Virus record (IMG/VR): IMGVR_UViG_3300005673_000003 | Span: 84,729 to 148,728 of that record | DNA from: a virus | Length of the DNA: 64,000 bases | Strand: one strand, 5' to 3' | Part shown: positions 1 to 64,000 of the stretch, piece after piece | Layout: every line of letters starts with the position of its first letter | How positions within the stretch are numbered: position 1 is the stretch's first letter | Program-made: the position numbers and the translations under genes | Notes under the pieces: generated by a model | The model's database searches: none | What the model was told of the DNA's origin: nothing | The model's input: only the letters and a program-made list of their open reading frames with translations

Positions 1-392
1 GAGACGAATTCTGCTTCGTTTTTTTCGAGCGCATTTTTTTCATATTAGCCATAGTTGAAAAACCCATCATCATCTTGCCATCGATTCTAACAAAATTGGA
101 GTTTTTTACAATGTCATTTACAAAAGTTTACACGCTGAAGAGAGTTAATGGAGGCTGAATATTACGCCAGTAGCAAATAACACATCCCAGCCGTCTGCCG
201 TGAAACTTTGCAAACAATTTACAGTAGAAGGAGGTTTTTTGCGCTCCAAAGATTTATCCTGTAAAGGGTTATACATCCCTATTCGATCAAAAATATCCGC
301 CAAAAGAGGTAGATATTTTACGATAGGGGAGAAGTCGTGCATTCCCTTAGCTGCTAGCTCGTCTGTCTTTCTTAGCTTTTTAAGTTTTAACA

Positions 393-836
393 ATGAGTAA
401 CTTACCTGAAAATCAAGTTCATCTAGAAGCAGGGCATTCGGATTCTAAATTGGCACAATCCGAATCATCGCAAGCAGAGGAACCTGAGCCGATTACAAAA
501 CCCTCACTAGAAGATTTCATGCTCCTCGCGTTAACAGATCTAGAGGGTCTGACCGGAGTTGATTCCTCCGATTGGAGTCGCTGGTTCAACGGTGCTTTAC
601 TATCGGAGCGCATTTTAATCAAAGCCGCAGAACCCCTTGGATTAACCGCTGGGCAACTTCTAGACTTCATCTCTCGCAGGCGTGAAGCTACGCTCGGCCT
701 GCGAAAAGCTGGGAGGAAATTCACCCCAAAAGAAATGCAACTGGTAATCAATCGGCAATCAAAAAAGGGCCAGGGCGGAACAGGAAATTCAGGAGGCAAG
801 TCTAAAGCTTCCAGCCTGGAATCCGTTTGCGCCTAA
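393..836 (+). CDS. HTH (XRE-like) transcriptional regulator
   Basis: LTDLEGLTGVDSSDWSRWFNG resembles an XRE HTH; lies upstream of the replication genes. Confidence 0.5.
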   Translation: MSNLPENQVHLEAGHSDSKLAQSESSQAEEPEPITKPSLEDFMLLALTDLEGLTGVDSSDWSRWFNGALLSERILIKAAEPLGLTAGQLLDFISRRREATLGLRKAGRKFTPKEMQLVINRQSKKGQGGTGNSGGKSKASSLESVCA

Positions 837-844
837 ATAAAAAT

Positions 845-864
845 GGGAGGGGTGAACCCCTCCC
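845..864 (+). terminator. GC-rich hairpin after the regulator gene
   Basis: GGGAGGGG-TGAA-CCCCTCCC perfect stem; preceded by an A-tract, so it may act on the - strand. Confidence 0.5.
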
Positions 865-1235
865 AGCAATAATCAATCAATTAATCGTCGGAAAGGCAGA
901 GCGGAATCAACTTCTACGTAACGAGAAGAAGTTATCAAAGCCCGTCTTTTAGACTCTTAACTTCCCTCACTATATACAAGATCCAGAGAGGCTTGCAACT
1001 CGCTCTACGGGCCGCTTGTAGCAAGATCCAATGTCATGATGACAGGTTACGCTGTATAAAATATTGCAAGCTGTACGGATGCGGCTTGCAAGTAAAGGGC
1101 TAGGGGTGGATCAAAAAATAAAAAGAAAGATCCCTTTGCTAAAAATTTGGATCAGGCTACAATCTTGATCGGTAAAGCCTGGGTGAGCGGCTATCTGGCC
1201 TAAAAATTAATCAATTTTTGACCCCCAAATAGCAA

Positions 1236-1268
1236 ATCACCCCCAGAGTTAGCCGCTCTGGAGGTTTT
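1236..1268. promoter_or_regulatory. hairpin in the replication-gene leader
   Basis: CCAGAG-TTAGCCG-CTCTGG stem followed by GTTTT. Confidence 0.35.
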
Positions 1269-1538
1269 ATTAGTCAAATTTATTTTTCCTAACCATTCAA
1301 ACAAAAGCACTCAAGGAGAACTTCGATTGAATTTCAGTCGTATGATAACCATCCCTCTCAGGAGGTTTCAGCTCGTATGATAACACTACGCGCTAGAGAT
1401 TGCCATAGGGCAGGCAATATTTTTTCTAATGGGAGCAGCCGTTGGTACCAGGGGTATCAGCGGTTTTGTCGTGCGTTTGCGGCTTTCAATAATCAATCAA
1501 TAATCAATCAATAATCATCGGAACCGGAGTAGGTTTAT

Positions 1539-1886
1539 ATGTTTGCGAGTTCGTGTTTTAGTTTTCCGGCAGGCGATAGATGCCTGACTATCCGGGAAAG
1601 CTTAGTCAAAATTTGCGATGGAAATGCGTGCGCTGCCGCGATCGTGCAGCTGCTTAATGAAGTCGAGGCTTATTCTCGAATCGCGGAAGGCCAGGGGAAG
1701 CCTGCCTGCTATATGGCATCCAGCGATATAGCTGATCAATTGTTTTTTACCTGGCATCAGGTAACGATTTCAGACGCAATCCGCTTTTTAGAAGAGAAGG
1801 GATTTGTAGAAACCGATTACAATACAGCCTCGCTGGTTGTGAAATCCGTCAATCAAGCCCTGGAAGCATTGGGAGGCGAGTCATGA
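1539..1886 (+). CDS. short winged-helix protein, paralogue of the N-terminus of the downstream initiator
   Basis: SCFSFPAGDRCLTIRESLVKICDGNACAAAIV aligns with SCIRFPKNDPFAIIRNCLRVICDENGCAAAIL; LEEKGF aligns with LVEKGY. Confidence 0.55.
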   Translation: MFASSCFSFPAGDRCLTIRESLVKICDGNACAAAIVQLLNEVEAYSRIAEGQGKPACYMASSDIADQLFFTWHQVTISDAIRFLEEKGFVETDYNTASLVVKSVNQALEALGGES

Positions 1887-3316
1887 CGCACGCTAATACC
1901 GTCCAGAGGACTAGCTGCATTAGGTTCCCCAAAAATGATCCTTTCGCGATAATCAGAAACTGCTTAAGGGTTATCTGTGATGAGAATGGATGCGCGGCTG
2001 CAATCCTAAACAATCTTATATCTTGGCATGACAGCAAGTTAAGCTATCTACCTCAAGCAAAACAGAAAAACCGTGTAGCAGAGATGCATGGAGATGAGGG
2101 CACCCAGGATACATCTCTGCTTGTGTACCTTACAGAGCAGGATTTAATCGATGCAGGTATCAGGGAATGGAAGAAGGATTCAATCAGGAAGGCTATCAAA
2201 ATCCTGGTGGAAAAAGGCTATGCATCCATTCACAGTAATCCCAACCCCAGATACAGCTTCGATAAAACTCGATATTTCTTGCTACATCCAGAACCTGTTC
2301 AAAAAGCTCTGGATGAATTCGAGTATGGAGAGCCGGAACCCGATGAGCCAAAAACCGATGATCGGCGGTCGGAAAAACAATATCGAGAGGTTGGGGAAGC
2401 CAAAACCCTTGATACGGGAGAATTTGAAGCGGATCAGCTAGGTCAAGAAGCGGAAAACCAGCAATCGAAAGCGGAAATCCGCTCACGACAATCGGGGAAT
2501 CAATCGTCGCAATCGGAAAACGAATTATATACAAAGATCCATTCCTTAGATCCTTGCTTAGATCCCTCTCCCCCCTTTAATCCCCCCAACGGGGAGAATG
2601 GGGAGGGAGGTGCTTCGCAACCGGATCAAGAATCCGAACCGGAACAGCCAGCAATCATTCCTCCTCTTGCTGCGATTCCGGATCAGCAAGAATCTGGCAC
2701 ACAACCAGAAGGCTCTATACCGGACAAATATTCCGCTGCCGCCGATTTTGTTTTTGAGGAGAAATTTGCTCCTGATGCAAAGTGGTGGCCCGTCCATGAG
2801 GCTCCCTGGAGAAAAGATTTGATCAACTTCAAGGACTCCATGATCCAGGCTTTCCTTACGGTGCATCCCCGAAATTCAAGCGATTGGTACTGGTTAGAGA
2901 ACGGCAGTCCGAATGTATGGCAGGTTGAATCCAAGCTCCAGAAATTGGAGGGAGGCGCAAGGATGCTGACTCTGGATGGCACTTCCCTGGATGCACGCGC
3001 TAAACTCCTCAAGCTTTGGGAGATAGCTCAGCAAATCGAAAACGGGGAACTGCAGGTAGCTAGCACTGGGCAGGCATCCAAGCAGCTCCTGCCAGTCGAT
3101 GAATACGAACGGATTAAGCAGCAAGCGATCGCCCAATCAGAACAGCGGCTGCAGGAGACGGAAGCTCTGGTTAATCAAGCTAAGCCAATCAAGCCAGCCG
3201 CAGAGCTGCCAGCAGCATCGCAATTAGATCCAATCCAGCAAGCGAGGATTGCTAGAACGCAAGCTGCAACCGTAGATCGCTCTCGTGCCACGCTCAGAAA
3301 GCGAATTGCAATCTAA
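1883..3316 (+). CDS. putative phage/plasmid replication initiator (wHTH N-terminus, repeat-rich linker)
   Basis: wHTH-like SIRKAIKILVEKGY; low-complexity linker with 21-bp repeats; directly upstream of dnaB (lambda O-P-like layout). Confidence 0.6.
   Translation: MTHANTVQRTSCIRFPKNDPFAIIRNCLRVICDENGCAAAILNNLISWHDSKLSYLPQAKQKNRVAEMHGDEGTQDTSLLVYLTEQDLIDAGIREWKKDSIRKAIKILVEKGYASIHSNPNPRYSFDKTRYFLLHPEPVQKALDEFEYGEPEPDEPKTDDRRSEKQYREVGEAKTLDTGEFEADQLGQEAENQQSKAEIRSRQSGNQSSQSENELYTKIHSLDPCLDPSPPFNPPNGENGEGGASQPDQESEPEQPAIIPPLAAIPDQQESGTQPEGSIPDKYSAAADFVFEEKFAPDAKWWPVHEAPWRKDLINFKDSMIQAFLTVHPRNSSDWYWLENGSPNVWQVESKLQKLEGGARMLTLDGTSLDARAKLLKLWEIAQQIENGELQVASTGQASKQLLPVDEYERIKQQAIAQSEQRLQETEALVNQAKPIKPAAELPAASQLDPIQQARIARTQAATVDRSRATLRKRIAI
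2426..2530 (+). repeat. five degenerate 21-bp iteron-like repeats (candidate origin)
   Basis: units start at 2426, 2447, 2468, 2489, 2510 (GAAGCGGA/GAAGCGGA/AAAGCGGA/CAATCGGG/CAATCGGA); three AGATCC follow at ~2534-2565. Confidence 0.5.
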
Positions 3317-3367
3317 TTCCCGCAACGATTTCAAGCAATAAATCAATCAATTATTCGGAGAAGTAAC

Positions 3368-4762
3368 ATGGATTCTGCAAAGTTTAATTCTGGAAAAAAC
3401 TCTGGAGCTGGAACGCTGGTCAGCCTGCAAGGTGGGAGCCGCCCTCAATCGCTGCATGACGAGGAAGGGGAAGCCTTCGTGATTGGGGCTATCCTGCTAG
3501 ATCCTGACCGGGTGTATGACGTTTTTGAGCAGATTCCCCACCCAGAGGCGTTTTACTCGGAGTCCCATCGCACTATTTATGCTGCTCAGCTTAAGTTAGC
3601 AATGGACGGGAGCCTGCCAGATCTGCCAGCGGTCGCTACCCAACTGAAGAAGAGTGGGGAGCTAGAGCAGGTAGGAGGCCGCGCTTTCTTGGCAGAGTTG
3701 ATGGATGGCTGTCTATCCAGCGCTGGAGTAGAGATAGCGGCAGGGGGAGTGCAAGAGTTCTTTGTACGCCGCAAATTACGCGCTATAAGCTTCGATAATG
3801 GCAAGTTGGCAGAAGACCTCACAATCCCGATCGCGCAAGTCCTAGAGCGTTCAGAACAGGCTCTGTACGGTGTAGATTCTGGGGTGGTGGATGACTGCTT
3901 AAAATCCCCTCAAGAATTAGCTTCGACTTTGAGGCTAGTCTATGCAACCGGAAAATCGCCTGGGATGGCCTCTGGCTTCCTCGACTACGATGCCCTGACC
4001 GGAGGATGGTTCCCTGGGCAGCTCAATATCGTGGCCGCTCCTACGGGCCTTGGGAAATCTCAATTCGTGATTGCCTCAGCCATCAACTTTGCCCGGAAGC
4101 ATAACCTGCCCTGCTTCATCTTTTCGTGCGAAATGACTGCTGAGGAAGTGGGTCACCGCATCGTTGCAAACCTATCGACGATTGATAGTGATTTACTGAT
4201 TCAGTGCAAACCCCTGTCTCCTGCAGATGCTGCAAAGCGCGATCGCGCAGTAGATCAACTAGAAAATCATCTACCAATCTACGTTTTTGAGATGGCATCT
4301 CCATCGGTCGGATTAATCCGGCAGGTGTTGCGGCGTGCCAGTATGCAATATGGAAAACTGGGCCTGGTTATTCTGGATTACCTGCAACTGGCAGGCAACG
4401 AAGAGGGCGAAAGAAGCGGCACCCGAGCAGAGGAGCTAGATAAAATCGCTAGAGCCTGCAAAGGTGCAGCAATCCAATTCAAAGTCCCGTTTATTGCAGT
4501 TTCCCAAGTTAAACGAGCGGTAGCTGACCGCCAGAATAAGCGGCCCCAGGTCAGCGACTTGAAGGAATCGGGAGCGCTGGAGAACCATGCTAACCGGATC
4601 ATCATGCTCCATAACGATTACTACTATGACCCTCAGAATGCAGTTGATAAGGGGTTAATTGAAGTCATCGTAGCCAAGAATCGTAACGGCAAAAAAGGTG
4701 ATTGCAAGATGATTTTCTTGCCAGAGTTCAGTCAGTTCCTAGACATATCCAAGTCTTATTAG
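3368..4762 (+). CDS. dnaB: replicative DNA helicase DnaB
   Basis: DnaB N-domain, Walker A AAPTGLGKS, LDYLQL, RPQVSDLKESGALE, AKNRNG. Confidence 0.95.
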   Translation: MDSAKFNSGKNSGAGTLVSLQGGSRPQSLHDEEGEAFVIGAILLDPDRVYDVFEQIPHPEAFYSESHRTIYAAQLKLAMDGSLPDLPAVATQLKKSGELEQVGGRAFLAELMDGCLSSAGVEIAAGGVQEFFVRRKLRAISFDNGKLAEDLTIPIAQVLERSEQALYGVDSGVVDDCLKSPQELASTLRLVYATGKSPGMASGFLDYDALTGGWFPGQLNIVAAPTGLGKSQFVIASAINFARKHNLPCFIFSCEMTAEEVGHRIVANLSTIDSDLLIQCKPLSPADAAKRDRAVDQLENHLPIYVFEMASPSVGLIRQVLRRASMQYGKLGLVILDYLQLAGNEEGERSGTRAEELDKIARACKGAAIQFKVPFIAVSQVKRAVADRQNKRPQVSDLKESGALENHANRIIMLHNDYYYDPQNAVDKGLIEVIVAKNRNGKKGDCKMIFLPEFSQFLDISKSY

Positions 4763-4899
4763 AGTCTGCTTGCGAGATTCTTGCATGATTGGGTATTGCT
4801 TTACACTTACTGAATCAGCATCCAATCAGCTTGAATTCAGGGTCATCCTAAAGACTGATTTTCCCAGGGTGCTTTTATGCTGTGCCCTTTGCAACACGG

Positions 4900-5062
4900 C
4901 AATAATCGATCAATTATTAACTATTGAATTGGCGAATTATCAGATCAAGATAAGATCAAACCTCTTTCCAACAAAGGATCAAAATAAGATCGAGATGGGA
5001 TCAAAATAGGATCTAGCTCAGATCTTGATAAGATCTAGACCATTTTCAAAATAGGATCTATT
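4900..5062. repeat. GATC-dense intergenic repeat cluster
   Basis: about 10 GATC in ~160 bp; GGATCAAAATA twice and AAAATAGGATCTA twice. Confidence 0.55.
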
Positions 5063-5160
5063 ATCTAGATTGATAGATAATTACTTTTTGGAGGTTTGAG
5101 GATAGGGTTTTTCTAACTTGCATCTGTTGACCGTAATCCATAGCTTCGAGGGATTAAAAG

Positions 5161-5790
5161 ATGCTGTACACTGCTTCTTGGAAAAAGGGAAAAGATTACA
5201 TTCACGGCCAAGCTTATTCGATCAGCCTAAAGGCTCCTCGAAATCTCGATTTTCCGATTGAGCACTTAGATTTTTTTAAGCCCACTCAAGGACTGCTGGA
5301 TTTCTGGTATCAATCAGATAAATCCGAGCAGGCATGGCAGGAATACGAATCCCGATATTGGAAGCTAATCTTAGCTCCAGAGCGGAAAAATCCAATCATG
5401 TCCTGGCTCAATAGTTTGCCGCCGCAAAAAGATTGTACGCTCTGCTGTTTTGAGGTTAGTAATCGCTACTGTCACCGACGCTTAGTAGAGCTAATCATCA
5501 GAAAATATCGGCCAGAGCTATGGGTGGGTGACAGTATCCGCGCTACTCTGGAGATTGGCGATAGGGTAGAGCATAAACTGTTGCCTCAGAAAGGGATTGG
5601 AACCGTTCTTGACCGGATGGCAACATTAGCTTATGTAATCTGGGATGATCTACCTCTTGGGGCTGTTCGCTCGGTTGTTCATCCAGTTAAAAGTGGGAAT
5701 TACTACAACCAGATAGGCAATCCGTTACCCTACCCAGGCAACCTTTTGCGGCGAATCGAGGAAAGCAATAATCAATCGATTAAAGGATAG
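5161..5790 (+). CDS. DUF488-family protein with C-terminal SH3-like segment
   Basis: MLYTAS...KPT...WQEYESRY...TLCCFE...CHRRLV pattern. Confidence 0.7.
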   Translation: MLYTASWKKGKDYIHGQAYSISLKAPRNLDFPIEHLDFFKPTQGLLDFWYQSDKSEQAWQEYESRYWKLILAPERKNPIMSWLNSLPPQKDCTLCCFEVSNRYCHRRLVELIIRKYRPELWVGDSIRATLEIGDRVEHKLLPQKGIGTVLDRMATLAYVIWDDLPLGAVRSVVHPVKSGNYYNQIGNPLPYPGNLLRRIEESNNQSIKG

Positions 5791-5796
5791 TAGGCA

Positions 5797-6672
5797 ATGA
5801 GCGAAAAAACCGCGATCCAATGGGCGAGGCACACATACAATCACTGGATTGGGTGCGCTAAAATCTCTGAGGCTTGCAGCGATTGCTACGCAATCAACTC
5901 AACCCCTGTGCGAGTATTTGGTATCCAGTGGGGAACAGGGAAGCCTCGCTATTTAACAAGCGAGGAAAACCGGAAAAAGCCCTTAACTTGGAACCGAGTA
6001 GCTGAAGGGGTGGAGGAGCCAGTTCGAGTTTTTGGAAATAGCTTGAACGATTGGCTTGACGAGGAGGTTGATCCTTGCTGGTTAAGCCAATACCTTATGC
6101 TCATCCATCGCTGCCGGAATTTAATCTGGATGCTCTTATCTAAAAGGCCGGAGAATTGGAGAGATAGGATCGAAAAGGCTCTTAGATGCCTGGAGGCTGA
6201 AAAGGATGATCCAGAAAAAGAAACCGAGCATCATGCTGGCACGATCGCTATGTTAAAACGCTGGCTGCAAGGCACCGCTCCGGGGCATATCTGGGTAGGT
6301 TCTACCACCGAGAATCAGCGCTGGGCAGATGAGCGGATCCCGGCATTAATGCAAATTCCAGCCGCTATCCGCTTTCTGTCTGTAGAGCCGATGTACGGGC
6401 CGTTGCAGATTCAAAGCTACCTAAAAACTGGATTGATCCATTGGGTGATCTGTGGAGGCGAGTCGAAGCAGAAGCGGAGCGAGGCTCAACCCTTTATCAT
6501 TGGTGATGCTCAAAGTTTGATGAGCCAGTGCCGAGATGCTGGGGTGAGCTTCTTCTTCAAGCAATTCGGCTCCAATCCGATTGGCTTGGATTACAAGCTG
6601 AAGGATAAAAAAGGCGGCAATATCGTTGAATTCCCGGAGGAATTCCAGGTGCAGGAATTCCCAATTAGCTGA
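5797..6672 (+). CDS. phage Gp37/Gp68 (DUF5131) family protein
   Basis: TAIQW, GCAKISEACSDCYA, LLSKRPEN, RFLSVEP, WVICGGES, FFKQFG. Confidence 0.9.
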   Translation: MSEKTAIQWARHTYNHWIGCAKISEACSDCYAINSTPVRVFGIQWGTGKPRYLTSEENRKKPLTWNRVAEGVEEPVRVFGNSLNDWLDEEVDPCWLSQYLMLIHRCRNLIWMLLSKRPENWRDRIEKALRCLEAEKDDPEKETEHHAGTIAMLKRWLQGTAPGHIWVGSTTENQRWADERIPALMQIPAAIRFLSVEPMYGPLQIQSYLKTGLIHWVICGGESKQKRSEAQPFIIGDAQSLMSQCRDAGVSFFFKQFGSNPIGLDYKLKDKKGGNIVEFPEEFQVQEFPIS

Positions 6673-6693
6673 ATAATTGATTGATTTTTGAGA

Positions 6694-7107
6694 TCACGGT
6701 TGAGGAGTTTGCCAAAGCACTTTCCCGACCGTGATTTTTGTATCTTTGGTGATTGGCGTGTAGGGTGATCCGATTTGCACCTGCAAGGTTGCTGTAGGGT
6801 AGCCTGTTTTCTGGTCAATATCCTTCAGTGCTGAATCTAATTTGCTGGCTGGGTCAGAGGGCTTGGATAGCAGTTTTGTGGTATCGGTAAATGTTGCCAA
6901 CCATCTCCCTTCGGTTGCAGGAGGCACCGGAGCAATGTAGGTGCATACTACCGGAGGGCAGTAGGTTTTAGATTTCGAGTTATCCACCACCGAGGCTCTT
7001 ACGACTGTATCTGCTCCTACAAGCTGCCCATTGTAAGCAACCCGGATCTTTGGGGTGAACGGCTCCCCAGCGGCCAGCTCTGGCCTATCGACAGGTTTGA
7101 ATGTCAT
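6694..7107 (-). CDS. hypothetical protein (possible virion protein)
   Basis: last ORF of the - strand structural operon. Confidence 0.5.
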   Translation of the reverse strand: MTFKPVDRPELAAGEPFTPKIRVAYNGQLVGADTVVRASVVDNSKSKTYCPPVVCTYIAPVPPATEGRWLATFTDTTKLLSKPSDPASKLDSALKDIDQKTGYPTATLQVQIGSPYTPITKDTKITVGKVLWQTPQP

Positions 7108-7600
7108 GCGGATCTACCTCTGTACTGTCCTCTAAAACTTCAATCTCAAGCTGAGCTGACTCGATCTCTACGCTAACCTGATTCGGTAGATACTCCAGCT
7201 CAATTTCTGGAGCATCAAATTCTATACCAGCTTCTGCCAAGCTAAATTCCAGTGCTGGCTCGATCGCCTTATCCAGCACTACCTCAAAATCATTTTCAGT
7301 TGCGACAATCAATTCCTCCTCCTCCTCAAATTCCAGCAATACCTCTGGGGCCGGATCAAACTCAAGCGCGACTCCTACCGGAATGAATTCCAAGCTCATT
7401 ACATCCTGCTCAATCCATACCCCAGGCAGGGATACCTCAAAAATCAGCTCTACAGCGCTCGGAGGGTCGAGGGTGATAGAAATGCAATCCGGCGTAATAG
7501 GAATCCGTCTGGGGAGCAGCAACCCGCGAGTAGCTCTCGCTACTGGCCCCAGCGTTACTCCCCTGGTCGCTCTTGAGAATGGAGTTCCTTGCCTAATCAT
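7085..7600 (-). CDS. acidic hypothetical protein
   Basis: operon-coupled; N-terminal RATRG repeat, Glu-rich. Confidence 0.55.
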   Translation of the reverse strand: MIRQGTPFSRATRGVTLGPVARATRGLLLPRRIPITPDCISITLDPPSAVELIFEVSLPGVWIEQDVMSLEFIPVGVALEFDPAPEVLLEFEEEEELIVATENDFEVVLDKAIEPALEFSLAEAGIEFDAPEIELEYLPNQVSVEIESAQLEIEVLEDSTEVDPHDIQTCR

Positions 7601-8199
7601 CTGGAATTCATCCAGCTACAGAACTGCCCAACCATTTCCCTGTCTAGCATTCCAATCGCCGCATCATTTCTTAGCATTAAAAGTGCAGAAGCGGGAGTAA
7701 GCGGCTGAGCGTATGGACGCTCCCCTACCATTGCGTCAAACATATCAGCCAAGATCAAACACCAATGTTTTGATTGCCATTCTAGAGCTTTGCAAAATTC
7801 AGGAGGGTAGCCATGCTCATTGCCCTCGTTTTCTATACCTAAAGGCAGGCGGCAATGATGGGAGCGCACCAGCTCAACAACTTCTGGCTGATTATAGAAA
7901 TGCAGAAGTAGCAGGTAGCCTTCATCTGGATGAGAGCGAATCTCAAGTAAATCTCGCTCCGTCAAGAAGTCTTTGATCTTCCAATCCAGATCCCGGTTCA
8001 TGCAAAGCAACTGGCCGAAATCGTGCAGAATCCCAGCTTCAAACAATGCTCTTTGATCTTCGACTGATAAGCCGATATGCTTAGCGAAAGCTGCCGCAAT
8101 CTTGGAAACCCTGCAACAATGAAACCATTTCCACGGACTCCAGCGAAGGAGCTGATATTCTGCAATATCTGATACTTCCCGAAAAGAAAGAAGTGTCAT
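7597..8199 (-). CDS. HD-GYP domain phosphodiesterase
   Basis: HCCRV, LHDFG, IRSHP, SHH, HGYP, ADMFDAM, RPY motifs. Confidence 0.85.
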   Translation of the reverse strand: MTLLSFREVSDIAEYQLLRWSPWKWFHCCRVSKIAAAFAKHIGLSVEDQRALFEAGILHDFGQLLCMNRDLDWKIKDFLTERDLLEIRSHPDEGYLLLLHFYNQPEVVELVRSHHCRLPLGIENEGNEHGYPPEFCKALEWQSKHWCLILADMFDAMVGERPYAQPLTPASALLMLRNDAAIGMLDREMVGQFCSWMNSR

Positions 8200-9221
8200 G
8201 GTAGGTCGCTCCGGGTAATAGTTGTTTGCATCCCGTCTGATGAAATATTTACCAATAATCGCTTACTCCCTGCAATCTGCTGAGATTCGTCAGCTATCAG
8301 AGATACGCCTGCTTTCATTCCCATGAGCGTGTAAATATCATCCAATTGCATCCCAAGCTGAGAGGCGATGATCGCGCTTACGACATTGGCTGGATTCTGC
8401 GGAGCTATTACCACTCCTCCCCCAGTAAAAGAAAATTGACTCGAAAATTGATTGATTTCTGATTGTATTATTCCAATCTGAATGAGAGTAGTATCGACGC
8501 TTGAATCGATCAGGCTAATCTGAGTGCTAATCGTTGCTACCTGAGCGATAACGGTAGTGATCATAGAATGAGCCGATTGAATCTCTGATAAGGCATCGTT
8601 TAGGGTTGTTCGATCATTACTATCGAAGCTATTGCTGGCTTGATCTCCTATGTCTGCCATCAATTTGCCAGCAGTGCCAGCCCCGGTAAACCCAGATGTA
8701 GAGCTACTCCAAACAGAATCGGCGATCGCTTGATTTCCGGCTGTCGATAAAGATCTGCCAGAATATCCCCAGACTTGCTCCGGCGTTACTCCCCCTCCTC
8801 CTCCTTGATTGACAAGGTACGAGGTTTGAATATCTGAAAATTGCGGCTCGATGATGACTGGATTTGATAGCCCATTTAACTCGTAAATCGGCAAGCCAGC
8901 ATCTTCCCCGAAGAGATTTGCTCCGCTGAACCGGATGACGTGATGATAATCGGCAGGGACTATCCTCCAATTCATCCCATTTTGATTCTGCAAGTAAATA
9001 TCTGCTGTTGCATAGACCTGATTCCCCAAGAGATCGACAAATCGCCTTCCTCCTCCAGACTGCCGGAAAGGGAATCGATATTTCAGATTATCGGATTCCC
9101 CCCACCAAATTTCTCCAGCACTCCACAAATCTCTCAATACATCATAAGTGGCGATTATCGGACTCCCCGGCAACGCCTGCTCTGTAATTGTTCGAGTGGG
9201 GCCATCAAAAATAAACGGCAT
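8196..9221 (-). CDS. putative virion protein
   Basis: IADSVW/AGTAGK-type segments and coiled coil; in structural operon. Confidence 0.5.
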   Translation of the reverse strand: MPFIFDGPTRTITEQALPGSPIIATYDVLRDLWSAGEIWWGESDNLKYRFPFRQSGGGRRFVDLLGNQVYATADIYLQNQNGMNWRIVPADYHHVIRFSGANLFGEDAGLPIYELNGLSNPVIIEPQFSDIQTSYLVNQGGGGGVTPEQVWGYSGRSLSTAGNQAIADSVWSSSTSGFTGAGTAGKLMADIGDQASNSFDSNDRTTLNDALSEIQSAHSMITTVIAQVATISTQISLIDSSVDTTLIQIGIIQSEINQFSSQFSFTGGGVVIAPQNPANVVSAIIASQLGMQLDDIYTLMGMKAGVSLIADESQQIAGSKRLLVNISSDGMQTTITRSDLP

Positions 9222-10840
9222 TAAGCAGCGGCTCTAAATGCGGTGGTTTCCTGTCCTCGAAGCTGGAAGATTTGAGTCGTGTTGTTATTGATAACAAAAG
9301 CATACTCCTGCGGTAGGAGCTGGCCTGGAGCTGATAGAGTCACGATGATTGGAATCGCTGTGTTTGCTGGGTGGTTAAATTGATTAAATGTCTCAAAGGC
9401 AACCGCGAACGACAAGCTAGTATCTCCTGTGATCGTGCCCTCGATTGCCGCGCCAGCGGAATCAAGAATGGACGTAATTCCATCAGTATTAAACACCGAG
9501 GCGAGATATACAGCAAATTTCGCTGTCCCGGTCAGGTATGGAGCAACCAGGAATTGCAAAGTGAATGCCGCAACCCTTGCAAATTTGCGGCCAACCCCTA
9601 TTGAATCGATAAAGGTGGAATCGTTACGCTCGGAAGCTGGCAGGCCATCGGTGTAACCTCGATACGTTACGTCAGAGGTACCGATAAACGTGCTGATAGC
9701 TGGAGAATGCCCGCCCAGAAGCGTTCCAGAGCCAGCATCAATATCAGTTGCTTGCTGTCTAACCAGCCAGTTTAATTTGGTGTGAACTTCTTCCTTAGTT
9801 GCCCCAGTCCGAGCAATAATCGCATCAAAATCATAGCTATTGCTTTCAATCGTTCGAGCTGCAACCGGAGAATGCCGTGTATACGTGATGCTGGTGTAAG
9901 GCGCACTAGAAGAGATTGTTGCATCAGAAACCTTTACCGACCCGTCCGCATTCGCTAACACCAAGTCTAATTGGTCGTTCATGAACAGGGTGTATTTTTT
10001 GGCGGTCAGGCTCCCTGTATCCGGCTGCTCAATAAACAGATTGTAGTAGACAACCGTTCGACCCGGCTCTGCCAGCTTTGCTACGAAGTAACTCCGGCGA
10101 TCGATGCTGTTCGGCACATCGCGAATCAATACCAATTGATTGATGTACCCCTGCGTTACGAAATCTGCAATCGTTCCACCCGCAGTTTGCCAGAACCTGG
10201 CTTGCCCGGTTCCGGCATAAAAAGCGGGAGAGTTGACGTTCATGTACTCCCTTTCGAGAGCATTTGATTCACCATTTCTGACGATTACTGCCCCATCCCT
10301 AAGCGCGTTAATTGTATCCTCGTCATGAAGATCCCAGCCGTCAACAAGTTCAATCGTTTCAGCGTCAGGTCTTCGTTCTGTATACGGGAAAGGATAGGAA
10401 TCGTAATCGCCAGAATCCCAGAGCGTTTGTAGTTCCGATGTTAATGCGATTTGAGCAACCCCATCTACAAAGTCGAGTCCAGAGGTTGCAACGAATTGGA
10501 TCGTCTTTTTAAGCCTTTGGATTGTGCAAGCAAAAGAGGCTCCAGCCGCTTGCGTCGTTAGCACTGCCCCTGAATTGCTAGGAGAAAAACTGGATATGGT
10601 AATTGCTCCCGCTGCAACTGTATCGATCGTGGCGTATCCATTATTCGGGTTAGTCGGATTGGCGAATCGAATAATAATTCGATCTCCAACCTCAAAGCCT
10701 TTGCTGATAAACTCGTTTGCTGAATCGGAGATAGTACTTGTTGCTGAGTTAATGCTAATCGTCGTTCTCTGAGTTAGTTCGACGATATTTAATTTTAGGT
10801 TGCTGGTATTTAATCCAGACTGATTAGTTATCTTCGGCAT
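9221..10840 (-). CDS. putative virion structural protein
   Basis: 539 aa, T/S/G-rich and beta-rich; in structural operon. Confidence 0.55.
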   Translation of the reverse strand: MPKITNQSGLNTSNLKLNIVELTQRTTISINSATSTISDSANEFISKGFEVGDRIIIRFANPTNPNNGYATIDTVAAGAITISSFSPSNSGAVLTTQAAGASFACTIQRLKKTIQFVATSGLDFVDGVAQIALTSELQTLWDSGDYDSYPFPYTERRPDAETIELVDGWDLHDEDTINALRDGAVIVRNGESNALEREYMNVNSPAFYAGTGQARFWQTAGGTIADFVTQGYINQLVLIRDVPNSIDRRSYFVAKLAEPGRTVVYYNLFIEQPDTGSLTAKKYTLFMNDQLDLVLANADGSVKVSDATISSSAPYTSITYTRHSPVAARTIESNSYDFDAIIARTGATKEEVHTKLNWLVRQQATDIDAGSGTLLGGHSPAISTFIGTSDVTYRGYTDGLPASERNDSTFIDSIGVGRKFARVAAFTLQFLVAPYLTGTAKFAVYLASVFNTDGITSILDSAGAAIEGTITGDTSLSFAVAFETFNQFNHPANTAIPIIVTLSAPGQLLPQEYAFVINNNTTQIFQLRGQETTAFRAAA

Positions 10841-11057
10841 TATCAGTAACCTCCTTCGATAAAATTAGTGACATTGACGTTCCTGAAACTCTTATTAACC
10901 CGTCCTCGATAGAAATTTGAGTTGGTACAAATCCAGTGATTTTACCTCCTCTCCTCAAGATCAAAAAACGGTGAATCATCGGATCTTCGCAGATTGCTCC
11001 ATTTGCTAGATCGTTTGTTGAGCGAATGACGATATACTTCATACCTCGCTCCTCCAA
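10824..11057 (-). CDS. hypothetical protein
   Basis: fills the gap between coupled ORFs. Confidence 0.4.
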   Translation of the reverse strand: MEERGMKYIVIRSTNDLANGAICEDPMIHRFLILRRGGKITGFVPTQISIEDGLIRVSGTSMSLILSKEVTDNAEDN

Positions 11058-12736
11058 GCTGTTGACTCTGGCTGCTCAACGCTAATAAACTGATCTACGC
11101 TTCTCAGTAAAAAAGACCTGTTTCGATAGGGTTGATACCCTTCTTTGTTGATTAAAATATCAACTTTTTGATCGTAGCCAGGGTAAGGATAAGAATAGCT
11201 TTCGGTTGTACCAGTGCTTGATACCTTGTAGATAACTGTGGATACTCCAGATAAGCGTATTGTAAGCTCAGAGCCAGCAAGAATATCGGTAAATATTAGC
11301 GTCGGCTGAGGAGCTAATACGATTACATTTCCCGTTAAACCTGAAGCATTAATGCCGTTAGCTGTAGTTCCACCTGCTGTATTAGCCCAGTTTTTATCGG
11401 TTGTAGTCAACGCATCTCGAATAATGGTTAATGTTCCTGTTCCGGTAATCACCCAGTCATTCGTATTACCTGAAAAAATGTTCTCATCTGTGTAGACCGT
11501 TAAATCGCCAGATAAAACTATTTTTATAGCTCCAGCAGGAGTAACATTATCAGTAAAGCTCGCTCTGTTAATATCCTGGCTTCCATCCCAATTGAAAGCC
11601 CCAGCAATATCGGTGCCTGCCGTGATCGTGCAGTTTGCAAATCCTCTATTTGATGATGAATTTAGGCAGTCGCAATTTGAAAAAATCACACCATTGAAAT
11701 TACTTGGCCCTTCTAATTGATCAGCGCCAAGATTGGAAATTACGCCACCAAACCAAATAAAATTTGCAGATGGTGAACCAATGATGACGAGCTTCCATTT
11801 AGAAGAAGAAGAGTAGCTGGTGCGAATTGATCTCCAATAACAATTAGCGGATAGATTAATTGTTAGCCCCAAATAATTGGGGAGAACAATTGAGTGCTGA
11901 GGATTTGCAGAAATTCCATCAGACCCCGCGAAAATGAGGTTTTGATCAACTACTTCAAAACGTGAAGCAGTCGAGCCGTTGCCAAAAAATAATGGAATTT
12001 TGGAATAAAAACTGCTGCCCAGAGAAGGTAGCAAAAAAGTTCTCTGGGTATTTTCCGAGTAATTAGAAAGCGTTCGAAAACTCCCCGGAGTACTGCTATC
12101 ACCAGCCGTCAGGATCAACCCCGAAGTGCTGCAAAAGCGATCATGGTAAGCTGTAATTCCAGCCGTAGTATTAGCCTGAAAATACCTAAATTCAATAGCA
12201 TAAATAGTTGCCGGATTGAACGAACCTACAGTGGTTGTCGCGAGAATTGCCTGATTAAGATCGATTACTGCGCTTTGCCAACCTTCGGTGTTTCTTTTGG
12301 CTGCCGCGCTGGTGATAAAATCGGTATCCCCACCGTAGATTGGGTAATCCCTGTAAATTGTAGCTCCGCTATCTGAATAGATCCGGAGCGTCATTCCGCC
12401 CAGCGATCGCGGATCCATTACCGACAGTCCGCCACTCCCAGCGTAAAGATCAATCTGAAAATGGATGACAAATAAAGAATTTGAGAAATTACTTGGATTC
12501 GTTGCACCCAATTGGGTCATGGTAAACCGAACTGCTACCCATTGCAGGTAGCCAAATTCGGTGAATAGATTATGGCATAACCCACCGTCAATCCCTTTCT
12601 TTTCGATGTATTCGCTATTCTGCCCTAAGATATTCGCGTTTACCGCCCCACCATCACGGGAGGTCGTGCCTGTGCGAGTTCCAGAGGTATTAAACGCCCC
12701 AAGTACATTAATTCCCGAAACGATAGGAGGAGCCAT
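11039..12736 (-). CDS. putative virion protein (beta-helix-like, head fibre/decoration)
   Basis: N/T/S/G-rich; in structural operon. Confidence 0.5.
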   Translation of the reverse strand: MAPPIVSGINVLGAFNTSGTRTGTTSRDGGAVNANILGQNSEYIEKKGIDGGLCHNLFTEFGYLQWVAVRFTMTQLGATNPSNFSNSLFVIHFQIDLYAGSGGLSVMDPRSLGGMTLRIYSDSGATIYRDYPIYGGDTDFITSAAAKRNTEGWQSAVIDLNQAILATTTVGSFNPATIYAIEFRYFQANTTAGITAYHDRFCSTSGLILTAGDSSTPGSFRTLSNYSENTQRTFLLPSLGSSFYSKIPLFFGNGSTASRFEVVDQNLIFAGSDGISANPQHSIVLPNYLGLTINLSANCYWRSIRTSYSSSSKWKLVIIGSPSANFIWFGGVISNLGADQLEGPSNFNGVIFSNCDCLNSSSNRGFANCTITAGTDIAGAFNWDGSQDINRASFTDNVTPAGAIKIVLSGDLTVYTDENIFSGNTNDWVITGTGTLTIIRDALTTTDKNWANTAGGTTANGINASGLTGNVIVLAPQPTLIFTDILAGSELTIRLSGVSTVIYKVSSTGTTESYSYPYPGYDQKVDILINKEGYQPYRNRSFLLRSVDQFISVEQPESTAWRSEV

Positions 12737-12741
12737 CGCTG

Positions 12742-13110
12742 CTATCCTCTTCCAGCTACTAGCTTCACTTGATGCATCAAGGCAACTCCCCGATGATCAA
12801 CCTCGCTCATGTACTGGCAGAAATAGCGCTGTCCACCATGCTCGAACTGAGCTGAAGCTAAGTCCTGCCTGGTCAGATTGAGAGCAGGGAAATAAACCAT
12901 TAACTCCCCTTCCTTGCTGGAGAGTTGCGGAGTATCAATACCGCTTAATTTTGGGGGCTTCAGCGTGCCATAAAATAGCTTCTTCGATTCCGATTTCTTG
13001 GGCGGAATTCCCAGTGCCGGATTACCTGCTTCGGTCGCTGCTTTGATTAGGTGAAACCGTAACCCTTCTTCCCGAATAAGTTCAGCAATATCTGCATGAC
13101 TGATTAACAT
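12742..13110 (-). CDS. putative head-closure/neck protein
   Basis: size and position after the connector. Confidence 0.4.
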   Translation of the reverse strand: MLISHADIAELIREEGLRFHLIKAATEAGNPALGIPPKKSESKKLFYGTLKPPKLSGIDTPQLSSKEGELMVYFPALNLTRQDLASAQFEHGGQRYFCQYMSEVDHRGVALMHQVKLVAGRG

Positions 13111-13706
13111 AGATCCTCCTTCGCTATCTCTGCGGAGATAGAAAGAGTCAGAAATTCAAAAAAAGTAGAGGCTAGGGCAGCATCTATCGAGTTCATGCTG
13201 ACTTCCTGCTTGATTGCTGCCAGTGCTTGCTCTACTGTTTTTGCGGCCCGATAGCTGCGCTCCGATAGCAAAGCGTGCCAGCAATCGCAAATCGAAAAGA
13301 CTTGCACCAGGTAGGGAATTTCAGCGCCCTCTAAGCTGTGTGGGTAGCCTGTACCATTAATTCGCTCATGGTGCAGCTCTACGATTTCTAGGATTGGCTG
13401 AAAAGACGCGAAATCTTCCAGTAGCCTTTTCCCTGCGATCGTATGCTGCCGGATGGCACTCCATTGCGCGTAGTTTAATCGGCCTGATTGCTGGAGAATA
13501 GAGGTATCTACGAATAGGTTGCCAATATCATGCAGGTAAGCCCCAGCTTCCAGCGTAGCCAAGTCATAGGGTAGCAATCTGAGATACTTGCCAAAATCGG
13601 AGCAGAGTTTTACCAGTTGCGGCAAACTTCTCTCCAGTGGATCATGAAATTGCTGTTGCTGCGCTAGCAATTCCAGTACATCTTTTTTCGGCAGTAAATC
13701 TCGCAT
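13104..13706 (-). CDS. HD-GYP domain protein (second copy)
   Basis: LHDIG, IRQH, LHHERINGTGYP, ERSYR; start reassigned to MRDLL, directly after a copy of the AATCAATCGATT motif. Confidence 0.85.
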   Translation of the reverse strand: MRDLLPKKDVLELLAQQQQFHDPLERSLPQLVKLCSDFGKYLRLLPYDLATLEAGAYLHDIGNLFVDTSILQQSGRLNYAQWSAIRQHTIAGKRLLEDFASFQPILEIVELHHERINGTGYPHSLEGAEIPYLVQVFSICDCWHALLSERSYRAAKTVEQALAAIKQEVSMNSIDAALASTFFEFLTLSISAEIAKEDLC

Positions 13707-13731
13707 AATCGATTGATTATTAAACTGGTTG

Positions 13732-14397
13732 CTAAACAACTGGGCTTCCACCTGTTTGCAATGCCTGCTTGAATTCGCGCAGAGGCCCAAATAAGCGATC
13801 GGCATTGGTTTGCCCAACTTTGCTATCTGACACCTTCCAGGATTTCTTCAGGCCGCTCGGAAGCTGGAAGGATTCAACATCTTTAGCTGCTTCATCGAGA
13901 AGGCTAAAGTTAACTGGATTGCCGGATTGAATCATGAGGATTAATGCCTCAAAAATGCAATCGCCAACAATAGCCGGAATTGGGTCATAGCCTGCAATGT
14001 AAGTCACGATCGCGCATGTCAGCGGGTTGAGTAAATTGATCGTTCGCACGCCTCCAATCTGGCAAGTATCTTTGGTTGGCAGATAGTACGGGAGCCTATT
14101 TGGGATAGGTTGCACATTGACAATCGAAATGATGGGATAGTTTGAGGTGCAGGCTAGCGGCGATAAGGCATCCGCGCCCAGGCTCTCTGTATACTGCGTT
14201 GGCGCAATACGATAACCCACCCACTGATCTACTCGCTCTTCCAGTTTGCGTAGAATCAATTCCAGAGTGGATTGATTGGCAGGATCTAAGAGCATCTCAA
14301 TCAATCCTGAATTCTCAAATCCGGTCAATTCGTAAACCGGCTGGAGAAGGGTTAGCTGCTCGATCGCTTGCTGTGCGGTCAGATATGCCAAGGCCAT
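13732..14397 (-). CDS. head-tail connector/adaptor-like protein
   Basis: MALAYLT..., VTYIAGYDPIP typical of gp6-like adaptors; downstream of capsid. Confidence 0.6.
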   Translation of the reverse strand: MALAYLTAQQAIEQLTLLQPVYELTGFENSGLIEMLLDPANQSTLELILRKLEERVDQWVGYRIAPTQYTESLGADALSPLACTSNYPIISIVNVQPIPNRLPYYLPTKDTCQIGGVRTINLLNPLTCAIVTYIAGYDPIPAIVGDCIFEALILMIQSGNPVNFSLLDEAAKDVESFQLPSGLKKSWKVSDSKVGQTNADRLFGPLREFKQALQTGGSPVV

Positions 14398-14400
14398 TGG

Positions 14401-14733
14401 CTAACCCCCAGAACTCTTAGATTTTCGCTTCCCCTTAATTGATTGATTTTCCGGTTGAGATTCCGCTAATTCCTCGCTCTCTGCAATAGTATCTACAGCC
14501 GCTTCCTCTACCTTCTGGGGAGTTGCTTCATTGCCTGCTTTAGAATCGGCTACAGGCTCGTCTGCAGTAATCTGAGGAGATGGAGGGTTGTAGTACTCCG
14601 CGTAACCAGCTTCGACCAAAAGTTTATCAATACGCCCTCCAAAGCTTTTAGCTCCATTCGGTTTTCGTAAGCTACCCACTCCTACCAGAGTAGTCAGGAT
14701 TGGCGCTTTCCATTTGTTTGTAGCTGTGATCAT
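14401..14733 (-). CDS. hypothetical protein following the capsid gene
   Basis: GGGAGG RBS before MITAT; LVEAGYAEY and acidic tail. Confidence 0.5.
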   Translation of the reverse strand: MITATNKWKAPILTTLVGVGSLRKPNGAKSFGGRIDKLLVEAGYAEYYNPPSPQITADEPVADSKAGNEATPQKVEEAAVDTIAESEELAESQPENQSIKGKRKSKSSGG

Positions 14734-14761
14734 GATTTCCTCCCTGAACTTCACCTAAGCA

Positions 14762-14784
14762 GATAGGGGCAAAACGCCCCTATC
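14762..14784 (-). terminator. hairpin after the major capsid gene
   Basis: GATAGGGGC-AAAAC-GCCCCTATC. Confidence 0.6.
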
Positions 14785-14791
14785 AATGAAT

Positions 14792-15874
14792 CTAGTTAGC
14801 CGTGGTGTAAGTCCATGCGGAGCCGCGAGGTGCGGTCACGTCCAACCTGTAAATATCGGCCCCCCTGTTTTTGGCATAGAGCACGCCATAGCAGAGAATC
14901 ATCCGCTTCTCGGTCAACGGTACGTTATTAGCGAAGGTCGTGATCTCAAAAATCTGCGGATCAAACGTCTGGGCACCACCCAGAGGTACTACGCCTTTCC
15001 AGACCAGCTTATTGATGTCGATAAACCAGAAGTTGATTGTATCGGGATCTGTATTTGCGCCAGCCGTATCGCTCAGGAATGGGGTCATGCTGATGGGCAC
15101 CTTGCCCCAAGGGGTCAGGATTGCTGGCACCTGTACACCAGGAATTACTTCTACCAATTGGGTGAAGAGCCGCTTCTCCTCGATTTCTCGCTGAATCAGA
15201 TTCCAGCCAGCACCAGTAGTGATGATGTCAGTGATTCGATGGTTAGTAACCCGATTAGACATAATCCGGGTGCAGCATTCGACCAGCTTCTGAGAAAGGC
15301 TGGTTTCTGGGGTGGTTGCCGTAATATCCAGCGTGAAAACATGGTTTGAGGTCGGCATCAACTGGGGAATGCCATTGAATTGCAAGGCATCAGAGGTGGC
15401 ATTTCCAGTGAATAATCCCAGTTCGAGCAGCATTGTAGCTGCATCAATCATATCGTTGGTATCCCTCGCAACCTGATCACCGTAGGGGCGACCCTGCTGC
15501 TCGTACAACGACCGAGCATAATGGCTCCAGTCAATAAAGCCGGAGACGCATTTTACTTCCTGCCCTGGATCGGTTAAATCCTGGCGATTGGTTAATCCAC
15601 CTTGACCCGCGACAGTATTCAGCGTAGACTTCGCGCTAAATCCAACCGCTGGCAATTGGGTCATTCTGATTTCTTTGATGATATCCGCTTCCGCTGGCTC
15701 CTTGGGCAAGCGTGCCCAGAATGGCGCGTTGCGGTACAAATAATCACCGATTTCAGGCATGAAATCCTGTCTGACCGTGAAGCGGCCCATGTTCGTAGCC
15801 GCTGCCTGAGTGAGGCTATCGAAAAGCTGATCCGCTTCCGATACATTCTGAAAATTAACTCCTGCAATAGTCAT
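14792..15874 (-). CDS. major capsid protein
   Basis: 360 aa; follows portal and protease; LFTGNA...QFNGI motif; strong RBS and downstream hairpin. Confidence 0.75.
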   Translation of the reverse strand: MTIAGVNFQNVSEADQLFDSLTQAAATNMGRFTVRQDFMPEIGDYLYRNAPFWARLPKEPAEADIIKEIRMTQLPAVGFSAKSTLNTVAGQGGLTNRQDLTDPGQEVKCVSGFIDWSHYARSLYEQQGRPYGDQVARDTNDMIDAATMLLELGLFTGNATSDALQFNGIPQLMPTSNHVFTLDITATTPETSLSQKLVECCTRIMSNRVTNHRITDIITTGAGWNLIQREIEEKRLFTQLVEVIPGVQVPAILTPWGKVPISMTPFLSDTAGANTDPDTINFWFIDINKLVWKGVVPLGGAQTFDPQIFEITTFANNVPLTEKRMILCYGVLYAKNRGADIYRLDVTAPRGSAWTYTTAN

Positions 15875-15928
15875 TCCGCCTTCTCCTTGATGGTTAATTG
15901 ATTGATTAGTGGGTTGCTGGGGAGAGGC

Positions 15929-17683
15929 TTAAACCATCTCAGGGAGTTGCTGCATTCTGAGCTTATGGATCTCATCACGCAGTTGCACTCGACGGGCCAT
16001 CATAGTTGGATCTGTCGAGCTTTGAGCTTCTTGCAGCCGCGCTTCTAGTTGCAGGATTTGCCCATCAATAGATTCAGGATCAATAGTCTTGCTGGCGGTA
16101 GAAGCTGCAACGATGCCGCTGCTCATCCGAGCGGGAGCACCAGTGGGATTAAGTAAGCTAGCAAGGGTTTCTTTAGCAGTCTTCCGGATCATTGCCTGCA
16201 TCTCTTGTTGCTGTTGAGCAGCTTGAGCGGCTACCTTTTGTTCTTCCTCTTGCTGAATCTTGGCATTGCGCTCGTCTACTAGAACTTTCACGCTACTGAC
16301 CAAAGGCGTTACCAGTTCGCTAAGCTGAGTAATCATTTGAGCTTGAGCATCAAACGCCGCTTTAATTTCTTCGTTCATTTCGATTTCTCCGGTTGGTGGT
16401 TCTTGAGTTGAATCAGGGGTTATCGGATCGCTTTCAGCAGAGACTGCGGTAGCCTCCGGTTGCTCCGATCGCTCTGCATTGATTGCCTCTGCCGAAGCCG
16501 CGATTAATTGGCTAACGACTCGGTTAAACTCCTCTGATGGCCTTAACCGAGTCGTCAGCTTTTTAAGTCTGCCGCTGCCCCGATGCTGATCCTCTTCTGG
16601 AGGCTTATCTTCGGAGGGTCGGGAGCTGGCAACCAATTCTGTTTGCTGAAATGTCGCTGCATCCTTGTAGAGGATGTTCGCGCCAAGGAGGATGAGCTTG
16701 TCTACCACATGGGCCATCTCCCCGTTAACCTCTTCGTCATGCCCTGGAGCGTAGGCATTGATCGAAAATCCAAGACTTTGTTTATTTGCCCGAATCTGAG
16801 CTACCTTTTCAGGCTGATTGAATGGGAATAATGAGCCACGCACCCAGAAACCGTTATCTTGCCGTAGGGTAGCTCCCAGCATCACTCCAACGATTTCATC
16901 GTTCGCATGATGATCGAGCGTGTCAGCGGCATCTAATGGCAATCCGACGCACTGATTAACTGCTTCCTCTGCAACTGCGCGAGGGATGTACAGCTTCTTC
17001 CCTGGCCCCTTCGCTGGCACGCCTTCAGAGAGCTGATCAACGGTAAATAACTTGCCTTCAATCGGGAGCCGATTTCCTGCCCCTGCTTCGATTAAATCCA
17101 GGCTGCAGGGCAAGCTATACATATCCGCCGCTTCGTGCCCAACCTCCGGTTTCGCTGCCGCTAATTGAGCGAGGCTTGCAGAGATTGCCGGATAGCTGGT
17201 CGCCAGCTCCTGTAAATACTTTTGCAGATCTTGGATTAATTGATTGATTTCTTCGGTGCCCTCACCTTCCGCTACATCGTAAACAGCGTCCTGGAAAAAC
17301 CAGGAGAATGACCAGAGAATGTTGTCCAGCCGCTGATACCAGTTGGAGCGATCGACGAAATTGGTGAACTCCGATGCTTCGATATGGGCATCTTCTGCGC
17401 CCGCTTGAGTCTCCTCCGGTTTTGATTCCGATTGAGATTCAGTTACAGCCGCTGAGCTGGCATCGTCAGAGCGTAGGCCAGCCTGGGTATCTTCCTCGTC
17501 CTCGTCGCCATCGAGCAAGCCAGCATCCCCTAGAATTTCCTGGATTGCTTTGGCAGCGTTAGCTATTCCTTCCAGAGCGGATGCTAATTTTTTTTCATTT
17601 TTTGAGCTAATTGATTTACCTGCTGCCTGGGTTGCTGGCGTGAATCCCCTGGCTGGAGGTCGTCTTTTGAGGGTCTTAGGCAT
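15929..17683 (-). CDS. prohead protease/scaffold protein
   Basis: central HH...VG...GFSI protease-like region and C-terminal coiled coil; between portal and capsid. Confidence 0.6.
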   Translation of the reverse strand: MPKTLKRRPPARGFTPATQAAGKSISSKNEKKLASALEGIANAAKAIQEILGDAGLLDGDEDEEDTQAGLRSDDASSAAVTESQSESKPEETQAGAEDAHIEASEFTNFVDRSNWYQRLDNILWSFSWFFQDAVYDVAEGEGTEEINQLIQDLQKYLQELATSYPAISASLAQLAAAKPEVGHEAADMYSLPCSLDLIEAGAGNRLPIEGKLFTVDQLSEGVPAKGPGKKLYIPRAVAEEAVNQCVGLPLDAADTLDHHANDEIVGVMLGATLRQDNGFWVRGSLFPFNQPEKVAQIRANKQSLGFSINAYAPGHDEEVNGEMAHVVDKLILLGANILYKDAATFQQTELVASSRPSEDKPPEEDQHRGSGRLKKLTTRLRPSEEFNRVVSQLIAASAEAINAERSEQPEATAVSAESDPITPDSTQEPPTGEIEMNEEIKAAFDAQAQMITQLSELVTPLVSSVKVLVDERNAKIQQEEEQKVAAQAAQQQQEMQAMIRKTAKETLASLLNPTGAPARMSSGIVAASTASKTIDPESIDGQILQLEARLQEAQSSTDPTMMARRVQLRDEIHKLRMQQLPEMV

Positions 17684-17703
17684 GGCTATTATCCTTAAAA
17701 CAA

Positions 17704-17738
17704 AACAGCCACGCTGAAGCCCTCAGCATGGCTGTTTA
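17704..17738. promoter_or_regulatory. hairpin upstream of the protease gene
   Basis: AACAGCCACGCTGA...TCAGCATGGCTGTT. Confidence 0.4.
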
Positions 17739-17823
17739 CGGTTAATCAATGAGTTTTTGGAAATCCGCCTGAAGACGGAGGAATCAGCTAGAGTCTAGCA
17801 TTCCATATCATAAGTCTACAAGA

Positions 17824-19146
17824 TTAATCAGCTTCGGTATCGGTTTCATTGCTGTTATCCTGCTTATCGTCATTCCCGCCAGCATTGGATTGATCCTGTT
17901 GTTGCTGGGGATTTGGCTCCCCGTCAATCGACCCATTCACGAAGCGGTCAACCTCCACTGGGTCAACATCTCGACTCGATCGAACTTCATTAAGCGTCAG
18001 GATGCCTGCTTGGTAATCTTCTCGCGTCTCAGCTCTCAGTTCCGCTTCGCTGCGCGGCTCTTTGTAAATCCGCTTATATTGAAAATCTGGGATGTAGAAA
18101 TCTACAACTTCTTCCGCCAACCCCTCGTCTATCGTTTGAGCGACGGGTACGATTGCTGACTGAAAGGTTTTATCAGCCGAGGCTCCAGCAGTAGCACGAT
18201 TATCATGCTCGACCACGTTCATATCGCGGTTCGTCAATGAGAAACACATTGCAATAATCTGCAGGAGGTATTGGCAGTACAACTGATACAATCCAGTATC
18301 ATTCGCGGCCCCAGCCTTTAGAACCGATGGCTGACCTGGGCCGCCAAAGATCATTTTCTTTTTGTTCCCAACTACCTCAACCTGCCAGTACTCGCGAAAA
18401 GCGTCTAGCTGCCCCGAATTCACATCTCCCAGGAATAACATATACTCCTGGACTGCATTACTGGTTGTAGTTTGCTGGTAATCTGAAAGCCCCAGCCACG
18501 CATTAATAATGTTAAATGCAATCTCCAGAGGCGACGGAGGGACTGCCTCATAGCTATTCACATTATTCACCAGCATGAACATATTTTCGGACATGATCGG
18601 CACTGGCTCTTTACTCTTGCCGTAATCCAGGAATTTAGGCACTACCCCTTCCCTTTGGGGAGTCCAGTCCTTGTTGAGCCTAATCATGGCAGAGTTAGCA
18701 GGCCATAGCCAAAACGGACGCTCCGGATCTCCGGTTCCCTGCCGCTCGATGCAGGCGTAGTTGATTGTCAGCAGATCATCCGCGATCGCGGCCTGGAATG
18801 CCCGATTAGTATTCAATGTGGCATCCGCATTTGGCTTCTGAAGTGCCCTGGTTGCGTACTTGGCAACCTGAATGGCTGCTTCATTTTTCTTCAGTTCCAT
18901 TGGCGGATTGATTACCCACGGCATTCTCAAAATGCCGTCTGTAATCTGTTTGATTGCTGAAAAAGCTGGAGGAGTCCTGGTGAATCGACGGAGTTGCTCG
19001 TACCTTACCCGCTCCAAGTTTGAGATAGGCCGGAGCAAATCTTTTGGCTGAGCAAACGGGTATAAGCTGCTCCGGGTGACAACCGGGTATAAAGTTCCCA
19101 TCGGGAGCGTATTGCTGATTCTTTCGGGTGCTTGCTGCTCTGCCAT
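17824..19146 (-). CDS. phage portal protein (HK97-like)
   Basis: SPLEIA, IAMCF, GILTLNEVR; 440 aa; position in head module. Confidence 0.8.
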   Translation of the reverse strand: MAEQQAPERISNTLPMGTLYPVVTRSSLYPFAQPKDLLRPISNLERVRYEQLRRFTRTPPAFSAIKQITDGILRMPWVINPPMELKKNEAAIQVAKYATRALQKPNADATLNTNRAFQAAIADDLLTINYACIERQGTGDPERPFWLWPANSAMIRLNKDWTPQREGVVPKFLDYGKSKEPVPIMSENMFMLVNNVNSYEAVPPSPLEIAFNIINAWLGLSDYQQTTTSNAVQEYMLFLGDVNSGQLDAFREYWQVEVVGNKKKMIFGGPGQPSVLKAGAANDTGLYQLYCQYLLQIIAMCFSLTNRDMNVVEHDNRATAGASADKTFQSAIVPVAQTIDEGLAEEVVDFYIPDFQYKRIYKEPRSEAELRAETREDYQAGILTLNEVRSSRDVDPVEVDRFVNGSIDGEPNPQQQQDQSNAGGNDDKQDNSNETDTEAD

Positions 19147-19185
19147 AAAAGATTGGATCCATTAATAATTAATTGATTACCAGGA

Positions 19186-19434
19186 CTAGATAACTGAAGT
19201 AACCTCCAGGTAAACTCGTCTACCTGGCTCTAAATCATCAAATACTCTGCCAATCTGATTCCTTCTAAGAAATTCCCGGTATTGCTTCGGATTAGCCCCC
19301 CTGCGGCCCATAAAGAAGGGTAGTGGGGTGCCATCGTAGGTAGCCGGACTAATCTCGGAATTACTTAGCGGATAGCCGTAAAATGATACCGGAGAGGGGA
19401 TTTTAGATTGAGTGCTAACATCGAGAACGCCCAT
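19186..19434 (-). CDS. small LysM/tail-X-like protein
   Basis: YREFLRRNQI...DLEPGRRVYL. Confidence 0.4.
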   Translation of the reverse strand: MGVLDVSTQSKIPSPVSFYGYPLSNSEISPATYDGTPLPFFMGRRGANPKQYREFLRRNQIGRVFDDLEPGRRVYLEVTSVI

Positions 19435-19453
19435 AGACTGATTATTTAATTCC

Positions 19454-19714
19454 TTGGATGTATCTACAATTTCAGTATTTCAAGCTTATTCTAGAATGCA
19501 AGCCCCCGGTGGAATATGGAATATGAAAGACCCCGAAAAGATTGCAACAGCTATCCTTGATGATTGCCATGTTCCCATTGGAGGACTGCGAGAATCCCTG
19601 AAGCAAAAAATAATCACAGCAATCCGAAGCGATCGCTGTGATTCTAATGAATACATTCAGATGCGGATGGCAGAGTTTAGGATGATGGTTGAAAAAGCTT
19701 TGCAGGATCAATAA
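19454..19714 (+). CDS. hypothetical protein
   Basis: ORF in an otherwise unexplained gap; start uncertain. Confidence 0.3.
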   Translation: MDVSTISVFQAYSRMQAPGGIWNMKDPEKIATAILDDCHVPIGGLRESLKQKIITAIRSDRCDSNEYIQMRMAEFRMMVEKALQDQ

Positions 19715-20397
19715 GGCTGCCCATAATTCTTCGCGCAAGTCTTGCCGTAGCCAACCTCTTTAGAGCGGTCATCCGTCAGCTTCCGGCAGCAAAAGCAGCA
19801 TCGACCGGATGATTTGCCGTACTCAGCGGCTACCTTGGCAGGATTAGCAGCGAACTCGACCAAAAGCTCTTTTACGTCATCGGTACATTTTGCAGTAGGG
19901 AGCAGAACCCCATCGGGCATGATCTTACCCAGATATTCCCCATCTGCAGATTTCAGATAGATAGCCCCAGGATTCTTACTATTCAGCTTTGCCAGGGATA
20001 GGCTGATTTCTAAGCCAGCTTTGGTTGCAAGCGCGATCGACGGATTCTTAAGCTTGGCCCCAGCGAAGCTGAATAACTCTTTAATCTTAAGTAAGCTGGC
20101 AGCTCCCCCCAGATCAGTTCCCTTTGGAACGGGCTTAGCGGCCTGATTAGCTTCAGCAAGCTTCTCGTTCGCAAGCTTATGCAGCCAGCCCAGTTGATAG
20201 TAGGAAAGCTCTCTGGTGCCATGAATAAACTCACTGCAAAGCTTTCGAGCGAAGTCTCCGGTTAGAGACTTGCAGATCTGGTAAGCTTCAAGGTCACTCA
20301 TTACAGCTTTCACGACTTCCCCGTTCTTAAGGGTGAACTCGCGAGGTTGAGCGGATTGCTTAGCAGCGGCTTCCAGCTCAGGGCAGTAAACGGTCAT
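19708..20397 (-). CDS. DUF6011 zinc-finger protein
   Basis: CCFCCRKLTDDRSKEVGYGKTCA C-terminus. Confidence 0.75.
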   Translation of the reverse strand: MTVYCPELEAAAKQSAQPREFTLKNGEVVKAVMSDLEAYQICKSLTGDFARKLCSEFIHGTRELSYYQLGWLHKLANEKLAEANQAAKPVPKGTDLGGAASLLKIKELFSFAGAKLKNPSIALATKAGLEISLSLAKLNSKNPGAIYLKSADGEYLGKIMPDGVLLPTAKCTDDVKELLVEFAANPAKVAAEYGKSSGRCCFCCRKLTDDRSKEVGYGKTCAKNYGQPY

Positions 20398-20438
20398 AGG
20401 TCTTCACTCCGAAAATCGATTGATTATTGCTTAATCCA

Positions 20439-20482
20439 AAGATAGCCGCTCCCTCTGGAAAATGTCAATATCTATCAATCTA
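20439..20482 (-). promoter_or_regulatory. conserved sigma70-type promoter, copy 1
   Basis: AGATTGATAGATA-TTGACA-N18-TATCTT. Confidence 0.65.
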
Positions 20483-20515
20483 TTTCCTGGGTAGAGCTGT
20501 AAAACCCTATCAAAG

Positions 20516-20689
20516 CTAGCTTTCGGGCTTCTCTTTATGCTGTAAAGCTGCTTTCAGGGGGATCTTAATGATCTTGCTTGGGGTGCCCTGGTGGTCAGTC
20601 CCTACCATGAGAGGGGTGAGTTTGGCACGCCTTTCGATTTCTTCAAGGAGAGCAGGCGGCAGGGGATTAGAGGGGTCAGAGTACGGCAT
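20516..20689 (-). CDS. small hypothetical protein (57 aa, below the ORF-track cutoff)
   Basis: MPYSDPSNPLPPALLEEIERRAK...KPES*; co-oriented and fills the gap. Confidence 0.4.
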   Translation of the reverse strand: MPYSDPSNPLPPALLEEIERRAKLTPLMVGTDHQGTPSKIIKIPLKAALQHKEKPES

Positions 20690-20702
20690 ATTTAATTTGA
20701 AT

Positions 20703-20948
20703 TTAATTTGAAGTCGATTCCATGATCAGCAAGCTAGCCAGGAGGCCGATGATGATCCCGACAAGGAAAAAGATGTCGGGTATCAGTAGGTTCCCTATCA
20801 GCAATAGGATAGCAGCGCAGAGAATAAGTATCGGATATTTTAGCCAGCGCTTCTTTTTAACCAACTGAGCGGCTAGTAAAGCGGCTAAGCCTCCCAGCTC
20901 TCCGACTATAAAACCCATACAAAAGGCGAAAATATGTAATCCAATCAC
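20703..20948 (-). CDS. small membrane protein
   Basis: three hydrophobic segments. Confidence 0.5.
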   Translation of the reverse strand: MIGLHIFAFCMGFIVGELGGLAALLAAQLVKKKRWLKYPILILCAAILLLIGNLLIPDIFFLVGIIIGLLASLLIMESTSN

Positions 20949-20970
20949 TCTATTTCTCCGATTGGTTCAA

Positions 20971-21330
20971 TTACTCCAGGGCTTCTCTCCACGCTTCGTC
21001 TGTCGGCTCCTTGAGGACTCCCAGTTTATGAAATACGATTAGCTGCAAGTCTCGCGCTCCCCGGCAGATCCTTTCCTCTGGCTGCCCGGAAAGAGCTGGG
21101 GCATGACAAAATTGGTTGCTATCATGCATGACTTGATAAACAAGCGCTTCATAGCCAAACTCGCCAAGCTCGACTCCCTGCCCATCTCCTCGCCAGGGGC
21201 AGGTAGCACACTTTCGAGGCATCACATTATTTGGATCATATTCCTGTTTGCTTGCCTGCACCTCCTTTGGGATGCGCGATCGCGCTTTTACAATATCGTG
21301 GATTGTGATTCTCTTCTTTTTCCTTACCAT
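20971..21330 (-). CDS. Cys-rich hypothetical protein
   Basis: CATCPWR...FCH...ICRG; GGAG RBS. Confidence 0.6.
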   Translation of the reverse strand: MVRKKKRITIHDIVKARSRIPKEVQASKQEYDPNNVMPRKCATCPWRGDGQGVELGEFGYEALVYQVMHDSNQFCHAPALSGQPEERICRGARDLQLIVFHKLGVLKEPTDEAWREALE

Positions 21331-21359
21331 GATTGCTCTCCGATTAATTGATTGATTTT

Positions 21360-23165
21360 CTAGAATGCCAAGCTACCAGCTTTTCGCATATTGTCAACCT
21401 CTCGAATCCGCTGCTTCAAGTCGTATATCTTTGCTGCTAGCTCATCGTCTCCATTTTCAATCCATTGGGCCTGTAGCTCCTCAAGCTCTGCCTGCAGCCC
21501 TACCTTTTCAAGCTGGCAGATGCAGAGCAGGACAAGCGGCATTGCTGATTCGATATTCTCAGCCTCGGCATCCGGCATCAGCTCTTTGGGGCATCCCTTC
21601 TCCTGGATTGCTAGCCATTGGGCAAATAGATTTGAGCTGCCCTGAGCTTCTATCTCCAGGATTTGCTCCCAATCCCCTGCCCTGGCTGTAAATCCAACCT
21701 GATACCCTTCGAGCATGGATCGAAACTCTTCCCGAATATCAGGGCAATGCAGGTAAACCTGAAGCAGCTTCAATTCCGCTTTTTCTAAATGTCCAGATTT
21801 CTGAATTTTTAGATTTTTAGATTTCTGTCTATTCCCCCTTAAGTGATTGGATAAATCCTCTTCTAATCGCCTGACCAGTGCGGGTTTACCGCGCCCCAGT
21901 TTTTCAGCGCACCTCCTCAAGGCATTGGAGCGATTGGCAGCATCTGGCAGGGATTTAAGAAGCTCCACCGTATCGCGACTGGCTTGCTGGAAGCTCGACA
22001 CATCATCCAAGTCTTTGTCGCTGATAATCCGGCCCAGCTTCCAATCAAACCAGGATTGAGCTTCCATGATTAGCTGCTGAAGCTCCTCGATTGGATGCTG
22101 GGATAGAAATTCGTCGGGATCTTTCCCTGCAAGCGTCAGCACGCTCACCGATACCTGTCCAGCCTGAATCAGGGGGGAAGCTTCGGTCAGTACCCTGCCT
22201 ACCGCTCCCTGCCCTGCCTTGTCGCTATCAAAGAGCAGTAGGAATCTCTTGGAGGTAGTATGCCGAATCGCTTGCCGGATATGCCCGATAGACAGGGAGG
22301 TACCCATCGAAGCAACTACATTTTTGACTCCGGCCCGGTGCATTGCTATGACATCAAACTGGCCTTCGGTAAAAATCACTTGCTCAGCTTTGGCGATCGC
22401 CTCCACTGCCCGATGCATTCCAAATAAGTATCTCCCTTTCTGAAAAATCTCTGTCTCCGCGCTATGCAAGTACTTCGGGCTATCTTCTGGCGTGATAGCT
22501 CTGCCGCTGAACCCCACTACTCGGCTATGCTCATCAAGCAGTGGGATAATCAATCGATTCCTGAAAAAGTCGAATGCTCTCCCATCCTTACTGGATGCCA
22601 GGGATGCTTTTTGCAGCAACTCCAATGAAAAGCCTTTCTGCTTCAGGTGGTCAAGCAACCCCTGCCAGCTCTTAGGAGCAAACCCCAGCCGCCACTCGCT
22701 TATCTCCTTGATGTTGGTTTTTCTCGACATCAAGTATTGCCAGGACGGGGAATTGTTAGCCTGCTCCCGTCGCAACTGCATCTGGAACCAGATACAAGCT
22801 GCTTCATTCATCTCGAATAACCGTTTTTGGAGGAGCAGCTTTTCCTTCAGCGCTTGCTCATCCTCTGCATCCTGCAACCGGATCTCAATCTGGTATCTTT
22901 CAGCCAGGTGCAGAACTGCATCGGCAAAGCTCATCCGGTTAGTGTCTTGGATAAACCGGAGGGCATCGCCACCCTTGCCGCATCCATGGCAGTAATAGTA
23001 ATTCTTCGCTGGATTGACGGTGAATGATGGGGTGCGCTCCTCATGGAACGGGCATAGCCCCTTATGCTCCCTTCCAGCTTTCTTGAGTACAACCTGTTCC
23101 TGGACGATTTCCAGAAGCTCTGCACGCTCCCGAATTTCCGTTAAAGTCTGCTCTGCGAAACGCAT
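21360..23165 (-). CDS. dnaG: DNA primase DnaG
   Basis: CHC2 finger CPFHEERTPSF...CHGC, KYLHS, TEGQFDV, TOPRIM DSDKAG. Confidence 0.95.
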   Translation of the reverse strand: MRFAEQTLTEIRERAELLEIVQEQVVLKKAGREHKGLCPFHEERTPSFTVNPAKNYYYCHGCGKGGDALRFIQDTNRMSFADAVLHLAERYQIEIRLQDAEDEQALKEKLLLQKRLFEMNEAACIWFQMQLRREQANNSPSWQYLMSRKTNIKEISEWRLGFAPKSWQGLLDHLKQKGFSLELLQKASLASSKDGRAFDFFRNRLIIPLLDEHSRVVGFSGRAITPEDSPKYLHSAETEIFQKGRYLFGMHRAVEAIAKAEQVIFTEGQFDVIAMHRAGVKNVVASMGTSLSIGHIRQAIRHTTSKRFLLLFDSDKAGQGAVGRVLTEASPLIQAGQVSVSVLTLAGKDPDEFLSQHPIEELQQLIMEAQSWFDWKLGRIISDKDLDDVSSFQQASRDTVELLKSLPDAANRSNALRRCAEKLGRGKPALVRRLEEDLSNHLRGNRQKSKNLKIQKSGHLEKAELKLLQVYLHCPDIREEFRSMLEGYQVGFTARAGDWEQILEIEAQGSSNLFAQWLAIQEKGCPKELMPDAEAENIESAMPLVLLCICQLEKVGLQAELEELQAQWIENGDDELAAKIYDLKQRIREVDNMRKAGSLAF

Positions 23166-23199
23166 TTATCCATACCGATCGATTGATTGCTTACCCTAT

Positions 23200-23244
23200 A
23201 CGGTAGGCTTCCATGCTGAAAATGTCAACATCTATCAATCTTTT
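23200..23244 (-). promoter_or_regulatory. conserved promoter, copy 2 (dnaG)
   Basis: AAAAGATTGATAGATG-TTGACA-N17-TACCGT. Confidence 0.65.
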
Positions 23245-23272
23245 ATGATTTACTGCCAATAATCGATTGATT

Positions 23273-24715
23273 TTAGCTGCTAGGGATGCCTGGAGAGGAT
23301 GACTCATTGGCAGCAACAGCTCCCTCGATAAATGATGCCCAGATGGAGCGGCCCACAACGCCAGCAGAGCTAGCTCTCAAGATAAAATCATCTTTACTCT
23401 TAAACGGCTGGTAGTTGCGAAGCTTTTTCGCTTGCTGCTCATTGGCTAATCCAAACTTCTCGACAATCTGAGCATCGGTCACATTCTTATCTGACAGAGC
23501 CTTGTTGATTTCGTCCTTTACAAACTGGTCGCGTGCTACCTGATCTGACGCTTTCTGGCCCAGCTTTGCTTGGAAATAGGCATCCCATTCTGGAGGATTG
23601 CTTTGATCTTTGGAGATACCAGAAGCCCCGGATTGCCTCATGGTCAATCCGCAGGCCGCAATCTTGATTAATGTCTGAGCTGTAGCCGATCTCCCGAATA
23701 CTGAGGAATTTCGGCTTAAATCCTGATTGGAGATCGCCTTCTTGATTGCCGCATAGTCAACTTGCAACTGCTCGACCTGGCTCTTTAAGTCGGCTGGCAG
23801 TCCGCCTGTATTCCCGGTCTGAATTGCATCTGCCAATCTGCCGCTATACTTCCCGACACCATTGGTTTTCCCGGCAATCTCATTGGCGATCGCATCATCC
23901 AGCTTGCTCCCCAGTTTTTCCAGCACCTCTTTAGGAATCAAGCCAGCCACAGCCGCTTGCATTAATGCGCTTGAAGATAGTCCAGCTACCGCACCAATAT
24001 TGCCAGCCTTATTGCCCTCCAGTAAATTGGTCAATTGCTGGTTCTCTTGAGGGGTAAGACATTTTGCTAAAACTGCGGTTGCCGTTGCAATAGTCCCTTG
24101 TCGCTCCCGCTCTGCATCGGTGATTTTTTTATTCCATCGGGTTAATTCAGTATCCATTAGCGGTTTAGCAAAGCGATGTTCCGATTCTTTGCCGCCCAAT
24201 AGCTCTAAACTTATATCCACCTTTGCATAATGGAAACCTTTGCCACCTGGGAATGGGTGCTCCTTGCTAACTTTAATTCCCCGGCAAATCAGGGGAGCTA
24301 CCGATTTAATCTCGCCCTCGGTGTAGAGGAGTGTCGGAGCATTGCCAGTTGCTGGATCAATTTGCTGCAAGGTCATACAGTTCTCGACCCACTCAGAAAT
24401 ATCTTTATCTGGACTGTAGAACTCCAGCGTCAGATTGAAGTCTCTTGTAGAGATGTTTACAAAGTTACTTCCAAGCCTTAGTGAATGGCCTTCTTGATTG
24501 CGACGGTTTTGTTGCTGAGATTGATCGCTCTTGATGATCCCATTCCCCAGGTTTAGCGGCTTGCCCTTATACGGGCCAGATAGAAAAACAATCTTGCAGG
24601 GCATTACTCCCTTTGCATAATCCGGCAGGATGATGTCACCGTTTGCTTGCGTAGCTGGGGCCGCTGCTTCGGAGGTTGGTTTGGGAGAATTGGGAGGCTT
24701 AAAGAAGTTGACCAT
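23273..24715 (-). CDS. putative tail-tube initiator/baseplate-associated protein
   Basis: RDFNLTLEF...AKVDISLE pattern reminiscent of P2 gpU/CIS tube initiators; long helical C-terminus. Confidence 0.4.
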   Translation of the reverse strand: MVNFFKPPNSPKPTSEAAAPATQANGDIILPDYAKGVMPCKIVFLSGPYKGKPLNLGNGIIKSDQSQQQNRRNQEGHSLRLGSNFVNISTRDFNLTLEFYSPDKDISEWVENCMTLQQIDPATGNAPTLLYTEGEIKSVAPLICRGIKVSKEHPFPGGKGFHYAKVDISLELLGGKESEHRFAKPLMDTELTRWNKKITDAERERQGTIATATAVLAKCLTPQENQQLTNLLEGNKAGNIGAVAGLSSSALMQAAVAGLIPKEVLEKLGSKLDDAIANEIAGKTNGVGKYSGRLADAIQTGNTGGLPADLKSQVEQLQVDYAAIKKAISNQDLSRNSSVFGRSATAQTLIKIAACGLTMRQSGASGISKDQSNPPEWDAYFQAKLGQKASDQVARDQFVKDEINKALSDKNVTDAQIVEKFGLANEQQAKKLRNYQPFKSKDDFILRASSAGVVGRSIWASFIEGAVAANESSSPGIPSS

Positions 24716-24741
24716 GCCTTGATTATCGCATCAAACAAAAA

Positions 24742-24762
24742 GGTTGCCTTTGTCGGGCAACC
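24742..24762. terminator. hairpin
   Basis: GGTTGCC-TTTGTCG-GGCAACC, with a U-tract on the - strand. Confidence 0.5.
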
Positions 24763-24790
24763 CTATGCAAGCCTGTCATAACTTGGTTAC

Positions 24791-25333
24791 TTAATTATGA
24801 TCGTAAAAATCGTAATTGTGAATTCCATGCTGACGATTTTCGTTTGAATCAAATGGAGCACCATCTTTTAAGAGTTTCTGCCAGTAGGAAACTGCCTCAG
24901 CTAAAAACTTGTCACGACTCTCATCCCCCTGCCCGAACAATAGTATTTCTGCATTTACAAGTGGCGGCAGTATCGCCTTAAGAAATTCGTAGACTCTACC
25001 CAGGAAAATATTAATAGCCTCAGGCTTTACAATCGCTAAAAATATCCCTCCCTCGTTATACGCTGCTGGCACTCCTTTGACAGCAAAATGAACCTTTTCA
25101 AGCTGATCTTCCATAAATGAAGGAGATAACTCAGTTGCTTCTAGCCAGAAGCTCTTGCAAGCGGATGCAGAAGCTTGAGTGACCCGAACCTGATTCTTGG
25201 CAGACATGACAATCGACCAATTGGCAGGGATGGAGTTAAATGGGCCGGAGTTTTTAATCGGCTCTTTTTTCTGCTTCTTAATTCTTTTGCCCTTGATTAC
25301 CCCACCATCAAATCTGTAAGTAAATTGAGCCAT
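24791..25333 (-). CDS. hypothetical protein
   Basis: ORF preceded by the 12-mer motif. Confidence 0.55.
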   Translation of the reverse strand: MAQFTYRFDGGVIKGKRIKKQKKEPIKNSGPFNSIPANWSIVMSAKNQVRVTQASASACKSFWLEATELSPSFMEDQLEKVHFAVKGVPAAYNEGGIFLAIVKPEAINIFLGRVYEFLKAILPPLVNAEILLFGQGDESRDKFLAEAVSYWQKLLKDGAPFDSNENRQHGIHNYDFYDHN

Positions 25334-25356
25334 ATTGCCTACTGGAAATCGATTGA

Positions 25357-26010
25357 TTATTGACTTCGGATAACTCCAAGCTCCATCCCATCCAAGCTTA
25401 GCGCTTCTATCTTCTTAAGTTTCCACCCTCTTGAGGTAGACTTAAAGCCAAATGAAACGCCAGCCGATACCGGATGAAGTAAGCTACGAGCGGCTACGTA
25501 TCGCGGCCAGCGATTCCCCCCACCTGGCCCAACAGGAACCATGTACAAGCTTTGATTCTCTGCCAGGATTGGATAGATTCTATTCCCGCGATAATCGCTA
25601 AGAGTCGCGATATAGAGCTTTTCACCCCAGAATAAATGCCTGGAAATTGCCGTTCTCATGAGCTTATTTAGCTCATCAGTTAAAGCTTCTTCTTCCCCAG
25701 GAGAAAACGTTTTCTGCGGATCTAGTTGAATTTCTAATCCACTGCAAATCACTTCGATTTTGCTATCTGCAATTAACTGCACCTGCACAGAAAAGGGGAA
25801 CTGATGCCCCTTGAATAATCGATTGATAAATGATTTGCAATCCCCTAAAGTTCCGGTTTTTACAGCTTTCGCCGCAAACCCTTCTCTAGTTTTATACTTG
25901 CGTATTGGGATCTTCACCATGTAAACGGTTTTATCGCCTCTAAAATCCTGATGGATGCTTAAGAAACGATGCTCCTGGACATAATAAATGATGTCCGTCT
26001 TGCTAATCAC
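25357..26010 (-). CDS. hypothetical protein
   Basis: ORF directly downstream of the conserved promoter. Confidence 0.55.
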   Translation of the reverse strand: MISKTDIIYYVQEHRFLSIHQDFRGDKTVYMVKIPIRKYKTREGFAAKAVKTGTLGDCKSFINRLFKGHQFPFSVQVQLIADSKIEVICSGLEIQLDPQKTFSPGEEEALTDELNKLMRTAISRHLFWGEKLYIATLSDYRGNRIYPILAENQSLYMVPVGPGGGNRWPRYVAARSLLHPVSAGVSFGFKSTSRGWKLKKIEALSLDGMELGVIRSQ

Positions 26011-26039
26011 GAGAGTTAACCGATTGATTATTTAGCCTA

Positions 26040-26086
26040 ATTCTATTGAGCTGATTATTTTTTGTCAATATCTATCAATCTTTTTT
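26040..26086 (-). promoter_or_regulatory. conserved promoter, copy 3
   Basis: AAAAGATTGATAGATA-TTGACA-N17-TAGAAT (near consensus). Confidence 0.75.
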
Positions 26087-26087
26087 G

Positions 26088-27353
26088 TCAACGGCTTCTA
26101 GCCGGATGCCAAAATGCTTTTGTTGATAGGTATAGAAAATCTGTGCCGGGATTGCTTGGATCAGAGCGAATCCGAATTTGATAATTAGTATTTGTGACCA
26201 GCAATCGCTCAAAATAATCAGACGGATTTAAGTATCCTGCTGTCACCGCGTTCAGCCCCCCATTTACTTCTTGATCCGCTTGAGCTGGATCAGAGATATA
26301 GATAGCGCTATTACTTGAAGCAGGATAATATTGGCCGAATACTTGCACCTCGCAATTAAGCCCTGGAGGTACGCTGACGTGAACCAGAGTCGCTGTAGTT
26401 GGCACCGAAGCAGAATAATTGATGAAATGATTGACCCACGTACACTTAGAGCCATTCTGAACAAAATCAACAATGCTTCCGGCTGCATCGGTAGCGATCG
26501 ACCAGATTAACGCACAATTCCAGCCGCTAGGAGCATCGCTTGCGTCAATAGACTCACTGAATCCGAAATCAACCGCGCTCCTATCAGCCTTCTGCATTGC
26601 AAAGCAGTGATACCACGTATAGGCAGCGATACTCCCAGAGAATAGCCCTCCATTTCCCGAACCCTCTGCCCAGGTTGCATCTAAGCGCTTCACGATAGGG
26701 GAAGGAAACGCAACTATTCGGTCATGCACCCAGGCAGAGCCAGATGAAAAATCAAGTCTGGTTTCTGGGTAAGTCGCATTCCTACTGGCGGTCAATCCGT
26801 AAATAAATCCAGCTACCGGAGCGTTATAGTTAACAGATCCAGAATTAGCGTCAACGTAGCCCTTTGTAGCGGCATCGGATGCTTCTACAGGGGTTGCCAG
26901 ATCTATGATCTTCTTGCTCCCTACGCTTAGATCAGAGGTTGGAGTAGCAAATTGATCCAATCTTAAAGCGGCTGCAACCGATTGGACGGATGGGGAGAAA
27001 TCAGAAAGCTTTGAAGCGGTCAGAGTGGGAATATCAGCGGCGGCTAGCGTCCCTCCTGCTGTTACCCTGCCCTTTTCATCGACATTGATTTTCGTGTAAG
27101 TTCCAGGCGTTACGCCTGTATTTTCAAGCGCTAAGTCGATGGCATGGGTAACAGCATTGTAGGTGCCCGTTGCATCCCCAGTTATCGCAAACCCGGTAAA
27201 AGGCCGGAAGATAGTTGCAGTCGCTTCATCGGAATTGATTGCCGCAAGCTGGCTCCCGCCATTCTGGATGAGCAATTGCCCAAAGCGAGGGGTTGTAGGC
27301 AGGGTGGCCCCAGCGCTTCTTTTTAGCAGTACTTCTAAATTCAGGGTAGTCAT
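26088..27353 (-). CDS. tail fibre protein
   Basis: GTYTKINVDEKGRVTAG and DAATKGYVD fibre motifs. Confidence 0.75.
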   Translation of the reverse strand: MTTLNLEVLLKRSAGATLPTTPRFGQLLIQNGGSQLAAINSDEATATIFRPFTGFAITGDATGTYNAVTHAIDLALENTGVTPGTYTKINVDEKGRVTAGGTLAAADIPTLTASKLSDFSPSVQSVAAALRLDQFATPTSDLSVGSKKIIDLATPVEASDAATKGYVDANSGSVNYNAPVAGFIYGLTASRNATYPETRLDFSSGSAWVHDRIVAFPSPIVKRLDATWAEGSGNGGLFSGSIAAYTWYHCFAMQKADRSAVDFGFSESIDASDAPSGWNCALIWSIATDAAGSIVDFVQNGSKCTWVNHFINYSASVPTTATLVHVSVPPGLNCEVQVFGQYYPASSNSAIYISDPAQADQEVNGGLNAVTAGYLNPSDYFERLLVTNTNYQIRIRSDPSNPGTDFLYLSTKAFWHPARSR

Positions 27354-27366
27354 TAATCAATCAATT

Positions 27367-28461
27367 TTAGAACGTGCCAGCGTCAATCGTGGTTAGAGCG
27401 GCGAATGCGGTATCAATGGCTGTCGCAGTCCTTGCGTCAACCGCGCTATCGAAATCAGTGATTTTAGAGACGGTCAGATCATTCCCGATGTGAGCGGCAG
27501 CGATCGGTGTTGCTTGCCAGGTTCCCGTTGTGATGGCTCCAACGGTTACTATCGAGGACTGGCCTGCATAGGCAGAGTCAATGCTTATCGTATTGCCGGA
27601 TTGAGTTAGTCCGGTGCCAGCGATCGTACTACCTCCTCCGCTGAATGCGGTGAACGTCAGTCCGGTTACACCTAAAGAGATTGGGCCAGGAGTAATCAGG
27701 CTGAATCCCAATCCAGCATTAACTATCCCCTCCTCCACGAAGGTGTACATCCCTGTAGTCACCTTCTCGGAAGTATCTGAATCGGATGCCCTAACAAGTG
27801 CCTCCCCTTCCCCGGCAAAGATGTAAATCCCGTTTGTTTCTGGTGTAGTCTGGTTTTTCACCAGAATCCTATCTCCAGGATTGAGCGTGATACCATCTAG
27901 AACTGTTGGAGTGGTCGGTATATGCTCTGTGGTAGCCGCTCTAACCGATGCTTTAATATCTAAGCCCTGCACCAATCCATCGGCATAGGCTTTGTTGACA
28001 AGATCAGTTCCAGCGAGTGGAGTACCTGCATTAGTGACTCGATAGCCCCCTAAATTGAGGTTGGCCCCAGAAGTTGCAAGCTGATCCAATCTCAGCAGTG
28101 CTGCCGCTGCCTGAGCCGCAGTTGTGAAATTGCCAATTTTCGTATGGGTCAAATCTGGAATATCGGATTCCGCTAAATTAGCTCCAGCAACTACTCTCCC
28201 CTTCGCGTCTACGCTGACTTTTGTGTAATCACCTGAAGTTACGCCGCTATTAGCCAGGGTGACATTAATCGAAGTGCTGCCAATTCCACTCACATCTCCT
28301 GACAAGGAGATTGCTTGGTTGGCAAGCAAATCTTTCGGGGTGCCGTCAGCCTTAATAATGACAGCATCTTCCCCGCCGTTCAATAGGAGCATTTCGCCCC
28401 ATTCATAGCTGGGAGGGAGTAATCCGCTTAAAGATCTCCGCAATAGAATCTTAGTCATCAA
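27367..28461 (-). CDS. tail fibre/head-decoration-like protein
   Basis: GDYTKVSVDAKGRV, VNKAYAD, GDRILVKNQT...NGIY, IDAGTF; paralogous N-half to the previous gene. Confidence 0.75.
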   Translation of the reverse strand: MMTKILLRRSLSGLLPPSYEWGEMLLLNGGEDAVIIKADGTPKDLLANQAISLSGDVSGIGSTSINVTLANSGVTSGDYTKVSVDAKGRVVAGANLAESDIPDLTHTKIGNFTTAAQAAAALLRLDQLATSGANLNLGGYRVTNAGTPLAGTDLVNKAYADGLVQGLDIKASVRAATTEHIPTTPTVLDGITLNPGDRILVKNQTTPETNGIYIFAGEGEALVRASDSDTSEKVTTGMYTFVEEGIVNAGLGFSLITPGPISLGVTGLTFTAFSGGGSTIAGTGLTQSGNTISIDSAYAGQSSIVTVGAITTGTWQATPIAAAHIGNDLTVSKITDFDSAVDARTATAIDTAFAALTTIDAGTF

Positions 28462-28481
28462 AAACCTCGATAATTGATTGA

Positions 28482-30893
28482 TTAAAATATCCCACCGTCC
28501 AGTACTCCTCCTCCTGAGCCTCCCCCTCCTGCCACCTCGATCGCAGTTACCCGACTATCAAGCGCGGTGATATTTCCAGTTGCTCCGACCATCTGAGCCA
28601 AGAGAAACTGAATCTGCCCTGGAATCGGGAAAATCTGTTGCAATGCAAAATCATTGAGGTACACGCCGTTATCCTGGACATGCAAGCCCCAATCCCCAGA
28701 AGCGCTTCTGATTGATGTCTCGCCGGAAATTGCAGTCTGAGCAGCGGATACGTTAATCCTGCTTCCGCTAGCCTGGACGCTTGATAGAGCGGTCTGCCCA
28801 GTCTTATCGAACCCTTGCAGGAGCGCCCCCAGTTTCGGATCTAAGGTCAATCCACCAGATCCCTTGCCGATAACTTGCATCACCATCTTGCCGAGGGATT
28901 TCATCAAGCCACCATCTTTGCCAAAATCAAAACCCCCATAAGGACTCTGAGCACCAACTCCTTTCTCTGTTGCATACACTCGATGTTTGCCGAGCTTGGC
29001 ACGCAATTCGCTTGTGAATTTATCAACCTGCACTTTCGCTCTAGCAATCTGCTCACCAATTGAATTCACAAATTTAGTCAACTGCTTTTGAGCATCCCCC
29101 AACATCTGCCCGAACTGCTGAGTCAGCCCGGAGAACATCTGCGAGAGCATCTGCGATGGATTGCCAGTCAGGGAGCCAAGGCCGCTTAAACCAGGCAAAC
29201 TGGTGATACCGGAGAGCATCTGTGAGAGGTTGCTAAATTGCCCTTTAGCGATCGCATCGGTTAATTTCTGCATATCCGGCAAGGCATTGCTAAATGGCAA
29301 CGCTTTTGTCAGGCTGCTGATTGTCTGCCCATTGAACCCCTTCGCAATACTGCCCAGCATTCCAGTGATGCCAGCTTCAAAATCTCCCCCATTAACCAAT
29401 CCCTTGATCAGCGACGGGGAAATGAATCCCTGTAATTCTTTAGGGAGCGTGCCAAGTATTTGAGCGGGAATATCCTGCAATCGTTGCTGTTGCTGCTCTA
29501 ATTGCTGAGCGATTGGCAGCGTCTGCGATGGCAGCAGTGGGGCCGTACCTTCCAGAATTGACTTAGCCTCATCGAACAGATTGGAGATTGGCTCTACCTT
29601 ATCTGCAATCCCCAGAGCAGACAGATTCTTGAAGCTATCGTAGCCCTCTGGCAGCGCTTTGCTCAAGATAAACTCTGCCTGCAAATCCAGTGAGTGACCC
29701 AAGCCTTTTAGTACATTTATATTTGCTGCCGATTCTTCAATGGGTTGAGTAAGTACATCAGAAGCGCTTAAAAAGCGATTGATTTCTGATAAGGAGGGTT
29801 TCTGTGCCAGAATCTCTTGCAGCGCTGGCAGGAGCGCCCCTATACCGCTGGCTACGCTTGCCTCTACCTGATCAAATAAAGTTTGCCCCAGGTCAGCGAT
29901 TGGCTGTTTCTGAATCTCCTTTAATACGTTTATACCAGTTTGCAAAGTAGAGCCAATCCCGTTGCTTAGCTGCCCCAGGAACTCGCTTGCACTGGTAGCT
30001 AGCTCCGCTAAGCTCTCCTGATTAGCTGTACTACTCCCTGTACTACTCCCCAGATTTCCCAGAAGCGTACTTGATAACCCCAGATTTTTAAGCAGCTCTT
30101 GAGCTTGTCCAAGCTGCCCTCCCAGAAGCTTTTTAGCCTGGTTTTTTAATCCGGTCAGCTCCGGTGCTGGCCCCAGCAGTTCAGACGTACCAGGCTCAAG
30201 TTTTAGCTCATTTTTGGAGGCTTCCGCTCGGAGGTAAGCGCGGCCATCGGCGGTTAGAATCTGAGTTGCATCGCCTGCAGAGCGTTGGGTAATCTGCCCG
30301 TCCTTACTTTGGACGATTGAGGATTTGCTATTTTCTACCCGATTGGTGCCATCTTGTTGCAGATGATTCCTGGCTCCCCCTTGGGTCTGGTCGATTTTAT
30401 CTCCGGTGCGAGTTACTTGGCTGGTGACTCCATGCGGGAAGGCATGGGTTTCCTCGGTATTGCGATCGTCTTTGATTTTGAATATCTGGCCCGGTGATTG
30501 GGTACCATGCACCTCGATACTCCGGTCAAAGATGGGGTTAGGTTTATCTACTCTGCTATGTAAGGCTCCCAGCATAAGCATATATTTCGGGTTGCCAAAC
30601 ATGGGCAGTAAGGCAACCTGGCTCCCTGGCTGGAGGTAGCGATGCGCTCCCCCTTCCTTGCCATTGCAAACGTACTCCTCCAGCACCCATACCATGCCGT
30701 CCCAAGAGTTCGGCAAAGTCTGATTTATTGCCAGTAAATCGCACTGCACTTTAACTCGCCCCAAGCCTTCTGGATCATCCGATGACTCGATTCGATTCAA
30801 AATCGCAGGCACCCAGCCGCTTATAAGTCCCTGCTGAGCTTGGGGAGTATGCGCTTCTGGTAAATCTGGCCTGACAAGTTTCTCGAACGACAT
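28482..30893 (-). CDS. baseplate spike/Gp5-VgrG-like protein with long helical insertion
   Basis: DDPEGLGRVKV...PGSQVAL...GNP...LG OB-fold signature followed by beta-repeat region. Confidence 0.65.
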   Translation of the reverse strand: MSFEKLVRPDLPEAHTPQAQQGLISGWVPAILNRIESSDDPEGLGRVKVQCDLLAINQTLPNSWDGMVWVLEEYVCNGKEGGAHRYLQPGSQVALLPMFGNPKYMLMLGALHSRVDKPNPIFDRSIEVHGTQSPGQIFKIKDDRNTEETHAFPHGVTSQVTRTGDKIDQTQGGARNHLQQDGTNRVENSKSSIVQSKDGQITQRSAGDATQILTADGRAYLRAEASKNELKLEPGTSELLGPAPELTGLKNQAKKLLGGQLGQAQELLKNLGLSSTLLGNLGSSTGSSTANQESLAELATSASEFLGQLSNGIGSTLQTGINVLKEIQKQPIADLGQTLFDQVEASVASGIGALLPALQEILAQKPSLSEINRFLSASDVLTQPIEESAANINVLKGLGHSLDLQAEFILSKALPEGYDSFKNLSALGIADKVEPISNLFDEAKSILEGTAPLLPSQTLPIAQQLEQQQQRLQDIPAQILGTLPKELQGFISPSLIKGLVNGGDFEAGITGMLGSIAKGFNGQTISSLTKALPFSNALPDMQKLTDAIAKGQFSNLSQMLSGITSLPGLSGLGSLTGNPSQMLSQMFSGLTQQFGQMLGDAQKQLTKFVNSIGEQIARAKVQVDKFTSELRAKLGKHRVYATEKGVGAQSPYGGFDFGKDGGLMKSLGKMVMQVIGKGSGGLTLDPKLGALLQGFDKTGQTALSSVQASGSRINVSAAQTAISGETSIRSASGDWGLHVQDNGVYLNDFALQQIFPIPGQIQFLLAQMVGATGNITALDSRVTAIEVAGGGGSGGGVLDGGIF

Positions 30894-30915
30894 AGAATTT
30901 TAGAATTCTAAATTT

Positions 30916-31383
30916 TTAGATTTTCATTTGTTTTTGCTGCTTCATTAGCGCTTGCCAGAAGCCCATTGCTTGCTCTCTAGTCCAGCCGCTTGCAGTGTGC
31001 TGAAAGACTTTTACATCGGTGGCAACCCGAAATCTCATGCCTTCATCTTCTGGATGTCGGACAACCAAAATGGAGTGAATATCGTCATCGACTATCAGGC
31101 TGTTCCCCGGTGCATCTGCTGGCGTAGGAGGCCGATAGAATGCATGGCAATGTGGATGCTCCTCAAAGTAAGCTCGGTCAGACTCCATCTGCTTATCAAT
31201 AATCTCGCTTTTCTCTTCTGATAGCCGGAAGGGTTGAGCCTTTGCTGCCTGGGCCGCTCTAGATTCATCTAATTGCTTGAATTGCCGGAGTTCATCTAAT
31301 ACAGATTTCCCTCTTGGCTTCTTCATCGGTTTTCGAGAGCTAATATCTGCCGATACGCTTTCATCAGAATTGATTGATTCCAT
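30916..31383 (-). CDS. hypothetical protein
   Basis: RBS and 12-mer motif upstream. Confidence 0.55.
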   Translation of the reverse strand: MESINSDESVSADISSRKPMKKPRGKSVLDELRQFKQLDESRAAQAAKAQPFRLSEEKSEIIDKQMESDRAYFEEHPHCHAFYRPPTPADAPGNSLIVDDDIHSILVVRHPEDEGMRFRVATDVKVFQHTASGWTREQAMGFWQALMKQQKQMKI

Positions 31384-31412
31384 ACCTACCTCTAAAATCG
31401 ATTGATTATTGA

Positions 31413-32606
31413 TTATTGAACAAGTTGTATTTGGATATTCTGCTGAATCTCGGCAAGCTGCCAGGGTTCTAGCGTCAAGCTGGAGAATGCTTCCCCGGTT
31501 TCCGCATGGGTCAGCTCGACCGAGGGTACGGCATAAATCCCCTGCACCCGCTCCAGAATGCCTGCGATCGTCTTTTCAAGCTGCTTATCGCCCCAGATAC
31601 CTCCTACAGAAGGAGGATTAAGGTTCTGCGAGATAGCCGCCGCTGCCAGATTAAATACCTCAAATTGAGTTAACCCATCTATCGCCTTGACCTGGATTAC
31701 TCCATTCAAAGGAATCACTTCAGCCGCAACTACCACCAGCCTTTCGTCCAGTAATCGGCGAGGTTCTAGCGCTGCTTCTACAATTGGCTGCATCGTTGCA
31801 GGGTAGATGGCAATGGTTCGCAGATCCCGAAAATACCCGTCTAATTCGGGCATCCGGCCTCTAATCACATTCACCTTTGTTGCACCAGCCTGGAGCGCGA
31901 AGTAGGCATAATCCCGGTCGGTCAAACAGCGATCGCCAGTCCTTAGCCAATCCCTAGTCCTCAGTACCGCATCAATCAGCCGCTCTGCATCCCTGCCAGG
32001 GGTAACTACTCCCTCGCTGGCAACCGTATCCACGAACGGCACTCCTCGCGCCATCTGATTGAATTCACCATCTACCAGATTTGTAATTATTCCTGGCTGG
32101 CTAATCCGGCAAGGCACCAAAGCGGAATCATCCGTGATTGGAATGTCGGTTTCGACAATGGTGTAAGCACTCCGGCTACTATCGTAGAAGCTCCGAATTT
32201 CTAGCCCTGCTGGAACAGTCACCGGGATGTTATTGGCAACTGCGTCCGCACTGCGAGAAAACCGAACATTGATAATTGGATACTCTGCTTCTCGGAGCGT
32301 CGTGCCCAGTAGCCGCAACCACTCCAAGATAGTCCCATCCGGCACAAGGTTCATCTCATGCGCGGCTAAGCTTTGCAGGTAGATCAGCACCCCGGCAAAG
32401 ATGGCATGAGCACTGCCCGGAGTCTTCGCACTAAAAGGCGATGGATCTCCATTGGGTAAAGGCTGAGCCAATCGATCCATGATGGCAGCATAAAGCGCAT
32501 CATTATCGAATGGATATAACTCCTTGGCAGCGACCAGGCTCGGATCCTGCTGTAGAGCGGATTCTAGCTCATAGTACAGTCCGTAATCTGGCATACCATC
32601 TCCCAA
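31413..32606 (-). CDS. baseplate J-like wedge protein
   Basis: WLRLLG, VPAG, PGRDAE, RCLTDRDY. Confidence 0.75.
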   Translation of the reverse strand: MGDGMPDYGLYYELESALQQDPSLVAAKELYPFDNDALYAAIMDRLAQPLPNGDPSPFSAKTPGSAHAIFAGVLIYLQSLAAHEMNLVPDGTILEWLRLLGTTLREAEYPIINVRFSRSADAVANNIPVTVPAGLEIRSFYDSSRSAYTIVETDIPITDDSALVPCRISQPGIITNLVDGEFNQMARGVPFVDTVASEGVVTPGRDAERLIDAVLRTRDWLRTGDRCLTDRDYAYFALQAGATKVNVIRGRMPELDGYFRDLRTIAIYPATMQPIVEAALEPRRLLDERLVVVAAEVIPLNGVIQVKAIDGLTQFEVFNLAAAAISQNLNPPSVGGIWGDKQLEKTIAGILERVQGIYAVPSVELTHAETGEAFSSLTLEPWQLAEIQQNIQIQLVQ

Positions 32607-32620
32607 AAATTGATTGATTA

Positions 32621-33043
32621 TTAATCGAAGTGAAAGCCTGGGTAACTGGCAACAACCCAGTTCTGCACTGCTTTTGCCAGCATCCTGGTTCTAAAGTCGA
32701 ACCCTGCCCAAGCTGGGGAGCTAAAATGCATCCAGCTTTTCACGCTACACCAGAAGGCGATTGATGATTTAAGGAGTCTGCCTGATGCAGTATTCCAGTA
32801 GTTTTCGATCGCCGGATCCATGCCATAGCACCATTTAAGAAATTCTTCTTCCTCCCCCTTTAACTCCGGGTGCCTGGACAGAAAATCAGCTTTCCATATC
32901 TCAAAAGCTAACTGCTCATTCTCCGCCTTCAACCAATCCATCAAAGCGAACCAATTGATTGATTCATTGGGATCTAATTGGCATTGATAGCGTCTCCATG
33001 CCAGTATTTGAGGATTTACTTGATTACCGTTTTCTGGTTGCAT
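32621..33043 (-). CDS. hypothetical protein
   Basis: coupled ORF. Confidence 0.5.
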   Translation of the reverse strand: MQPENGNQVNPQILAWRRYQCQLDPNESINWFALMDWLKAENEQLAFEIWKADFLSRHPELKGEEEEFLKWCYGMDPAIENYWNTASGRLLKSSIAFWCSVKSWMHFSSPAWAGFDFRTRMLAKAVQNWVVASYPGFHFD

Positions 33044-33278
33044 TTTCTATCTCTTCCCGCTGCTTCTCGTATGTCTCCACCAGCTTTTTTGTGAAAAACT
33101 CCCGTCGAGAGATCGGGAGATTATAAATATCTTCAATCGAGGAGAATGGAGCTTGATCTCCCACCGTCAGGAAGAAAGCTACTTCGTTTAAGTAGCTTTC
33201 ATCTACTCCCCTATTAAGCAGGGTAAGACAGAAAGGTAGGCAGATCCCGCCAGGGCACCTCCGCACTCCAGTCGTCAT
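33024..33278 (-). CDS. tail assembly chaperone, second part (DUF6760/gp51-like)
   Basis: LNEVAFF...EDIYNLPISRREFF; follows the chaperone gene; start unclear. Confidence 0.5.
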   Translation of the reverse strand: MTTGVRRCPGGICLPFCLTLLNRGVDESYLNEVAFFLTVGDQAPFSSIEDIYNLPISRREFFTKKLVETYEKQREEIENATRKR

Positions 33279-34185
33279 AGCCGCAAGCGCGGCAAACCAT
33301 CTCGATCGTCATCGCTGGCCCGAAATTAGAGACTTTATTGATGCACTTTTGGAGGTACGATCTATCCCTAGCAGTTAGCTGCTCATATAGCGCTTCGATG
33401 CCAGCGGCTGAGATTGCGGTACGGTCAGAGTTCATTGAATTGCCGTAAGCCTCTGATTCTGGGAGTCCCACCACGGTATTAAGCAAAATCCGATGGTTTA
33501 CCCGATACTCTGCCTGCCCATCCTTCGCCTGCTTTGCCATCCGCTTCAAATCGTAGAGCTTGGGAGCGCGAATCTGGATGCGCTTAATAAAATCCTCGAA
33601 AACGGTTGCACCATCTGGCAGCACAATCTCAATAATCGGATGGGTCAACCCTTTGACCATCTGCACCTCTACGGTACTCAAATCGGAGTATTCGCCTTCC
33701 CGGTCTTTGTTGACCGTTTGGCAGATTGGGCATTGACCCGATAGCTGCACATCTGGGCCAATCGCATCTAACCGTAATTGGAGCAATACCTGCAACGCAT
33801 CGGCTAGGAATAGGTTCTCGCAGAGTTTTTGTGTAGACAAGCTCTGACTCTTTGCTACTTCCGCGATCGGAGTGCCGCCAATCGTTTCAATCATTCGCGA
33901 CAGGAAAACTGGAAGCACTTCTGCGATTTTGTCTCGATAGCGAGTCGTCAGGGCTGATAATTCAAGCTCGTCCTTACCTGTGAAGGCTTTGAGGGTAAAG
34001 CTCTGCTGCCGCTCCCCATTCGCATCAAACCAGCCTATCGGCAGAGTATGCTGACAGGCTGATAGTAAAGTGGTTTCAGTTGTAATACTATCCAATAAAG
34101 TGGCAGGTTTTGAAGCGTTCTCTACAACCTCTGGTGCTGATTGAAAACCTTGAGCTTCTGAGGTTGCTGCGGTTGTTTTAGCCAT
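33214..34185 (-). CDS. tail/baseplate assembly chaperone (T4 gp26-like, two CxxC)
   Basis: LPIG...LKAFTGKDEL, CPIC, LPDG, LTARDR, CRACG. Confidence 0.6.
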   Translation of the reverse strand: MAKTTAATSEAQGFQSAPEVVENASKPATLLDSITTETTLLSACQHTLPIGWFDANGERQQSFTLKAFTGKDELELSALTTRYRDKIAEVLPVFLSRMIETIGGTPIAEVAKSQSLSTQKLCENLFLADALQVLLQLRLDAIGPDVQLSGQCPICQTVNKDREGEYSDLSTVEVQMVKGLTHPIIEIVLPDGATVFEDFIKRIQIRAPKLYDLKRMAKQAKDGQAEYRVNHRILLNTVVGLPESEAYGNSMNSDRTAISAAGIEALYEQLTARDRSYLQKCINKVSNFGPAMTIEMVCRACGYDDWSAEVPWRDLPTFLSYPA

Positions 34186-34247
34186 AGAATTCCTATCATA
34201 GGTGCTTGTTAAAGCCTACAACAGAATTCCGTGAATGAGTTGAGTAT

Positions 34248-34742
34248 TTACAAACGGAAAGGCTCCAGGTTCTTGGGCAGGTATAGCGGATGGCTTGGCA
34301 TTCCGGCCCCAGTGATTTTTAAGCAGTGCAAATCTGGAATCATCGCAGTTACCTGGCGGTGTCGATCCCTATACACTCCATGATTACCCCAGGCTGCAAC
34401 AACGATTTTCGCTTTGGCAGCGCACTCTATCAGGTAGCGATCGTTCTCCTCGCCAATCGGCTCTGCCTGAGCTTTCATCACGTTTGGGTCAGTGGCCCGG
34501 TATGCAAAAATGTTGGTCATACAGAGCGCGGAATAACCCCAGCTTTTCGCGTATCGGATGCAGCGGCGAACGGTTGGATCGTCCTGCACCTCATCTGCGG
34601 TGCTGGGATTCAAAGCAATAAACATGCAAAAATTCGATTCCCAATCATCCCCCCATCTTCGCCAAAGAGTGTATCGGTACTGGCGGCAAGGGGAGAATAT
34701 CGCTATTTCTTGCGCGGCTGGAAAAATCGATAGCTGATTCAT
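34248..34742 (-). CDS. DUF1643 family protein
   Basis: FSPCRQYRYTLWR, LNPSTAD, DDPTVRRC, AAWG, HPLY. Confidence 0.9.
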   Translation of the reverse strand: MNQLSIFPAAQEIAIFSPCRQYRYTLWRRWGDDWESNFCMFIALNPSTADEVQDDPTVRRCIRYAKSWGYSALCMTNIFAYRATDPNVMKAQAEPIGEENDRYLIECAAKAKIVVAAWGNHGVYRDRHRQVTAMIPDLHCLKITGAGMPSHPLYLPKNLEPFRL

Positions 34743-34829
34743 TGCTGGCTGATAATTGATTGGATTATTACTGGGGCGCGGGTTATGCCCCTACTGCTAG
34801 ACTTTAGCGATCGCTGATCTTTAAGTATC

Positions 34830-34978
34830 GCTTACATCGTCATTATGTCTTATTTCGGGCGGGAGTAGCGATATCGCTCATATAAGGATTTGGTCGCGCT
34901 TTTCGGCCAGGTATAAGCAGGATGAGTCAAACAGGTCTTGCCATTCTCGCATAGATGAGACATAATGACGATGTAAGC
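34830..34978. repeat. perfect 21-bp inverted repeat flanking a 107-bp spacer, containing a promoter
   Basis: GCTTACATCGTCATTATGTCT (34830-34850) and AGACATAATGACGATGTAAGC (34958-34978); TTGCCA-N17-CATAAT on +. Confidence 0.85.
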
Positions 34979-35005
34979 AAATCAATCAATTATCGGAGAA
35001 GCGCA

Positions 35006-35773
35006 ATGATTACCGTTACCAATAACTACCCCAAGGATCTGAAAGCCGCTATCGCTCATGAATTGTTCACCCCCAACGCTAAGCCTAAGAAAGCCGATCT
35101 AATTGCGGCTATCGAAGATTACAACGCTAAGCAATTAGAGGGTAGAGATGCCATCTCTACCGAGCCTGAAGCCGTTGCAGTTGCCAGCGAAGCGACTGAG
35201 CAAGTAACCGAGCTTGCCATCCCTGCAGTTATCGATCAGAATTTGAAAAAGGTGCTGGAACCCGATGTTCTTGAGTCTACCGAATCTGAAAAGCAATTAA
35301 ATGATGAAATGGCTGCGTTCTTGAACAAGAAGCATGAAGAAGCTTATGGGGATGCAAAGCCAAAAGCAAAGGCTAAAAAGAGTGCTCCCAAAAAAGAATG
35401 GAGTACTCAGGATGATGAAATTCTAAGAAAGGCTTGCGAAGCTGGCAAAGCAGATAGATTTAATCGGGCAAAATTTATCCTTGAATTAGTAGAAAGAGGT
35501 CAATCGATTAAAGAGATCGCATCAAGAATGGGTTTATCTACGAGTAAGGTTCAGCGTGAATCTAAAGCAATGCAAGTCTACAATCTAAGCCAGATCGTCA
35601 AGCAACTCTACGCAGATCAACAGTTATCCTGGGCAGCAATTCATGATGAGCTTGCGATTAAATCCATCAAAGATACAAGCGTCGAGCAGTTTGATAAATT
35701 AGCCGCTGAAGTAGCAGGACGCAGGAAGCGTAAATCTAAACTAAATCAATCTAATGAGATTCAATCTGCCTAG
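35006..35773 (+). CDS. putative DNA-binding protein (Rho-N/HEH-like N-terminus, C-terminal HTH)
   Basis: KKADLIAAIE; GQSIKEIASRMGLSTSKVQR; GGAG RBS before ATG 35006. Confidence 0.6.
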   Translation: MITVTNNYPKDLKAAIAHELFTPNAKPKKADLIAAIEDYNAKQLEGRDAISTEPEAVAVASEATEQVTELAIPAVIDQNLKKVLEPDVLESTESEKQLNDEMAAFLNKKHEEAYGDAKPKAKAKKSAPKKEWSTQDDEILRKACEAGKADRFNRAKFILELVERGQSIKEIASRMGLSTSKVQRESKAMQVYNLSQIVKQLYADQQLSWAAIHDELAIKSIKDTSVEQFDKLAAEVAGRRKRKSKLNQSNEIQSA

Positions 35774-36170
35774 TTAGATACTGTAGCCGCTTGCCAATAG
35801 ATAATCCGATCATGGGATCAATGATCGGATTATCTACATACTTTCTGAAGGATAGATACCTTGAGCCAGCTAAAACAAGCAGTGCTGCATCCTGATTGAA
35901 TTGCTCAAAGATTTGTCCTCCTACATGAAAAGCCCATTTATCCAGTTCATTTTTCGAGAAATCATTTAGCGTCAGATTGTACGGCTGAACCAGTTGGCTG
36001 GAATGAATTAAGTAATATTTGGCCGATAAAATGTAAATCGGCAGACCAAGTTTTTCTGCATATCCTCTTGATTTAATAAATAAGCTGGATTTGTACAAAT
36101 CGATCGCGGGTTCAGGTTTATTTGATTTTTGTTTGACGCATGAGATTAAACATGCTTGCGGCTGACTCAT
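35751..36170 (-). CDS. DUF6884 family protein
   Basis: LISCVKQK...AIDLYKSSLF...ILSAKY...PYNLTL...LAG...GLSIGKRL. Confidence 0.75.
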   Translation of the reverse strand: MSQPQACLISCVKQKSNKPEPAIDLYKSSLFIKSRGYAEKLGLPIYILSAKYYLIHSSQLVQPYNLTLNDFSKNELDKWAFHVGGQIFEQFNQDAALLVLAGSRYLSFRKYVDNPIIDPMIGLSIGKRLQYLTRQIESH

Positions 36171-36185
36171 AAGTAACGACTCCAG

Positions 36186-37010
36186 TTAATTTCCACGAGG
36201 ATACCCGATAAACTCTTTGGCTATCCTCGCAATGACCTGACCCCATGCGATCGCTGGATTCTCGTCAAGCTCCCCCTCTTGCTGCACCAGCTCGTAAGCT
36301 TGCTTGATTAACTCCATATCCTCATGAGACGCTTTGAAGAATACCGATACATGATCACCAGACTCTTCAAAGCGCTCCCCATGCTGGCCTTGCTGCCCCT
36401 GAAAGGTGCTTTGGATGCCGCTCCCCTGAGAACCCCCAGAAGCGTACTGCTCTCCTCCTCCCCCTGCCGCCGCTGTCGCTTCATTGCGGCGTTGCTGATT
36501 CGCCTGGTGGTCGCTGTAAGCATCCTGGAAGGAGCCGCTACTGCCGTAATTATCCCAATCCGCTTCTGATAGCTTGATCAGCTCGTTTAGCTCATTCTCG
36601 GTGTAGGGTACCGCCTTAATCGTATCCACTCCCATATCTTGCTGAATATCGGCCAGCAGCTTTGCTAGGTCGATTTTATCCATCTCGCCTCGGGTGCTGT
36701 CCAGCACTACCGTCAGCTTCTTTGCTTCAGCGTCGGATAAGTCGTGGATGATATTGACGTAAATCACCTCCTCATCCTGCATCTCCTTCCAGCGATGCTC
36801 CCCATTAATGATCTGATATACCTCCTGTTTTTCGGGGTGGGGCCGCACCAGGATTTCCTCTACCTGCCCAACCCAATCCAGCGACTCTCGTAGAGCCTCC
36901 TGGGTGCGCTCTTTCATTCGATTGGGATTCCAATCATTCGGCTCCAATTGACTGGGATGCAACGGAACCGCTCTCTCGATTTTGTACAAAGATGACAACA
37001 TGATTTCCAC
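36186..37010 (-). CDS. ParB/Srx-like N-terminal domain protein
   Basis: LEPNDWNPN, ILVRP, IINGEHRW. Confidence 0.8.
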   Translation of the reverse strand: MEIMLSSLYKIERAVPLHPSQLEPNDWNPNRMKERTQEALRESLDWVGQVEEILVRPHPEKQEVYQIINGEHRWKEMQDEEVIYVNIIHDLSDAEAKKLTVVLDSTRGEMDKIDLAKLLADIQQDMGVDTIKAVPYTENELNELIKLSEADWDNYGSSGSFQDAYSDHQANQQRRNEATAAAGGGGEQYASGGSQGSGIQSTFQGQQGQHGERFEESGDHVSVFFKASHEDMELIKQAYELVQQEGELDENPAIAWGQVIARIAKEFIGYPRGN

Positions 37011-37057
37011 CTATCTCCTATCTCGATTAATTGATTGATTTTCTGATGCGCTAGAAG

Positions 37058-38191
37058 TTACCAGCTAATGCCTCTAGCTGCCCACAGCTTAGTAGATTCT
37101 TCCTCAAGCTTTTTATATTTGCGGATAGCGGCTCGAAGTACATGAATGTTTGCGGCCATAGCCGCATCAGATTCTTTGTAGCGAGGAATATTTTTTATCC
37201 CGGCAACATCTCCACCACCAAACCGAAGGCTAGAAACCCAGCTACTTGAATCAGAGGAATAGCAAGGGTAACGCTTGAGCACCCATTCAGTAGTTACGCC
37301 TAACAAGTGAATCTTAGGCATCTTGCCAGTCTTCTTGTAATAACTCATGACGATATGGAAGCAGCTATCTAGCCAAGCCTGTAGCAACTTCTTATTCCTC
37401 GTATAGGGCACCAGTCCGCCTAATGCGACGTAATCGTAGCCGCTAAGGGTATGGTGGAGATGCCGCAGATCTACCCCGAAAGTGACAATAGGGAGCGGCC
37501 TCATTCCCAGGCTTTCTAGAATCGATTGATTATTCCAACTGGCATCTTGATCTCCAATTACGTCGAGATTCATAAAATGGAGCGCTGCCATCTTACTTCT
37601 CCGGCGCTTATCGAAATCAAGCGCCCATTCCGCATACTCTTGCGGCGTTATGGTTTTTCCGGTTGACCATGCAGTGAACGCGCCAGAGTCGATGATCACC
37701 CTCGGTCTAAGGTCAACAAGGTTGCTGATAGCAGCGATCGTATCGGTTACTTCCTTTCGGTCGGCATAGGTTGCTAAATGATTGTCATGCTCTGGCTTGA
37801 TTTGCTTTTCCATCTCTTTTTCCATCTCTGGAGTGGCAGAATGCCCAGCGATATGGATATTCATGGGAGTATGCCATGAATCACGCCATTGCTCCTCTTG
37901 CTCTTGGTAGGCATAGCTAAATAAATTTTCTGTCTTTCCCTCTTCTGGAAGCAGTTCCTTAACCGATCTCTGGCCGCTCAATCTTGCTATTGTATCTGTA
38001 AGGTGAATTCGCATTGCTTTCTGGTGTAACCTTGCTAATTCATTCCATAGCTCTGCCCATTTCTTCTCATAGCCTGCATGGGCAAAGCTGAGCAAAGATC
38101 CGGTTGCAAGCTCCTCAGCAAGAAGGACTCTGGAATTCCTGCCATCCGGCAATGTATCACTGGCTCCCGCCCATACAAAATGCACCTTCAT
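37058..38191 (-). CDS. DpdA/TGT-like deazaguanine DNA transglycosylase, paralogue 2, with triplicated N-terminal module
   Basis: IIDSGAFT, NLDVIGD, VALGGLV, HLLG, SSDSSSW; in the que cluster; start reassigned to MKVHF. Confidence 0.7.
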   Translation of the reverse strand: MKVHFVWAGASDTLPDGRNSRVLLAEELATGSLLSFAHAGYEKKWAELWNELARLHQKAMRIHLTDTIARLSGQRSVKELLPEEGKTENLFSYAYQEQEEQWRDSWHTPMNIHIAGHSATPEMEKEMEKQIKPEHDNHLATYADRKEVTDTIAAISNLVDLRPRVIIDSGAFTAWSTGKTITPQEYAEWALDFDKRRRSKMAALHFMNLDVIGDQDASWNNQSILESLGMRPLPIVTFGVDLRHLHHTLSGYDYVALGGLVPYTRNKKLLQAWLDSCFHIVMSYYKKTGKMPKIHLLGVTTEWVLKRYPCYSSDSSSWVSSLRFGGGDVAGIKNIPRYKESDAAMAANIHVLRAAIRKYKKLEEESTKLWAARGISW

Positions 38192-38198
38192 ACAGCGA

Positions 38199-39018
38199 TC
38201 ACCAGCTAATCCCCCTGCCTGCCCACAGCTTGGTTGCCTCCTCTTCCATCCGCTTATATTTGCGGATAGCCGCTCGAAGGACATGGATGTTTGCAGCCAG
38301 GGCAGCATCGCTTTCCTTGTACCTGGGAACCTGCTGAATCCCTGCAATATCACCGCGCCCAAACCGCAAGCTGGCAACCCATGAACTCGAATCAGAGGAG
38401 AAGCAGGGATAGCGTTTCATCGCCCAATCGCTGGTTATCCCCAGCAGATGCACCTTGGGCATTTTGCCAGTCTTGCGATATTGGGCCATGACAATTTGGA
38501 AGCAGTGATCTAGCCAAGCCTGTAGCAACTTCCGGTTGCCAGAATGGGGCACCAGTCCGCCCAGTGCGACGTAATCATAATTTTCAATCGCTCTTTGCAG
38601 ATGGATAATATCCGCGCCAAAAGTAATGATCGGGATGGGTCGCATCCCTAGCCCTTCTAAAATTGATTGATTAATCCATGAAGCATCTTGATCTCCAATC
38701 ACATCCAGGTTCATGAAGTGAAGCGAGTCCATCCGGTGCCGCCAGCGGCTATCAAAATCCTTTGCCCACTCAGCGTACTCTTTAGGGTCAACTGCCTTGC
38801 CAAGCGTGAATGCCGTGAACGCTCCAGAGTCAATGATTACTCTGGGTCTGATGCCTTGCTGTTGCAGGACGGGTTTGTAGGCTGGCTCCTCATTTTTGTA
38901 GGCATAGCTCATGTTTGTAGGCATAGCTCATGAGATGGTTCGAGGTTGATTCGAGTAAAAGGATTTGCTGCTGAATCCGGCTATTACCAGATGGATTCGC
39001 CGCGATATAGATATTCAT
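38199..39018 (-). pseudogene. DpdA/TGT-like paralogue 1, frameshifted near its 5' end by a 19-bp tandem duplication
   Basis: ATG 39018 overlaps the queC stop (TAATG); removing one repeat unit restores MNIYIAAN...NHLMSYAYKNEE...IIDSGAFT; the core ORF 38199-38924 is intact. Confidence 0.75.
38895..38932. repeat. perfect 19-bp tandem duplication
   Basis: TTTGTAGGCATAGCTCATG x2. Confidence 0.95.
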
Positions 39019-39728
39019 TAAGCGGTCACTGGCTGCAATTCCCGATGCTTCCAGATTGGGTCAGGAACGCCCGCCTCTTGGAAGCCTCTATCTCTTAGCA
39101 AGCAGGCCGCACATTTACCGCAACCCCCTTTAACGCCTTGATAGCAGGTATGAGTCAGCTTCATGATTGACTCAAATTTATCTCCCATCACCTCCATTGC
39201 TAGGTGGACTGATTGAGCCTTGGTGAGGCTCATTAACGGAGTTTCGATAATGAATTTCCCAGGCTCTCCAAAATTGGCAAGGCTTAAAGCATCCTGAAGC
39301 GCATCAATAAATACTCTGCGGCAATCTGGATAGCCAGAATAATCCGTCTCGCATACACCAGTAAACAATGTATCAATCCCTCGCACGATCGCTCGATTGG
39401 ATGCAATCGTAAGGAACAAAGCATTTCTGGATGGTACAAAGGTGCTGGCTATACCATCCGGTACATCCCCAGGAGCAGAATATTCTGGCACCTGATTATC
39501 AGAAACCAGCGGCGAGGTTCCTTTAAGCACTTTCCCCAGCTCGATAACTTCATGGGATTCAACGCCCATAATCTTGCCTATCTGCACTGCAGATTCAATC
39601 TCGATTGAATGCTTTTGGCCGTAATCGAATGTGACGCAGTGTACTTTATCGAAAACCTGCTTAGCAACCGCCAAACAGGTTGTAGAGTCCTGACCGCCGC
39701 TAAGAATAACCAAACATTGATTAGACAT
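39018..39728 (-). CDS. queC: 7-cyano-7-deazaguanine synthase
   Basis: SGGQDSTT, VPSRN, YPDCR, TCY...CGKCAAC. Confidence 0.97.
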   Translation of the reverse strand: MSNQCLVILSGGQDSTTCLAVAKQVFDKVHCVTFDYGQKHSIEIESAVQIGKIMGVESHEVIELGKVLKGTSPLVSDNQVPEYSAPGDVPDGIASTFVPSRNALFLTIASNRAIVRGIDTLFTGVCETDYSGYPDCRRVFIDALQDALSLANFGEPGKFIIETPLMSLTKAQSVHLAMEVMGDKFESIMKLTHTCYQGVKGGCGKCAACLLRDRGFQEAGVPDPIWKHRELQPVTA

Positions 39729-39903
39729 TATTCCTTCCTTGATAGGGTTTGCAGATTTCGTTCCAGACTCTCTCGTAAGCTATCTCGTACTCTCTGTAAG
39801 CAAAACTCATCAGGTAATTGGCCCATAACTCTTGAGTCATCACCTGTCCGGTAAAAATTGATTGATGACTGCGATCGTTAGGCTGGCTAAGGTGGATTTG
39901 CAT
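39721..39903 (-). CDS. stand-alone DpdA N-terminal-module protein
   Basis: MQIHL...NYLMSFAYREYE...W matches the N-terminal modules of the DpdA-like paralogues. Confidence 0.65.
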   Translation of the reverse strand: MQIHLSQPNDRSHQSIFTGQVMTQELWANYLMSFAYREYEIAYERVWNEICKPYQGRNNV

Positions 39904-39914
39904 ACTGCTATCGA

Positions 39915-40099
39915 CTAAGGATTACGAGTGTTTTCGATATGGCTGATTAGAGCTTCCCAGTACTGTTTCCATCGGTGTTCATGCTCTCGAAATGCGTAGG
40001 ACATTAAACTATTGCAGTAGAGTTCATCTGCCAAAAGAACCCTGAAGTCCTTACCGTCTGGCCTGTTATCCCCCCCGATTTAGCTAGATGAATTCTCAT
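39915..40099 (-). pseudogene. stand-alone DpdA N-terminal module, frameshifted at a G7 tract
   Basis: ATG overlaps the folE stop (ATGA); with G8 it reads [51 protein letters not shown]... Confidence 0.65.
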
Positions 40100-41763
40100 C
40101 TCATCAACTCCAGTACTTCTGCTCTAGCGCTTGCATCCTTCCGAAACACCCCACGCATACAGCTTGTAACCGTCTCCGAACCAGGCTTAAGCACTCCGCG
40201 AGTGGTCATGCAAGTATGGGCAGCCTTGAGAATTACAGCTACTCCAGACGGGTTAAGGATGCGCTCAATGGCATCTGCTAACTGGTCAGTCAATCGCTCT
40301 TGCAATTGAGGTCGAGCGGCTAAAATATCCAGGCAGCGAGGAATCTTGGATAGCCCAACTACCTTTCCTGATGGGATGTAAGCTACATGAGCAACACCGT
40401 AGAAGGGAAGCAAATGATGCTCACAATTATGGGTTAGTATCCCGCAAACCAGGAAAGTCGGATGCTCATCACACTGAAAGCTATAAACCTTTATCGGCTT
40501 ATCAATTGTTTCGACGGATGCTACCGGAATAAATTCGCTTTCTCCCAGATCTAGGGTATGCTCAATCTGCTCAAACCCATGCTTGTTAAACCATCCCCGT
40601 CTATCCCATCCCATCCCGATATACATTGCGAAGCATCCAGCACCGTTATTTACGGGATAAGGCTTTGAGCCAACTGCATCTCCAAGTTCATCTAAGAAGC
40701 CCTTATTTGTGCTTACGATGATTTGAGCAACCCCCTTCTTAAGCTGCTTTTGTGAACCATCTCCATCGGTGTATCCCTCAAGAAATCCATCCATAATGGA
40801 TTGATCTGTCAGTACGATTTTTGGCAATCGAAATATTTTCGTCTTTGATTTGCTGCCCAGATTAAACGGAAGCCCAAGCTGCTTTAGTAGGCGTTTCGCA
40901 ATTTGGCTTGACGTGAATCTAACTCGGAATTGATCTACATCCTCCTTCCTGAATCCGCTACGCTTCTTAATTTTTTGTATGGGCACCTGAACTCCAAATG
41001 CTCCCACTAATGCTTTTTGAAACTTCTCAGCAAACCATTCATCGCAAACCTCCAGGCATACTCGCCTAGCATCCTGGATCGAACCATCAGAAGCGATCGC
41101 GCCAAGCACGTATCCCAGATCCCTATTCAGATTAAAGGCAAATTGCTCTTTACATAAAGTTCTGGGATTAATCCATTCGATAAGCTCTCCCGGATTAAGT
41201 TTGCCAGCTTCCTGCCAGCCGTACGGGGTTTTAATTGGATGATCTGGAGTAACCCCTATCTCGATGCCGTTGATAAGCTTTAATCGGGTTATCGAAGGAG
41301 CTTCATGAGAGGTGACGGATTTAACCGTAGTCTGCACTGGAATTCCATGCTGAAGAGTCCATAGCCTATCTCCAGCTTTAATACTCCTTGCTTTTCTTGC
41401 CCCGCCAACCGCATTTACCAATTGATAGCCTGGTAAACATAAGCTGAAAAACTGAATATCCCGAATCAGTACTATCTCATCATGGGTGCATTCAAAGGTT
41501 TTTACGAGTGGCAGCAATGGGTCTTCATGCAATCCAGCCGTAATCGTCGCCCAATGCTTTGCAACCCTGGCAGGAGTATCTCGCATCCCATCGCCGTCAA
41601 GCTTAGCTCCCCACAATAAACGCATTGCCGAGGATAGATGTGTTTCCACCTGAGCGAGTGTAGAGGCATCGACTGGTGCAGGTTTCGTTGATCTGGACTG
41701 CAAGCAATCCTCTAAGTCCAGATTCTGAAAGTCGCTCGAAAAGCCATTCTGCGATCGCTTCAC
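40096..41763 (-). CDS. folE: GTP cyclohydrolase I with intein (true start uncertain, overlaps queD)
   Basis: RDTPARV, FSL|[30 protein letters not shown]. Confidence 0.9.
40426..41439 (-). mobile_element. intein with LAGLIDADG homing endonuclease (338 aa)
   Basis: starts CLPG, block [16 protein letters not shown] and [11 protein letters not shown], ends THN before C+1. Confidence 0.92.
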
Positions 41764-42031
41764 TCGTCGGATTCTCCATCTCTAATGTGTCGTTAAGATG
41801 CCAATGATCTAAAAATTGATTGATTAACGGATTGAGCGCTGCTTTGATTTCCGAATAATCCATCACCATACCCTGCTTAGGCCCAGCGGTTTGCAGTGCA
41901 TCCCCTTGGACGTAAATAATCCCTTTCCAGCTATGACCATGCAATCGGGCACACTTGCCATCATGGTTGGGCAGAAAATGAGATGCTTCAAAGGAAAACT
42001 CCTTTCCTAGAATCCATTTAGGTTGCATCAC
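41603..42031 (-). CDS. queD: 6-carboxytetrahydropterin synthase
   Basis: [17 protein letters not shown]...LND, NPTSE, ET. Confidence 0.95.
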
Positions 42032-42639
42032 CGCACTCCTATGTATTTGTGCATTTGAAGAGAAAGGCGGTAGCCAGGATTAGAGCGCAAGAGGTAAAGG
42101 CAGATTGGCAGCGTGCGCTCCCGGTCATCCCACTCCGACTGCAGGAAGACTGGCACCATTGGATCTTCTGGTAGCCACTTCCGATAGAATGCCAGCTCGT
42201 CGCCTGACGAAATGACGATTTTAATCTCGCTGGCATTTACCCAGAATTCGGGCTGCACCGGATACTTAGGATTCAGATGCTGTTTAGGGCTAAGTGTTAT
42301 CCATACCCCTGTAGGCAGCTTCTGCCATGCCGCTCCACTGGTTTCGATATGAACCGTTTTATTAGCGGCGTGCAGCGCTGCAACCAGCTCTGGTAGATTG
42401 CGCTGAATAAATGGCTCCCCACCCGTAATCACCACCCTGGAAGACTTTAATCTCCCAATCAAATCACTAATCTCTTGCTCTGATTGAGGTAAAAATTTGC
42501 CACCATCAGAGTAGCCGGTATCACACCATCGGCAACCAACCGGGCATCCATACAGCCTGATAAAGTCACATGGCGTGCCTGCCCAGTAGCCTTCCCCTTG
42601 GATTGTTTGCTGAAAATCTTCCTGGACTCGGATTCTCAC
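42028..42639 (-). CDS. queE: 7-carboxy-7-deazaguanine synthase (radical SAM)
   Basis: TIQGEG, FIRLYGCPVGCRWCDT, TGGEP, IETSG, LSPK, SLQMHK; GTG start at 42639. Confidence 0.93.
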   Translation of the reverse strand: MRIRVQEDFQQTIQGEGYWAGTPCDFIRLYGCPVGCRWCDTGYSDGGKFLPQSEQEISDLIGRLKSSRVVITGGEPFIQRNLPELVAALHAANKTVHIETSGAAWQKLPTGVWITLSPKQHLNPKYPVQPEFWVNASEIKIVISSGDELAFYRKWLPEDPMVPVFLQSEWDDRERTLPICLYLLRSNPGYRLSLQMHKYIGVR

Positions 42640-42730
42640 GGAAATGGGTGGGTTCGGGAGGGGTGAAGCCCCTGGCTTCAGACATGGGGAGGTAATAGCC
42701 CCTCCCGCGCCTGCGGTAGCAGGCAGAGTC

Positions 42731-44008
42731 TCAAAATCCATACGAATAACCGTCCTTCTTGTGGATTGGTTTGCAATATTTGTGGCTGATACCTGCCACC
42801 CTTCCGGCAGTGGTGTTGATATCGAAACTGCCTGATGCACGACAAAGAACTCGACCCACATAAGAGCCGATTTTCTTACCTGCTGTAACAGTTGCGGTAA
42901 CGATATCGCCTGTTTGAAAGCCTTTGTGAATCTGGACTCTGGATTTATGGCGAGTGGGAAAGCCGTACTTATCCGTTCCACACATCTGCCGACTTCCATG
43001 CCCTTTTGCCGCAATCAGCAACGGCTTTGAAGCGAGAACTTTCAACGTTCCAACATTGCCAACACACGCCGCATCAAACCAATGAGATTTAGGCAGATTT
43101 AACCGAGTGCGATTGAACTTGGTTTGTCCACCTGTCCCCGTGGTTACTGGCAAACCCGTTATCTTCAGAGCGTTGAACAATGCCCATCGGGTAGAGTTGA
43201 CCGCAGCCGCATCTTTAAGCGGTGATTTTGCCTGTTTGAGAATTCGACTCAGCAAATCAGGCTTATCCGCTAGAAAGTCTCGAATATCCTGATTCCCCTT
43301 GCTCTGATTGCAAGGATGACAAGCAAGAGCAAGATTAGAAACTCGGTCAGAACCACCCTTTGATTTCGGTTGGATATGTTCAATCTCAAGCGAAACATTT
43401 TCGACTGAGCAGTACGCGCACTTTCGATTCCACTTCTCCAGCAAATATTCTCGAACTTCGTAGCCTTGCAATTCTCCTTGCTGATACTCAACGCCTGAGA
43501 TTTCAGGATTTGAAATTAACTGCACATCGAACCGCACCAATTCTTGAGCGATGCTTGCGATCGGTGCAAGTCGCATAAACTTGCGAACCCAAGTGAGCGT
43601 TGTTAAAACGCGATGCTGCAATGACGGAGCAAGCCATCCATCAGGACGAGTGCGATTCAAGAATCGAGCCTTGCGATAGCGAGTTTTGCGATTCCGTCTA
43701 GAGCGTCGCAATTGACGACGGGATAGCAACGCATCCTTAATCTGTTGCCCTCGGTGTTGCAATTCGGCTCCAAAGATGAGTTTGTTGCCTTGCTTGATTG
43801 CGATTCCCGTGACTTTAGAGCCGGGATCTAGTTTGAGTTCCAAGTCTTGTACGGGCACATCGGGACAAGCTTCTTTCAGGATGATGGTGAATGGATATTT
43901 TCTGAACACAGCAGCTTTTCCTGCATTAAGGAGGTGACGTGCCGCTCCAGGGTGAACTGGGTCTAGCGGTCGTTTGTTGGTATCCAGCACAAAAACGAAA
44001 TTCGACAT
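42731..44008 (-). CDS. iscB: RNA-guided endonuclease IscB
   Basis: VFVLD...PLDP, LDPGS, RRQLRRSRR, ELVRFD, HNH CAYC...EHIQPKSKGG...NL...C..CN, HWFDAAC. Confidence 0.95.
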   Translation of the reverse strand: MSNFVFVLDTNKRPLDPVHPGAARHLLNAGKAAVFRKYPFTIILKEACPDVPVQDLELKLDPGSKVTGIAIKQGNKLIFGAELQHRGQQIKDALLSRRQLRRSRRNRKTRYRKARFLNRTRPDGWLAPSLQHRVLTTLTWVRKFMRLAPIASIAQELVRFDVQLISNPEISGVEYQQGELQGYEVREYLLEKWNRKCAYCSVENVSLEIEHIQPKSKGGSDRVSNLALACHPCNQSKGNQDIRDFLADKPDLLSRILKQAKSPLKDAAAVNSTRWALFNALKITGLPVTTGTGGQTKFNRTRLNLPKSHWFDAACVGNVGTLKVLASKPLLIAAKGHGSRQMCGTDKYGFPTRHKSRVQIHKGFQTGDIVTATVTAGKKIGSYVGRVLCRASGSFDINTTAGRVAGISHKYCKPIHKKDGYSYGF

Positions 44009-44263
44009 TTGAGAAACTCCATTTCTGGGTAATGTTCGCTTCGCCAATGTTTTAAGAGCTTGTTCGGCTAGTTGCACTTCCTTAACCCACTACAGATGTT
44101 TAGCAACTAGCGACAGAGCCAAGAACTAGCGACGTATCCTTGGGTGTCATGACTCGAAAAACGTAGTCCTCGAAGGACTTAGGCTGGTCATGTTGTGGCT
44201 CGTATCCCGCTCGAAGAGTCGGGCAGTCTACAAGCCCCTGCCTTTAGGCATGGGGTTCATGAC
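44009..44263 (-). ncRNA. omegaRNA scaffold of IscB
   Basis: ~255-nt non-coding region between the element end and iscB, with typical GACCAGCCTAAG, CTACGTT and CATTGGCGAAG segments. Confidence 0.75.
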
Positions 44264-44456
44264 GGAATCTCCTCCCGTTGCTGAGAAATAATTGTTGAGA
44301 AATACAAGACAGCATAACCGATTGATCTCTAAATAATTAACCAATTTATAGCCGCTACATCTCCCAATAGTAAAGCACCCTAGCGTAGGAATCCAGAGTG
44401 CTGCAAGGGTTTATTCTTGATAATTCCGTGTGAACTATATTGTAGCTCTATCTAAG

Positions 44457-45305
44457 TCAAATAGCTTTTAGATCGAACAAGGATAATTGCGGGATGCGAT
44501 CGCGAGCCTCAGGGGATACCCAAAGATATTCGCATTCCTTGCCAATCCGCTTACTAATGACTATCCAGCCATCCGGCTTATGCTTTTCGTAAAGCTCGGA
44601 AGTGTAGCCGCTGACGATAGCAGATCTCCCTTGAAGCATCTCCAGTGCCAATACATGCTCCTTGTCCGAAAATTCGCAAGCATACTGCCTGCGAGATGCC
44701 GTTTTCTGCGGATTTTTAGCCCGATTATCTTTCGATTTTCGAGCTTCCTGGACGTAGGGAGGATCCAGGTAATAGAGGATGCTGGGGTCTTTTGGCATCG
44801 CTTTTAGCACATCAAAGCATGATTCCTGGCGAATGCTGACACACCGAAGGCGATCGCTGCAGGCCCATAAATGGAATGGATTCGCTTCCTCCCTGGTAGC
44901 ACTCCCCCTGCCACTACTCCACCGAGTTCCTCCACCACTCCAGGATAGATGGCTATAGCAATAGAATTGAGCAGCCAGCTCGATACCATCAAGACCTTCT
45001 TCCTGATGGACTGCTAGCGGATCTCGCAGAAGGAATACATCATCCTCTTCATCTAGAAACCTGTAAATCGCTTCTATCAGCTCTGCTGGGTTGCCTTTAA
45101 GCACTTGCATGAAATTGCAAGCTGGCTGATAAATATCGCAGTAAATCTCTGTAGGGGCAGGATTCTTCGCGAATAGCATTGCACCAGAGCCGCCGCATAA
45201 ATCAACATACTGTTGATGCGGCGGAAATGAGCCTAAAATCCATTCGGCCCACTTCCACTTTGCTCCAAAGTACGGGATTGCTGGCTTGAGAATCCTGCCT
45301 ACCAT
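44457..45305 (-). CDS. Dam-like (D12 class) N6-adenine DNA methyltransferase
   Basis: PYFGAK, DLCGGSG, YLDPPY, VSGY. Confidence 0.85.
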   Translation of the reverse strand: MVGRILKPAIPYFGAKWKWAEWILGSFPPHQQYVDLCGGSGAMLFAKNPAPTEIYCDIYQPACNFMQVLKGNPAELIEAIYRFLDEEDDVFLLRDPLAVHQEEGLDGIELAAQFYCYSHLSWSGGGTRWSSGRGSATREEANPFHLWACSDRLRCVSIRQESCFDVLKAMPKDPSILYYLDPPYVQEARKSKDNRAKNPQKTASRRQYACEFSDKEHVLALEMLQGRSAIVSGYTSELYEKHKPDGWIVISKRIGKECEYLWVSPEARDRIPQLSLFDLKAI

Positions 45306-45523
45306 TGATAGCCCTTGCGAACTGCAATGTACTTCCAGCCGTCTTCTGTTTTCTGCCAAACCCGCATCCAGCGATCGCAAGCTGGGAGAGGGCAATCTTT
45401 ATAAAAAGAAAGGCGAACTTGCTGGCCCACTACTGCAAATTGATAGCTCTCGATCAACTCTTTTAAGTCCGCTCCAATCTGTTTAGGATCGGGAGTCGGA
45501 GCAAAGTTGCGACAATCGTACAT
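45299..45523 (-). CDS. small hypothetical protein
   Basis: GGAGG RBS and 12-mer motif upstream. Confidence 0.55.
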   Translation of the reverse strand: MYDCRNFAPTPDPKQIGADLKELIESYQFAVVGQQVRLSFYKDCPLPACDRWMRVWQKTEDGWKYIAVRKGYQW

Positions 45524-45553
45524 AAGTCCTCCGATTAATTGATTGATTTTAGA

Positions 45554-46711
45554 TTAGCTTGCCAGCCCTAACGTTTTTTGCTCGGCATTCAATACACTCT
45601 TTAGCTCTTTGACGGACAGATTGAAATACGACTTCTTAAGTTCGCTTCCCAGATACTTTCTACCCATCTTTAATGCTGCGTAACCAGTGCTAGCCCTTCC
45701 ATTGAACGGATCACAAATCACGTCGCCTTCATTACTCCAAAGTTCGATCGAGCGTGCTATCACATCGATTTGTAGAGGGCAAAGATGCGGCTCCTCTTCA
45801 TTCTCCTTAGCGCCATTCACGTTCAGGACGTTGGTTTGCTTCATATCAAACCAGACCGGAGAAGCGTATTTCTGCCAAACCTTAATAGAGAAATCGCGAG
45901 GATCTAAAACCTCGCCATACCAATAGGATATCCCATCGCGATCGCTCCACTTCAGTCTGCTATCAAAAGGTGGCTGTTCGCCAATGTAGCCAGTGGAATC
46001 AAACCGGTATAGTCCATCATCCTTACGGTTGACTGGCTTCACGCTATCCATTGTAGTCATCTCTTCAGACCATTTGCGGAACACCAGCAAATAATCGGCC
46101 ATTCCTTGACGGCTAACACTAGAATCTTTGCAGAGTTGAGAGTGTAGTAACCCATGATTGTTGGTGCGCTCCATCTCCGTTTTTGGACACTTCCAAATCG
46201 TTACCCGCGAATGGAATACCCATGACTGGGATTGCTGCCAGATAAGCTCCTTTTCGAGTGCATCAATCTTTTGATCAAATAATCGAAGATCGCAATCCAG
46301 GGAAGCTGCGATCGCTCTTGCCTCCCTCATTGCGTCCAATCGGATTACTAATTCCTCTACCGCATCCCCAGTAAATCTGCGAATGATGTTGCCAGGGAAA
46401 TCCTTTAGTCCTGCAACGCCATCTCGCCCCTTAAACAAGGGTAAGTCTTTGCAATGGATCACAGCAAGCCTGCCTGGAGTAGTGCAACGGTAAAGTTCAG
46501 GAATCAGGTAGTCAAAGCTTCGGTAAAACTGCTCGTCATCCTCCACGTTGCCCATATCCCGTGCGCTAGGAGAGTAAGTATAAAGATTGCAGAACGGAGG
46601 ACTGGTGATAGTTAGGTCAATAAAATTTGAAGGTAGAGCGCTGAGTACTTCGACCGAATCAGCGTTATACAATTGCCAGTTATCGCCGGATGATTGATCT
46701 AAAACTTTCAT
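45554..46711 (-). CDS. N4-C/N6-A DNA methyltransferase (beta class)
   Basis: TSPPF, HLCPLQ, DPFNG; ATGA-coupled to the helicase. Confidence 0.88.
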   Translation of the reverse strand: MKVLDQSSGDNWQLYNADSVEVLSALPSNFIDLTITSPPFCNLYTYSPSARDMGNVEDDEQFYRSFDYLIPELYRCTTPGRLAVIHCKDLPLFKGRDGVAGLKDFPGNIIRRFTGDAVEELVIRLDAMREARAIAASLDCDLRLFDQKIDALEKELIWQQSQSWVFHSRVTIWKCPKTEMERTNNHGLLHSQLCKDSSVSRQGMADYLLVFRKWSEEMTTMDSVKPVNRKDDGLYRFDSTGYIGEQPPFDSRLKWSDRDGISYWYGEVLDPRDFSIKVWQKYASPVWFDMKQTNVLNVNGAKENEEEPHLCPLQIDVIARSIELWSNEGDVICDPFNGRASTGYAALKMGRKYLGSELKKSYFNLSVKELKSVLNAEQKTLGLAS

Positions 46712-48171
46712 GCGGTTTTGCTTTGTGCCCATGATGGAATCTCCATGATTACTTGAGGTTCGTAGTCGTCCAATTTCAAGCCATTGCAATGAATCAGCTT
46801 CTGTTCTGCAACAGCCTGCCTGAATCCAATTTGCTGAAGTTTATACTCGTGCTCTTTCTCTACCAATCGAGACTGGACATTGCCTGCCGTCTCAGCGAAT
46901 ACCCGATGAACATCAACAGCTTCAGTCTGCCCATTGCGATAATTGCGGTGCAGCGCTTGATGGTACTGCTCAAAACTGTAGCTGCTCCCCATCACGAAAA
47001 TCACCTTATGGCAATGCTGCCAGTTCATCCCCAGCCCTGCAATTTCAGGCTTGGTGGAAAACCGCTTGTAAATACCCTGGGAGTACCCAGTTAGCTTCTT
47101 ATGCTTACTGGCGCGAGTTTCAGAACCCCTAAGAATCGTTAGACCAGGAATCACTTTCTCCAGCTCATCTACTTCGTAATCAGTGAATGTCCAAATCTGC
47201 CAAGTTTCATCAGGCTCATTTTCGATAATTTCAGCTACCTTTCGAGCTAGTAGAGCGGCATTTTTCTTTTGCTCTTTGTGGACGGTGGTAGCCGAGTTTG
47301 ATGGAGTCCTGATTAAGGTTAGCTGCCCATCGCGATCGCATTCTTCACCTAACCCCATAGTGTGATCTACAGGGATAATATGGTTTACAACGTTGAGAGG
47401 CGGCAAATCCCAGCCTTCATCCGAGAATCCGAGGTCTGACGGCATATTTAAGCAAACTGCCCATGACGAAATCCACCTCCAGAAATCACGCCGGGAATGC
47501 GGCTTCAGTTTGTAATCTCCAGCTTTCATGGAGTTACGGATAAAGAATCGGGTGAGTAGCTGATCCCAGCCCTGAATTTCCAAAAATTCCGCCTGACCCT
47601 GCCATTCCAAAGGGTTGTTTGGTGCAGGCAGCGCGGAATAGCAAGATTTAAACTCAAATCCCTTAAACCAATCGCACAAAAACTGCTTAGTCTTGCCAGT
47701 CCAGTTCTTTAGGATAGAGCTTTCATCTAATGCGATCGCTTTGAACTGACTTAACACTGGCTCAAGCTTATCCAGTCGATCGTAGTTGGTGATGATAATG
47801 CTTGATTTAGACCGATTGGCGGTAGCGGCGGATTCAGCGTAATCCACCTGAATTCTGAACTTTTCGCCCTCGCTAACGGTCTGCTCTGCAACAGCCAAAG
47901 GAGCCAGTATTAAGGTTCTGGCATCTGTATAGCTGGCAGTATGCTTTGCCCATTCAAGCTGCATCCTGGTCTTACCTCGCCCATAATTGGCGTAACATCC
48001 AGACCGACCCAACCTAAGCTGCCATTGCACGATATGCGGCTGAAATTGATACTTCTCGCCGTATGATTCTGGATTCAACGCATCTATTGGCAGATCAAAT
48101 CCAGACTCCTTAGCCAGCAAGAACTTCGAGTTAATAAAATCCTGATAGCCTTCCATTGCATTACCTTCCAT
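46708..48171 (-). CDS. SNF2-like helicase
   Basis: GRGKT, LAPLAV, ITNYD, LDESSILK, TKPEIAGLGMNWQ, QALHR..RNGQ. Confidence 0.85.
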   Translation of the reverse strand: MEGNAMEGYQDFINSKFLLAKESGFDLPIDALNPESYGEKYQFQPHIVQWQLRLGRSGCYANYGRGKTRMQLEWAKHTASYTDARTLILAPLAVAEQTVSEGEKFRIQVDYAESAATANRSKSSIIITNYDRLDKLEPVLSQFKAIALDESSILKNWTGKTKQFLCDWFKGFEFKSCYSALPAPNNPLEWQGQAEFLEIQGWDQLLTRFFIRNSMKAGDYKLKPHSRRDFWRWISSWAVCLNMPSDLGFSDEGWDLPPLNVVNHIIPVDHTMGLGEECDRDGQLTLIRTPSNSATTVHKEQKKNAALLARKVAEIIENEPDETWQIWTFTDYEVDELEKVIPGLTILRGSETRASKHKKLTGYSQGIYKRFSTKPEIAGLGMNWQHCHKVIFVMGSSYSFEQYHQALHRNYRNGQTEAVDVHRVFAETAGNVQSRLVEKEHEYKLQQIGFRQAVAEQKLIHCNGLKLDDYEPQVIMEIPSWAQSKTA

Positions 48172-48188
48172 TGCATTAATTGATTGAT

Positions 48189-48641
48189 TTACTGGAAAGA
48201 CATTCTGTAAGCTGGGTTTCTCAATTTGGTTGCAGCCTCTGCGGATAGGCCGTAATTCCCAAGCTTCTGATTGATCCTGGCTCTTGGATCTGGTGATTTT
48301 TGAGCTATCTTCTCCTGAATTGGATCAACAATTCCCAAGCTTAGCTCGTACCAATCCCAGGCCAGCAATGCTTCCCCTCTATACAGAGATTCGCCCTCTG
48401 TACCTGGCGAACTATTACCAGAAGGACGAATCGGCTCTACACCCTCTTGATACCATCTCCAATGCACCAAAATGTATTCCCCTGCCTGGGAATACCAGAG
48501 GACATCAAATCTATCCCCAGCTTGCAGCTCTGGAGCGGTTTGCGCTGGATTGCCGTACTCATCCACCTCACTTAAGTCAGCAGAGGCGGCAGGGGTTGTA
48601 GGGGCAGCAAAGTAGATTGGAGGCAGGGGAGAAATAGGCAT
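48189..48641 (-). CDS. hypothetical protein
   Basis: coupled ORF. Confidence 0.55.
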   Translation of the reverse strand: MPISPLPPIYFAAPTTPAASADLSEVDEYGNPAQTAPELQAGDRFDVLWYSQAGEYILVHWRWYQEGVEPIRPSGNSSPGTEGESLYRGEALLAWDWYELSLGIVDPIQEKIAQKSPDPRARINQKLGNYGLSAEAATKLRNPAYRMSFQ

Positions 48642-49174
48642 TAGGTTAGCCCTATCAGTTTCTTAATTTCGAGAATCAATTTAAGGCTTTCAAGCGCGTT
48701 TTTGACTTGCTCGTAATCTTCAGGGTCATTGGAGATGGTTGCAGTGATAGCCTCTTGTAATTGGCTTTGCCAGTAGAAGATCGAGTCTTTGAGTTTCGCT
48801 ATCTCTGAGGAGTTTGCGGATAGCGACTCCGGCATCTCTTGAGGGGTTGCTGCGCTGGAATCCGCTTCTCCTGCTCCCTGCTTAATCAGCTCGATCGCTA
48901 ATCGGTTTGGATGAATTCCTTGAGCCGAATATTCGTAATCCGTGTAAGGGAGTTTTAGGTTATCCCAGTATCGGCTCCCTTCTGGAAGGCTGATAATTTC
49001 TACATCATAAGCTTCTCCATCACTGGAGCGGCATCGTAGAGAGCTAATCTCAGGCAAGACTTTTTTAGATAGGCTCAGAGCCGCTTCCCCTACCTGTTTT
49101 AAGCCTTCCGGTGTCCCTATCAGATAGGATGGCTCATGCTGAGAGGGCTGAGCGTAGACATGAATTGTTTGCAT
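48641..49174 (-). CDS. hypothetical protein
   Basis: first long ORF after the conserved promoter. Confidence 0.6.
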   Translation of the reverse strand: MQTIHVYAQPSQHEPSYLIGTPEGLKQVGEAALSLSKKVLPEISSLRCRSSDGEAYDVEIISLPEGSRYWDNLKLPYTDYEYSAQGIHPNRLAIELIKQGAGEADSSAATPQEMPESLSANSSEIAKLKDSIFYWQSQLQEAITATISNDPEDYEQVKNALESLKLILEIKKLIGLT

Positions 49175-49342
49175 GGGTTGCCTTTTAATTGATTGATTAA
49201 CTTAAGTCTAATTCCTAGACCGGGATAGTTTGCGAAGATGCTCCTTTGATTACCAAAAAAGCCAATGCATTTAATTGATGCAAAATAACTCGACTAAATG
49301 CATTGGCTGTACCCTTTAAGATACACATCATCGTGTATGCCA

Positions 49343-49389
49343 ATTATTACTTGAGTGCCAATAAAATGTCAATATCTATCAATCTTTTT
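49343..49389 (-). promoter_or_regulatory. conserved promoter, copy 4 (upstream of the helicase/MTase/que island)
   Basis: AAAAAGATTGATAGATA-TTGACA-N17-TAATAAT. Confidence 0.65.
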
Positions 49390-49610
49390 ATTTATAGCGA
49401 CTTCTAATCGATTGATTATTGATAATCAAAAATAGCTAAAAAAATAGCTGCCAGTTAGACTAGGGATCCTTTTCAGGTACCAACTGACAGCTATGCTAGA
49501 CGCTTTACTTGAGTGGTTATCTCGATAATATCCTGCCATAGATTCATGGTTAAAAGCAATTGGTTAAATAGTACTTAATGTGCTATCGACTAACAATAAT
49601 TGATTGATTT

Positions 49611-51266
49611 TTAGAGAAAGATTCGCCCATGTCCGCTACCTGGCCCCTCTACCGTCCAGCGCTTTCTGAGTACATCTCTGGTGTAGATCTTCCCCTGCCC
49701 ATCTGAGCCTGCATAGCCATTATTTAGATCTCCGTAAGGATCATTCACGATGTAATCACCAGAATCAGTTTTGCCGATAACTACTAGCATGTGACCTCCT
49801 CTTGGAGCGCTGAGGCTACCCCGATGCATGATGCCAATCACGATCGGCTTCTTTTTAGCTAACTGCTCATCCAGGCGATTAAAATCCAGGTTTTGGCTGT
49901 AAGTGGATTTGATTCCTATTGCGTTCAATGCCTGGGTTTGCACTCCATGATCTGTAGTATCTCCGTATCGTTTGACGTACTGAAAATACTCATCATCTGA
50001 ATTAATCTTCGCTCCCAGGTATTTTGCGACCATTGCACAAGATGAAGTATTGCAAGTTCGCTCTGGCTGCTCCTTATTATCCCTTTGGCTATAGTAGGGA
50101 ACTGGCAAGGCTCCCTTGATGCTTGCCGCTGCCGCTGCCGCTGCCGAGACATTTACTCCAGCATTTTGATTGAGGGGCATATTAGTATCCCCTCGAAATA
50201 CCTGCACCGGAGGCGCGTTCGGGTCAGGCATATAGGCCCAAACCTCCATTTCCAGAGTCGGGCCGCAATAGAATTTAATTTCCTCTACGGTCAAATCTCC
50301 ATCCAGCCCATCTCCATTTCCGGTGGTCTTGAAGGTCTTCTGCGGTGCTAATTGGATGAGTTCTGGATAGTTTGCCGGATTCATCAATCCGTGAAACATG
50401 ATAGCTTTCTGGAGATCGAGTAGATGCAAGCCCAGTGCTGCCGCCAAAGCATCAGCCATTGTCGGAGGGTTAGCGGCTCCCCCTGATACCGTCCGCACGC
50501 TACCATCACCCGGATCAACGCAGGAGTTTACCCCATAATCACCAGAGAGCGGTACTGCTCCAATCAAATCGGGCTTTAATGGCTCCTTAAATTCAGCAAG
50601 GCATCGGTCAACGCAGGGCTTAAAAATGCGTCCATAATCATTCTGGTAGCCACTGGACGATCCGTTTACTAATTGCCGCACCTTGGGCCAATTCGCTCCT
50701 TCTGCCGCCCCTTTGCATTGCTTGCCGCCAATTTGCCCGACCCAGTAGAGCATGGAGACTCTAGCCGATATTTCAGCGTCCAGCGCTTTATCGGGATTAG
50801 CTACCAGATCTACCCCTTTCAGCTTCTCAGAAGCCATTTTGTAATTGGCACGCCCAGTAAGCTGGATATACCCTCTACCCTTATATCTCCTACCGTCGCC
50901 AGGTCGAGTATTCCCCAGCTCTGCCCACCCCTCGTACTCATCCCCTGACGCATATTCGGGAATGGGTTTTAGTCCGGTTGTCTCCACGTAGAATGTAGCG
51001 ATTACTCCCGCTATCTGGTTTGGGCTGACGCAACCAAACTCGACCATTGCCTTAAAGATGAACGGGAGATTCTTTGCAACATCACCAGGATTAGCACCAG
51101 GGCAGCACTTGACTATCTTGCCGACCATCTCTTTCATGTACTCTACGGAGCCAGCCGGATTACCCGCAGAGTTTGCAGGCTGAGCACCAGCCGGAGCATT
51201 CGCAGGCTGGCTGGAAGTAGGCTGCAGGGGATTGGTGGAACCGACCGGAGCTAGAGCGTTAGCCAT
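49611..51266 (-). CDS. lysin: GH19 lysozyme/chitinase plus C39-like peptidase
   Basis: [23 protein letters not shown]; [25 protein letters not shown]. Confidence 0.85.
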
Positions 51267-51813
51267 GATGAGTCAATTTTTTTGAGTCTTTGGCAAGCTT
51301 GAGCAGTAACCGATTGAGCGCTATCTTGGCATTATCGAAATTCTTGAGAGCAGACTTGATCCGCCTATCATTAGCTTCCCTACAAATCTCCAGAAACCGT
51401 CTTTGCAAGATCAGCTTTTGAGTATCGACCTGGCCCAAATTAGAGATCAGGTATTCATCGCTCTTTAGGACAGCAAGCAGAGCGTCATTTGGCTCTGGGA
51501 TGCCATCTAAAAAGGTTTCTCCTGATTCCCTGCAATGCGTGCAGCTATAATCCCAAGCCTCGTAGAGCAATCCATACCACTTAAGGTAGTAATTCCTGAA
51601 TACTCCATATAGCTCCAACTGAATGGCGGATAGGTCAGCAATCTTTGCACCCGTCCCAGCAAAAAAATCATTTAAGCTCTGCATCAGCCACGGATAAGCA
51701 TCTGCTAAAACTCCCTTGAAGAGAAACTGCTGACTCTCTTCAAGGGATAGTAGAAGCTCCATTGGGGTTGGCTGGTTCGCTTTTCTAGACGAATGGTTCA
51801 TGCCAAAAATCAA
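51259..51813 (-). CDS. hypothetical protein
   Basis: coupled ORF. Confidence 0.5.
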
Positions 51814-51818
51814 TCAAT

Positions 51819-53945
51819 TTACAGATAGGGGCGAATGTAAGGAGTCACCGAAACCGGGAATGGATTCCAATTCTCGATCACTAGCCCATTGAGCCATTTC
51901 CCTTTCTGAGCTGCAATTTGCACCCCAGGAATGCTCTCGATTAGCCCAGCAAAGTAGTTATCGGTGGCGATAAACAATTCGCTGTAGTCTCTTGGTTGGG
52001 AGATTGTATCCCCCTGAGAGATGCCATCTACGCTACTGAGAAATAGATAATTGCTAGTTGGGTCAATGCTTAGCACAGAAGCTTCTGCAACGTCTTCATA
52101 GAGCGGAGTCCGCACCAGCGCCCTATCTCGCTTCCAAGCCAGCACCCCAGAGAGAGTTACTCGCTTCAATCCAGTACTAATTGCCGCAATTATTTGAGGA
52201 TCAACCGCTTCAAAAGGAAAGCGCACCGTTGCTTTCCCTGGAGAGGCAGATTCTCCGTAAACAATTACATCATCAATGCTCATACTAGGGAAAGGCTCTA
52301 GCGTGAGTACATTTCCGCTGATGCCTGAGATGATTGGAAGCCCTATTAAGTAATCGCCTCGCATCACCTTCACCGAAGTATTTAGCACGAATCCAGAAGC
52401 GCTCTTGACGGTAACAGTTCCGCTTCCTACTCCGGTCACGATCGTTTCTGCAACCGGAGGATTCTTAGCTGGCACCATCACCGGAGGTAGATTGATTAAT
52501 GGAGCGTGAGCGCTAATTGCAACCGAATCGATCGGTGTGCGGTTCTCGAATAATGCCAGTACTTCGAGCTTTGCCGGATCCCCTACGTTAACCTGCCCCT
52601 CCAATAAAGTTTCATCCCAGACGATAATCCGTTGCCAGCAGCGTAAGCCTTCAGAGGATAGTACGAAAGGAACGTTCGATTGACCGCTAAAATTGCTAGT
52701 TGCTGCCCGTCCAGCCAGGGAGCCGTTTACGTAAACGCTCAGGGTAGAGGTTGCTTCGGCTACCTGAACCAGAATCTTAGCTGGAGACGGTAACGCTTGC
52801 GGCAGGCTCACCACTGCGTTTCCAGCTTGAACTACCAACTTGCCGCTTGTAATAGTTCCGGTCAGGTTGCCCAAATTAAACAGATTCCCATTCCCCCTCC
52901 ATTCCTTTAACTCCAGGTAGAGAGCGAATGATTTTAGGCTACCAATGGGAGACTTGCGCCAGTGCAGTAAGCTCTTGGCGCGAGGCTCAATTTGCCCATC
53001 CTGATAGATCATGGAAGTACGGAATGAACGCTTCTCCAGTTGCATTCCACCCCAATCTACAGAGACGGTTTTCTCGCTGTACAGCTCAATGGTCACGCTT
53101 TGCATGGGAGCATTGAGCAGAGATGCTTTCATGGATGTGGTGTTTCCATCCGATACAATCGTGCTGGTTGAAACCGTGACAATAATTGATTGATTACCGA
53201 CGCTTGTAGCCGTATTCGTGGTGATCAGGTAGTTATGGTTATTGATTGATAGCTGTCCTCCCTTCCAGGAATCAACCGCTACGCTGTAGCCTACTGGAAT
53301 GGTCAGGGTAGCCGTATTCTGAGTTAGCGCGGTGATTGTGTATTGGAAGACTTGATGAGAGTTCCCCGGAGGAGTAGGGTTGCGGCCTCCAGTCTTGAAG
53401 GGTAGCGTGAGCAGTTTATAGAGGTTGCTGTAATCATTTAAGATTGTTAATCCAGCTTGATAAGTGCCGTCAATATCTCCAGTCACCCTGATGTAATCAT
53501 TAGCCCCGAATTTGCCGCCTCTGAGCCGCAAGATTGCTGATAGGGTGTAGTCGCTCCCAGCTTCTAATTGAAATGTCCTGGTCAGTTTCTGCCCGTCTCC
53601 AGTTCCGGTATCCCACCGGAGGCGATCGCTAGTTGGAGTACCATCGGGAGCATACTCGCCCATTCCGGCATAATCAGCTCTCACGCTGACCTGGGGGCTT
53701 CCTTTAATCCAGGCGGATTGGCTTAAATCCATATTCCAGGTAATCAGATTGGAGCAAGCAGGCTCTAATAGAAAACTGCCATCCTCATAGCTGATCCCTG
53801 GATGATGGGATTCGATCGGGTAGAGCTGTAAGCTTCCCGCAATTGTCCGCTCCAAATTCACTGGGGATTCGCGGCTCCATACTGCCGTATCTCCCACCGT
53901 ATCTAGGGATACCAAAGATCCCTCAATCGAAAACACTCTAGGCAT
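51819..53945 (-). CDS. virion protein with carbohydrate-binding/LamG-like domains
   Basis: LLEPACSNLI, WGGMQLEK, SVYVNGSL; start reassigned to MPRVF. Confidence 0.6.
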   Translation of the reverse strand: MPRVFSIEGSLVSLDTVGDTAVWSRESPVNLERTIAGSLQLYPIESHHPGISYEDGSFLLEPACSNLITWNMDLSQSAWIKGSPQVSVRADYAGMGEYAPDGTPTSDRLRWDTGTGDGQKLTRTFQLEAGSDYTLSAILRLRGGKFGANDYIRVTGDIDGTYQAGLTILNDYSNLYKLLTLPFKTGGRNPTPPGNSHQVFQYTITALTQNTATLTIPVGYSVAVDSWKGGQLSINNHNYLITTNTATSVGNQSIIVTVSTSTIVSDGNTTSMKASLLNAPMQSVTIELYSEKTVSVDWGGMQLEKRSFRTSMIYQDGQIEPRAKSLLHWRKSPIGSLKSFALYLELKEWRGNGNLFNLGNLTGTITSGKLVVQAGNAVVSLPQALPSPAKILVQVAEATSTLSVYVNGSLAGRAATSNFSGQSNVPFVLSSEGLRCWQRIIVWDETLLEGQVNVGDPAKLEVLALFENRTPIDSVAISAHAPLINLPPVMVPAKNPPVAETIVTGVGSGTVTVKSASGFVLNTSVKVMRGDYLIGLPIISGISGNVLTLEPFPSMSIDDVIVYGESASPGKATVRFPFEAVDPQIIAAISTGLKRVTLSGVLAWKRDRALVRTPLYEDVAEASVLSIDPTSNYLFLSSVDGISQGDTISQPRDYSELFIATDNYFAGLIESIPGVQIAAQKGKWLNGLVIENWNPFPVSVTPYIRPYL

Positions 53946-54735
53946 GGTTCCCCTCCTGCAATTTTTGCTGTTCTTGATGACTGGCGACATGATGTGCAGC
54001 CAGGATCAAAACCTTTTCCCTATCCTCCTCGGAAAGCGCTGCTAAGATAGTCAGAGCTTGGCTTTTCGCTGCAGTCAACTGATTCCCCGTCCTCAGCTCT
54101 GCCTCCCGATTTAATAGCGCTTCTCGCTGTTCTGGGGGGAGGCTGAATACGCTTTCCCCAACCCCTTCAGGCAATCCATTCTGAGCAGCCCAGACTCTAG
54201 CTGCAATAAATCGAGCTTGCCGCTCAAGTAGCATCGGGGCAGTAAACATTTCCTGCAATTCCTGATAGGTTAATGCAGTTGCTTCAGGATGCTCTGCCAG
54301 GATGCGATCTCGCTCCTGGATAGCGGCATCGCGCTCCATTAAGGCATCCCTGACTTCAGCTCTAGAGCGTACCAACTTACGAGTAGTCAGCTCGATATAA
54401 TCACGGCACGCTTCAAGATCATCCTGCTGTCTTTCGCTGGGATGGACAGCTTCAGCAAGGTCATTAACCTGTCGCTCCATTCGACGGATCTCGCGCTCTT
54501 GCTTGCGGCACTCAAAAATAAAGTTCTCAAGAGCGGATGATTTTTCATCAATAAACAGCTCAGCTTGTCGCAATCCACTAAACCAATGCTCCATTTCTCT
54601 GCGCCGGATTTCATGAATCACAGATGCGCGGGAATTGATTGATTTATTGCAGATTGGCAATTCTGCAATAGTCGTTGGCAGTTCCATTAAGCTGATTTTA
54701 GCCGTTTCCAAATTAACGTCCCGGTGTGTAGTCAC
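53938..54735 (-). CDS. coiled-coil protein (fibre-associated)
   Basis: heptad-rich; follows the kelch-like gene. Confidence 0.5.
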   Translation of the reverse strand: MTTHRDVNLETAKISLMELPTTIAELPICNKSINSRASVIHEIRRREMEHWFSGLRQAELFIDEKSSALENFIFECRKQEREIRRMERQVNDLAEAVHPSERQQDDLEACRDYIELTTRKLVRSRAEVRDALMERDAAIQERDRILAEHPEATALTYQELQEMFTAPMLLERQARFIAARVWAAQNGLPEGVGESVFSLPPEQREALLNREAELRTGNQLTAAKSQALTILAALSEEDREKVLILAAHHVASHQEQQKLQEGNHA

Positions 54736-55930
54736 TGACCATCCCCCTATCGGCGTAAACTCCTGGTAATGTCGTCCCTAGCGAATAAATCGCTTCAGTT
54801 GAGAATATAAATTTATTTGAAACTGCCATGCGGCTAAATTGGGCATCTTCCCCACCGAGCGTGTAACCAGCCGCTGACGACTGGCTTCCATCGACGCAAA
54901 CCGTCTGCTCTGCTAACGTGATGCCCATCGCTGAAAGTACCAGCCCGTCATAAGCAAGGCGAGAAATCCCATCGGTAACAGCAAATGAAGCGGTGCCAAC
55001 ATTCGTATTCGCCATGCCGCCTGCTACATACCCCACAGTAGGGCTACCAAAAGAAGCGTGGGAGATGTGCGCCCATGATAAAGCCCCACCCAGGACTGTA
55101 CAGTTTTGGGTGCCATAGTTGTAGCCCTCAACAGTTCTCAATTGAGAAGCGTATTCGGTCATAGTGCTCCAGTTGGATGTACCTCCGAAGAGGTATCCAT
55201 CGGTGCGGTTACTTGTTCCGTTATGGGCTGAATGTCGATTACCTGCCAGCTTATTCCCAAGAGGGGCCATGATGTCAGTGGAGAAATCAAGCTTATCCCC
55301 AGTCCTAACAGCAGTCCATGAGCTATCAGTTCCCCCAAGGAATACCCCTTGAGCGTAGTTGCAGATGCCAGATGCGCCAAACCGAGCTACGGATAAATCA
55401 ACGCCTATTCGAGCGATCGCAGGCTTATCAAAGCTTAGCTTATCCAGGCAAGCATAGAGATTCTGCCCCAAGCCTCCAGCGTAATATCCAGCCCAGTCAG
55501 TCATTGCGGTGCCAATATACAGCCTGATTTCTGAAAGCACCATGCCAACTTTAACTGCACTCTCATTCCCGAAGTAGAAAGCCATCATATCTGCCAGCGG
55601 GCTACCGTAAGCTCTGCCGCCTGCTAGATAGGCTACCGTACCCAGAATTCCTGCCTTCGGAATCGATCGCTTGCCGACCTCTGCAAAGGAGAGCGGTTGG
55701 TTTACAGCTCCGGTCAAGCGGTTTTGATTCTGGATGGTTTGGTACCCCAGAATTCGGCGGTTATTCGCCATCCTAAGCGCAGTGTCCCGGCTCTGGACTT
55801 GCAGAGCGGTCACTGCATCTAAAACGTCTTCAACTCCGATTATTGGATCTCCCGGCAGATTCGATGAGGCTATTTCTGCTGGGTAATCAGTAGGATAAAT
55901 CTTCAGGTTATTAATGCAAGTCATTGCCAC
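54713..55930 (-). CDS. kelch-like beta-propeller virion/fibre protein
   Basis: repeated GY.AGG/GY.FGG units about every 50 aa. Confidence 0.6.
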   Translation of the reverse strand: MAMTCINNLKIYPTDYPAEIASSNLPGDPIIGVEDVLDAVTALQVQSRDTALRMANNRRILGYQTIQNQNRLTGAVNQPLSFAEVGKRSIPKAGILGTVAYLAGGRAYGSPLADMMAFYFGNESAVKVGMVLSEIRLYIGTAMTDWAGYYAGGLGQNLYACLDKLSFDKPAIARIGVDLSVARFGASGICNYAQGVFLGGTDSSWTAVRTGDKLDFSTDIMAPLGNKLAGNRHSAHNGTSNRTDGYLFGGTSNWSTMTEYASQLRTVEGYNYGTQNCTVLGGALSWAHISHASFGSPTVGYVAGGMANTNVGTASFAVTDGISRLAYDGLVLSAMGITLAEQTVCVDGSQSSAAGYTLGGEDAQFSRMAVSNKFIFSTEAIYSLGTTLPGVYADRGMVSDYTPGR

Positions 55931-55957
55931 TCCAATTGATAATTGATTGATTTCCGA

Positions 55958-56389
55958 TTAATCGATTTGTAGCCTGATTCCATACTTATTGAAGATCAAA
56001 TTTATTTGGCTGATCTCCTCTGGAGTGAAATCAACTGGCATCCCCTCTCTAATGTTTGCAAGGGTTACACCCAGTATTTCCTCGTTTAAGCGAACGCTGA
56101 ACATTGTGAGCATTAAAGAAAAGTGATTATAAGCACTGGTTGTCAATGCTTTCGTTAAGAATGGCCGCAATTCGCCTAATAGGTTCTCTGTATCCTTCGG
56201 CTGTGGAAATATTTTCGACCAAAGTATCACTTGAGCGAAGCTTGGCTTAGGCGATTCGCTAAGCCATTCCAAGCCGTCATAAGAGTTGCCAGAAATTGTA
56301 AATTCATCTCCAGGGCAAGTCTTGCGTAGCAAGACTCCCAAGCTAAACGGCAGGGGTGTAGAAGCGGTGATTAACTCTTGCTGGCTCAT
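55958..56389 (-). CDS. tail-fibre assembly/XkdW-like protein
   Basis: PGDEFTISGNSYDGLEW...KP pattern. Confidence 0.45.
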   Translation of the reverse strand: MSQQELITASTPLPFSLGVLLRKTCPGDEFTISGNSYDGLEWLSESPKPSFAQVILWSKIFPQPKDTENLLGELRPFLTKALTTSAYNHFSLMLTMFSVRLNEEILGVTLANIREGMPVDFTPEEISQINLIFNKYGIRLQID

Positions 56390-56838
56390 AGTAGCTCCTC
56401 GACTGTGATGATTGAATTAGTGATCCCGCTAAGATTTATCGTTCCGCTGGTCGTGCCACCACCTAACTGCATTTGAGCCTTGTAAGTAAGGGTTTGACCT
56501 GCTACTCCGGGAGCATCATCCCAATTCAGGCTTACTGGAGCTGTCGCGATGGTGGTAAGCCCGTTAGTGTATCCAGCCGGATAGCCAAAGATGTTTAGCG
56601 GCGTTAAGTTCCGCATAAGCCTGAATTGCAGGTGTGGTGAAGTTCCTACTGCAAGCAGGCCATCAAGCATACCCCTGATGAGAATCAAGCTATTAGCAGC
56701 GATCGGGGTGATCTCAATGGCTAGCCCGGTATCGAAATAGCTGCCGCCGCTAGCCAATACGAATTCAGTAGATAGCAAAAACCTCTTGTACTGAAGACTC
56801 CTGCGACCAGGGATTATGAGTTTTTGCATTAGCTCCAT
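56386..56838 (-). CDS. tail fibre tip-like protein
   Basis: DTGLAIEITP...LTYKAQ...ITVEEL. Confidence 0.5.
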   Translation of the reverse strand: MELMQKLIIPGRRSLQYKRFLLSTEFVLASGGSYFDTGLAIEITPIAANSLILIRGMLDGLLAVGTSPHLQFRLMRNLTPLNIFGYPAGYTNGLTTIATAPVSLNWDDAPGVAGQTLTYKAQMQLGGGTTSGTINLSGITNSIITVEELL

Positions 56839-57617
56839 CTCCGAATCGATAGGGTGATATTGGCAACCGATGAAGCGAGATATAAAGACCTATCGACTGC
56901 AAAGTACTGATCTGCTGTCTCCTCTGCTCCATAGGGAAGTACATCATAGGAGTCGGTTCCAATCCCAGCAACTCCACCAGCCACCTTGCCGCTAATCCAG
57001 GAGTAACGAATATCGGCCATTACGTCGCTCCGGGCTGCATCACCCCTGCATTTAAAAGTAAGCCGTTTGGTGCCAGCAGGAATAGTGTAAACGTATTCGG
57101 TATTTGCCAGGGTTAGCACTTGATTGACGATGGCCGAGCTTGATGGGATAGCTTTAATTAGCTCGGTTTGCAGGGATGCGATCGCAGTGCTGAGCGTGTC
57201 TAAGCGAGTTGCCAGATCAGAGAACTTGGTAGTGCTAATCGTCGATAGCAGCGCATTGACCGAGGTTGCTCCAGTCAATGCATTGCGAATATCTGTAACC
57301 TCTGCCTTGACTGGCAGCGATAGCAAGAGATTAGCTAGCTGGGTTTTAACATCCCCAAGCTCATTATCTTTAATATCCCCAAGCTGGGTATTGAGGGTGC
57401 CCAGAGCAGTATTTCCAGCGATGATTGCCGCTAGTATATCTGGCAGCCCATCAACATCCTGGCTGATAGCAGTCAGTAGAGCTGCTTGAGCATCACTTAA
57501 GGAGACATTCCATCCACCCTGAATCAGTAAGGGAGCGATCGCTTGCACCCACAGATTAAGATCCGGGTGCTTGACTTCCAACTGCCCTGTAATTGGGTTA
57601 GCGCGGGTTTCGGCCAT
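56829..57617 (-). CDS. putative virion protein (coiled coil plus C-terminal beta domain)
   Basis: in tail operon. Confidence 0.5.
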   Translation of the reverse strand: MAETRANPITGQLEVKHPDLNLWVQAIAPLLIQGGWNVSLSDAQAALLTAISQDVDGLPDILAAIIAGNTALGTLNTQLGDIKDNELGDVKTQLANLLLSLPVKAEVTDIRNALTGATSVNALLSTISTTKFSDLATRLDTLSTAIASLQTELIKAIPSSSAIVNQVLTLANTEYVYTIPAGTKRLTFKCRGDAARSDVMADIRYSWISGKVAGGVAGIGTDSYDVLPYGAEETADQYFAVDRSLYLASSVANITLSIRRWS

Positions 57618-57659
57618 TATTATCCCTCTAGATTTTTACATTTTTAGATTTCTGAATTT

Positions 57660-59939
57660 CTAGATTCTGAAGGTATCAAAGGCGCATCCTTGCGTGGAAT
57701 CAAACTCGACGCTATCCCCTCCATCCCCGGTGAAGGTAGCAATAACCAATCGCTCTTCCTGCCCCTTCCTGACCAGGAAAGCGATAATCGATTGATAAAT
57801 GACCTGACGGTTAAGAATTGGGTTACGAAAGCCTACCGTAACCCCGTTTGATTTGAGCACCGCATGAAGTGATTTGCCGCTGCCGATGCCAGGATTTGCG
57901 ACTAGGGATAGAGTCATGCCGGGAGTTGGCATTGCTAATCCTGCACCGGATAAAGCAGCTCCGGGCCTGGTGCAACTTGGCCCAGGGTTCGGCTCATTGT
58001 AATACCGGATTGCGGCATCCATCCGATAACAGGGAATGCCGTTTTCCACTAACGGCAGATGCATCGAGATTGGCGAGTATCTGATAGAGCTGTCAGCTTG
58101 GAATACGCTATTCCCCCCTCCTTGAGTTGTCATCCAGAAGTAAGGCTTGGAGATGACGATCGCGCCATCCAAAAAGTTCGGCTCTACAGCGCTGGTGCCC
58201 TGGTAGGGGCAGTATCGGAATTGAGCTTGCCAGCTCTCTGTACTGCGAGGAGGGTAGTAAACCAGAGCGTTAACCATAGTGTTCGGAGTTAACCCTGTTT
58301 TCACCGGGGCATCAATTCTACCCGTCGCTCCTTCGATAAAAGCAAAGCAGCCAAGTTCAGCAGAGGGGATTAGCGCGGTTCCATTGGAATCAACGGGTAC
58401 TTGCACCTTCTTGTAGATGTAGTGCAATGCTGCCCTCTCCTTACCGAAGACAGCGATATAGGATTCATTATTAGCCGGAGCTTCGTAGGCTTGCAGATCT
58501 CCACAGTGACCAGAACGGATATTCGCTGCAGAAATTGGAGTTCCGTTGCGCCAGGTTCGCTCGACCTCCTCAAATGGAATATCAAAACCAGAGCCGGAAG
58601 GATACTGAATTCCAGGGACAAAATAAACTATATTCCCCGGTTGGATCGTGGAGTTTTGGCTGGCAACCCATACCAGAGCACCCGATTGCCCCAGATTGAT
58701 AAATTGCCCCAGCTCTGATTGTTCCGTTCCGTCCGCTTTGAAGATGCGATGATCAGATGGCTTTTCGCTAAATACCGTTCCTGGGGGCGAATTAGTATTG
58801 AGCTGAGCGGTTACTACAGCCGCTCCATTTCCATCGGGAGTTGCAGTGGTAATCTGTACGCCCAGGCGTTGCAGTAAAGCCTGATTGCTAAACGAAACCC
58901 GATTATCGTTAGCAAGGCAAACGCTGCCATTCGGGGATGCCGCTGACTCTCCCGCTCGACCGGGATTGCCTCCCACCAATCCAGCAGTCAGGTTTTGTAC
59001 CGTCCTGGAGTAGCAAGAAAGCGGCCCAGGTTTGCCGGAAAAAATCTCGATCAATCTATCGGCAATCCGGCTGTCTATATCTCGCACCTTGGGCAAAGCG
59101 GCTGGCATGATGACGTACTTCGCATCAAATTGCTCCTCACCCTGATTGCCAAAGGTGTAACCCCTATCAAGGTAGTTTTGCTGGCGGACTATCCGGCAAA
59201 CCTCAGTTACCTCTACAAAGTCTTGCAGGATTGGGTAGGTCGCTCCCTGCGTCAGACTGGGATCTAAGGCAAAGATGCGTTGTGTTCCATTCACAAACCC
59301 ATCAGCGGTTTTATTGCTTACCGTCAGCACCCTATCCCCAGTCAAGCGCGGCTCTTGGTTAGCGGGAATTACTTCTTGAGTAAGCGATTGATAAAAGCTT
59401 TCAGCAGTCAGTGCAGTAGGGGAAAGCACCAGCGCCCAGTAGATACGATCGCGCTTCGCATTCTCCTTTGTTGTAGGAGTCAGGGTATTTGTATTCCGGT
59501 CGAGATACTGGAAGCTAACCTGGCCCAGCACCGCGTCTTGATCTCCTCCCGTAATCGCCCCAAATAGCACCAGATAAAGCCGCTCCTCCCGTTTGACAAT
59601 ATCGCTTAAGTTTGGGATTGCTGGGATATTGATTGTGTTAGCTAAACTGAGTAGAACCGAGGGGTAAAGCTTGCTCAGATAATCACCGTTAACGGTGACG
59701 CTTCGAGTGCCTACTGTGATCTGCACTTTTGCCCATTCTGATGCCCTGGACTGAAAGGCTAGATAGGCTGAGATCCAACCCTGAAGCGCATCTTCGGGGG
59801 CGAGGCGAACTCTTGGATCTGACGGTCTTGCTGGCTCGATTGAGTGTACTGCAATATCGTTCGGCTGGCGGGAGAAAGGGCTAGTCATGGCGACTCGTAA
59901 GGCATTGTATTTCAAGCCAATGTTATCACGCTGGTTCAA
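57660..59939 (-). CDS. putative baseplate/tail structural protein
   Basis: 759 aa; follows the tail-I-like gene. Confidence 0.5.
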   Translation of the reverse strand: MNQRDNIGLKYNALRVAMTSPFSRQPNDIAVHSIEPARPSDPRVRLAPEDALQGWISAYLAFQSRASEWAKVQITVGTRSVTVNGDYLSKLYPSVLLSLANTINIPAIPNLSDIVKREERLYLVLFGAITGGDQDAVLGQVSFQYLDRNTNTLTPTTKENAKRDRIYWALVLSPTALTAESFYQSLTQEVIPANQEPRLTGDRVLTVSNKTADGFVNGTQRIFALDPSLTQGATYPILQDFVEVTEVCRIVRQQNYLDRGYTFGNQGEEQFDAKYVIMPAALPKVRDIDSRIADRLIEIFSGKPGPLSCYSRTVQNLTAGLVGGNPGRAGESAASPNGSVCLANDNRVSFSNQALLQRLGVQITTATPDGNGAAVVTAQLNTNSPPGTVFSEKPSDHRIFKADGTEQSELGQFINLGQSGALVWVASQNSTIQPGNIVYFVPGIQYPSGSGFDIPFEEVERTWRNGTPISAANIRSGHCGDLQAYEAPANNESYIAVFGKERAALHYIYKKVQVPVDSNGTALIPSAELGCFAFIEGATGRIDAPVKTGLTPNTMVNALVYYPPRSTESWQAQFRYCPYQGTSAVEPNFLDGAIVISKPYFWMTTQGGGNSVFQADSSIRYSPISMHLPLVENGIPCYRMDAAIRYYNEPNPGPSCTRPGAALSGAGLAMPTPGMTLSLVANPGIGSGKSLHAVLKSNGVTVGFRNPILNRQVIYQSIIAFLVRKGQEERLVIATFTGDGGDSVEFDSTQGCAFDTFRI

Positions 59940-61963
59940 GCCTCGACCAAAACCCAGTTTTGCTGCATCCCTAGTTGATTCGATTCTTGATTGAAAGCAA
60001 TAGGAATAATGACTTTAATCCCTACGTGGCAAGACTTTGACAAAAGAGCCGGATCTTCCAAAGTATGCATGACTTTGCTCTGCCCCTTAAGAATTATTGC
60101 GGCTGATTTTAGCTTGGTGTCGCTTGTAGAATTCACCAAGAATTCTAAATAGAGACTTTTGGTATCAGAAGTGATTTGCTGGGAGCGCTGATCCGGTTTA
60201 CCTGCCCCTACCACATTTGACCAAAATATGGTGCTGGGACGGAGCATATATAACCCTTCTCCGGCTTCTAGCATTAGATGCCAATTGGCAGCATTGCCAA
60301 GGGTTTTCAGAAACGGGTAGCTCTCTGATAGGTTGCGGGATGGATCCGGAGTGATTGGCGTGCGGATAATTTCCCGCTCGATAATTCGCAGACTGTACCT
60401 ATCCACATAGTTGCAGTACTGAGCAATATCAATGATTGGCACTTCCTCAATCTGGCCCGGAATAGCATCGCGCCCAGGCGAGTAGTAAACTCCGCTTTCA
60501 CCCCAAGCTGAATCAAAGTGGTGAACGGTCAGCGGCTCTACAAATTCAAAGGATACCGGCTGCTCCAAAACGATAGGCGGAATATCAGCTATCGAGATTA
60601 ATGGAGGCTGAGCGCTCATCGTTGTATCCCGTCGAGCTTCCCTGGTATCCAGGCTCAATCCATCCAAACCAATTGCAGAGGGTAGCTCGATAGCCGATAT
60701 TTCAGCTATCGATATGACGGGGGCTTCTATAACCGGATCTCCCCTCAGATTAATAGCAGGAATACCCAAATTATCGATTGATAAATCGATAGCTGGGATT
60801 CTATCCATCTCCTGATTAGGAGAGATCGCTGGGAAGCTGCCAACCTCCTGTTCTTCTACTCCTACCTGTACCTCCCCTGAAAAGCCTGGGGTGCAGCCGA
60901 TAGTTTCTATTACCTCTGTTTCTATTGGCAGGGTATAGCTCCGGTAAGGCACCGCATAGAGAGAGTTGTAGGGGCAGGGGAAATCAGGAGAAGTCCAGGT
61001 ATCACCAAAGGAGTGACCGGGAAGAATTTCTAGCTCCTCTGTGATTAGCTCTGTTTCGGTATGGGTGTACGTTTCCCCAGCGTTGTAGTGCCAAATATCC
61101 CCATACTTGAATCCGTCATAGTGCAGCCTCTCCTCAATAATGAATCCATCCTGCTCATCCAAGTAGAGATTCACTGGGGCCAGGAGTTTGTAGGATAGCC
61201 AGCCAAATATCTCCGGTTCTGCGAAGGTATTGAGTGCTTCGTAATTTAGCTTGATGATATTGGGGAAAATATTATTCCAGTCTTTCTCTAGTGGGTAGCA
61301 GTTGATCCAAGGCCGCTGCCCTCCCAAGCCTGAGCCATTGCAATAGGTTTCGGGAGCAGGGATTGCTTGCAGGGTGCGATCGCTCCATTGATCGATTCCG
61401 TACTGCTGAATCGAATAACCTTCAAGCGTGAACCAATCTGGGGTGTAGGAATGCGGGTAATCGCCAGCTCCAAAAAATTGACGTTCGGGCCAGGACTGAT
61501 TTAAGTGGGCATCATATTGGGTGTAATAATCCCACCAGTTTGGAGGGGTAGCAGTGGGAATCTTGCCAAAGGGTAAATGGATTGTTAGACGCTCGGAATG
61601 AGCATCTTCCCATTGCAGCCAGAGCGCATAAGCTTCTCTTAGCCCCCATTCTGCACCCTTCCGGGCATAGTAAGCCGCCGCTCGATTGATGACCTCGCGC
61701 TTATGATCATCCGGCCAGTCTGGATTGATGCCAATGCCAATCCAATCAGTTCCTACATTCGCTAGTCCTGCAAACTGAGCAACCCAATGAATCCATTCAG
61801 ATGGGCAGGTATTAGCTGCAAAGTACGGCTCTCTTAGATCTAGAACTTGCAGTACTTCATCAAATTGAGGCTGCAATGCATCTGCGAAATGCTCCAGTAT
61901 CCCAGCATCGTCTAACAGTTTGGCGTACAGAGGGAGATAATCAAAAATCTTTGAGGAAACCAT
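59936..61963 (-). CDS. baseplate wedge/phage tail protein I-like
   Basis: YLP..., CPSEWIHWVAQFAG, W...KREVI...YARKG. Confidence 0.7.
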   Translation of the reverse strand: MVSSKIFDYLPLYAKLLDDAGILEHFADALQPQFDEVLQVLDLREPYFAANTCPSEWIHWVAQFAGLANVGTDWIGIGINPDWPDDHKREVINRAAAYYARKGAEWGLREAYALWLQWEDAHSERLTIHLPFGKIPTATPPNWWDYYTQYDAHLNQSWPERQFFGAGDYPHSYTPDWFTLEGYSIQQYGIDQWSDRTLQAIPAPETYCNGSGLGGQRPWINCYPLEKDWNNIFPNIIKLNYEALNTFAEPEIFGWLSYKLLAPVNLYLDEQDGFIIEERLHYDGFKYGDIWHYNAGETYTHTETELITEELEILPGHSFGDTWTSPDFPCPYNSLYAVPYRSYTLPIETEVIETIGCTPGFSGEVQVGVEEQEVGSFPAISPNQEMDRIPAIDLSIDNLGIPAINLRGDPVIEAPVISIAEISAIELPSAIGLDGLSLDTREARRDTTMSAQPPLISIADIPPIVLEQPVSFEFVEPLTVHHFDSAWGESGVYYSPGRDAIPGQIEEVPIIDIAQYCNYVDRYSLRIIEREIIRTPITPDPSRNLSESYPFLKTLGNAANWHLMLEAGEGLYMLRPSTIFWSNVVGAGKPDQRSQQITSDTKSLYLEFLVNSTSDTKLKSAAIILKGQSKVMHTLEDPALLSKSCHVGIKVIIPIAFNQESNQLGMQQNWVLVEA

Positions 61964-61977
61964 CGGCAGGAACCATC

Positions 61978-62003
61978 TTGACGATAAATATTGACGATAA
62001 ATA
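61978..62003. repeat. 13-bp tandem repeat
   Basis: TTGACGATAAATA x2. Confidence 0.85.
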
Positions 62004-62315
62004 AAAGCAGAGGGCTAACCGTTCGCTAAAACTTGGACAAAGTTACCCGAGTGGACTTGAACGGTTTAAGTCCTAAGCAATCCTCTCAAGTGCTATTAGC
62101 TTCCGCAAAGCGGTTGACCAAAGAGCGGCAGTTAGCCATAGCATAGAAAGAAATGGCATCAAAAGTAAAAGCCGTTCCTCATTGGCAGAAGCGGCTTAGG
62201 GAAATGATGGAAGATTTATCTAACAATGGGTAGGTTTGTGCAAGATTTTAATTAACTATTCACCACCCTCTGCCTACTACAGGTGACTACTCTCTTATGG
62301 ACAGATGAAAACGGG

Positions 62316-62864
62316 TTACTCGACTGGCAAAGCTTCAGGAGATGGTTCTGCCGGAGCTTCAGGGGTAACAGCTTCTACCAGGCTATCAGCAGGAACTTCA
62401 GGGGATAGCTCGATGGGAGGCTCAATGGGCACTACAGGCTCTTCATCGCTGGAGGATTGATTGAATAATCCCAGCAATTCTTGAGCAAGCTGCTCGGATT
62501 GCTGATTACTTTCCAGGTATGCGGTCAATCCATCTTGGGCAGCTTTGGCTTCTTGCTCCGAAACTTGAGCTTTGGCTTGAGCATCCTTAAGTGCAACTTG
62601 AGCATCCTGCAAGCGCTGCTCATAGGTAGCGATTACCATCTCATCTTCTACTTTGTCTTGTTGGATAACTCGACCAAGTTCATTTTGCAGGCTTGCAATT
62701 TGCTCGGATAGGTTAGCGATAGCCTGATCCTTCTCTGCAATCTGCGCGGATAATTGCAGCACTCGGTTAACTAAAGATTTATTTTCGGATTTCAAGTTCC
62801 GATCATGATCTAGGATTGCAATAGCTTTATTTTTGACAAGGGAAAGTAATTCGACTAATGACAT
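62316..62864 (-). CDS. coiled-coil hypothetical protein
   Basis: heptad repeats and Pro/Glu tail. Confidence 0.55.
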   Translation of the reverse strand: MSLVELLSLVKNKAIAILDHDRNLKSENKSLVNRVLQLSAQIAEKDQAIANLSEQIASLQNELGRVIQQDKVEDEMVIATYEQRLQDAQVALKDAQAKAQVSEQEAKAAQDGLTAYLESNQQSEQLAQELLGLFNQSSSDEEPVVPIEPPIELSPEVPADSLVEAVTPEAPAEPSPEALPVE

Positions 62865-62915
62865 AGGAGGAGATGGATTGTTTGGGATAGTTCAATAATA
62901 CCCATCAACTCGTCT

Positions 62916-63137
62916 ATGTGCTCTCATCAATCCGAAGATTTTTTAGTACTCGAAGGAGAGCCAGAAGCGGCCAGCCTTCGAGTATGCCTTTGCCAGCATT
63001 GCAGCACCCTGAGAGCAACTACCGCGCTTACTCTCAATCAGGGAATCTCTTTTACTCTGGGCGAAAGAAGGGATCCAGAATCAGGGAGCCGCATCGTCAC
63101 AATGGAAGATATTAGGCTAATCTTAAACAGTCAGTAA
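62916..63137 (+). CDS. small hypothetical protein
   Basis: CxxC; ends at a motif copy upstream of the gp25-like gene. Confidence 0.35.
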   Translation: MCSHQSEDFLVLEGEPEAASLRVCLCQHCSTLRATTALTLNQGISFTLGERRDPESGSRIVTMEDIRLILNSQ

Positions 63138-63154
63138 TCAATCAATTATCTACT

Positions 63155-63655
63155 ATGGCAGCGCTGGGGAATTTCATTGGGCAATCTTGGAGTCTATGGC
63201 CTCCAGGAACGGTTAGGGATGGCATGAATATTGTAGGAGGCTCCAAGAAGATTGCCAGCGATATTCTATCCGTCCTTCTGCTGAGAGGTGGGGAAGATTT
63301 AATCCATTGGAATTTGGGCTGGGCACCCGATTTATTTGATCCAATGAGTCTCCCCGATACAGAATACTGGGTCTACAACATTCAGCAGGAAATCTGGAAA
63401 TGGGTTCCCGGTCTTGCCTCTCCTCCGATCGTGGCAATCAGAGGAGAGTACGGAAGCAGTAGGATCCCATTCCCAGATCCAGAAAACGGCTTAGCCGCTA
63501 ACGTTACCTTCATCCCGGCATCAACCCCAGATGCGAATGTCCTTACATTTGAGTGGTACGCTTACACCGGAGCTGTATGGAATCAGGATATGACTACATT
63601 CAGGCAGGGACTCACATTGAACGGGCTTCCGTTTGATGGATTAGCCTTCACTTGA
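63155..63655 (+). CDS. baseplate gp25/GPW-like protein
   Basis: IASDILSVLLLRGGE...G...LFDP...IWKWVP. Confidence 0.6.
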   Translation: MAALGNFIGQSWSLWPPGTVRDGMNIVGGSKKIASDILSVLLLRGGEDLIHWNLGWAPDLFDPMSLPDTEYWVYNIQQEIWKWVPGLASPPIVAIRGEYGSSRIPFPDPENGLAANVTFIPASTPDANVLTFEWYAYTGAVWNQDMTTFRQGLTLNGLPFDGLAFT

Positions 63656-63852
63656 GCCATACTTGATTTACCTTGCTTGAAGATTCTGGAGCCACCTCCA
63701 ACCCGTCTTCCAGGGAACCCATCTCTACCTGCCAGCTCTGTTGGACTATCGGCAATATCCTGGGCAGCTAGCAGGTAGAGAATCAGGGTTAGTAGGAGTA
63801 GAGTGGTTCTAAGGGCAGGACTCCCGCGAGTGAATAGCTTAATAGCAATCAT
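63583..63852 (-). CDS. small secreted/membrane peptide with PGRRVGGGSR motif
   Basis: GGAGG RBS, hydrophobic N-terminal segment, motif like the cyanobacterial DUF928 N-terminus. Confidence 0.5.
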   Translation of the reverse strand: MIAIKLFTRGSPALRTTLLLLTLILYLLAAQDIADSPTELAGRDGFPGRRVGGGSRIFKQGKSSMAQVKANPSNGSPFNVSPCLNVVIS

Positions 63853-64000
63853 ATTTCCCTCCAGGCGAATGATTGACTTGGATAGAGATCCAATAAATAA
63901 GGACTCTTAAATAATTTTAATATTTTTTAAGAATCGTATAACGGGAGCATTTCTAGGTTTCAGGGTTCTTATAGAAGCATTGGATTAAGCAGCAATACTG

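What the first reader, a model, noticed from the sequence alone, without database searches (positions are those of the whole stretch)
871..63147. Highly over-represented, transcription-oriented 12-mer AATCAATC(A/G)ATT
Seen: about 35 exact copies by eye, plus near-matches (tandem at 1491-1513; also 4904, 19167, 23177, 26018, 39856, 57786), where far fewer than one is expected by chance. Nearly all are on the sense strand of the local genes and flip where genes flip; exceptions are 22548, 27355 and 51808. Most lie at gene junctions just before the RBS (dnaB, capsid, ParB-like, helicase, gp25). Others are inside ORFs in all three frames (NQSI, SIN, INQF), so selection acts on the nucleic acid. 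Inference: a phage-wide signal such as an RNA-binding, antitermination or processing site, a DNA-organising or packaging site, or a HIP1-like repeat generated by the phage's own MTase/DpdA activity.
Basis: partly seen in the sequence, partly recalled or inferred. Interest (0 to 1): 0.85.

Follow-up and report, generated by a model that had tools for sequence, protein, structure and literature searches.

The report
Oriented gene-start 12-mer array in cyanophage
A 148.7-kb cyanophage carries 103 exact, transcription-oriented copies of one 12-base word, mostly in the short leader just before ribosome-binding sites; it most likely serves as the docking site of an unidentified sequence-specific regulator, like mycobacteriophage 'stoperators', though an RNA-level role is not excluded.

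Summary
AATCAATC(A/G)ATT occurs 35 times in the window (0.09 expected) and 103 times in the complete 148,728-bp phage. Two cyanobacterial MAGs of about 5 Mb hold only 4-8 copies.

The word is asymmetric, not a palindrome family. Orientation is 48 sense to 4 antisense at gene junctions and 27 to 4 inside ORFs. Junctions follow one pattern: TAA-GCAAT-motif-WWTC-GGAG-N4-9-ATG.

It is present at 62% of co-directional gaps of 25-99 nt, but before only 10% of genes whose upstream neighbour is on the other strand. In 12 of 16 conserved host-type promoters it starts 20 nt or less after the -10 box. It is therefore transcribed leader or operator DNA, not a promoter.

In-ORF copies arose by point substitution, independently in each lineage. 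Sister phages use AATCAATT(A/G)ATT.

- Best reading (about 0.4): an operator/stoperator-like site array for a phage regulator.
- Main rival (about 0.28): an RNA leader or intercistronic element acting on translation or processing.
- A HIP1-like or DpdA origin is not supported.

Other windows of this genome were flagged for the same word, and similar oriented arrays were noted earlier on other phages. This is a new variant of a known kind.

The parts
871..882 (+). exact copy (A-form), follows a GC hairpin after the stop of the HTH gene 393-836
3341..3352 (+). exact copy, 15 nt before ATG of DnaB helicase (3368-4762)
5770..5781 (+). exact copy (G-form), 15 nt before ATG of DUF5131 gene (5797-6672)
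6675..6686 (-). exact copy just after the stop of the last minus-strand gene (6694-7107), at a convergent junction
8446..8457 (-). exact copy inside ORF 8196-9221, sense
13707..13718 (-). exact copy (G-form), directly abutting an ATG (probable true start of gene 13104-)
14437..14448 (-). exact copy, 39 nt before ATG of 13732-14397
15896..15907 (-). exact copy, 21 nt before ATG of the putative capsid gene (14792-15874)
17238..17249 (-). exact copy inside ORF 15929-17683 (peptide EINQL); relatives have other residues there
20414..20425 (-). exact copy (G-form), 13 nt after the -10 box of a class-1 promoter and 16 nt before ATG of 19708-20397
21346..21357 (-). exact copy, 15 nt before ATG of 20971-21330
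22548..22559 (+). exact copy (G-form), antisense inside the DnaG primase gene
23261..23272 (-). exact copy (G-form) overlapping the stop of 23273-24715, just upstream of a class-1 promoter
25347..25358 (-). exact copy (G-form), 13 nt before ATG of 24791-25333
27355..27366 (+). exact copy, antisense, 1 nt from the ATG of 26088-27353
28472..28483 (-). exact copy, 13 nt before ATG of 27367-28458
31368..31379 (-). exact copy at codons 2-5 of 30916-31383
31396..31407 (-). exact copy (G-form), 12 nt before ATG of 30916-31383
32608..32619 (-). exact copy, 13 nt before ATG of the baseplate-J-like gene (31413-32594)
32953..32964 (-). exact copy inside ORF 32621-33043, sense
34980..34991 (+). exact copy, about 13 nt after a class-2 promoter-like element and 14 nt before ATG of the HTH-255 gene
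37029..37040 (-). exact copy, 27 nt before ATG of the ParB_N-domain gene (36186-37001)
37520..37531 (-). exact copy (G-form) inside the DpdA-like ORF, sense
38661..38672 (-). exact copy in a paralogous DpdA-cassette ORF (38199-38924), sense
41814..41825 (-). exact copy, 50 nt upstream of the GTP cyclohydrolase I gene start
45537..45548 (-). exact copy, 13 nt before ATG of 45299-45523
48178..48189 (-). exact copy, 21 nt before ATG of 46708-48156
49187..49198 (-). exact copy, 12 nt before ATG of 48641-49174, downstream of a promoter-plus-terminator unit
49406..49417 (-). exact copy (G-form) just upstream of a class-1 promoter
49598..49609 (-). exact copy 1 nt after the stop of 49611-51266
51808..51819 (+). 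exact copy, antisense, between 51259-51762 and 51819-53945
53184..53195 (-). exact copy inside ORF 51819-53945 (NQSI) at an indel-prone spot relative to homologues
54633..54644 (-). exact copy in the N-terminal codons of 53938-54711; the relative has a 7/12 match over the same S-I-N peptide
55941..55952 (-). exact copy, 16 nt before ATG of 54713-55924
63136..63147 (+). exact copy, 7 nt before the ATG at 63155 (ORF 63155-63655)
1491..1513 (+). two overlapping-in-tandem 1-mismatch copies (AATCAATCAATA x2), 25-36 nt before ATG of 1539-1886
19167..19178 (-). sister-form copy AATCAATTAATT, 20 nt before the portal ATG (the orthologous junction carries the sister motif in relatives)
23177..23188 (-). 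1-mismatch copy (AATCAATCGATC), 11 nt after the -10 box of a class-1 promoter and 11 nt before the primase ATG
26018..26029 (-). 1-mismatch copy (AATCAATCGGTT), 10 nt after the -10 box of a class-1 promoter
39856..39867 (-). 1-mismatch copy (CATCAATCAATT), 15 nt before a small ORF start
57786..57797 (-). 1-mismatch copy (TATCAATCGATT), in-ORF, sense
20439..20480 (-). class-1 host-type promoter (conserved upstream block, TTGACA, 18 nt, TATCTT)
23200..23240 (-). class-1 host-type promoter (TTGACA, 17 nt, TACCGT) before the primase gene
26040..26080 (-). class-1 host-type promoter (TTGACA, 17 nt, TAGAAT)
49344..49384 (-). class-1 host-type promoter (TTGACA, 17 nt, TAATAA) followed by a hairpin plus U-run
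34956..34979 (+). class-2 promoter-like element (TGAGACATAATG-nn-GATGTAAGCA) driving the HTH-255 gene; a back-to-back partner lies at 34829-34852 (-)
35006..35773 (+). candidate reader: 255-aa protein whose C-terminal HTH domain resembles ParB/KorB/Noc DNA-binding domains (weak match)
393..836 (+). second candidate reader: 147-aa XRE-type HTH protein, conserved next to DnaB in the sister phage

Best explanation
The 12-mer, with about 4 weakly conserved bases on each side (roughly a 19-20-bp footprint), is the asymmetric recognition site of one sequence-specific trans-acting factor, most likely a phage-encoded DNA-binding regulator.

Copies lie in the initial transcribed region of the phage's conserved host-type promoters, where they would act as operators. 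They also lie in most non-overlapping gaps between co-directional genes, after some stop codons, and inside long genes, where they would act as oriented roadblocks.

Bound factor would block or modulate RNA polymerase that arrives in the sense direction. This is the way Cluster A mycobacteriophage repressors act at operators and 'stoperators'. It could silence the genome in an episomal prophage state or shut off a temporal class of genes.

Shown here: the site anatomy, orientation, placement relative to promoters, stops and ribosome-binding sites, phage specificity, and the lineage-specific variant.
For: - The array is phage-specific: 103 exact copies against 4-8 per ~5-Mb cyanobacterial MAG.
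- It is asymmetric. True palindromic variants occur 0-4 times each.
- It is oriented with transcription: 48:4 at junctions and 27:4 in ORFs, flipping even at single-gene islands.
- 8 of 9-10 class-1 promoters and 4 of 6 class-2 elements have a copy starting 20 nt or less after the -10 box. This is an operator-like position, and it shows the word is not the promoter.
- It is present in 36 of 58 co-directional gaps of 25-99 nt.
- Copies also sit 0-30 nt after stop codons, after the last gene of an operon, and 8-9 times in a 12.8-kb gene. A site needed only for translation initiation would not be expected there.
- All classes share the same A/T flanks.
- In-ORF copies arose by substitution, independently in each lineage, so there is directional pressure.
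- Sister phages use AATCAATT(A/G)ATT at the same kinds of places, as expected if site and reader co-evolve.
- A ParA-type ATPase plus an RHH protein (a type Ib partition-like pair) leaves room for an episomal prophage.
- The phage encodes HTH proteins, one of them with a ParB/KorB/Noc-like DNA-binding fold.
- The site-level features match published stoperator arrays (PMC9283540, PMC6550527).
Against: - No reader has been identified. The HTH-255 fold match is weak (E about 0.06) and no homologue was found in the partial relatives.
- No integrase or serine recombinase was found in this phage or in G002, and host flanks of the 'provirus' relative could not be confirmed, so lysogeny is unproven.
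- The ParA gene itself has a sense copy upstream and another inside, which is awkward if it must be expressed in a silenced prophage.
- The very tight spacing to the Shine-Dalgarno sequence (2-8 nt, mode 3) and to the ATG (11-21 nt) persists in long gaps: 25 of 42 copies against 10.4 expected. A translation-linked RNA element explains this more naturally.
- Genes whose upstream neighbour lies on the other strand rarely carry the site (3 of 30), although these should include regulated promoters.
Confidence: 0.4

Rival explanations
1. RNA-level leader or intercistronic element. The transcribed, G-free, unstructured 12-mer just 5' of the Shine-Dalgarno sequence would be bound by a phage or host RNA-binding factor or by the ribosome. 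It would promote independent translation initiation at cistrons that are not translationally coupled, or it would define or protect processed mRNA 5' ends, giving phage mRNAs one common leader.
For: - The cassette is stereotyped: TAA-GCAAT-motif-WWTC-GGAG-N4-9-ATG. The motif ends 2-8 nt before the SD and 11-21 nt before the ATG, even in long gaps.
- It is present at 62% of non-overlapping co-directional junctions and at only 2 of 44 overlapping or coupled ones.
- It lies downstream of predicted transcription starts, so it is in the RNA.
- Relatives place the word 2-9 nt from an ATG with no SD.
- Its opening energy as RNA is about 2 kcal/mol, against about 6 for random windows.
- The sense bias in ORFs exceeds the bias expected from stop-codon avoidance.
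- The Start-Associated Sequences of Cluster K mycobacteriophages are a published precedent for a gene-start word suspected to act in translation (PMC3203893).
Against: - About 20-30 genuine in-ORF copies, copies after stop codons or the last gene of an operon, and antisense copies have no role in this model.
- The accessibility is a composition effect. Shuffled words are equally open.
- There is no complementarity to Leptolyngbyaceae 16S rRNA beyond shuffled controls.
- No RNA-binding protein or dedicated RNase was recognised among about 95 proteins scanned.
- Operon-first genes mostly lack the word, which is odd for a general translation enhancer.
Confidence: 0.28
2. Phage-specific (middle or late) promoter. 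The word would be the core element read by host RNA polymerase with a phage specificity factor, or by a phage polymerase. Transcription would start at its 3' edge and give very short leaders.
For: - The word has about 100 oriented copies and is phage- and lineage-specific.
- Copies occur before many structural and replication genes and inside long genes, as with T4 late and T7 promoters.
- Some copies directly follow terminator-like hairpins.
- Several large proteins remain unannotated.
Against: - 12 of 16 conserved host-type promoters place the word 5-20 nt downstream of their own -10 box.
- Genes that must have their own promoter, because the upstream neighbour is on the other strand, rarely have it: 3 of 30 against 36 of 58 internal gaps (Fisher p = 3e-6).
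- With only 2-8 nt to the SD, and 0-4 nt to the ATG in some cases, a start site downstream of the word would truncate the SD or the start codon.
- Nothing is conserved upstream of the word.
- No sigma region 2 or T7-type polymerase was detected, although the T7-type search had no positive control.
Confidence: 0.1
3. DNA-level by-product or mark: a HIP1-like iterated word created by biased repair or methyltransferase activity, a target for the phage's DpdA/DpdB 7-deazaguanine insertion, or a conserved junction cassette that mediates recombination between modules.
For: - In-ORF copies arise by conversion of near-matches, which could reflect biased gene conversion from about 100 templates.
- The phage encodes several DpdA/TGT-like proteins, a ParB_N (DpdB-like) protein, Dam-type and N4/N6 methyltransferases, and is itself rich in HIP1 (68 sites).
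- The about 30-nt junction cassette is long enough for short-homology exchange.
Against: - Asymmetry, strict gene-by-gene orientation and fixed spacing to the SD are not expected from a repair or modification by-product.
- The word is at chance level in the cyanobacterial genomes examined.
- No DpdA homologue was found in the available sequence of relatives that carry the sister word.
- The A-form has no G on the sense strand.
Confidence: 0.08

Closest known systems
Operator/stoperator arrays of Cluster A mycobacteriophages (L5 gp71, TipsytheTRex Rep; PMC9283540, PMC6550527)
   Same: - A short asymmetric word (12 versus 13-14 bp) in dozens of dispersed copies, at similar density (1 per 1.4 kb versus about 1 per 2 kb).
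- Located at promoters and in short intergenic gaps.
- Orientation tied to the direction of transcription.
- Lineage-specific variants of the word.
- Partition genes instead of an integrase in some members.
   Different: - No gp71-like repressor is recognised, and lysogeny is unproven.
- The host is a cyanobacterium and the phage is a 149-kb contractile-tailed type.
- Spacing to the Shine-Dalgarno sequence is far tighter.
- Roughly a quarter of copies lie inside ORFs.
- Copies are almost invariant (103 exact).
Start-Associated Sequences (SAS) of Cluster K mycobacteriophages (PMC3203893; function still open in PMC12699233)
   Same: An asymmetric 13-bp word, in one orientation, immediately upstream of start codons of many genes, essentially absent from the host, with an unknown reader. 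A role in translation is suspected.
   Different: - SAS contains the SD itself and lies 3-7 bp from the start codon. Here the word is separate from the SD and 5' of it.
- SAS has 11-19 copies, confined to the non-structural arm and rarely in ORFs. Here there are 103 copies genome-wide, including structural genes and ORF interiors.
SPBRE sites bound by the master repressor MrpR of Bacillus phage SPbeta (PMC10516654)
   Same: A repeated 15-bp phage-specific element at multiple promoter regions, shown to be the binding site of one master repressor.
   Different: SPBRE has only about 10 sites, all at promoters. Its reader has a tyrosine-recombinase fold, and no such domain is detectable here.
Dispersed ParB-family sites (KorB operators of RK2, Noc-binding sites, parS)
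   Same: These are 13-16-bp sites scattered over a replicon and read by an HTH domain. That is the fold which the candidate reader HTH-255 weakly resembles. The sister phages' word can be a perfect 12-18-bp palindrome.
   Different: Those sites are symmetric and orientation-free. In this phage the symmetric variant is nearly absent (4 copies) and orientation is strict.
HIP1 (GCGATCGC) of cyanobacteria
   Same: A highly iterated short word. HIP1 itself is present 68 times in this phage.
   Different: HIP1 is a palindrome, is host-wide, and is not tied to gene starts or orientation.

Membership tests
Cluster A-type operator/stoperator array | Many (more than 20) dispersed copies of one asymmetric 12-14-bp word | tested here: met
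   103 exact and 46 one-mismatch copies; palindromic variants occur 0-4 times each
Cluster A-type operator/stoperator array | Orientation follows the direction of transcription | tested here: met
   48:4 at junctions, 27:4 in ORFs; flips at single-gene islands
Cluster A-type operator/stoperator array | Sites at lytic promoters (operators) and in short intergenic gaps | tested here: met
   12 of 16 conserved promoter elements have a copy 20 nt or less after the -10 box; 36 of 58 co-directional gaps of 25-99 nt carry one. The promoters are predicted, not mapped.
Cluster A-type operator/stoperator array | Word varies between lineages together with the repressor (immunity specificity) | tested here: inconclusive
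Cluster A-type operator/stoperator array | Monomeric two-domain HTH immunity repressor (gp71 family) | tested here: inconclusive
   No family hit. The HTH-255 model has an N-terminal domain plus a ParB/KorB-like HTH domain at a weak score. Direct comparison with gp71 was not made.
Cluster A-type operator/stoperator array | Temperate lifestyle (integrase or partition system) | tested here: inconclusive
   No PF00589, PF07508 or PF00239. A ParA-like ATPase plus an RHH protein is present. The relative is labelled provirus, but host flanks were not confirmed.
Cluster A-type operator/stoperator array | Orientation-dependent block of transcription by bound repressor | not testable with these tools
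   Needs reporter assays or ChIP
Start-Associated Sequences (Cluster K) | The word contains the SD and lies 3-7 bp from the start codon | tested here: not met
   The word is G-free and ends 2-8 nt 5' of a separate GGAG, 11-21 nt from the ATG
Start-Associated Sequences (Cluster K) | One orientation, absent from the host | tested here: met
Start-Associated Sequences (Cluster K) | Confined to the non-structural arm, rarely in ORFs | tested here: not met
   Copies lie before capsid, baseplate and tail genes, and 27-31 copies are in ORFs
Phage-specific promoter (T4-late or T7 type) | A phage-encoded polymerase or specificity factor | tested here: inconclusive
   No PF00940 hit (but the control was silent), no sigma region 2, and only a sub-threshold region-4-like HTH. 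About 95 of 180 proteins were scanned.
Phage-specific promoter (T4-late or T7 type) | Stands in front of transcription units, with the start site downstream of the element | tested here: not met
   It lies downstream of host-type -10 boxes. It precedes 3 of 30 genes with an opposite-strand upstream neighbour, against 36 of 58 internal gaps.
HIP1-like iterated palindrome | Palindromic, host-wide, indifferent to orientation and gene starts | tested here: not met
   No PF00589-like frame anywhere in the genome

The most novel reading that the evidence does not exclude
The word is a universal RNA tag. Every primary and internal phage message would carry the same 5' leader (AAGCAAU-AAUCAAUCRAUU-N3-GGAG), and long messages would carry extra internal copies. 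A phage factor could then tell phage RNA from host RNA, for selective translation or for protection from a host-shutoff or host RNase. That would be a bacterial-virus counterpart of common leader sequences and of chloroplast PPR-type intercistronic caps.
Probability: 0.15. Interest if true: 0.85.

Novelty: new variant of a known kind. Interest (0 to 1): 0.58.

Why it matters
Genome-wide oriented site arrays are experimentally understood only in Cluster A mycobacteriophages and SPbeta. The related gene-start words of Cluster K phages have remained unexplained since 2011.

This cyanophage offers an unusually dense and clean case:
- about one near-invariant copy per kilobase;
- fixed geometry relative to predicted promoters, stop codons and ribosome-binding sites;
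- a sister lineage whose word differs at one position;
- copies evolving de novo inside genes.

One EMSA and one RNA-end-mapping experiment could decide whether such arrays act on DNA or on RNA. The result would also show how large freshwater cyanophages organise gene expression, and it gives a ready-made sequence signature for recognising this phage lineage in metagenomes.

Tried and rejected
- **Palindromic family AATYRATYRATT** (suggested by other first-stage notes). Rejected for this genome: only the two asymmetric forms are abundant.
- **Pairing of the word with 16S rRNA.** Duplex energy is -7.3 kcal/mol against -6.95 +/- 1.3 for shuffled words.
- **Anti-motif in a phage tRNA or known ncRNA.** There are no tRNAs. 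The only Rfam hit is a HEARO/omega RNA, whose guide region is unrelated to the word.
- **Context-adapted RNA accessibility.** Native and shuffled words are equally open.
- **Regular spacing.** Spacing is only mildly more even than random (CV 0.80 against 0.985, p = 0.012), as expected from the link to gene junctions.
- **Insertion origin of in-ORF copies.** Alignments show substitutions, not 12-nt insertions.
- **Close relatives.** Megablast against deposited phages found no match. A single-protein scan of viral contigs found none. A motif-plus-SD scan found two tiny fragments with one copy each.
- **RNA evidence.** No RNA holder is listed for this DNA.
- **Strain variation.** Laying the four DNA runs showed one clone with 2 low-depth SNPs and no usable joints. 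The loose ends are assembly branches at the repeat.
- **Fold of HTH-255 from a single sequence.** Too low in confidence to use.
- **Host flanks or a tRNA at the ends of the 'provirus' relative.** Not found.
- **T7-type polymerase family search.** No hit, but its control was also silent, so this is uninformative.

Full report
**1. Observation**

AATCAATC(A/G)ATT occurs 35 times in the window, against 0.09 expected from dinucleotide-preserving shuffles. The window is the last 64 kb of a complete 148,728-bp viral record with 150-bp direct terminal repeats. That record holds 103 copies (71 with A and 32 with G at position 9), and the reversed word occurs 0 times.

It is the most frequent 12-mer of the genome. 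The second iterated word is HIP1 (GCGATCGC, 68 sites), which marks the host as a cyanobacterium. Portal homologues come from Leptolyngbyaceae MAGs such as Timaviella and CSU_1_4.

**2. Anatomy of the word**

A logo of the 103 sites shows weak conservation beyond the core, roughly c-a-a-w before it and w-w-t after it. Nothing is conserved at a -35-like distance.

The wider self-complementary family AATYRATYRATT, proposed in other notes on this genome, does not hold here. The two asymmetric forms account for 103 sites, and every other variant has 0-4. One-mismatch copies (46) behave like exact ones.

**3. Placement**

I trained a simple gene caller on the long ORFs, which gave 180 genes. The copies then classify as follows:

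| Class | Copies |
|---|---|
| Junction, sense | 48 |
| Junction, antisense | 4 |
| In-ORF, sense | 27 |
| In-ORF, antisense | 4 |
| Other intergenic | 20 |

About 8 of the 27 in-ORF sense copies are probably at mis-called starts.

Junction copies are stereotyped: upstream stop TAA, GCAAT, the word, WWTC, GGAG, 4-9 nt, ATG. The word ends 2-8 nt (mode 3) before the Shine-Dalgarno sequence and 11-21 nt (mode 16) before the ATG.

Presence depends on the type of junction:

| Junction type | With motif |
|---|---|
| Co-directional gap, 25-39 nt | 14 of 20 |
| Co-directional gap, 40-59 nt | 10 of 17 |
| Co-directional gap, 60-99 nt | 12 of 21 |
| Overlapping or under 10 nt | 2 of 44 |
| Upstream neighbour on the other strand | 3 of 30 |

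The contrast between internal gaps (36 of 58) and the last class gives Fisher p = 3e-6.

In gaps of 60 nt or more, 25 of 42 sense copies lie within 25 nt of the ATG, against 10.4 expected if positions were uniform. Several of the rest sit 0-30 nt after the upstream stop codon.

**4. Relation to promoters**

The genome has nine near-identical host-type promoters, plus one weaker copy. Each has a conserved 16-nt upstream block, a perfect TTGACA, a 17-18-nt spacer and a TAnnnT box. In eight of them a copy of the word starts 5-16 nt after the -10 box. In the other two a hairpin with a U-run intervenes.

A second conserved element (TGAGACATAATG-nn-GATGTAAG, six copies) is followed by the word within about 20 nt in four cases. 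One of these is the promoter of the HTH-255 gene.

With the usual spacing of about 7 nt between the -10 box and the start site, the word lies at roughly +1 to +25. It is therefore transcribed and sits where operators sit. These promoters are predictions from sequence, not mapped starts.

**5. In-ORF copies**

They use all three frames and share the A/T flanks of the junction copies. In the 4,281-aa tape-measure-like gene there are 8 exact copies plus 1 variant, lying in Pro/Ala-rich linkers with unrelated flanking DNA.

They are not at orthologous positions in relatives. Where homologues align, they arose by substitution. For example, the conserved peptide S-I-N is encoded by a 7/12 match in the relative and by the perfect word here.

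The antisense word carries TGA in two frames, so a 3:1 sense bias is expected from coding alone. The A-form shows 18:0 (p = 0.006) and the G-form 9:4.

**6. Comparative data**

Two cyanobacterial MAGs of 4.9 and 5.1 Mb hold about 8 and 4 copies.

Low-coverage phage contigs binned with one of them carry AATCAATT(A/G)ATT 17 times in 39 kb. A 97.5-kb 'provirus' record related to the Timaviella contig carries it about 10 times. In both, the word often sits 2-9 nt before an ATG with no SD, and the G-form is a perfect palindrome of up to 18 bp.

At the orthologous portal junction, our phage itself has the sister form. The family is therefore lineage-specific and differs at position 8, with purine degeneracy kept at position 9.

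**7. Mechanism**

*Promoter.* This reading is disfavoured. The word lies downstream of host-type -10 boxes, it rarely precedes genes that need their own promoter, and it leaves too little room for a start site before the SD. No polymerase or sigma factor was found, although the scan was not exhaustive (and the Pfam/PHROGs scans).

*RNA leader element.* This reading explains the tight coupling to the SD and the intercistronic preference. The word is intrinsically unstructured as RNA. However, that is a composition effect, there is no 16S complementarity, and the model leaves the in-ORF, post-stop and antisense copies unexplained.

*DNA site array for one regulator.* This reading covers all classes of copy. 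It matches, feature by feature at the site level, the operator/stoperator arrays of Cluster A mycobacteriophages: an asymmetric 13-mer, 20-30 copies, at promoters and in short gaps, orientation-dependent, lineage-specific, with parABS in the non-integrating members (PMC9283540, PMC6550527).

Supporting circumstances for the DNA-site reading:
- a ParA-like ATPase followed by an RHH protein;
- HTH proteins, one of which (window 35006-35773) folds confidently with an alignment and weakly resembles ParB/KorB/Noc DNA-binding domains.

Weaknesses of the DNA-site reading:
- no reader has been shown;
- lysogeny is unproven, with no integrase found;
- the ParA gene itself carries copies;
- the spacing to the SD is tighter than a roadblock needs.

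I put the DNA-site array at about 0.4, the RNA element at about 0.28, the promoter at about 0.1, DNA by-product, modification or recombination readings at about 0.08, and the remainder as unknown.

**8. Comparison and novelty**

No paper in the library contains the word in a phage context.

The nearest known systems are stoperators, the Start-Associated Sequences of Cluster K phages (function still open; PMC3203893, PMC12699233), and SPBRE/MrpR of SPbeta (PMC10516654).

This array differs from them by host and phage type, by copy number and invariance, by its fixed position 5' of a separate SD, and by the many in-ORF copies. It is a new variant of a known kind, not a new category.

Other windows of this same genome were flagged for the same word. 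Earlier notes of this scan describe comparable oriented arrays in unrelated phages. I treated those notes as leads only.

Noticed in passing
window 42731-44263 (-): An IscB-like RNA-guided nuclease module. The ORF has RRXRR plus HNH domains (425 aa), and a full-length HEARO/omega RNA (Rfam RF02033, 155 bits) lies directly upstream of it. The guide region is unrelated to the 12-mer. A second RRXRR-only ORF lies at genome 66419-67582 and a fragment at genome 19298-20020.
   Followed up: partly
L039:10004-11101 (genome 64004-65101, -): A TnpB-type ORF (OrfB_IS605 plus Cas12f1-like TNB domain) inside the phage. It is a second OMEGA-family nuclease.
   Followed up: no
window 20439-20480, 23200-23240, 26040-26080, 49344-49384 (-) and five more upstream of the window: A family of nine near-identical strong host-type promoters. 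All share a conserved block AAAAAGATTGATAGAT just 5' of a perfect TTGACA. The block loosely resembles the reverse complement of the 12-mer (9 of 12) and may be a separate regulator site or an UP element.
   Followed up: partly
window 34829-34979: A back-to-back pair of a second conserved promoter-like element (TGAGACATAATG-nn-GATGTAAG; six copies genome-wide). It drives the HTH-255 gene on one side and the minus-strand tail operon on the other, and it looks like a regulatory switch region.
   Followed up: partly
window 49255-49345 (-): A class-1 promoter followed within about 80 nt by a long perfect hairpin and a U-run. This could be a small RNA gene or an attenuator ahead of gene 48641-49174. 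A similar promoter-plus-hairpin arrangement lies at genome 66090-66164.
   Followed up: no
L040:3958-5052 (genome 75958-77052, -): A ParA-like ATPase (phrog_164, E = 2e-24) followed by a 118-aa protein with a C-terminal ribbon-helix-helix. This is a type Ib plasmid-partition-like pair in a phage without a recognisable integrase.
   Followed up: partly
window 40096-41763 (-): The GTP cyclohydrolase I gene is interrupted by an intein with a LAGLIDADG domain.
   Followed up: no
window 36186-38924 and L036:10309-11664: Several DpdA/TGT-like genes, one of them fused to DUF6884, with a ParB_N (DpdB-like) gene beside them. Together with the cyclohydrolase gene, this points to 7-deazaguanine DNA modification.
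   Followed up: no
L037:5344-18189 (genome 23344-36189, -): A single 4,281-aa tape-measure-like ORF of 12.8 kb. Homologues are present in the relatives.
   Followed up: partly
window 57632-57664, 21805-21829 and several gaps upstream of the window: A second short intergenic repeat with an 8-nt period (AAATCTAR, e.g. TCTAGAAATCTAAAAAT). There are 8 loose matches in the window, against 0.44 expected.
   Followed up: partly
whole genome: HIP1 (GCGATCGC) occurs 68 times in the phage. It is 2-5 times denser still in the related provirus record, so phage HIP1 content tracks the host.
   Followed up: no

Follow-up and report, generated by a model that had tools for sequence, protein, structure and literature searches.

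Repeated N-terminal barrel units and candidate G/C-run switches in the DpdA genes of a probable cyanophage

Phages are shielded against restriction and CRISPR in large part by the hypermodification of their DNA by DpdA, and the locus described here carries six copies of the first segment of this enzyme. The locus lies in a 64,000-nt stretch of the IMG/VR record IMGVR_UViG_3300005673_000003 (positions 84,729 to 148,728 of the record, hereafter the window), the source of which is probably a cyanophage. The genes folE, queD, queE and queC are adjacent in the window as well as in its relatives, and are accompanied by two dpdA paralogues (Table 1). A reading made from the sequence only had placed six copies of an N-terminal unit in this preQ0 operon, and all six (about 50-60 aa each) were found at those places on the minus strand. 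The operon has a conserved layout: queC lies between the free units and dpdA in all related loci, and a ParB_N-like gene comes after dpdA, either at once or past a DUF6884 gene, in those that were examined for it.

Table 1 Features of the preQ0 operon and the genes downstream of it in the window
Feature	Coordinates	Strand	Remarks
DUF6884 protein	35751..36170	-	weak similarity to DpdC
ParB_N-like protein	36186..37010	-	conserved downstream of dpdA in related loci
dpdA-2 catalytic core (beta3-beta8)	37058..37711	-	D168 in D-S-G-A-F motif, D314
unit 2c of dpdA-2 (delta-type)	37712..37864	-	internal ATG at start; core-proximal
unit 2b of dpdA-2 (beta-type)	37865..38014	-	internal ATG at start
unit 2a of dpdA-2 (A-type, nearest to free unit A)	38015..38191	-	real gene start is ATG 38191
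dpdA-1 core ORF	38199..38924	-	241 aa; PHROG 887, E 7e-34
N-terminal unit of dpdA-1 (gamma-type)	38890..39018	-	42-aa ORF ended by frameshift; ATG overlaps queC stop (TAATG)
19-nt tandem duplication, perfect	38895..38932	-	frameshifts dpdA-1, separates unit from core
queC (preQ0 synthase)	39018..39728	-	Pfam QueC, E 9e-64
free unit B (B-type)	39721..39903	-	intact, 60 aa; 3' end overlaps queC start by 8 nt
free unit A (A-type)	39915..40099	-	ATG overlaps folE stop (ATGA); broken by G7 run
G7 homopolymer (C7 on + strand)	40070..40076	-	in the loop between beta1 and alpha1 of unit A; candidate switch by strand slippage
folE (GTP cyclohydrolase I)	40096..41763	-	split by a LAGLIDADG intein; catalyses the first preQ0 step
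queD	41603..42031	-	part of preQ0 cluster
queE (radical SAM)	42028..42640	-	true start uncertain because an RRXRR/HNH gene adjoins upstream

The unit as the N-terminus of a phage-type DpdA

Unit 2c together with its core matches phrog_887 with an E value of 3.2e-35 over residues 1-248, the alignment beginning at residue 1, and in a tblastn search, which matched 226 phage records, phage DpdAs align from residue 1-2. The AlphaFold model (pLDDT 86) is a TGT-type (beta/alpha)8 barrel which in VIA-align superposes from model residue 1 both on DpdA 7UI4 (Z 17.4, rmsd 3.2, 241 aligned) and on archaeal, bacterial and human TGT (Z 17-18). The unit is the ordinary N-terminus (beta1-alpha1-beta2-alpha2) of a phage-type DpdA, which bears out the earlier proposal that it forms the first beta/alpha segment of the barrel. 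D168 and D314 are invariant in 100 homologues and would be equivalent to TGT Asp102 and Asp280. The dpdA-2 product is a phage-type DpdA, predicted to exchange guanine for a 7-deazaguanine base in DNA; TTG 38377 was rejected as the start of its gene. The dpdA-1 core is 74% identical to that of dpdA-2, and the duplication that breaks dpdA-1 repeats the beta2 codons, so beta2 is retained in both dpdA-1 products.

Neither paralogue and none of the units matched Pfam, PADLOC gave no match to DpdA or the units, and nothing was found by a PDB sequence search with the family profile. NCBIfam NF041059, the bacterial DpdA equivalog, reached 13-14 bits, below its 200-bit cut-off, and this family was not assigned. 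Blastn against cultured phages returned short queC matches only, and the cultured phages in the searched collection include no close relative of the protein, the best being 32% identical.

In shuffle tests, units A, B, 2a and 2b all resemble one another (z 6-21, with A and 2a reaching 20.7), and the N-terminal unit of dpdA-1 resembles 2c (z 9.4) as well as A, B and 2b (z 6.8-7.5). Direct shuffle tests of 2c against A, B or 2a showed no significance (z <2); the profile of the free units and that of the core-proximal units were aligned by hhalign with P 3e-4, beta1 and beta2 being matched. By these z and P values the units are homologous, as had been claimed. An HMM search, as proposed in the sequence-only reading, was made with a profile of just the six units of the window and found 280 unit copies in 117 of 120 homologues from cyanobacteria and uncultured phages. 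No unit was found in 3 homologues, one in 23, two in 43, three in 26, four in 21 and five in 4. An exhaustive profile search of 1.84 billion proteins returned just 21 representatives, so the reach of the unit profile ends within this clade. A cultured host-side example with three units is Chlorogloeopsis fritschii PCC 6912 (P0034), and two Met-initiated units were seen by eye in a distant marine DpdA lineage.

Among the homologues, conserved unit types recur in shuffled order. Alpha, beta, gamma and A-like types are each adjacent to the core in some of them, and therefore each can be a genuine barrel N-terminus. A separate full barrel assembled from A, B, 2a and 2b was also considered and is not suggested, since copy numbers range from 1 to 5 with no preferred totals. 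Duplications have left fossil gene ends, represented by the remains of a queC 5' end behind unit A, a junction of queC 5' and folE 3' ends in the related locus L010 and a queC 3' remnant in L095, which also harbors a unit broken twice.

Internal starts, free-unit genes and G/C runs

The first residue is M, V or L in 168/169 internal units and in no case I, although I prevails at position 3 of beta1. At the DNA level the first codons of units are ATG (48), GTG (15), TTG (6) and others (2), to be read against a codon background in which GTG makes up 23% of Val and TTG 14% of Leu, and in both non-start exceptions the preceding codon is ATG. An SD-like motif, which overlaps the conserved W-D/E codons, is present upstream of 23 of the 44 internal starts against a background of 16.5%, the figure for GTG/TTG starts being 11 of 12; it is absent at the 2b and 2c starts of the window itself. 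The idea of alternative starts is strengthened because internal units keep ATG, GTG or TTG, which provides strong indirect support for it. In a comparison with L095, unit 2b and the dpdA-2 core are under equal constraint (pN 0.21 vs 0.19).

The free units form a small stand-alone gene family located between folE/queD and queC. The orthologues of unit A (groups P0138 and P0139) are intact and 61 aa long, those of unit B constitute P0130 and P0132, and each free-unit group has in-frame orthologues. Downstream of the run described below, dN/dS of the free units is 0.02-0.09, contigs with the run out of frame included, and the value stays low when the codons overlapping queC are left out. The free copies are thus real genes under strong purifying selection, which upholds their description in the earlier reading.

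In the window, unit A can be read through its G7 run (40076-40070) only if the run gains a G (G8) or the frame shifts by -1, and in either case a 61-aa product results. G8 is present in P0138 contigs read at this site (e.g. L180), and OFF alleles of free units meet a stop about 30 codons in. Judged by its sequence, the G7 form in the window is an OFF allele of unit A. This run is the sole G/C run of at least 7 in the whole 64-kb window, and the corresponding site in relatives contains G7-G10.

Such runs were not part of the sequence-only reading. Across the related loci, G/C runs of at least 7 number 16 in the 12.8 kb occupied by units and 8 in 251 kb of flanking DNA, a 39-fold enrichment (P 5e-16). 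Run alleles are out of frame in 10 cases and in frame in 7, and the run sites, occupied by either poly-G or poly-C, are conserved across diverged lineages. Their lengths are polymorphic: L010 and L011 differ over about 3.5 kb only by G7/G8, C9/C8 and C4/C3 plus 2 SNPs, L005 has G10 where L096 has G8, and in one lineage from one sample series C7, C8 and C9 were all found where the first fused unit ends. After a poly-C frameshift, the downstream part opens at the GTG of the next unit. With homopolymers lying inside genes, enriched there, length-polymorphic and accompanied by purifying selection despite OFF alleles, the unit runs appear to be contingency-locus-like.

Possible roles of the repeated units

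The clade keeps several versions of the quarter with which the DpdA TIM barrel begins, either fused before one core (1-5 copies) or as mini-genes before queC, and individual copies stand in or out of frame according to G/C runs, which are probably hypermutable, and in the window also owing to the 19-nt duplication. Such an array would provide a population-variable set of DpdA forms, namely longer and shorter isoforms made from nested starts and accompanied by free units or not. Any unit could act as the first quarter of the barrel, where its beta1/alpha1 and beta2/alpha2 loops would form part of the face that binds DNA; since these loops would come with the unit, its switching would alter the extent or the sequence context of the replacement of guanine by 7-deazaguanine. 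In Salmonella DpdA, insertions at beta2/alpha2 and beta3/alpha3 flank the active site and may aid sequence-specific recognition, and a beta1/alpha1 insertion is likewise located on the wide, active-site face (PMC10164549). The phage would in this way hedge its bets, facing restriction enzymes as well as defences that depend on modification. The whole chain, from the unit array through variable DpdA forms and a changed modification level or context to bet-hedging, is the reading preferred here, tentatively and at not quite an even chance. The layout is common to dozens of related phages, and it would therefore probably represent a population-level switch on the disguise of DNA.

A more specific form of the preferred reading, in which one DpdA core completes its TIM barrel with any of several first quarters, in cis or in trans, and G/C runs decide the supply, giving subpopulations that differ in 7-deazaguanine pattern or level, is rather unlikely. 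In the confident AlphaFold model it is unit 2a that fills the barrel, possibly an artefact of the way in which homologues with a single unit were aligned to the 2a columns; a model from 22 three-unit homologues aligned in register is poor (pLDDT 65), and the barrel-filling unit in it is ambiguous. Complex prediction of the core (157-377) with free unit B gave a median of 0.55 (runs 0.21, 0.76 and 0.55) against 0.00 for the best control, with at least 30% of contacts agreeing between the runs and a partner pLDDT of at least 34. The mark passed by this pair is reached by 58/80 solved complexes and 2/110 mismatched pairs, and passes at 0.60 or less belong to only 7/80 solved complexes and to both passing mismatches; the pair may have passed because it resembles the arrangement in cis. 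A search for core genes without a unit found none. The two candidates were rejected, P0073 having a mis-called start with two in-frame units upstream and P0118 being cut by a contig end, and a beta1-less core arises only from the broken dpdA-1 of the window. With unit-less core genes not found, completion in trans is not demonstrably needed. Within the overall interpretation offered earlier, in which units swap into a core, the barrel segment, the start codons and the free-unit family stand, and the entry of free or distal units into the core, with a change of specificity or activity, is the putative part.

The alternative that survives best regards the additional units as accessory domains at the N-terminus or as small regulators, toggled by the G/C runs without replacing the barrel's own first quarter, and docking, for example, on the ParB-like protein, DNA or another DpdA molecule. 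It is a possible explanation, albeit a doubtful one. The delta-type unit, which was core-adjacent in 48/48 cases, speaks for it, as do the distal units, which are looped out or of low confidence in the models; the constant position of the delta type agrees with a fixed barrel to which the other units are appended. It is also favoured by the ParB_N-like gene following dpdA, a possible DpdB-like partner, since bacterial DpdA requires the ParB-like DpdB (PMC10164549), and selection, start codons and switches fit it equally well. On the other hand, distal and free units keep the barrel motifs exactly (beta1 with His, beta2 S-Y-A-Y), the same types are sole or core-proximal units in other homologues, and the docking of unit B on the unit-less core, weakly predicted as it is, also points away from appendages.

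A further alternative, which we regard as improbable, takes the free-unit ORFs for phase-variable leader ORFs which act in cis by coupling the translation of queC, the peptide itself being of minor importance. In frame, they would bring ribosomes to the queC start; out of frame, an early stop would lead to less preQ0 and less modification. The positions of the ORFs agree with such coupling, as the ATG of unit A lies within the folE stop, the free units end 8-26 nt inside queC at every locus, and OFF alleles terminate early. It is contradicted by the strong conservation of the amino acids, which extends to codons outside the queC overlap, by the DpdA motifs retained in the free units and by the fusion of the same unit types to cores; moreover, the tandem fused units are left unexplained.

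That the copies are decaying duplication debris and the homopolymer differences sequencing errors is very improbable and largely refuted: the fossil gene ends, the doubly broken unit and, in the window genome, the OFF state of unit A together with the broken dpdA-1, which could alternatively mean decay, are outweighed by purifying selection on free and distal units, start codons retained in about 99% of units, a run enrichment confined to units, run sites shared by diverged lineages, in-frame orthologues for every free-unit group and the two-unit DpdA of the marine lineage.

Comparison with known systems

Phage DpdAs (PHROG 887) are the DNA guanine transglycosylases of 7-deazaguanine-modifying phages such as CAjan, iggy and 9g (PMC6884629, PMC7544227, PMC10484667). 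The window enzyme belongs to the same profile family and shares with them the folE/queD/queE/queC neighbourhood and a short TGT-like barrel with D-S-G and a second invariant Asp. The described phage DpdAs align from residue 1-2 at a length of about one unit, therefore apparently possessing a single N-terminal unit, whereas the window clade has the unit repeated 1-5 times, with internal starts, free unit genes and G/C runs inside the units. With the DpdA of Salmonella Montevideo (PDB 7UI4; PMC10164549) the fold is shared, and the neighbouring genes of the window resemble DpdB (ParB-like) and, weakly, DpdC. By inspection, the window enzyme has neither the zinc site (CxCxxC...H) of bacterial DpdA nor its large Ins8, and its context is that of phage counter-defence, not of a host defence island.

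The literature search found no paper on DpdA with repeated, switchable N-terminal units, and the preferred reading of a run-gated unit array would make this the first phase-variable 7-deazaguanine system in a phage found in that search. Its logic is the same as in phasevarions, Type I/III systems and multispecific phage C5-methyltransferases, in which repeat-gated ON/OFF switching or module choice leads to epigenetic heterogeneity. The chemistry of DpdA is base exchange, not methyl transfer, and the enzyme class is different; the variable module lies in the catalytic barrel rather than in a separate target-recognition domain, and its effect on specificity is putative. With the contingency loci of Campylobacter phage and T2/T4, the clade shares in-gene homopolymers and length polymorphism, which would lead to reversible frameshifts and population heterogeneity. 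In the Campylobacter phage polyG tracts of Sorensen et al. 2021, the switches reportedly concern host-recognition genes. The preprint on T2/T4 contingency loci never mentions DNA modification, methyltransferase or deazaguanine (bioRxiv 10.1101/2025.10.21.683753). In the window clade, by contrast, the runs would gate modules of a DNA-hypermodification enzyme, with nested starts rescuing the downstream part. A first quarter that is multiplied, individually startable and run-gated would offer a direct handle on what sets the target motif or extent of DpdA.

Barrel fragments can assemble in trans, as in split or half TIM barrels such as the HisF halves. Two copies of a segment vie for a single position in the fold of engineered 'alternate frame folding' proteins (PMC12344692). 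These cases are laboratory constructs or ancient evolutionary intermediates, whereas the DpdA of the window clade is a natural enzyme, and up to five genetically switchable alternatives in it would, if true, be new. An enzyme that conserves as many as five spares for one quarter of its barrel would make an unusual test bed for barrel modularity.

Operon layout and the six units

The virus record is complete (148,728 bp, with direct terminal repeats), and the window represents its last 64 kb. The minus-strand gene order is queE, queD, folE (carrying a LAGLIDADG intein), unit A, unit B, queC, dpdA-1, dpdA-2, a ParB_N-like gene and a DUF6884 gene, where A and B are free copies of the N-terminal module of phage DpdA (the unit) and dpdA-1 and dpdA-2 are two TGT-like paralogues. 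At most junctions the end of one gene overlaps the start of the next (ATGA at folE/A, 8 nt at B/queC, TAATG at queC/dpdA-1), and the set is one tightly packed operon.

Features of the locus and of two related loci
Feature	Location	Strand	Remark
ParB_N-like and DUF6884 genes	window 35751-37010	-	after dpdA-2
dpdA-2 start	window 38191		ATG
19-nt duplication in dpdA-1	window 38932-38895		perfect, tandem
3' end of unit A	window 39915-39960	-	decayed queC 5' coding end kept in another frame
G7 run of unit A	window 40076-40070		only G/C run of 7 or more in the window
folE (GTP cyclohydrolase I)	window 40096-41763	-	intein with LAGLIDADG homing-endonuclease domain splits the Pfam GTP_cyclohydroI match in two
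RRXRR and HNH protein (IscB-like, 448 aa)	window 42731-44077	-	directly upstream of queE, overlapping the long queE reading frame
D12-class N6-adenine DNA methyltransferase	window 44457-45395	-	near the deazaguanine cluster
queC 5' piece joined to folE 3' piece	L010:5029-5150		
Two dpdA genes with a queF-like ORF between	L095:938-3590		closest relative (71% identity)

A ParB-like gene lies 3' of dpdA in all the related loci looked at, and the DUF6884 protein has a weak PADLOC match to DpdC (E 3e-6) and a strong one to PDC-M57A. Together with DpdA these two proteins resemble a phage version of dpdA-dpdB-dpdC, so by analogy the final base could be dADG instead of dPreQ0. With the D12-class methyltransferase encoded near the cluster, a second type of modification may exist on the phage DNA.

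All six units described in the sequence-only reading are present where it placed them. Unit A, reported there as frameshifted, indeed lies in two frames around its G7 run, and one extra G or a -1 shift would give a 61-aa product. The second paralogue has three tandem units (2a, 2b, 2c), each Met-initiated as had been noted. The 19-nt duplication splits dpdA-1, doubling the β2 codons and leaving a unit peptide of 42 aa and a core of 241 aa. The homology of the units also stood: shuffle tests clearly relate A, B, 2a and 2b to one another (z 6-21), unit 1 of dpdA-1 links this group to 2c, and the free and core-proximal units match each other in profile-profile comparison (P 3e-4).

Start codons and G/C runs

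The DNA of 173 loci provides 71 distinct units, whose first codons are ATG (48), GTG (15), TTG (6) and others (2, each directly preceded by an ATG codon); within these genes, 23% of Val codons are GTG and 14% of Leu codons are TTG. In the protein sequences, M, V or L is the first residue of 168 of 169 internal units; I is never first, although it is the usual residue at the neighbouring buried β1 position. As protein-level selection cannot account for the use of GTG and TTG, the codon pattern indicates present or recent selection for translation to start at each unit. A Shine-Dalgarno-like motif precedes 23 of 44 internal starts, compared to a background of 16.5%, which is only suggestive of an initiation signal because the motif overlaps conserved Trp-Asp/Glu codons.

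In many lineages, poly-G or poly-C runs of 6-10 are located in the β1-α1 loop of the free units and, where distal units are fused, either within the unit or at its end. For runs of at least 7, the density in unit DNA (16 in 12.8 kb) is 39 times that of the flanks (8 in 251 kb; P 5e-16). Two related contigs, L010 and L011, are 2 SNPs apart over about 3.5 kb and otherwise differ only in G7/G8, C9/C8 and C4/C3. One lineage occurs in six samples from a single project: its first fused unit ends with C8 in four of them, C9 in one and C7 in one, and in the frameshifted samples the remaining enzyme opens at the GTG of the next unit; in a further sample the second unit contains a nonsense codon, and the start that is left is the ATG of the third. 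Overall, the run puts the unit out of frame in 10 alleles and in frame in 7. The free units have dN/dS values of 0.02-0.09 downstream of the run, contigs with an out-of-frame run included. Since variation in run length and frame occurs together with purifying selection, the pattern is read as the signature of contingency loci and not of decay.

Homologues and growth of the arrays

With dpdA-2 as the query, 202 homologues were found, the majority metagenomic and some cyanobacterial (Chlorogloeopsis PCC 6912, Dolichospermum); a later match is labelled uncultured cyanophage. The unit HMM finds zero to five units per protein among 120 homologues (one in 23, two in 43, three in 26, four in 21, five in 4), so the array is not a one-off. 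Conserved unit types, here named alpha, beta, gamma, delta and A-like, vary in order between homologues; dpdA-1 has gamma, and dpdA-2 has A-like, beta and delta.

Stand-alone copies, which the sequence-only reading had proposed to look for, exist elsewhere as proteins of 44-81 aa (22 clusters in a 5.8-billion-protein collection; 21 representatives in total by exhaustive search with the unit profile) and fall into four orthologous groups, with intact orthologues of A (P0138/P0139) and of B (P0130/P0132). The tails of the free units extend over the start of queC in a different frame. Due to the fossil queC and folE ends in unit A, in L010 and in L095, where a queC 3' end precedes the second dpdA, the sequences indicate that the arrays grew through tandem segmental duplication. 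A distant marine DpdA lineage (L033, L035, L037, L039, L045; ~30-36% identity, D-S-G-G-F-S motif) also has two tandem Met-initiated N-terminal units, which argues for duplication from the start codon in more than one DpdA clade.

In L095 the queF-like ORF suggests preQ1-type chemistry, the first dpdA has a partial β1 duplication, and an alpha-type unit is disrupted twice, at a T6 and at a G7 run. Two homologues, P0077 and P0090, have the family units and C-terminal part but a quite different core middle (alignment A3, columns 301-400) and look like mosaic, recombinant barrels. In P0147 (217 aa) and P0143 (218 aa) the arrays lack a recognisable core in the same frame: three units are followed by unrelated sequence in the former, and four units by a frameshifted core start in the latter.

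The unit in the barrel and its possible role

The proposal that the unit is the first β/α part of the barrel agrees with PHROG 887 (the phage DpdA family, annotated as queuine tRNA-ribosyltransferase), whose alignment begins at residue 1 of unit 2c plus core. Alignments by tblastn to 226 phage records begin at residue 1-2, and an AlphaFold model (pLDDT 86) superposes from residue 1 on TGTs and on Salmonella DpdA 7UI4 (Z 17-18). Since all three align from residue 1-2, the unit is assigned by model and alignment to β1-α1-β2-α2, with the core beginning at β3 (the D-S-G-A-F strand). In Salmonella DpdA the wide, active-site face bears the loops after β1 and β2, and the active site is flanked by insertions after β2 and β3, which may play a part in recognising sequence (PMC10164549).

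At the level of sequence, the comparisons establish that this phage DNA-modification enzyme carries a modular N-terminal array which is conserved, under selection and phase-variable. In our tentatively preferred reading, held at somewhat less than an even chance, the units would serve as alternatives for the first quarter of the barrel: each would be able to fill this place, nested starts and slippery runs would decide which are available, and the extent or context of modification would consequently vary between phage subpopulations. The main rival, which we consider less likely, has the proximal unit always in the barrel and makes the rest switchable accessory modules. The delta type always adjoins the core; the alpha, beta, gamma and A-like types are mostly distal, but some proteins have one of them next to the core or as their only unit. 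Given a 100-sequence alignment, AlphaFold places distal 2a in the barrel with confidence and loops out 2b and 2c, a choice that could be caused by the one-unit homologues sitting on the 2a columns; an in-register alignment of three-unit proteins gives a poor model with no unit singled out. Complex prediction for a unit-less core with free unit B gives a median score of 0.55 (best control 0.00), which may only mirror the cis arrangement; the partner pLDDT is at least 34 and runs share at least 30% of contacts. In the calibration, passes this low comprised 7 of 80 solved complexes and both mismatched pairs that passed (2 of 110), and the prediction weakly supports docking of B. No natural gene for a unit-less core was found among the candidates checked in the homologues.

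A purely cis role in translational coupling is improbable and debris or artefact highly so, both fitting the selection data poorly. A literature search found no paper tying 7-deazaguanine or DpdA to phase variation or repeated N-terminal units; contingency loci in phages have been described, in part only recently, for other genes.

Follow-up and report, generated by a model that had tools for sequence, protein, structure and literature searches.

The window, a stretch of 64,000 nt from a viral genome, carries on its minus strand, at 42640-44263, a 1,624-bp element that is confirmed as a non-autonomous IS200/IS605-type (ISC) insertion in a cyanophage genome. The element, an ISC transposon comprising an omegaRNA and an intact IscB, very probably entered the phage at N|GTGA, a site whose GTGA consists of the queE start codon and the base after it. 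The data demonstrate directly where the element is inserted, that its parts are present and intact, which motif it targets and that the phage has no transposase. The insertion is genuine and typical of its family.

The insertion site and its empty counterpart

Removal of 42640-44263 from the window leaves GGGAGGAGATTCC-GTG-AGA-ATC. At the equivalent position, flanked likewise by the D12 methylase gene and queE, two independent Logan assemblies (L004 and L006) read GGGAGGAGATCCC-GTG-GGA-ATC, with CAGTAATGGGAGGAGATCCC immediately before the GTG. These empty alleles were located via members of the QueE 90 % cluster, and support the placement of the insertion in the initial annotation. Comparison of empty and occupied alleles places the BLAST break points at window positions 44262 and 42641, in agreement with an insertion exactly between the queE SD and start codon, and reveals no target-site duplication. 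On the minus strand, the sequence is ...CAGCAACGGGAGGAGATTCC|GTCATGAACCCC... across the 5′ junction and ...CCCACCCATTTCC|GTGAGAATCCGA... across the 3′ junction; because TTCC before and GT after are common to both, the boundary can slide by 6 nt. As the empty site equals the window minus 42640-44263, queE natively starts at GTG 42639, and the SD that belongs to this start (GGGAGGAG) now lies upstream of the element. The phage with the empty site is only 80-83 % identical to that of the window, so that when the event took place, and whether it was a gain here or a loss there, is read from the nature of the element. All sequence statements of the initial annotation hold on re-reading the window.

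With regard to further relatives, an exact search of IMG/VR for the reconstructed empty junction gave no match, nor did a megablast of window positions 41000-46000 against GenBank phages, and only one QueE relative, with 47 % identity, is present in IMG/VR. A second occupied allele is found on a contig from JGI metagenome 3300014773 (L005). It spans the element-queE junction and agrees with the window at 100 % identity along 1,317 nt, of which the final 52 nt of the element are part. Two contigs on record encode one and the same IscB protein.

IscB, its omegaRNA and the target motif

The iscB gene (42731..44008, minus strand) encodes 425 aa, and a GGAG box of its own precedes the ATG by 8 nt. 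Its product contains the PF14239 (RRXRR; 1.4e-75) and PF01844/PF14279 (HNH; about 1e-11) domains, and matches the NCBIfam equivalog NF040563 (guided_IscB) with 475.6 bits against a cut-off of 175. A split RuvC with an inserted HNH and an arginine-rich bridge helix (RRXRR) is evident, and IscB chains in the PDB match with E-values down to 8e-39, with the RuvC-I Asp, the HNH His and the RuvC-III H..D aligned. In alignment with TbaIscB (9K30), the catalytic residues are likewise recovered, within FVFVLD (Asp), EIEHIQP (His), SNLALAC (Asn) and SHWFDA. The protein is an intact predicted RNA-guided nuclease of the IscB type, which is ancestral to Cas9. No match to the Y1 transposase (PF01797) was found in the complete 148.7-kb phage record. 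This makes the element non-autonomous, a state shared by some 98 % of iscB loci (10.1101/2023.03.14.532601), and the earlier view that TnpA has to act in trans is borne out. The host cell presumably provided the Y1 transposase that inserted the element, at N|GTGA (TCAC| on the active strand of the transposon).

Directly upstream of iscB, on the same strand, lies the cognate omegaRNA scaffold (HEARO; 44029..44263, minus strand), which matches the full Rfam model RF02033 (positions 1-211 of 211) with 155.1 bits against a gathering score of 83 and an E-value of 5.8e-34. The match begins exactly at the element boundary (44263) and ends 21 nt before the iscB ATG. The first bases of the scaffold, GTCA, form the 5′ terminus of the element on the iscB strand (right end in the TnpA convention). 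Amongst related loci, a strict regular expression for the omegaRNA 5′ end missed most, and nhmmer with the window scaffold placed most. Within the omegaRNA 5′ end, a 10-codon ORF (MNPMPKGRGL*; 44228..44260, minus strand) can be read from the sequence. It sits 8 nt behind the orphaned queE SD, its ATG belongs to the conserved GTCATGAACCCC terminus of related copies, and it is probably incidental.

Guides of IscB are read from the flank of the element (10.1101/2023.03.14.532601), and this rule, together with the HEARO boundary at 44263, supports the initial proposal that the guide derives from the 5′ flank. That flank, CAGCAACGGGAGGAGATTCC (44264..44283, minus strand), contains the displaced native queE SD (44276-44269), which is now 1.6 kb away from its gene. 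Transcription from the upstream methylase and queE leader would yield a single RNA that comprises the 20-nt flank and the scaffold. As a scan of 42500-44600 found no sigma-70-like promoter, including upstream of the element, the source of this guide-bearing transcript is an assumption. The resulting guide would match the empty site, which GTGA follows; at the occupied site, the guide sequence is followed by GTCA. As GTCA differs at TAM position 3, the occupied site is proposed to be spared from cutting. After excision, the IscB-omegaRNA complex would be expected, from its published relatives, to cut the vacated site, and recombination would restore the element. A base-exact IscB element in a virus genome, verified by an empty site, in this way defines a predicted guide and TAM without experiment.

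The role of GTGA (42636..42639, minus strand; TCAC on the plus strand), the native queE start codon plus one base, as TAM and TnpA target is well supported. Related cyanobacterial IscB copies end at RTGA, and the motif agrees both with the published ISC targets, GT|RA and N|ATGA (PMC4810608), and with the TAM of GstIscB, TTCAT, which is ATGAA on the iscB strand and equals the TnpA target (10.1101/2023.03.14.532601). Insertion beside a short, specific target without duplication is also as expected of an ISC element. Cyanobacterial ISC elements of the type of ISC1-1_MA from Microcystis aeruginosa (PMC4810608) are likewise non-autonomous, with a 5′-GTCA terminus and subterminal palindromes, and likewise rely on a Y1 transposase in trans to insert immediately before a 4-bp target (N|ATGA, GT|RA), which is not duplicated. 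Unlike these, the window element resides in a phage replicon, and its target GTGA coincides with a start codon; the main text of PMC4810608 makes no mention of start codons or translation.

GstIscB (ISGst, Geobacillus stearothermophilus; 10.1101/2023.03.14.532601) similarly takes its scaffold from the transposon end and its guide from the flank, with a TAM that is the TnpA target. It also has the same orientation as the upstream gene, as here, an orientation towards which IscB elements are biased (10.1101/2023.03.14.532601), and it is proposed to cleave the donor site once the element has left. Whilst the activity of GstIscB is experimental, the window IscB is known from its sequence, and TnpA is absent from its replicon; the consequence for the downstream gene is not treated in the GstIscB work. 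OgeuIscB-omegaRNA (PDB 7XHT, 7UTN and 8CSZ) shares its protein family (E about 2e-30) and its RNA family with the window element, with 496 aa as opposed to 425 aa and a match over about half the protein. The GTGAGA of the window also fits its NWRRNA TAM, but OgeuIscB is a distant relative, and its TAM cannot simply be carried over. For DtIsrB and other IsrB proteins (PMC9581776), the TAMs are NTGA or NTG and are read by the C-terminal TI domain, with the fourth base, A, required in DtIsrB. These proteins are without HNH and only nick, whereas the window IscB possesses one.

Element ends and start codons across the family

The end of the element adjoining queE (42640..42730, minus strand; left end in the TnpA convention) spans 91 nt and is of type A, being C-rich, with nested hairpins and no SD-like box before the terminus. 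As single-stranded DNA, 42630-42740 folds into nested subterminal hairpins at -24.2 kcal/mol (z -3.2). The 91-nt end is conserved in the copies L091, L093 and L095, compensatory changes in hairpin 1 are seen in L007 and L093, and a 32-nt hairpin is common to this end and to an IsrB element of the same phage. An exact 23-mer of the type-A end had no matches in metagenome and viral collections. A degenerate form of the 23-mer was rejected, its 117 matches all being unrelated REP-like palindromes. No intrinsic terminator pattern was found between iscB and queE.

RTGA flanks 58 of the 58 automatically bounded copies of the family, for which the boundary itself was set by searching for RTGA. Independently of that boundary, copies of the same subfamily at different loci share sequence through GTGA and diverge thereafter. 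An SD-like box is present 4-16 nt inside the end in 35 of the 58 copies, compared with 7.5 % of control RTGA sites, and 22 copies lie on the start codon of a long ORF (at least 80 codons). These two features are associated, as a long ORF follows 19/35 ends with the box and 3/23 without it (Fisher p 0.002). All 10 downstream ORFs tested in Pfam are real genes with domains, and for seven of them the first 21 residues include the start of the domain, at position 1-2 of the profile. Start-codon-docked copies of the other end types all possess an SD-like box. In this IscB clade, many copies are docked precisely on a start codon and have an SD-like GGAGG inside the end. No description of such start-codon parking with an SD box was found in the literature consulted.

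These observations suggest, albeit tentatively, a joint reading in which IscB and IsrB elements with an RTGA TAM land on start codons, the element end replaces the SD (by leader fusion in type A), and a link to 7-deazaguanine exists. The TAM would equal the start codon plus A, and the promoter and leader of the host gene would supply the guide transcript. The host gene would then be the last cistron of an omegaRNA-iscB-gene transcript, and would not be silenced. At type-A ends, fusion to a 34-codon leader ORF would take the place of the SD, this ORF being coupled to the iscB stop and sharing the frame of the RTG. Parking on start codons with an SD-like box could explain why RTGA is common amongst OMEGA targets, and also the shared orientation with the upstream gene and the persistence of such elements in compact genomes without gene silencing. 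The window copy departs from this pattern in an informative way: its end has no SD yet lies on a start codon, and it is hence a natural test of how important the donated SD is. As to the 7-deazaguanine link, an Arg of DtIsrB contacts the guanine N7 of the TAM G (PMC9581776), and the product of the 7-deazaguanine pathway, to which queE belongs, removes that N7; if the contact is conserved here, the element may sit in a pathway that governs whether its own nuclease is able to read phage DNA.

Expression of queE and the alternative readings

The queE gene (7-carboxy-7-deazaguanine synthase; 42028..42639, minus strand), a DNA-modification gene with queD and folE as neighbours, is intact and encodes 203 aa. 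The product has the radical-SAM core (PF04055) with its cysteine motif, and is 60-65 % identical over 99-100 % of its length to cyanobacterial proteins named QueE; five NCBIfam QueE models match, all below their curated cut-offs. The invariant residues of QueE are retained, including C66, C70 and C73 (numbered on a 237-aa form), and the N-termini of homologues align with GTG 42639. Relative to the empty allele, queE has a dN/dS of 0.067, a value that covers more than the post-insertion branch. GTG 42639 has no SD-like box in front of it, and as RNA the leader there folds at -54.4 kcal/mol. About half of the long ORFs of this phage have no SD-like box, so that its absence here says little about poor translation. 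Translation of QueE could begin independently of an SD at GTG 42639, behind this strongly folded leader, or QueE could arise by re-initiation at ATG 42741 at the end of iscB, with 34 extra residues. A reduced, tolerated output of QueE is about as likely as either of these start routes being efficient.

That in-frame ATG (42739..42741, minus strand), read from the sequence 8 nt before the iscB stop codon, opens a leader of 34 codons that runs into queE with no stop, and the initial annotation took it for a rescue start. According to this earlier reading, ribosomes terminating on iscB re-initiate at the ATG and yield an active, N-extended QueE, which would render the insertion silent. It is a possible but doubtful account. 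The ATG does overlap the iscB stop region (ATGGATTTTGA), the frame is open into GTG 42639, queE is intact, and the 237-aa form (P0001) was chosen by gene callers. A translating ribosome would help to open the folded leader in front of an SD-less GTG, and a copy without the SD-like box found in docked copies of the other end types needs another route. However, the ATG derives from Tyr-Gly codons of the conserved IscB C-terminus (YSYGF in the window), and is present in all four complete related type-A copies. The open 34-codon leader in frame with the GTG occurs in three of these four (L091, L093 and L232), and is off by one base in L095. In L091 and L093, no long ORF follows the GTG (only 5 and 29 codons), and the leader is therefore a trait of the lineage rather than a response to insertion at queE. 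Only one stop triplet falls across the three frames of the 91-nt end, leaving two of three frames open, which makes the open leader frame weak evidence. Over all 58 copies of the family, there is no preference for an open RTG frame (22, versus 15 and 42 for the other frames), and the sole SD-like box before ATG 42741 is AGGA, at 11 nt. Amongst further proteins, only one more type-A copy (P0245/L232) has the 34-aa leader. Thus, the ATG and its open frame exist as first described, but are not special to this insertion. A rescue of queE from this start is possible, the ATG being a built-in by-product of the element, and translational coupling of queE to iscB is a plausible proposal.

A second tentative explanation holds that the insertion cripples the translation of queE and that the phage tolerates this, the element being a mildly harmful passenger. 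Tolerance could arise if QueE of the cyanobacterial host makes the preQ0 precursors, or if partial DNA modification suffices; cyanobacteria do encode the close QueE homologues described above. The distance of 1.6 kb to the native SD, together with the strong fold and missing box before the GTG, favours such a reading, and the rarity of SD-less ends on start codons (3/23) suggests that selection usually acts against insertions of this sort. The phage also harbours other parasites, with an intein in folE of the same cluster and two IsrB elements elsewhere. Against this, queE is intact, the occupied allele exists on two contigs (the window record and L005), and the dN/dS is low, though not specific to the post-insertion branch. 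Furthermore, with many phage genes having no SD-like box, SD-independent initiation may be normal. As for the excision-controlled expression switch also put forward initially, nothing was found in its support.

It is improbable that IscB serves mainly as a phage-versus-phage homing or exclusion nuclease, which would cut empty queE leaders during co-infection so that the element copies itself in or excludes the markers of rivals, with no need for TnpA. IscB and its omegaRNA are intact in a phage without a transposase, and this phage carries three OMEGA elements, the present IscB and two IsrB, the latter ending at |ATGA. Occupied and empty alleles both occur amongst related phages, and 'non-restorative homing' into co-infecting phages or plasmids has been raised as a possibility (PMC13565253). 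The only empty alleles found, however, have three mismatches to the 20-nt guide (two in its last 16 nt, one of them 3 nt from the TAM), and read GTGG rather than GTGA, so that the suggested homing into relatives is not borne out. By analogy only, an NTGG TAM is not cut by DtIsrB (PMC9581776). In addition, the phages are diverged at 80-83 % identity, and there is no sign of co-conversion tracts.

Misjoining of a host insertion sequence into a phage contig can practically be set aside, for although metagenome assemblies are frequently broken or misjoined at insertion sequences, and short contigs are common amongst related IscB loci, the junctions are exact and agree with the N|RTGA rule of the family, a separate contig (L005) crosses the element-queE junction at full identity, the same IscB is recorded twice, and the two further OMEGA elements of this phage have junctions of the same kind.

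An intact IscB element at the queE start codon

The phage record is 148,728 bp long, has direct terminal repeats and is rated complete in IMG/VR, with the window comprising its bases 84729-148728. Every gene of the locus lies on the minus strand, in the order D12-class adenine methylase (45395-44457, from gene and domain calls), a 193 nt leader, the IscB element (44263-42640), queE (42639-42028), queD (42031-41603) and folE (41763-40096), the last being split by a LAGLIDADG intein. The 90 % protein cluster containing the window's QueE includes 203 aa members encoded on L004 and L006, related phage contigs from two Logan assemblies in which methylase, a 190 nt leader and queE follow one another with no element. 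Their empty junction reads ...TCTCAGTAATGGGAGGAGATCCC GTG GGA ATC CGA GTT..., and the occupied one ...TCTCAGCAACGGGAGGAGATTCC/element/GTG AGA ATC CGA GTC.... A blast comparison of the two places break points at 44262 and 42641, with a 4 nt overlap and no duplication. As both ends share TTCC ahead of the junction and GT behind it, the boundary slides by 6 nt; it was set at N/GTGA, giving a terminus GTCA that matches published cyanobacterial ISC elements (PMC4810608). The N-termini of 13 QueE homologues are level with GTG 42639, and the empty site proves the insertion exactly ahead of the queE start that the initial annotation had proposed. Identity between L004 and the window is no more than 80-83 %. 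In JGI metagenome 3300014773, by contrast, a separate contig (L005) matches the window at 100 % over 1,317 nt that take in the final 52 nt of the element joined onto queE, and this shared junction counts against mis-assembly.

As IscB transposons go, the element is typical and intact. Its omegaRNA gives a full-length match to the Rfam HEARO model (44263-44029; 155 bits, gathering score 83), and iscB (44008-42731) encodes 425 aa with RRXRR and HNH domains, passing the NCBI IscB equivalog model at 476 bits (cut-off 175). Alignment to solved IscB structures shows the RuvC-I Asp, the HNH His/Asn and the RuvC-III His..Asp all in position. The 91 nt following the iscB stop form nested hairpins as ssDNA (z -3.2), as expected for an IS200/IS605 end. 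No Y1 transposase was found in the whole phage; the element is therefore non-autonomous and, as anticipated, needs TnpA in trans.

The folE intein (window 40426-41449, 1,024 nt) is absent from L004 and L006, making it the second selfish element of the cluster for which related phages have an empty allele. Just upstream of the methylase, a 2.6 kb block (45556-48174) harbouring a 411 aa methyltransferase-like and a 487 aa helicase-like ORF is missing from L004, and represents an indel between the related phages.

Target motif, guide and homing

IscB scaffolds come from the transposon end and guides from the outside flank, and the IscB TAM corresponds to the TnpA target, with the GstIscB TTCAT reading ATGAA on the iscB strand (10.1101/2023.03.14.532601); listed ISC targets are GT/GG, GT/RA and N/ATGA (PMC4810608). 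Amongst 80 cyanobacterial loci encoding IscB relatives (58-88 % identity), RTGA lies directly beyond the element end almost throughout, and where copies at different loci have one end type in common, their sequence agrees through GTGA and diverges thereafter. In the phage, the occupied site (guide plus GTCA) and the empty site (guide plus GTGA) are one base apart, at TAM position 3; no further match to guide plus RTGA is present in the phage. On these sequence comparisons, a TAM of GTGA and the guide CAGCAACGGGAGGAGATTCC (or its last 16 nt) are well supported. Derivation of the guide from the 5′ flank is likewise borne out by the published flank rule and by the HEARO match, which begins at precisely the base named in the initial annotation.

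The suggestion that the element homes into related phages fares less well. The available empty alleles of L004 and L006 differ from the guide at 3 of 20 positions, two of them within the last 16 and one 3 nt from the TAM, and carry GTGG where the window has GTGA; by way of analogy only, NTGG is not cut by DtIsrB (PMC9581776). Because of these differences, invasion of such relatives by the window's IscB appears doubtful. Were the TAM guanine modified, an Arg-N7 contact as in DtIsrB (PMC9581776) would be lost.

Translation of queE behind the element

The window's element end, ...GGGGCTTCACCCCTCCCGAACCCACCCATTTCC/GTGA, is of a type (A) without an SD-like box, also found in L091, L093/L094, L095 and L232, and in L007, where it is broken off by the contig end. 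It is plausible that queE is translated from ATG 42741, through an in-frame leader running into GTG 42639. This ATG is indeed in frame and open, sits 8 nt ahead of the iscB stop, and no terminator pattern was found between iscB and queE; the leader RNA has a predicted fold of -54 kcal/mol. The arrangement is, however, not peculiar to this insertion. The ATG derives from the TAT-GGA codons of the conserved IscB C-terminus (YSYGF in the window) and occurs in all type A copies, with the 91 nt end setting it in frame with GTG in the window, L091, L093 and L232; in L095 the end is 92 nt and the ATG out of frame. Only 5 codons follow the GTG in L091 and 29 in L093, meaning that the leader frame is present where there is nothing to rescue. 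The 91 nt contain a single stop triplet when every frame is read, which leaves two of the three open; over the 58 family copies, an open RTG frame is seen in 22, whereas the other two frames are open in 15 and 42. By sequence, then, the in-frame leader characterizes a single lineage of ends, and the rescue idea, whilst possible, would depend on a feature older than the insertion. SD-free initiation at GTG 42639 is also possible, given that an SD-like box is missing from roughly half of the long ORFs in this phage. queE itself is intact, with a dN/dS of 0.067 against the empty allele, a figure covering the whole divergence rather than just post-insertion time.

The queE SD GGGAGGAG, orphaned by the insertion, now lies 8 nt ahead of an ATG in the conserved omegaRNA 5′ terminus, creating a 10-codon ORF (MNPMPKGRGL, then stop); SD and ORF together occupy window 44228-44276 on the minus strand. 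Ribosomes loading there could disturb omegaRNA folding.

Start-codon parking and element ends in the IscB family

With element boundaries assigned automatically in 58 copies, an SD-like GGAG, GAGG or AGGA is found 4-16 nt inside the element end in 35, compared with 7.5 % of 1,014 control RTGA sites from the same loci. The RTG starts an ORF of 80 codons or more in 22 of the 58, against 21 % of controls, which include in-frame sites within genes. Such long ORFs accompany 19 of 35 copies with the box and 3 of 23 without (Fisher p 0.002), the latter three having purine-rich near-SDs. Each of the ten downstream ORFs checked in Pfam is a real gene (e.g. SurE, glutaredoxin, response regulators, LptF/G, TetR and DUF29), and for seven the domain match begins at position 1-2 of the profile and among the first 21 residues of the protein. 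The box recurs within one end type ahead of different genes (GGGAGGCGGACAG/ATGA, for instance, precedes four different genes in Moorena) and hence belongs to the element. Its lack from the window's end type indicates that it does not seem to be needed for TnpA recognition. No mention of start-codon parking was found in the ISC/IscB/IsrB literature examined (e.g. PMC4810608, PMC9581776, PMC13565253); the wider interest lies in this habit of the family, to which the window copy is the SD-less exception.

Two more OMEGA elements lie outside the window on the phage's minus strand, encoding HNH-less, IsrB-like relatives of 347 and 387 aa (G000:C1:19298-20341, L098, and G000:C1:66419-67582, L097). 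One phage IsrB end reads GGAGACTCA/ATGA; the other, GGAGAATTTTTG/ATGA, coincides exactly with the ATG that opens a phage ORF (MKVSRRGRTV...). A 32 nt stretch just past the iscB stop (window 42700-42731), comprising the hairpin GCCTGC-N4-GCAGGC and flanks, recurs at 94 % identity just past the point where the first IsrB gene ends (G000:C1:19268-19299; approximately 1501-1532 of L002, which covers part of the record). These two elements thus have part of an end in common, and one transposase may therefore serve both.

Three end types are recognized: A (L091, L093, L095), B (L010, L087, L092, L100) and C (L110-L113). These unrelated 3′ ends of 91, 71 and 85 nt, with AGGAGG only in type C, sit on IscB proteins approximately 88-91 % identical to the window's, such that end modules seem to be exchanged amongst close IscB genes. 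Two close relatives reside in viral or phage-like settings, L087 in IMGVR_UViG_3300005669_000002 and L095 beside Phage_Mu_F, tail and CIS_tube genes, so this IscB clade enters phage DNA repeatedly.
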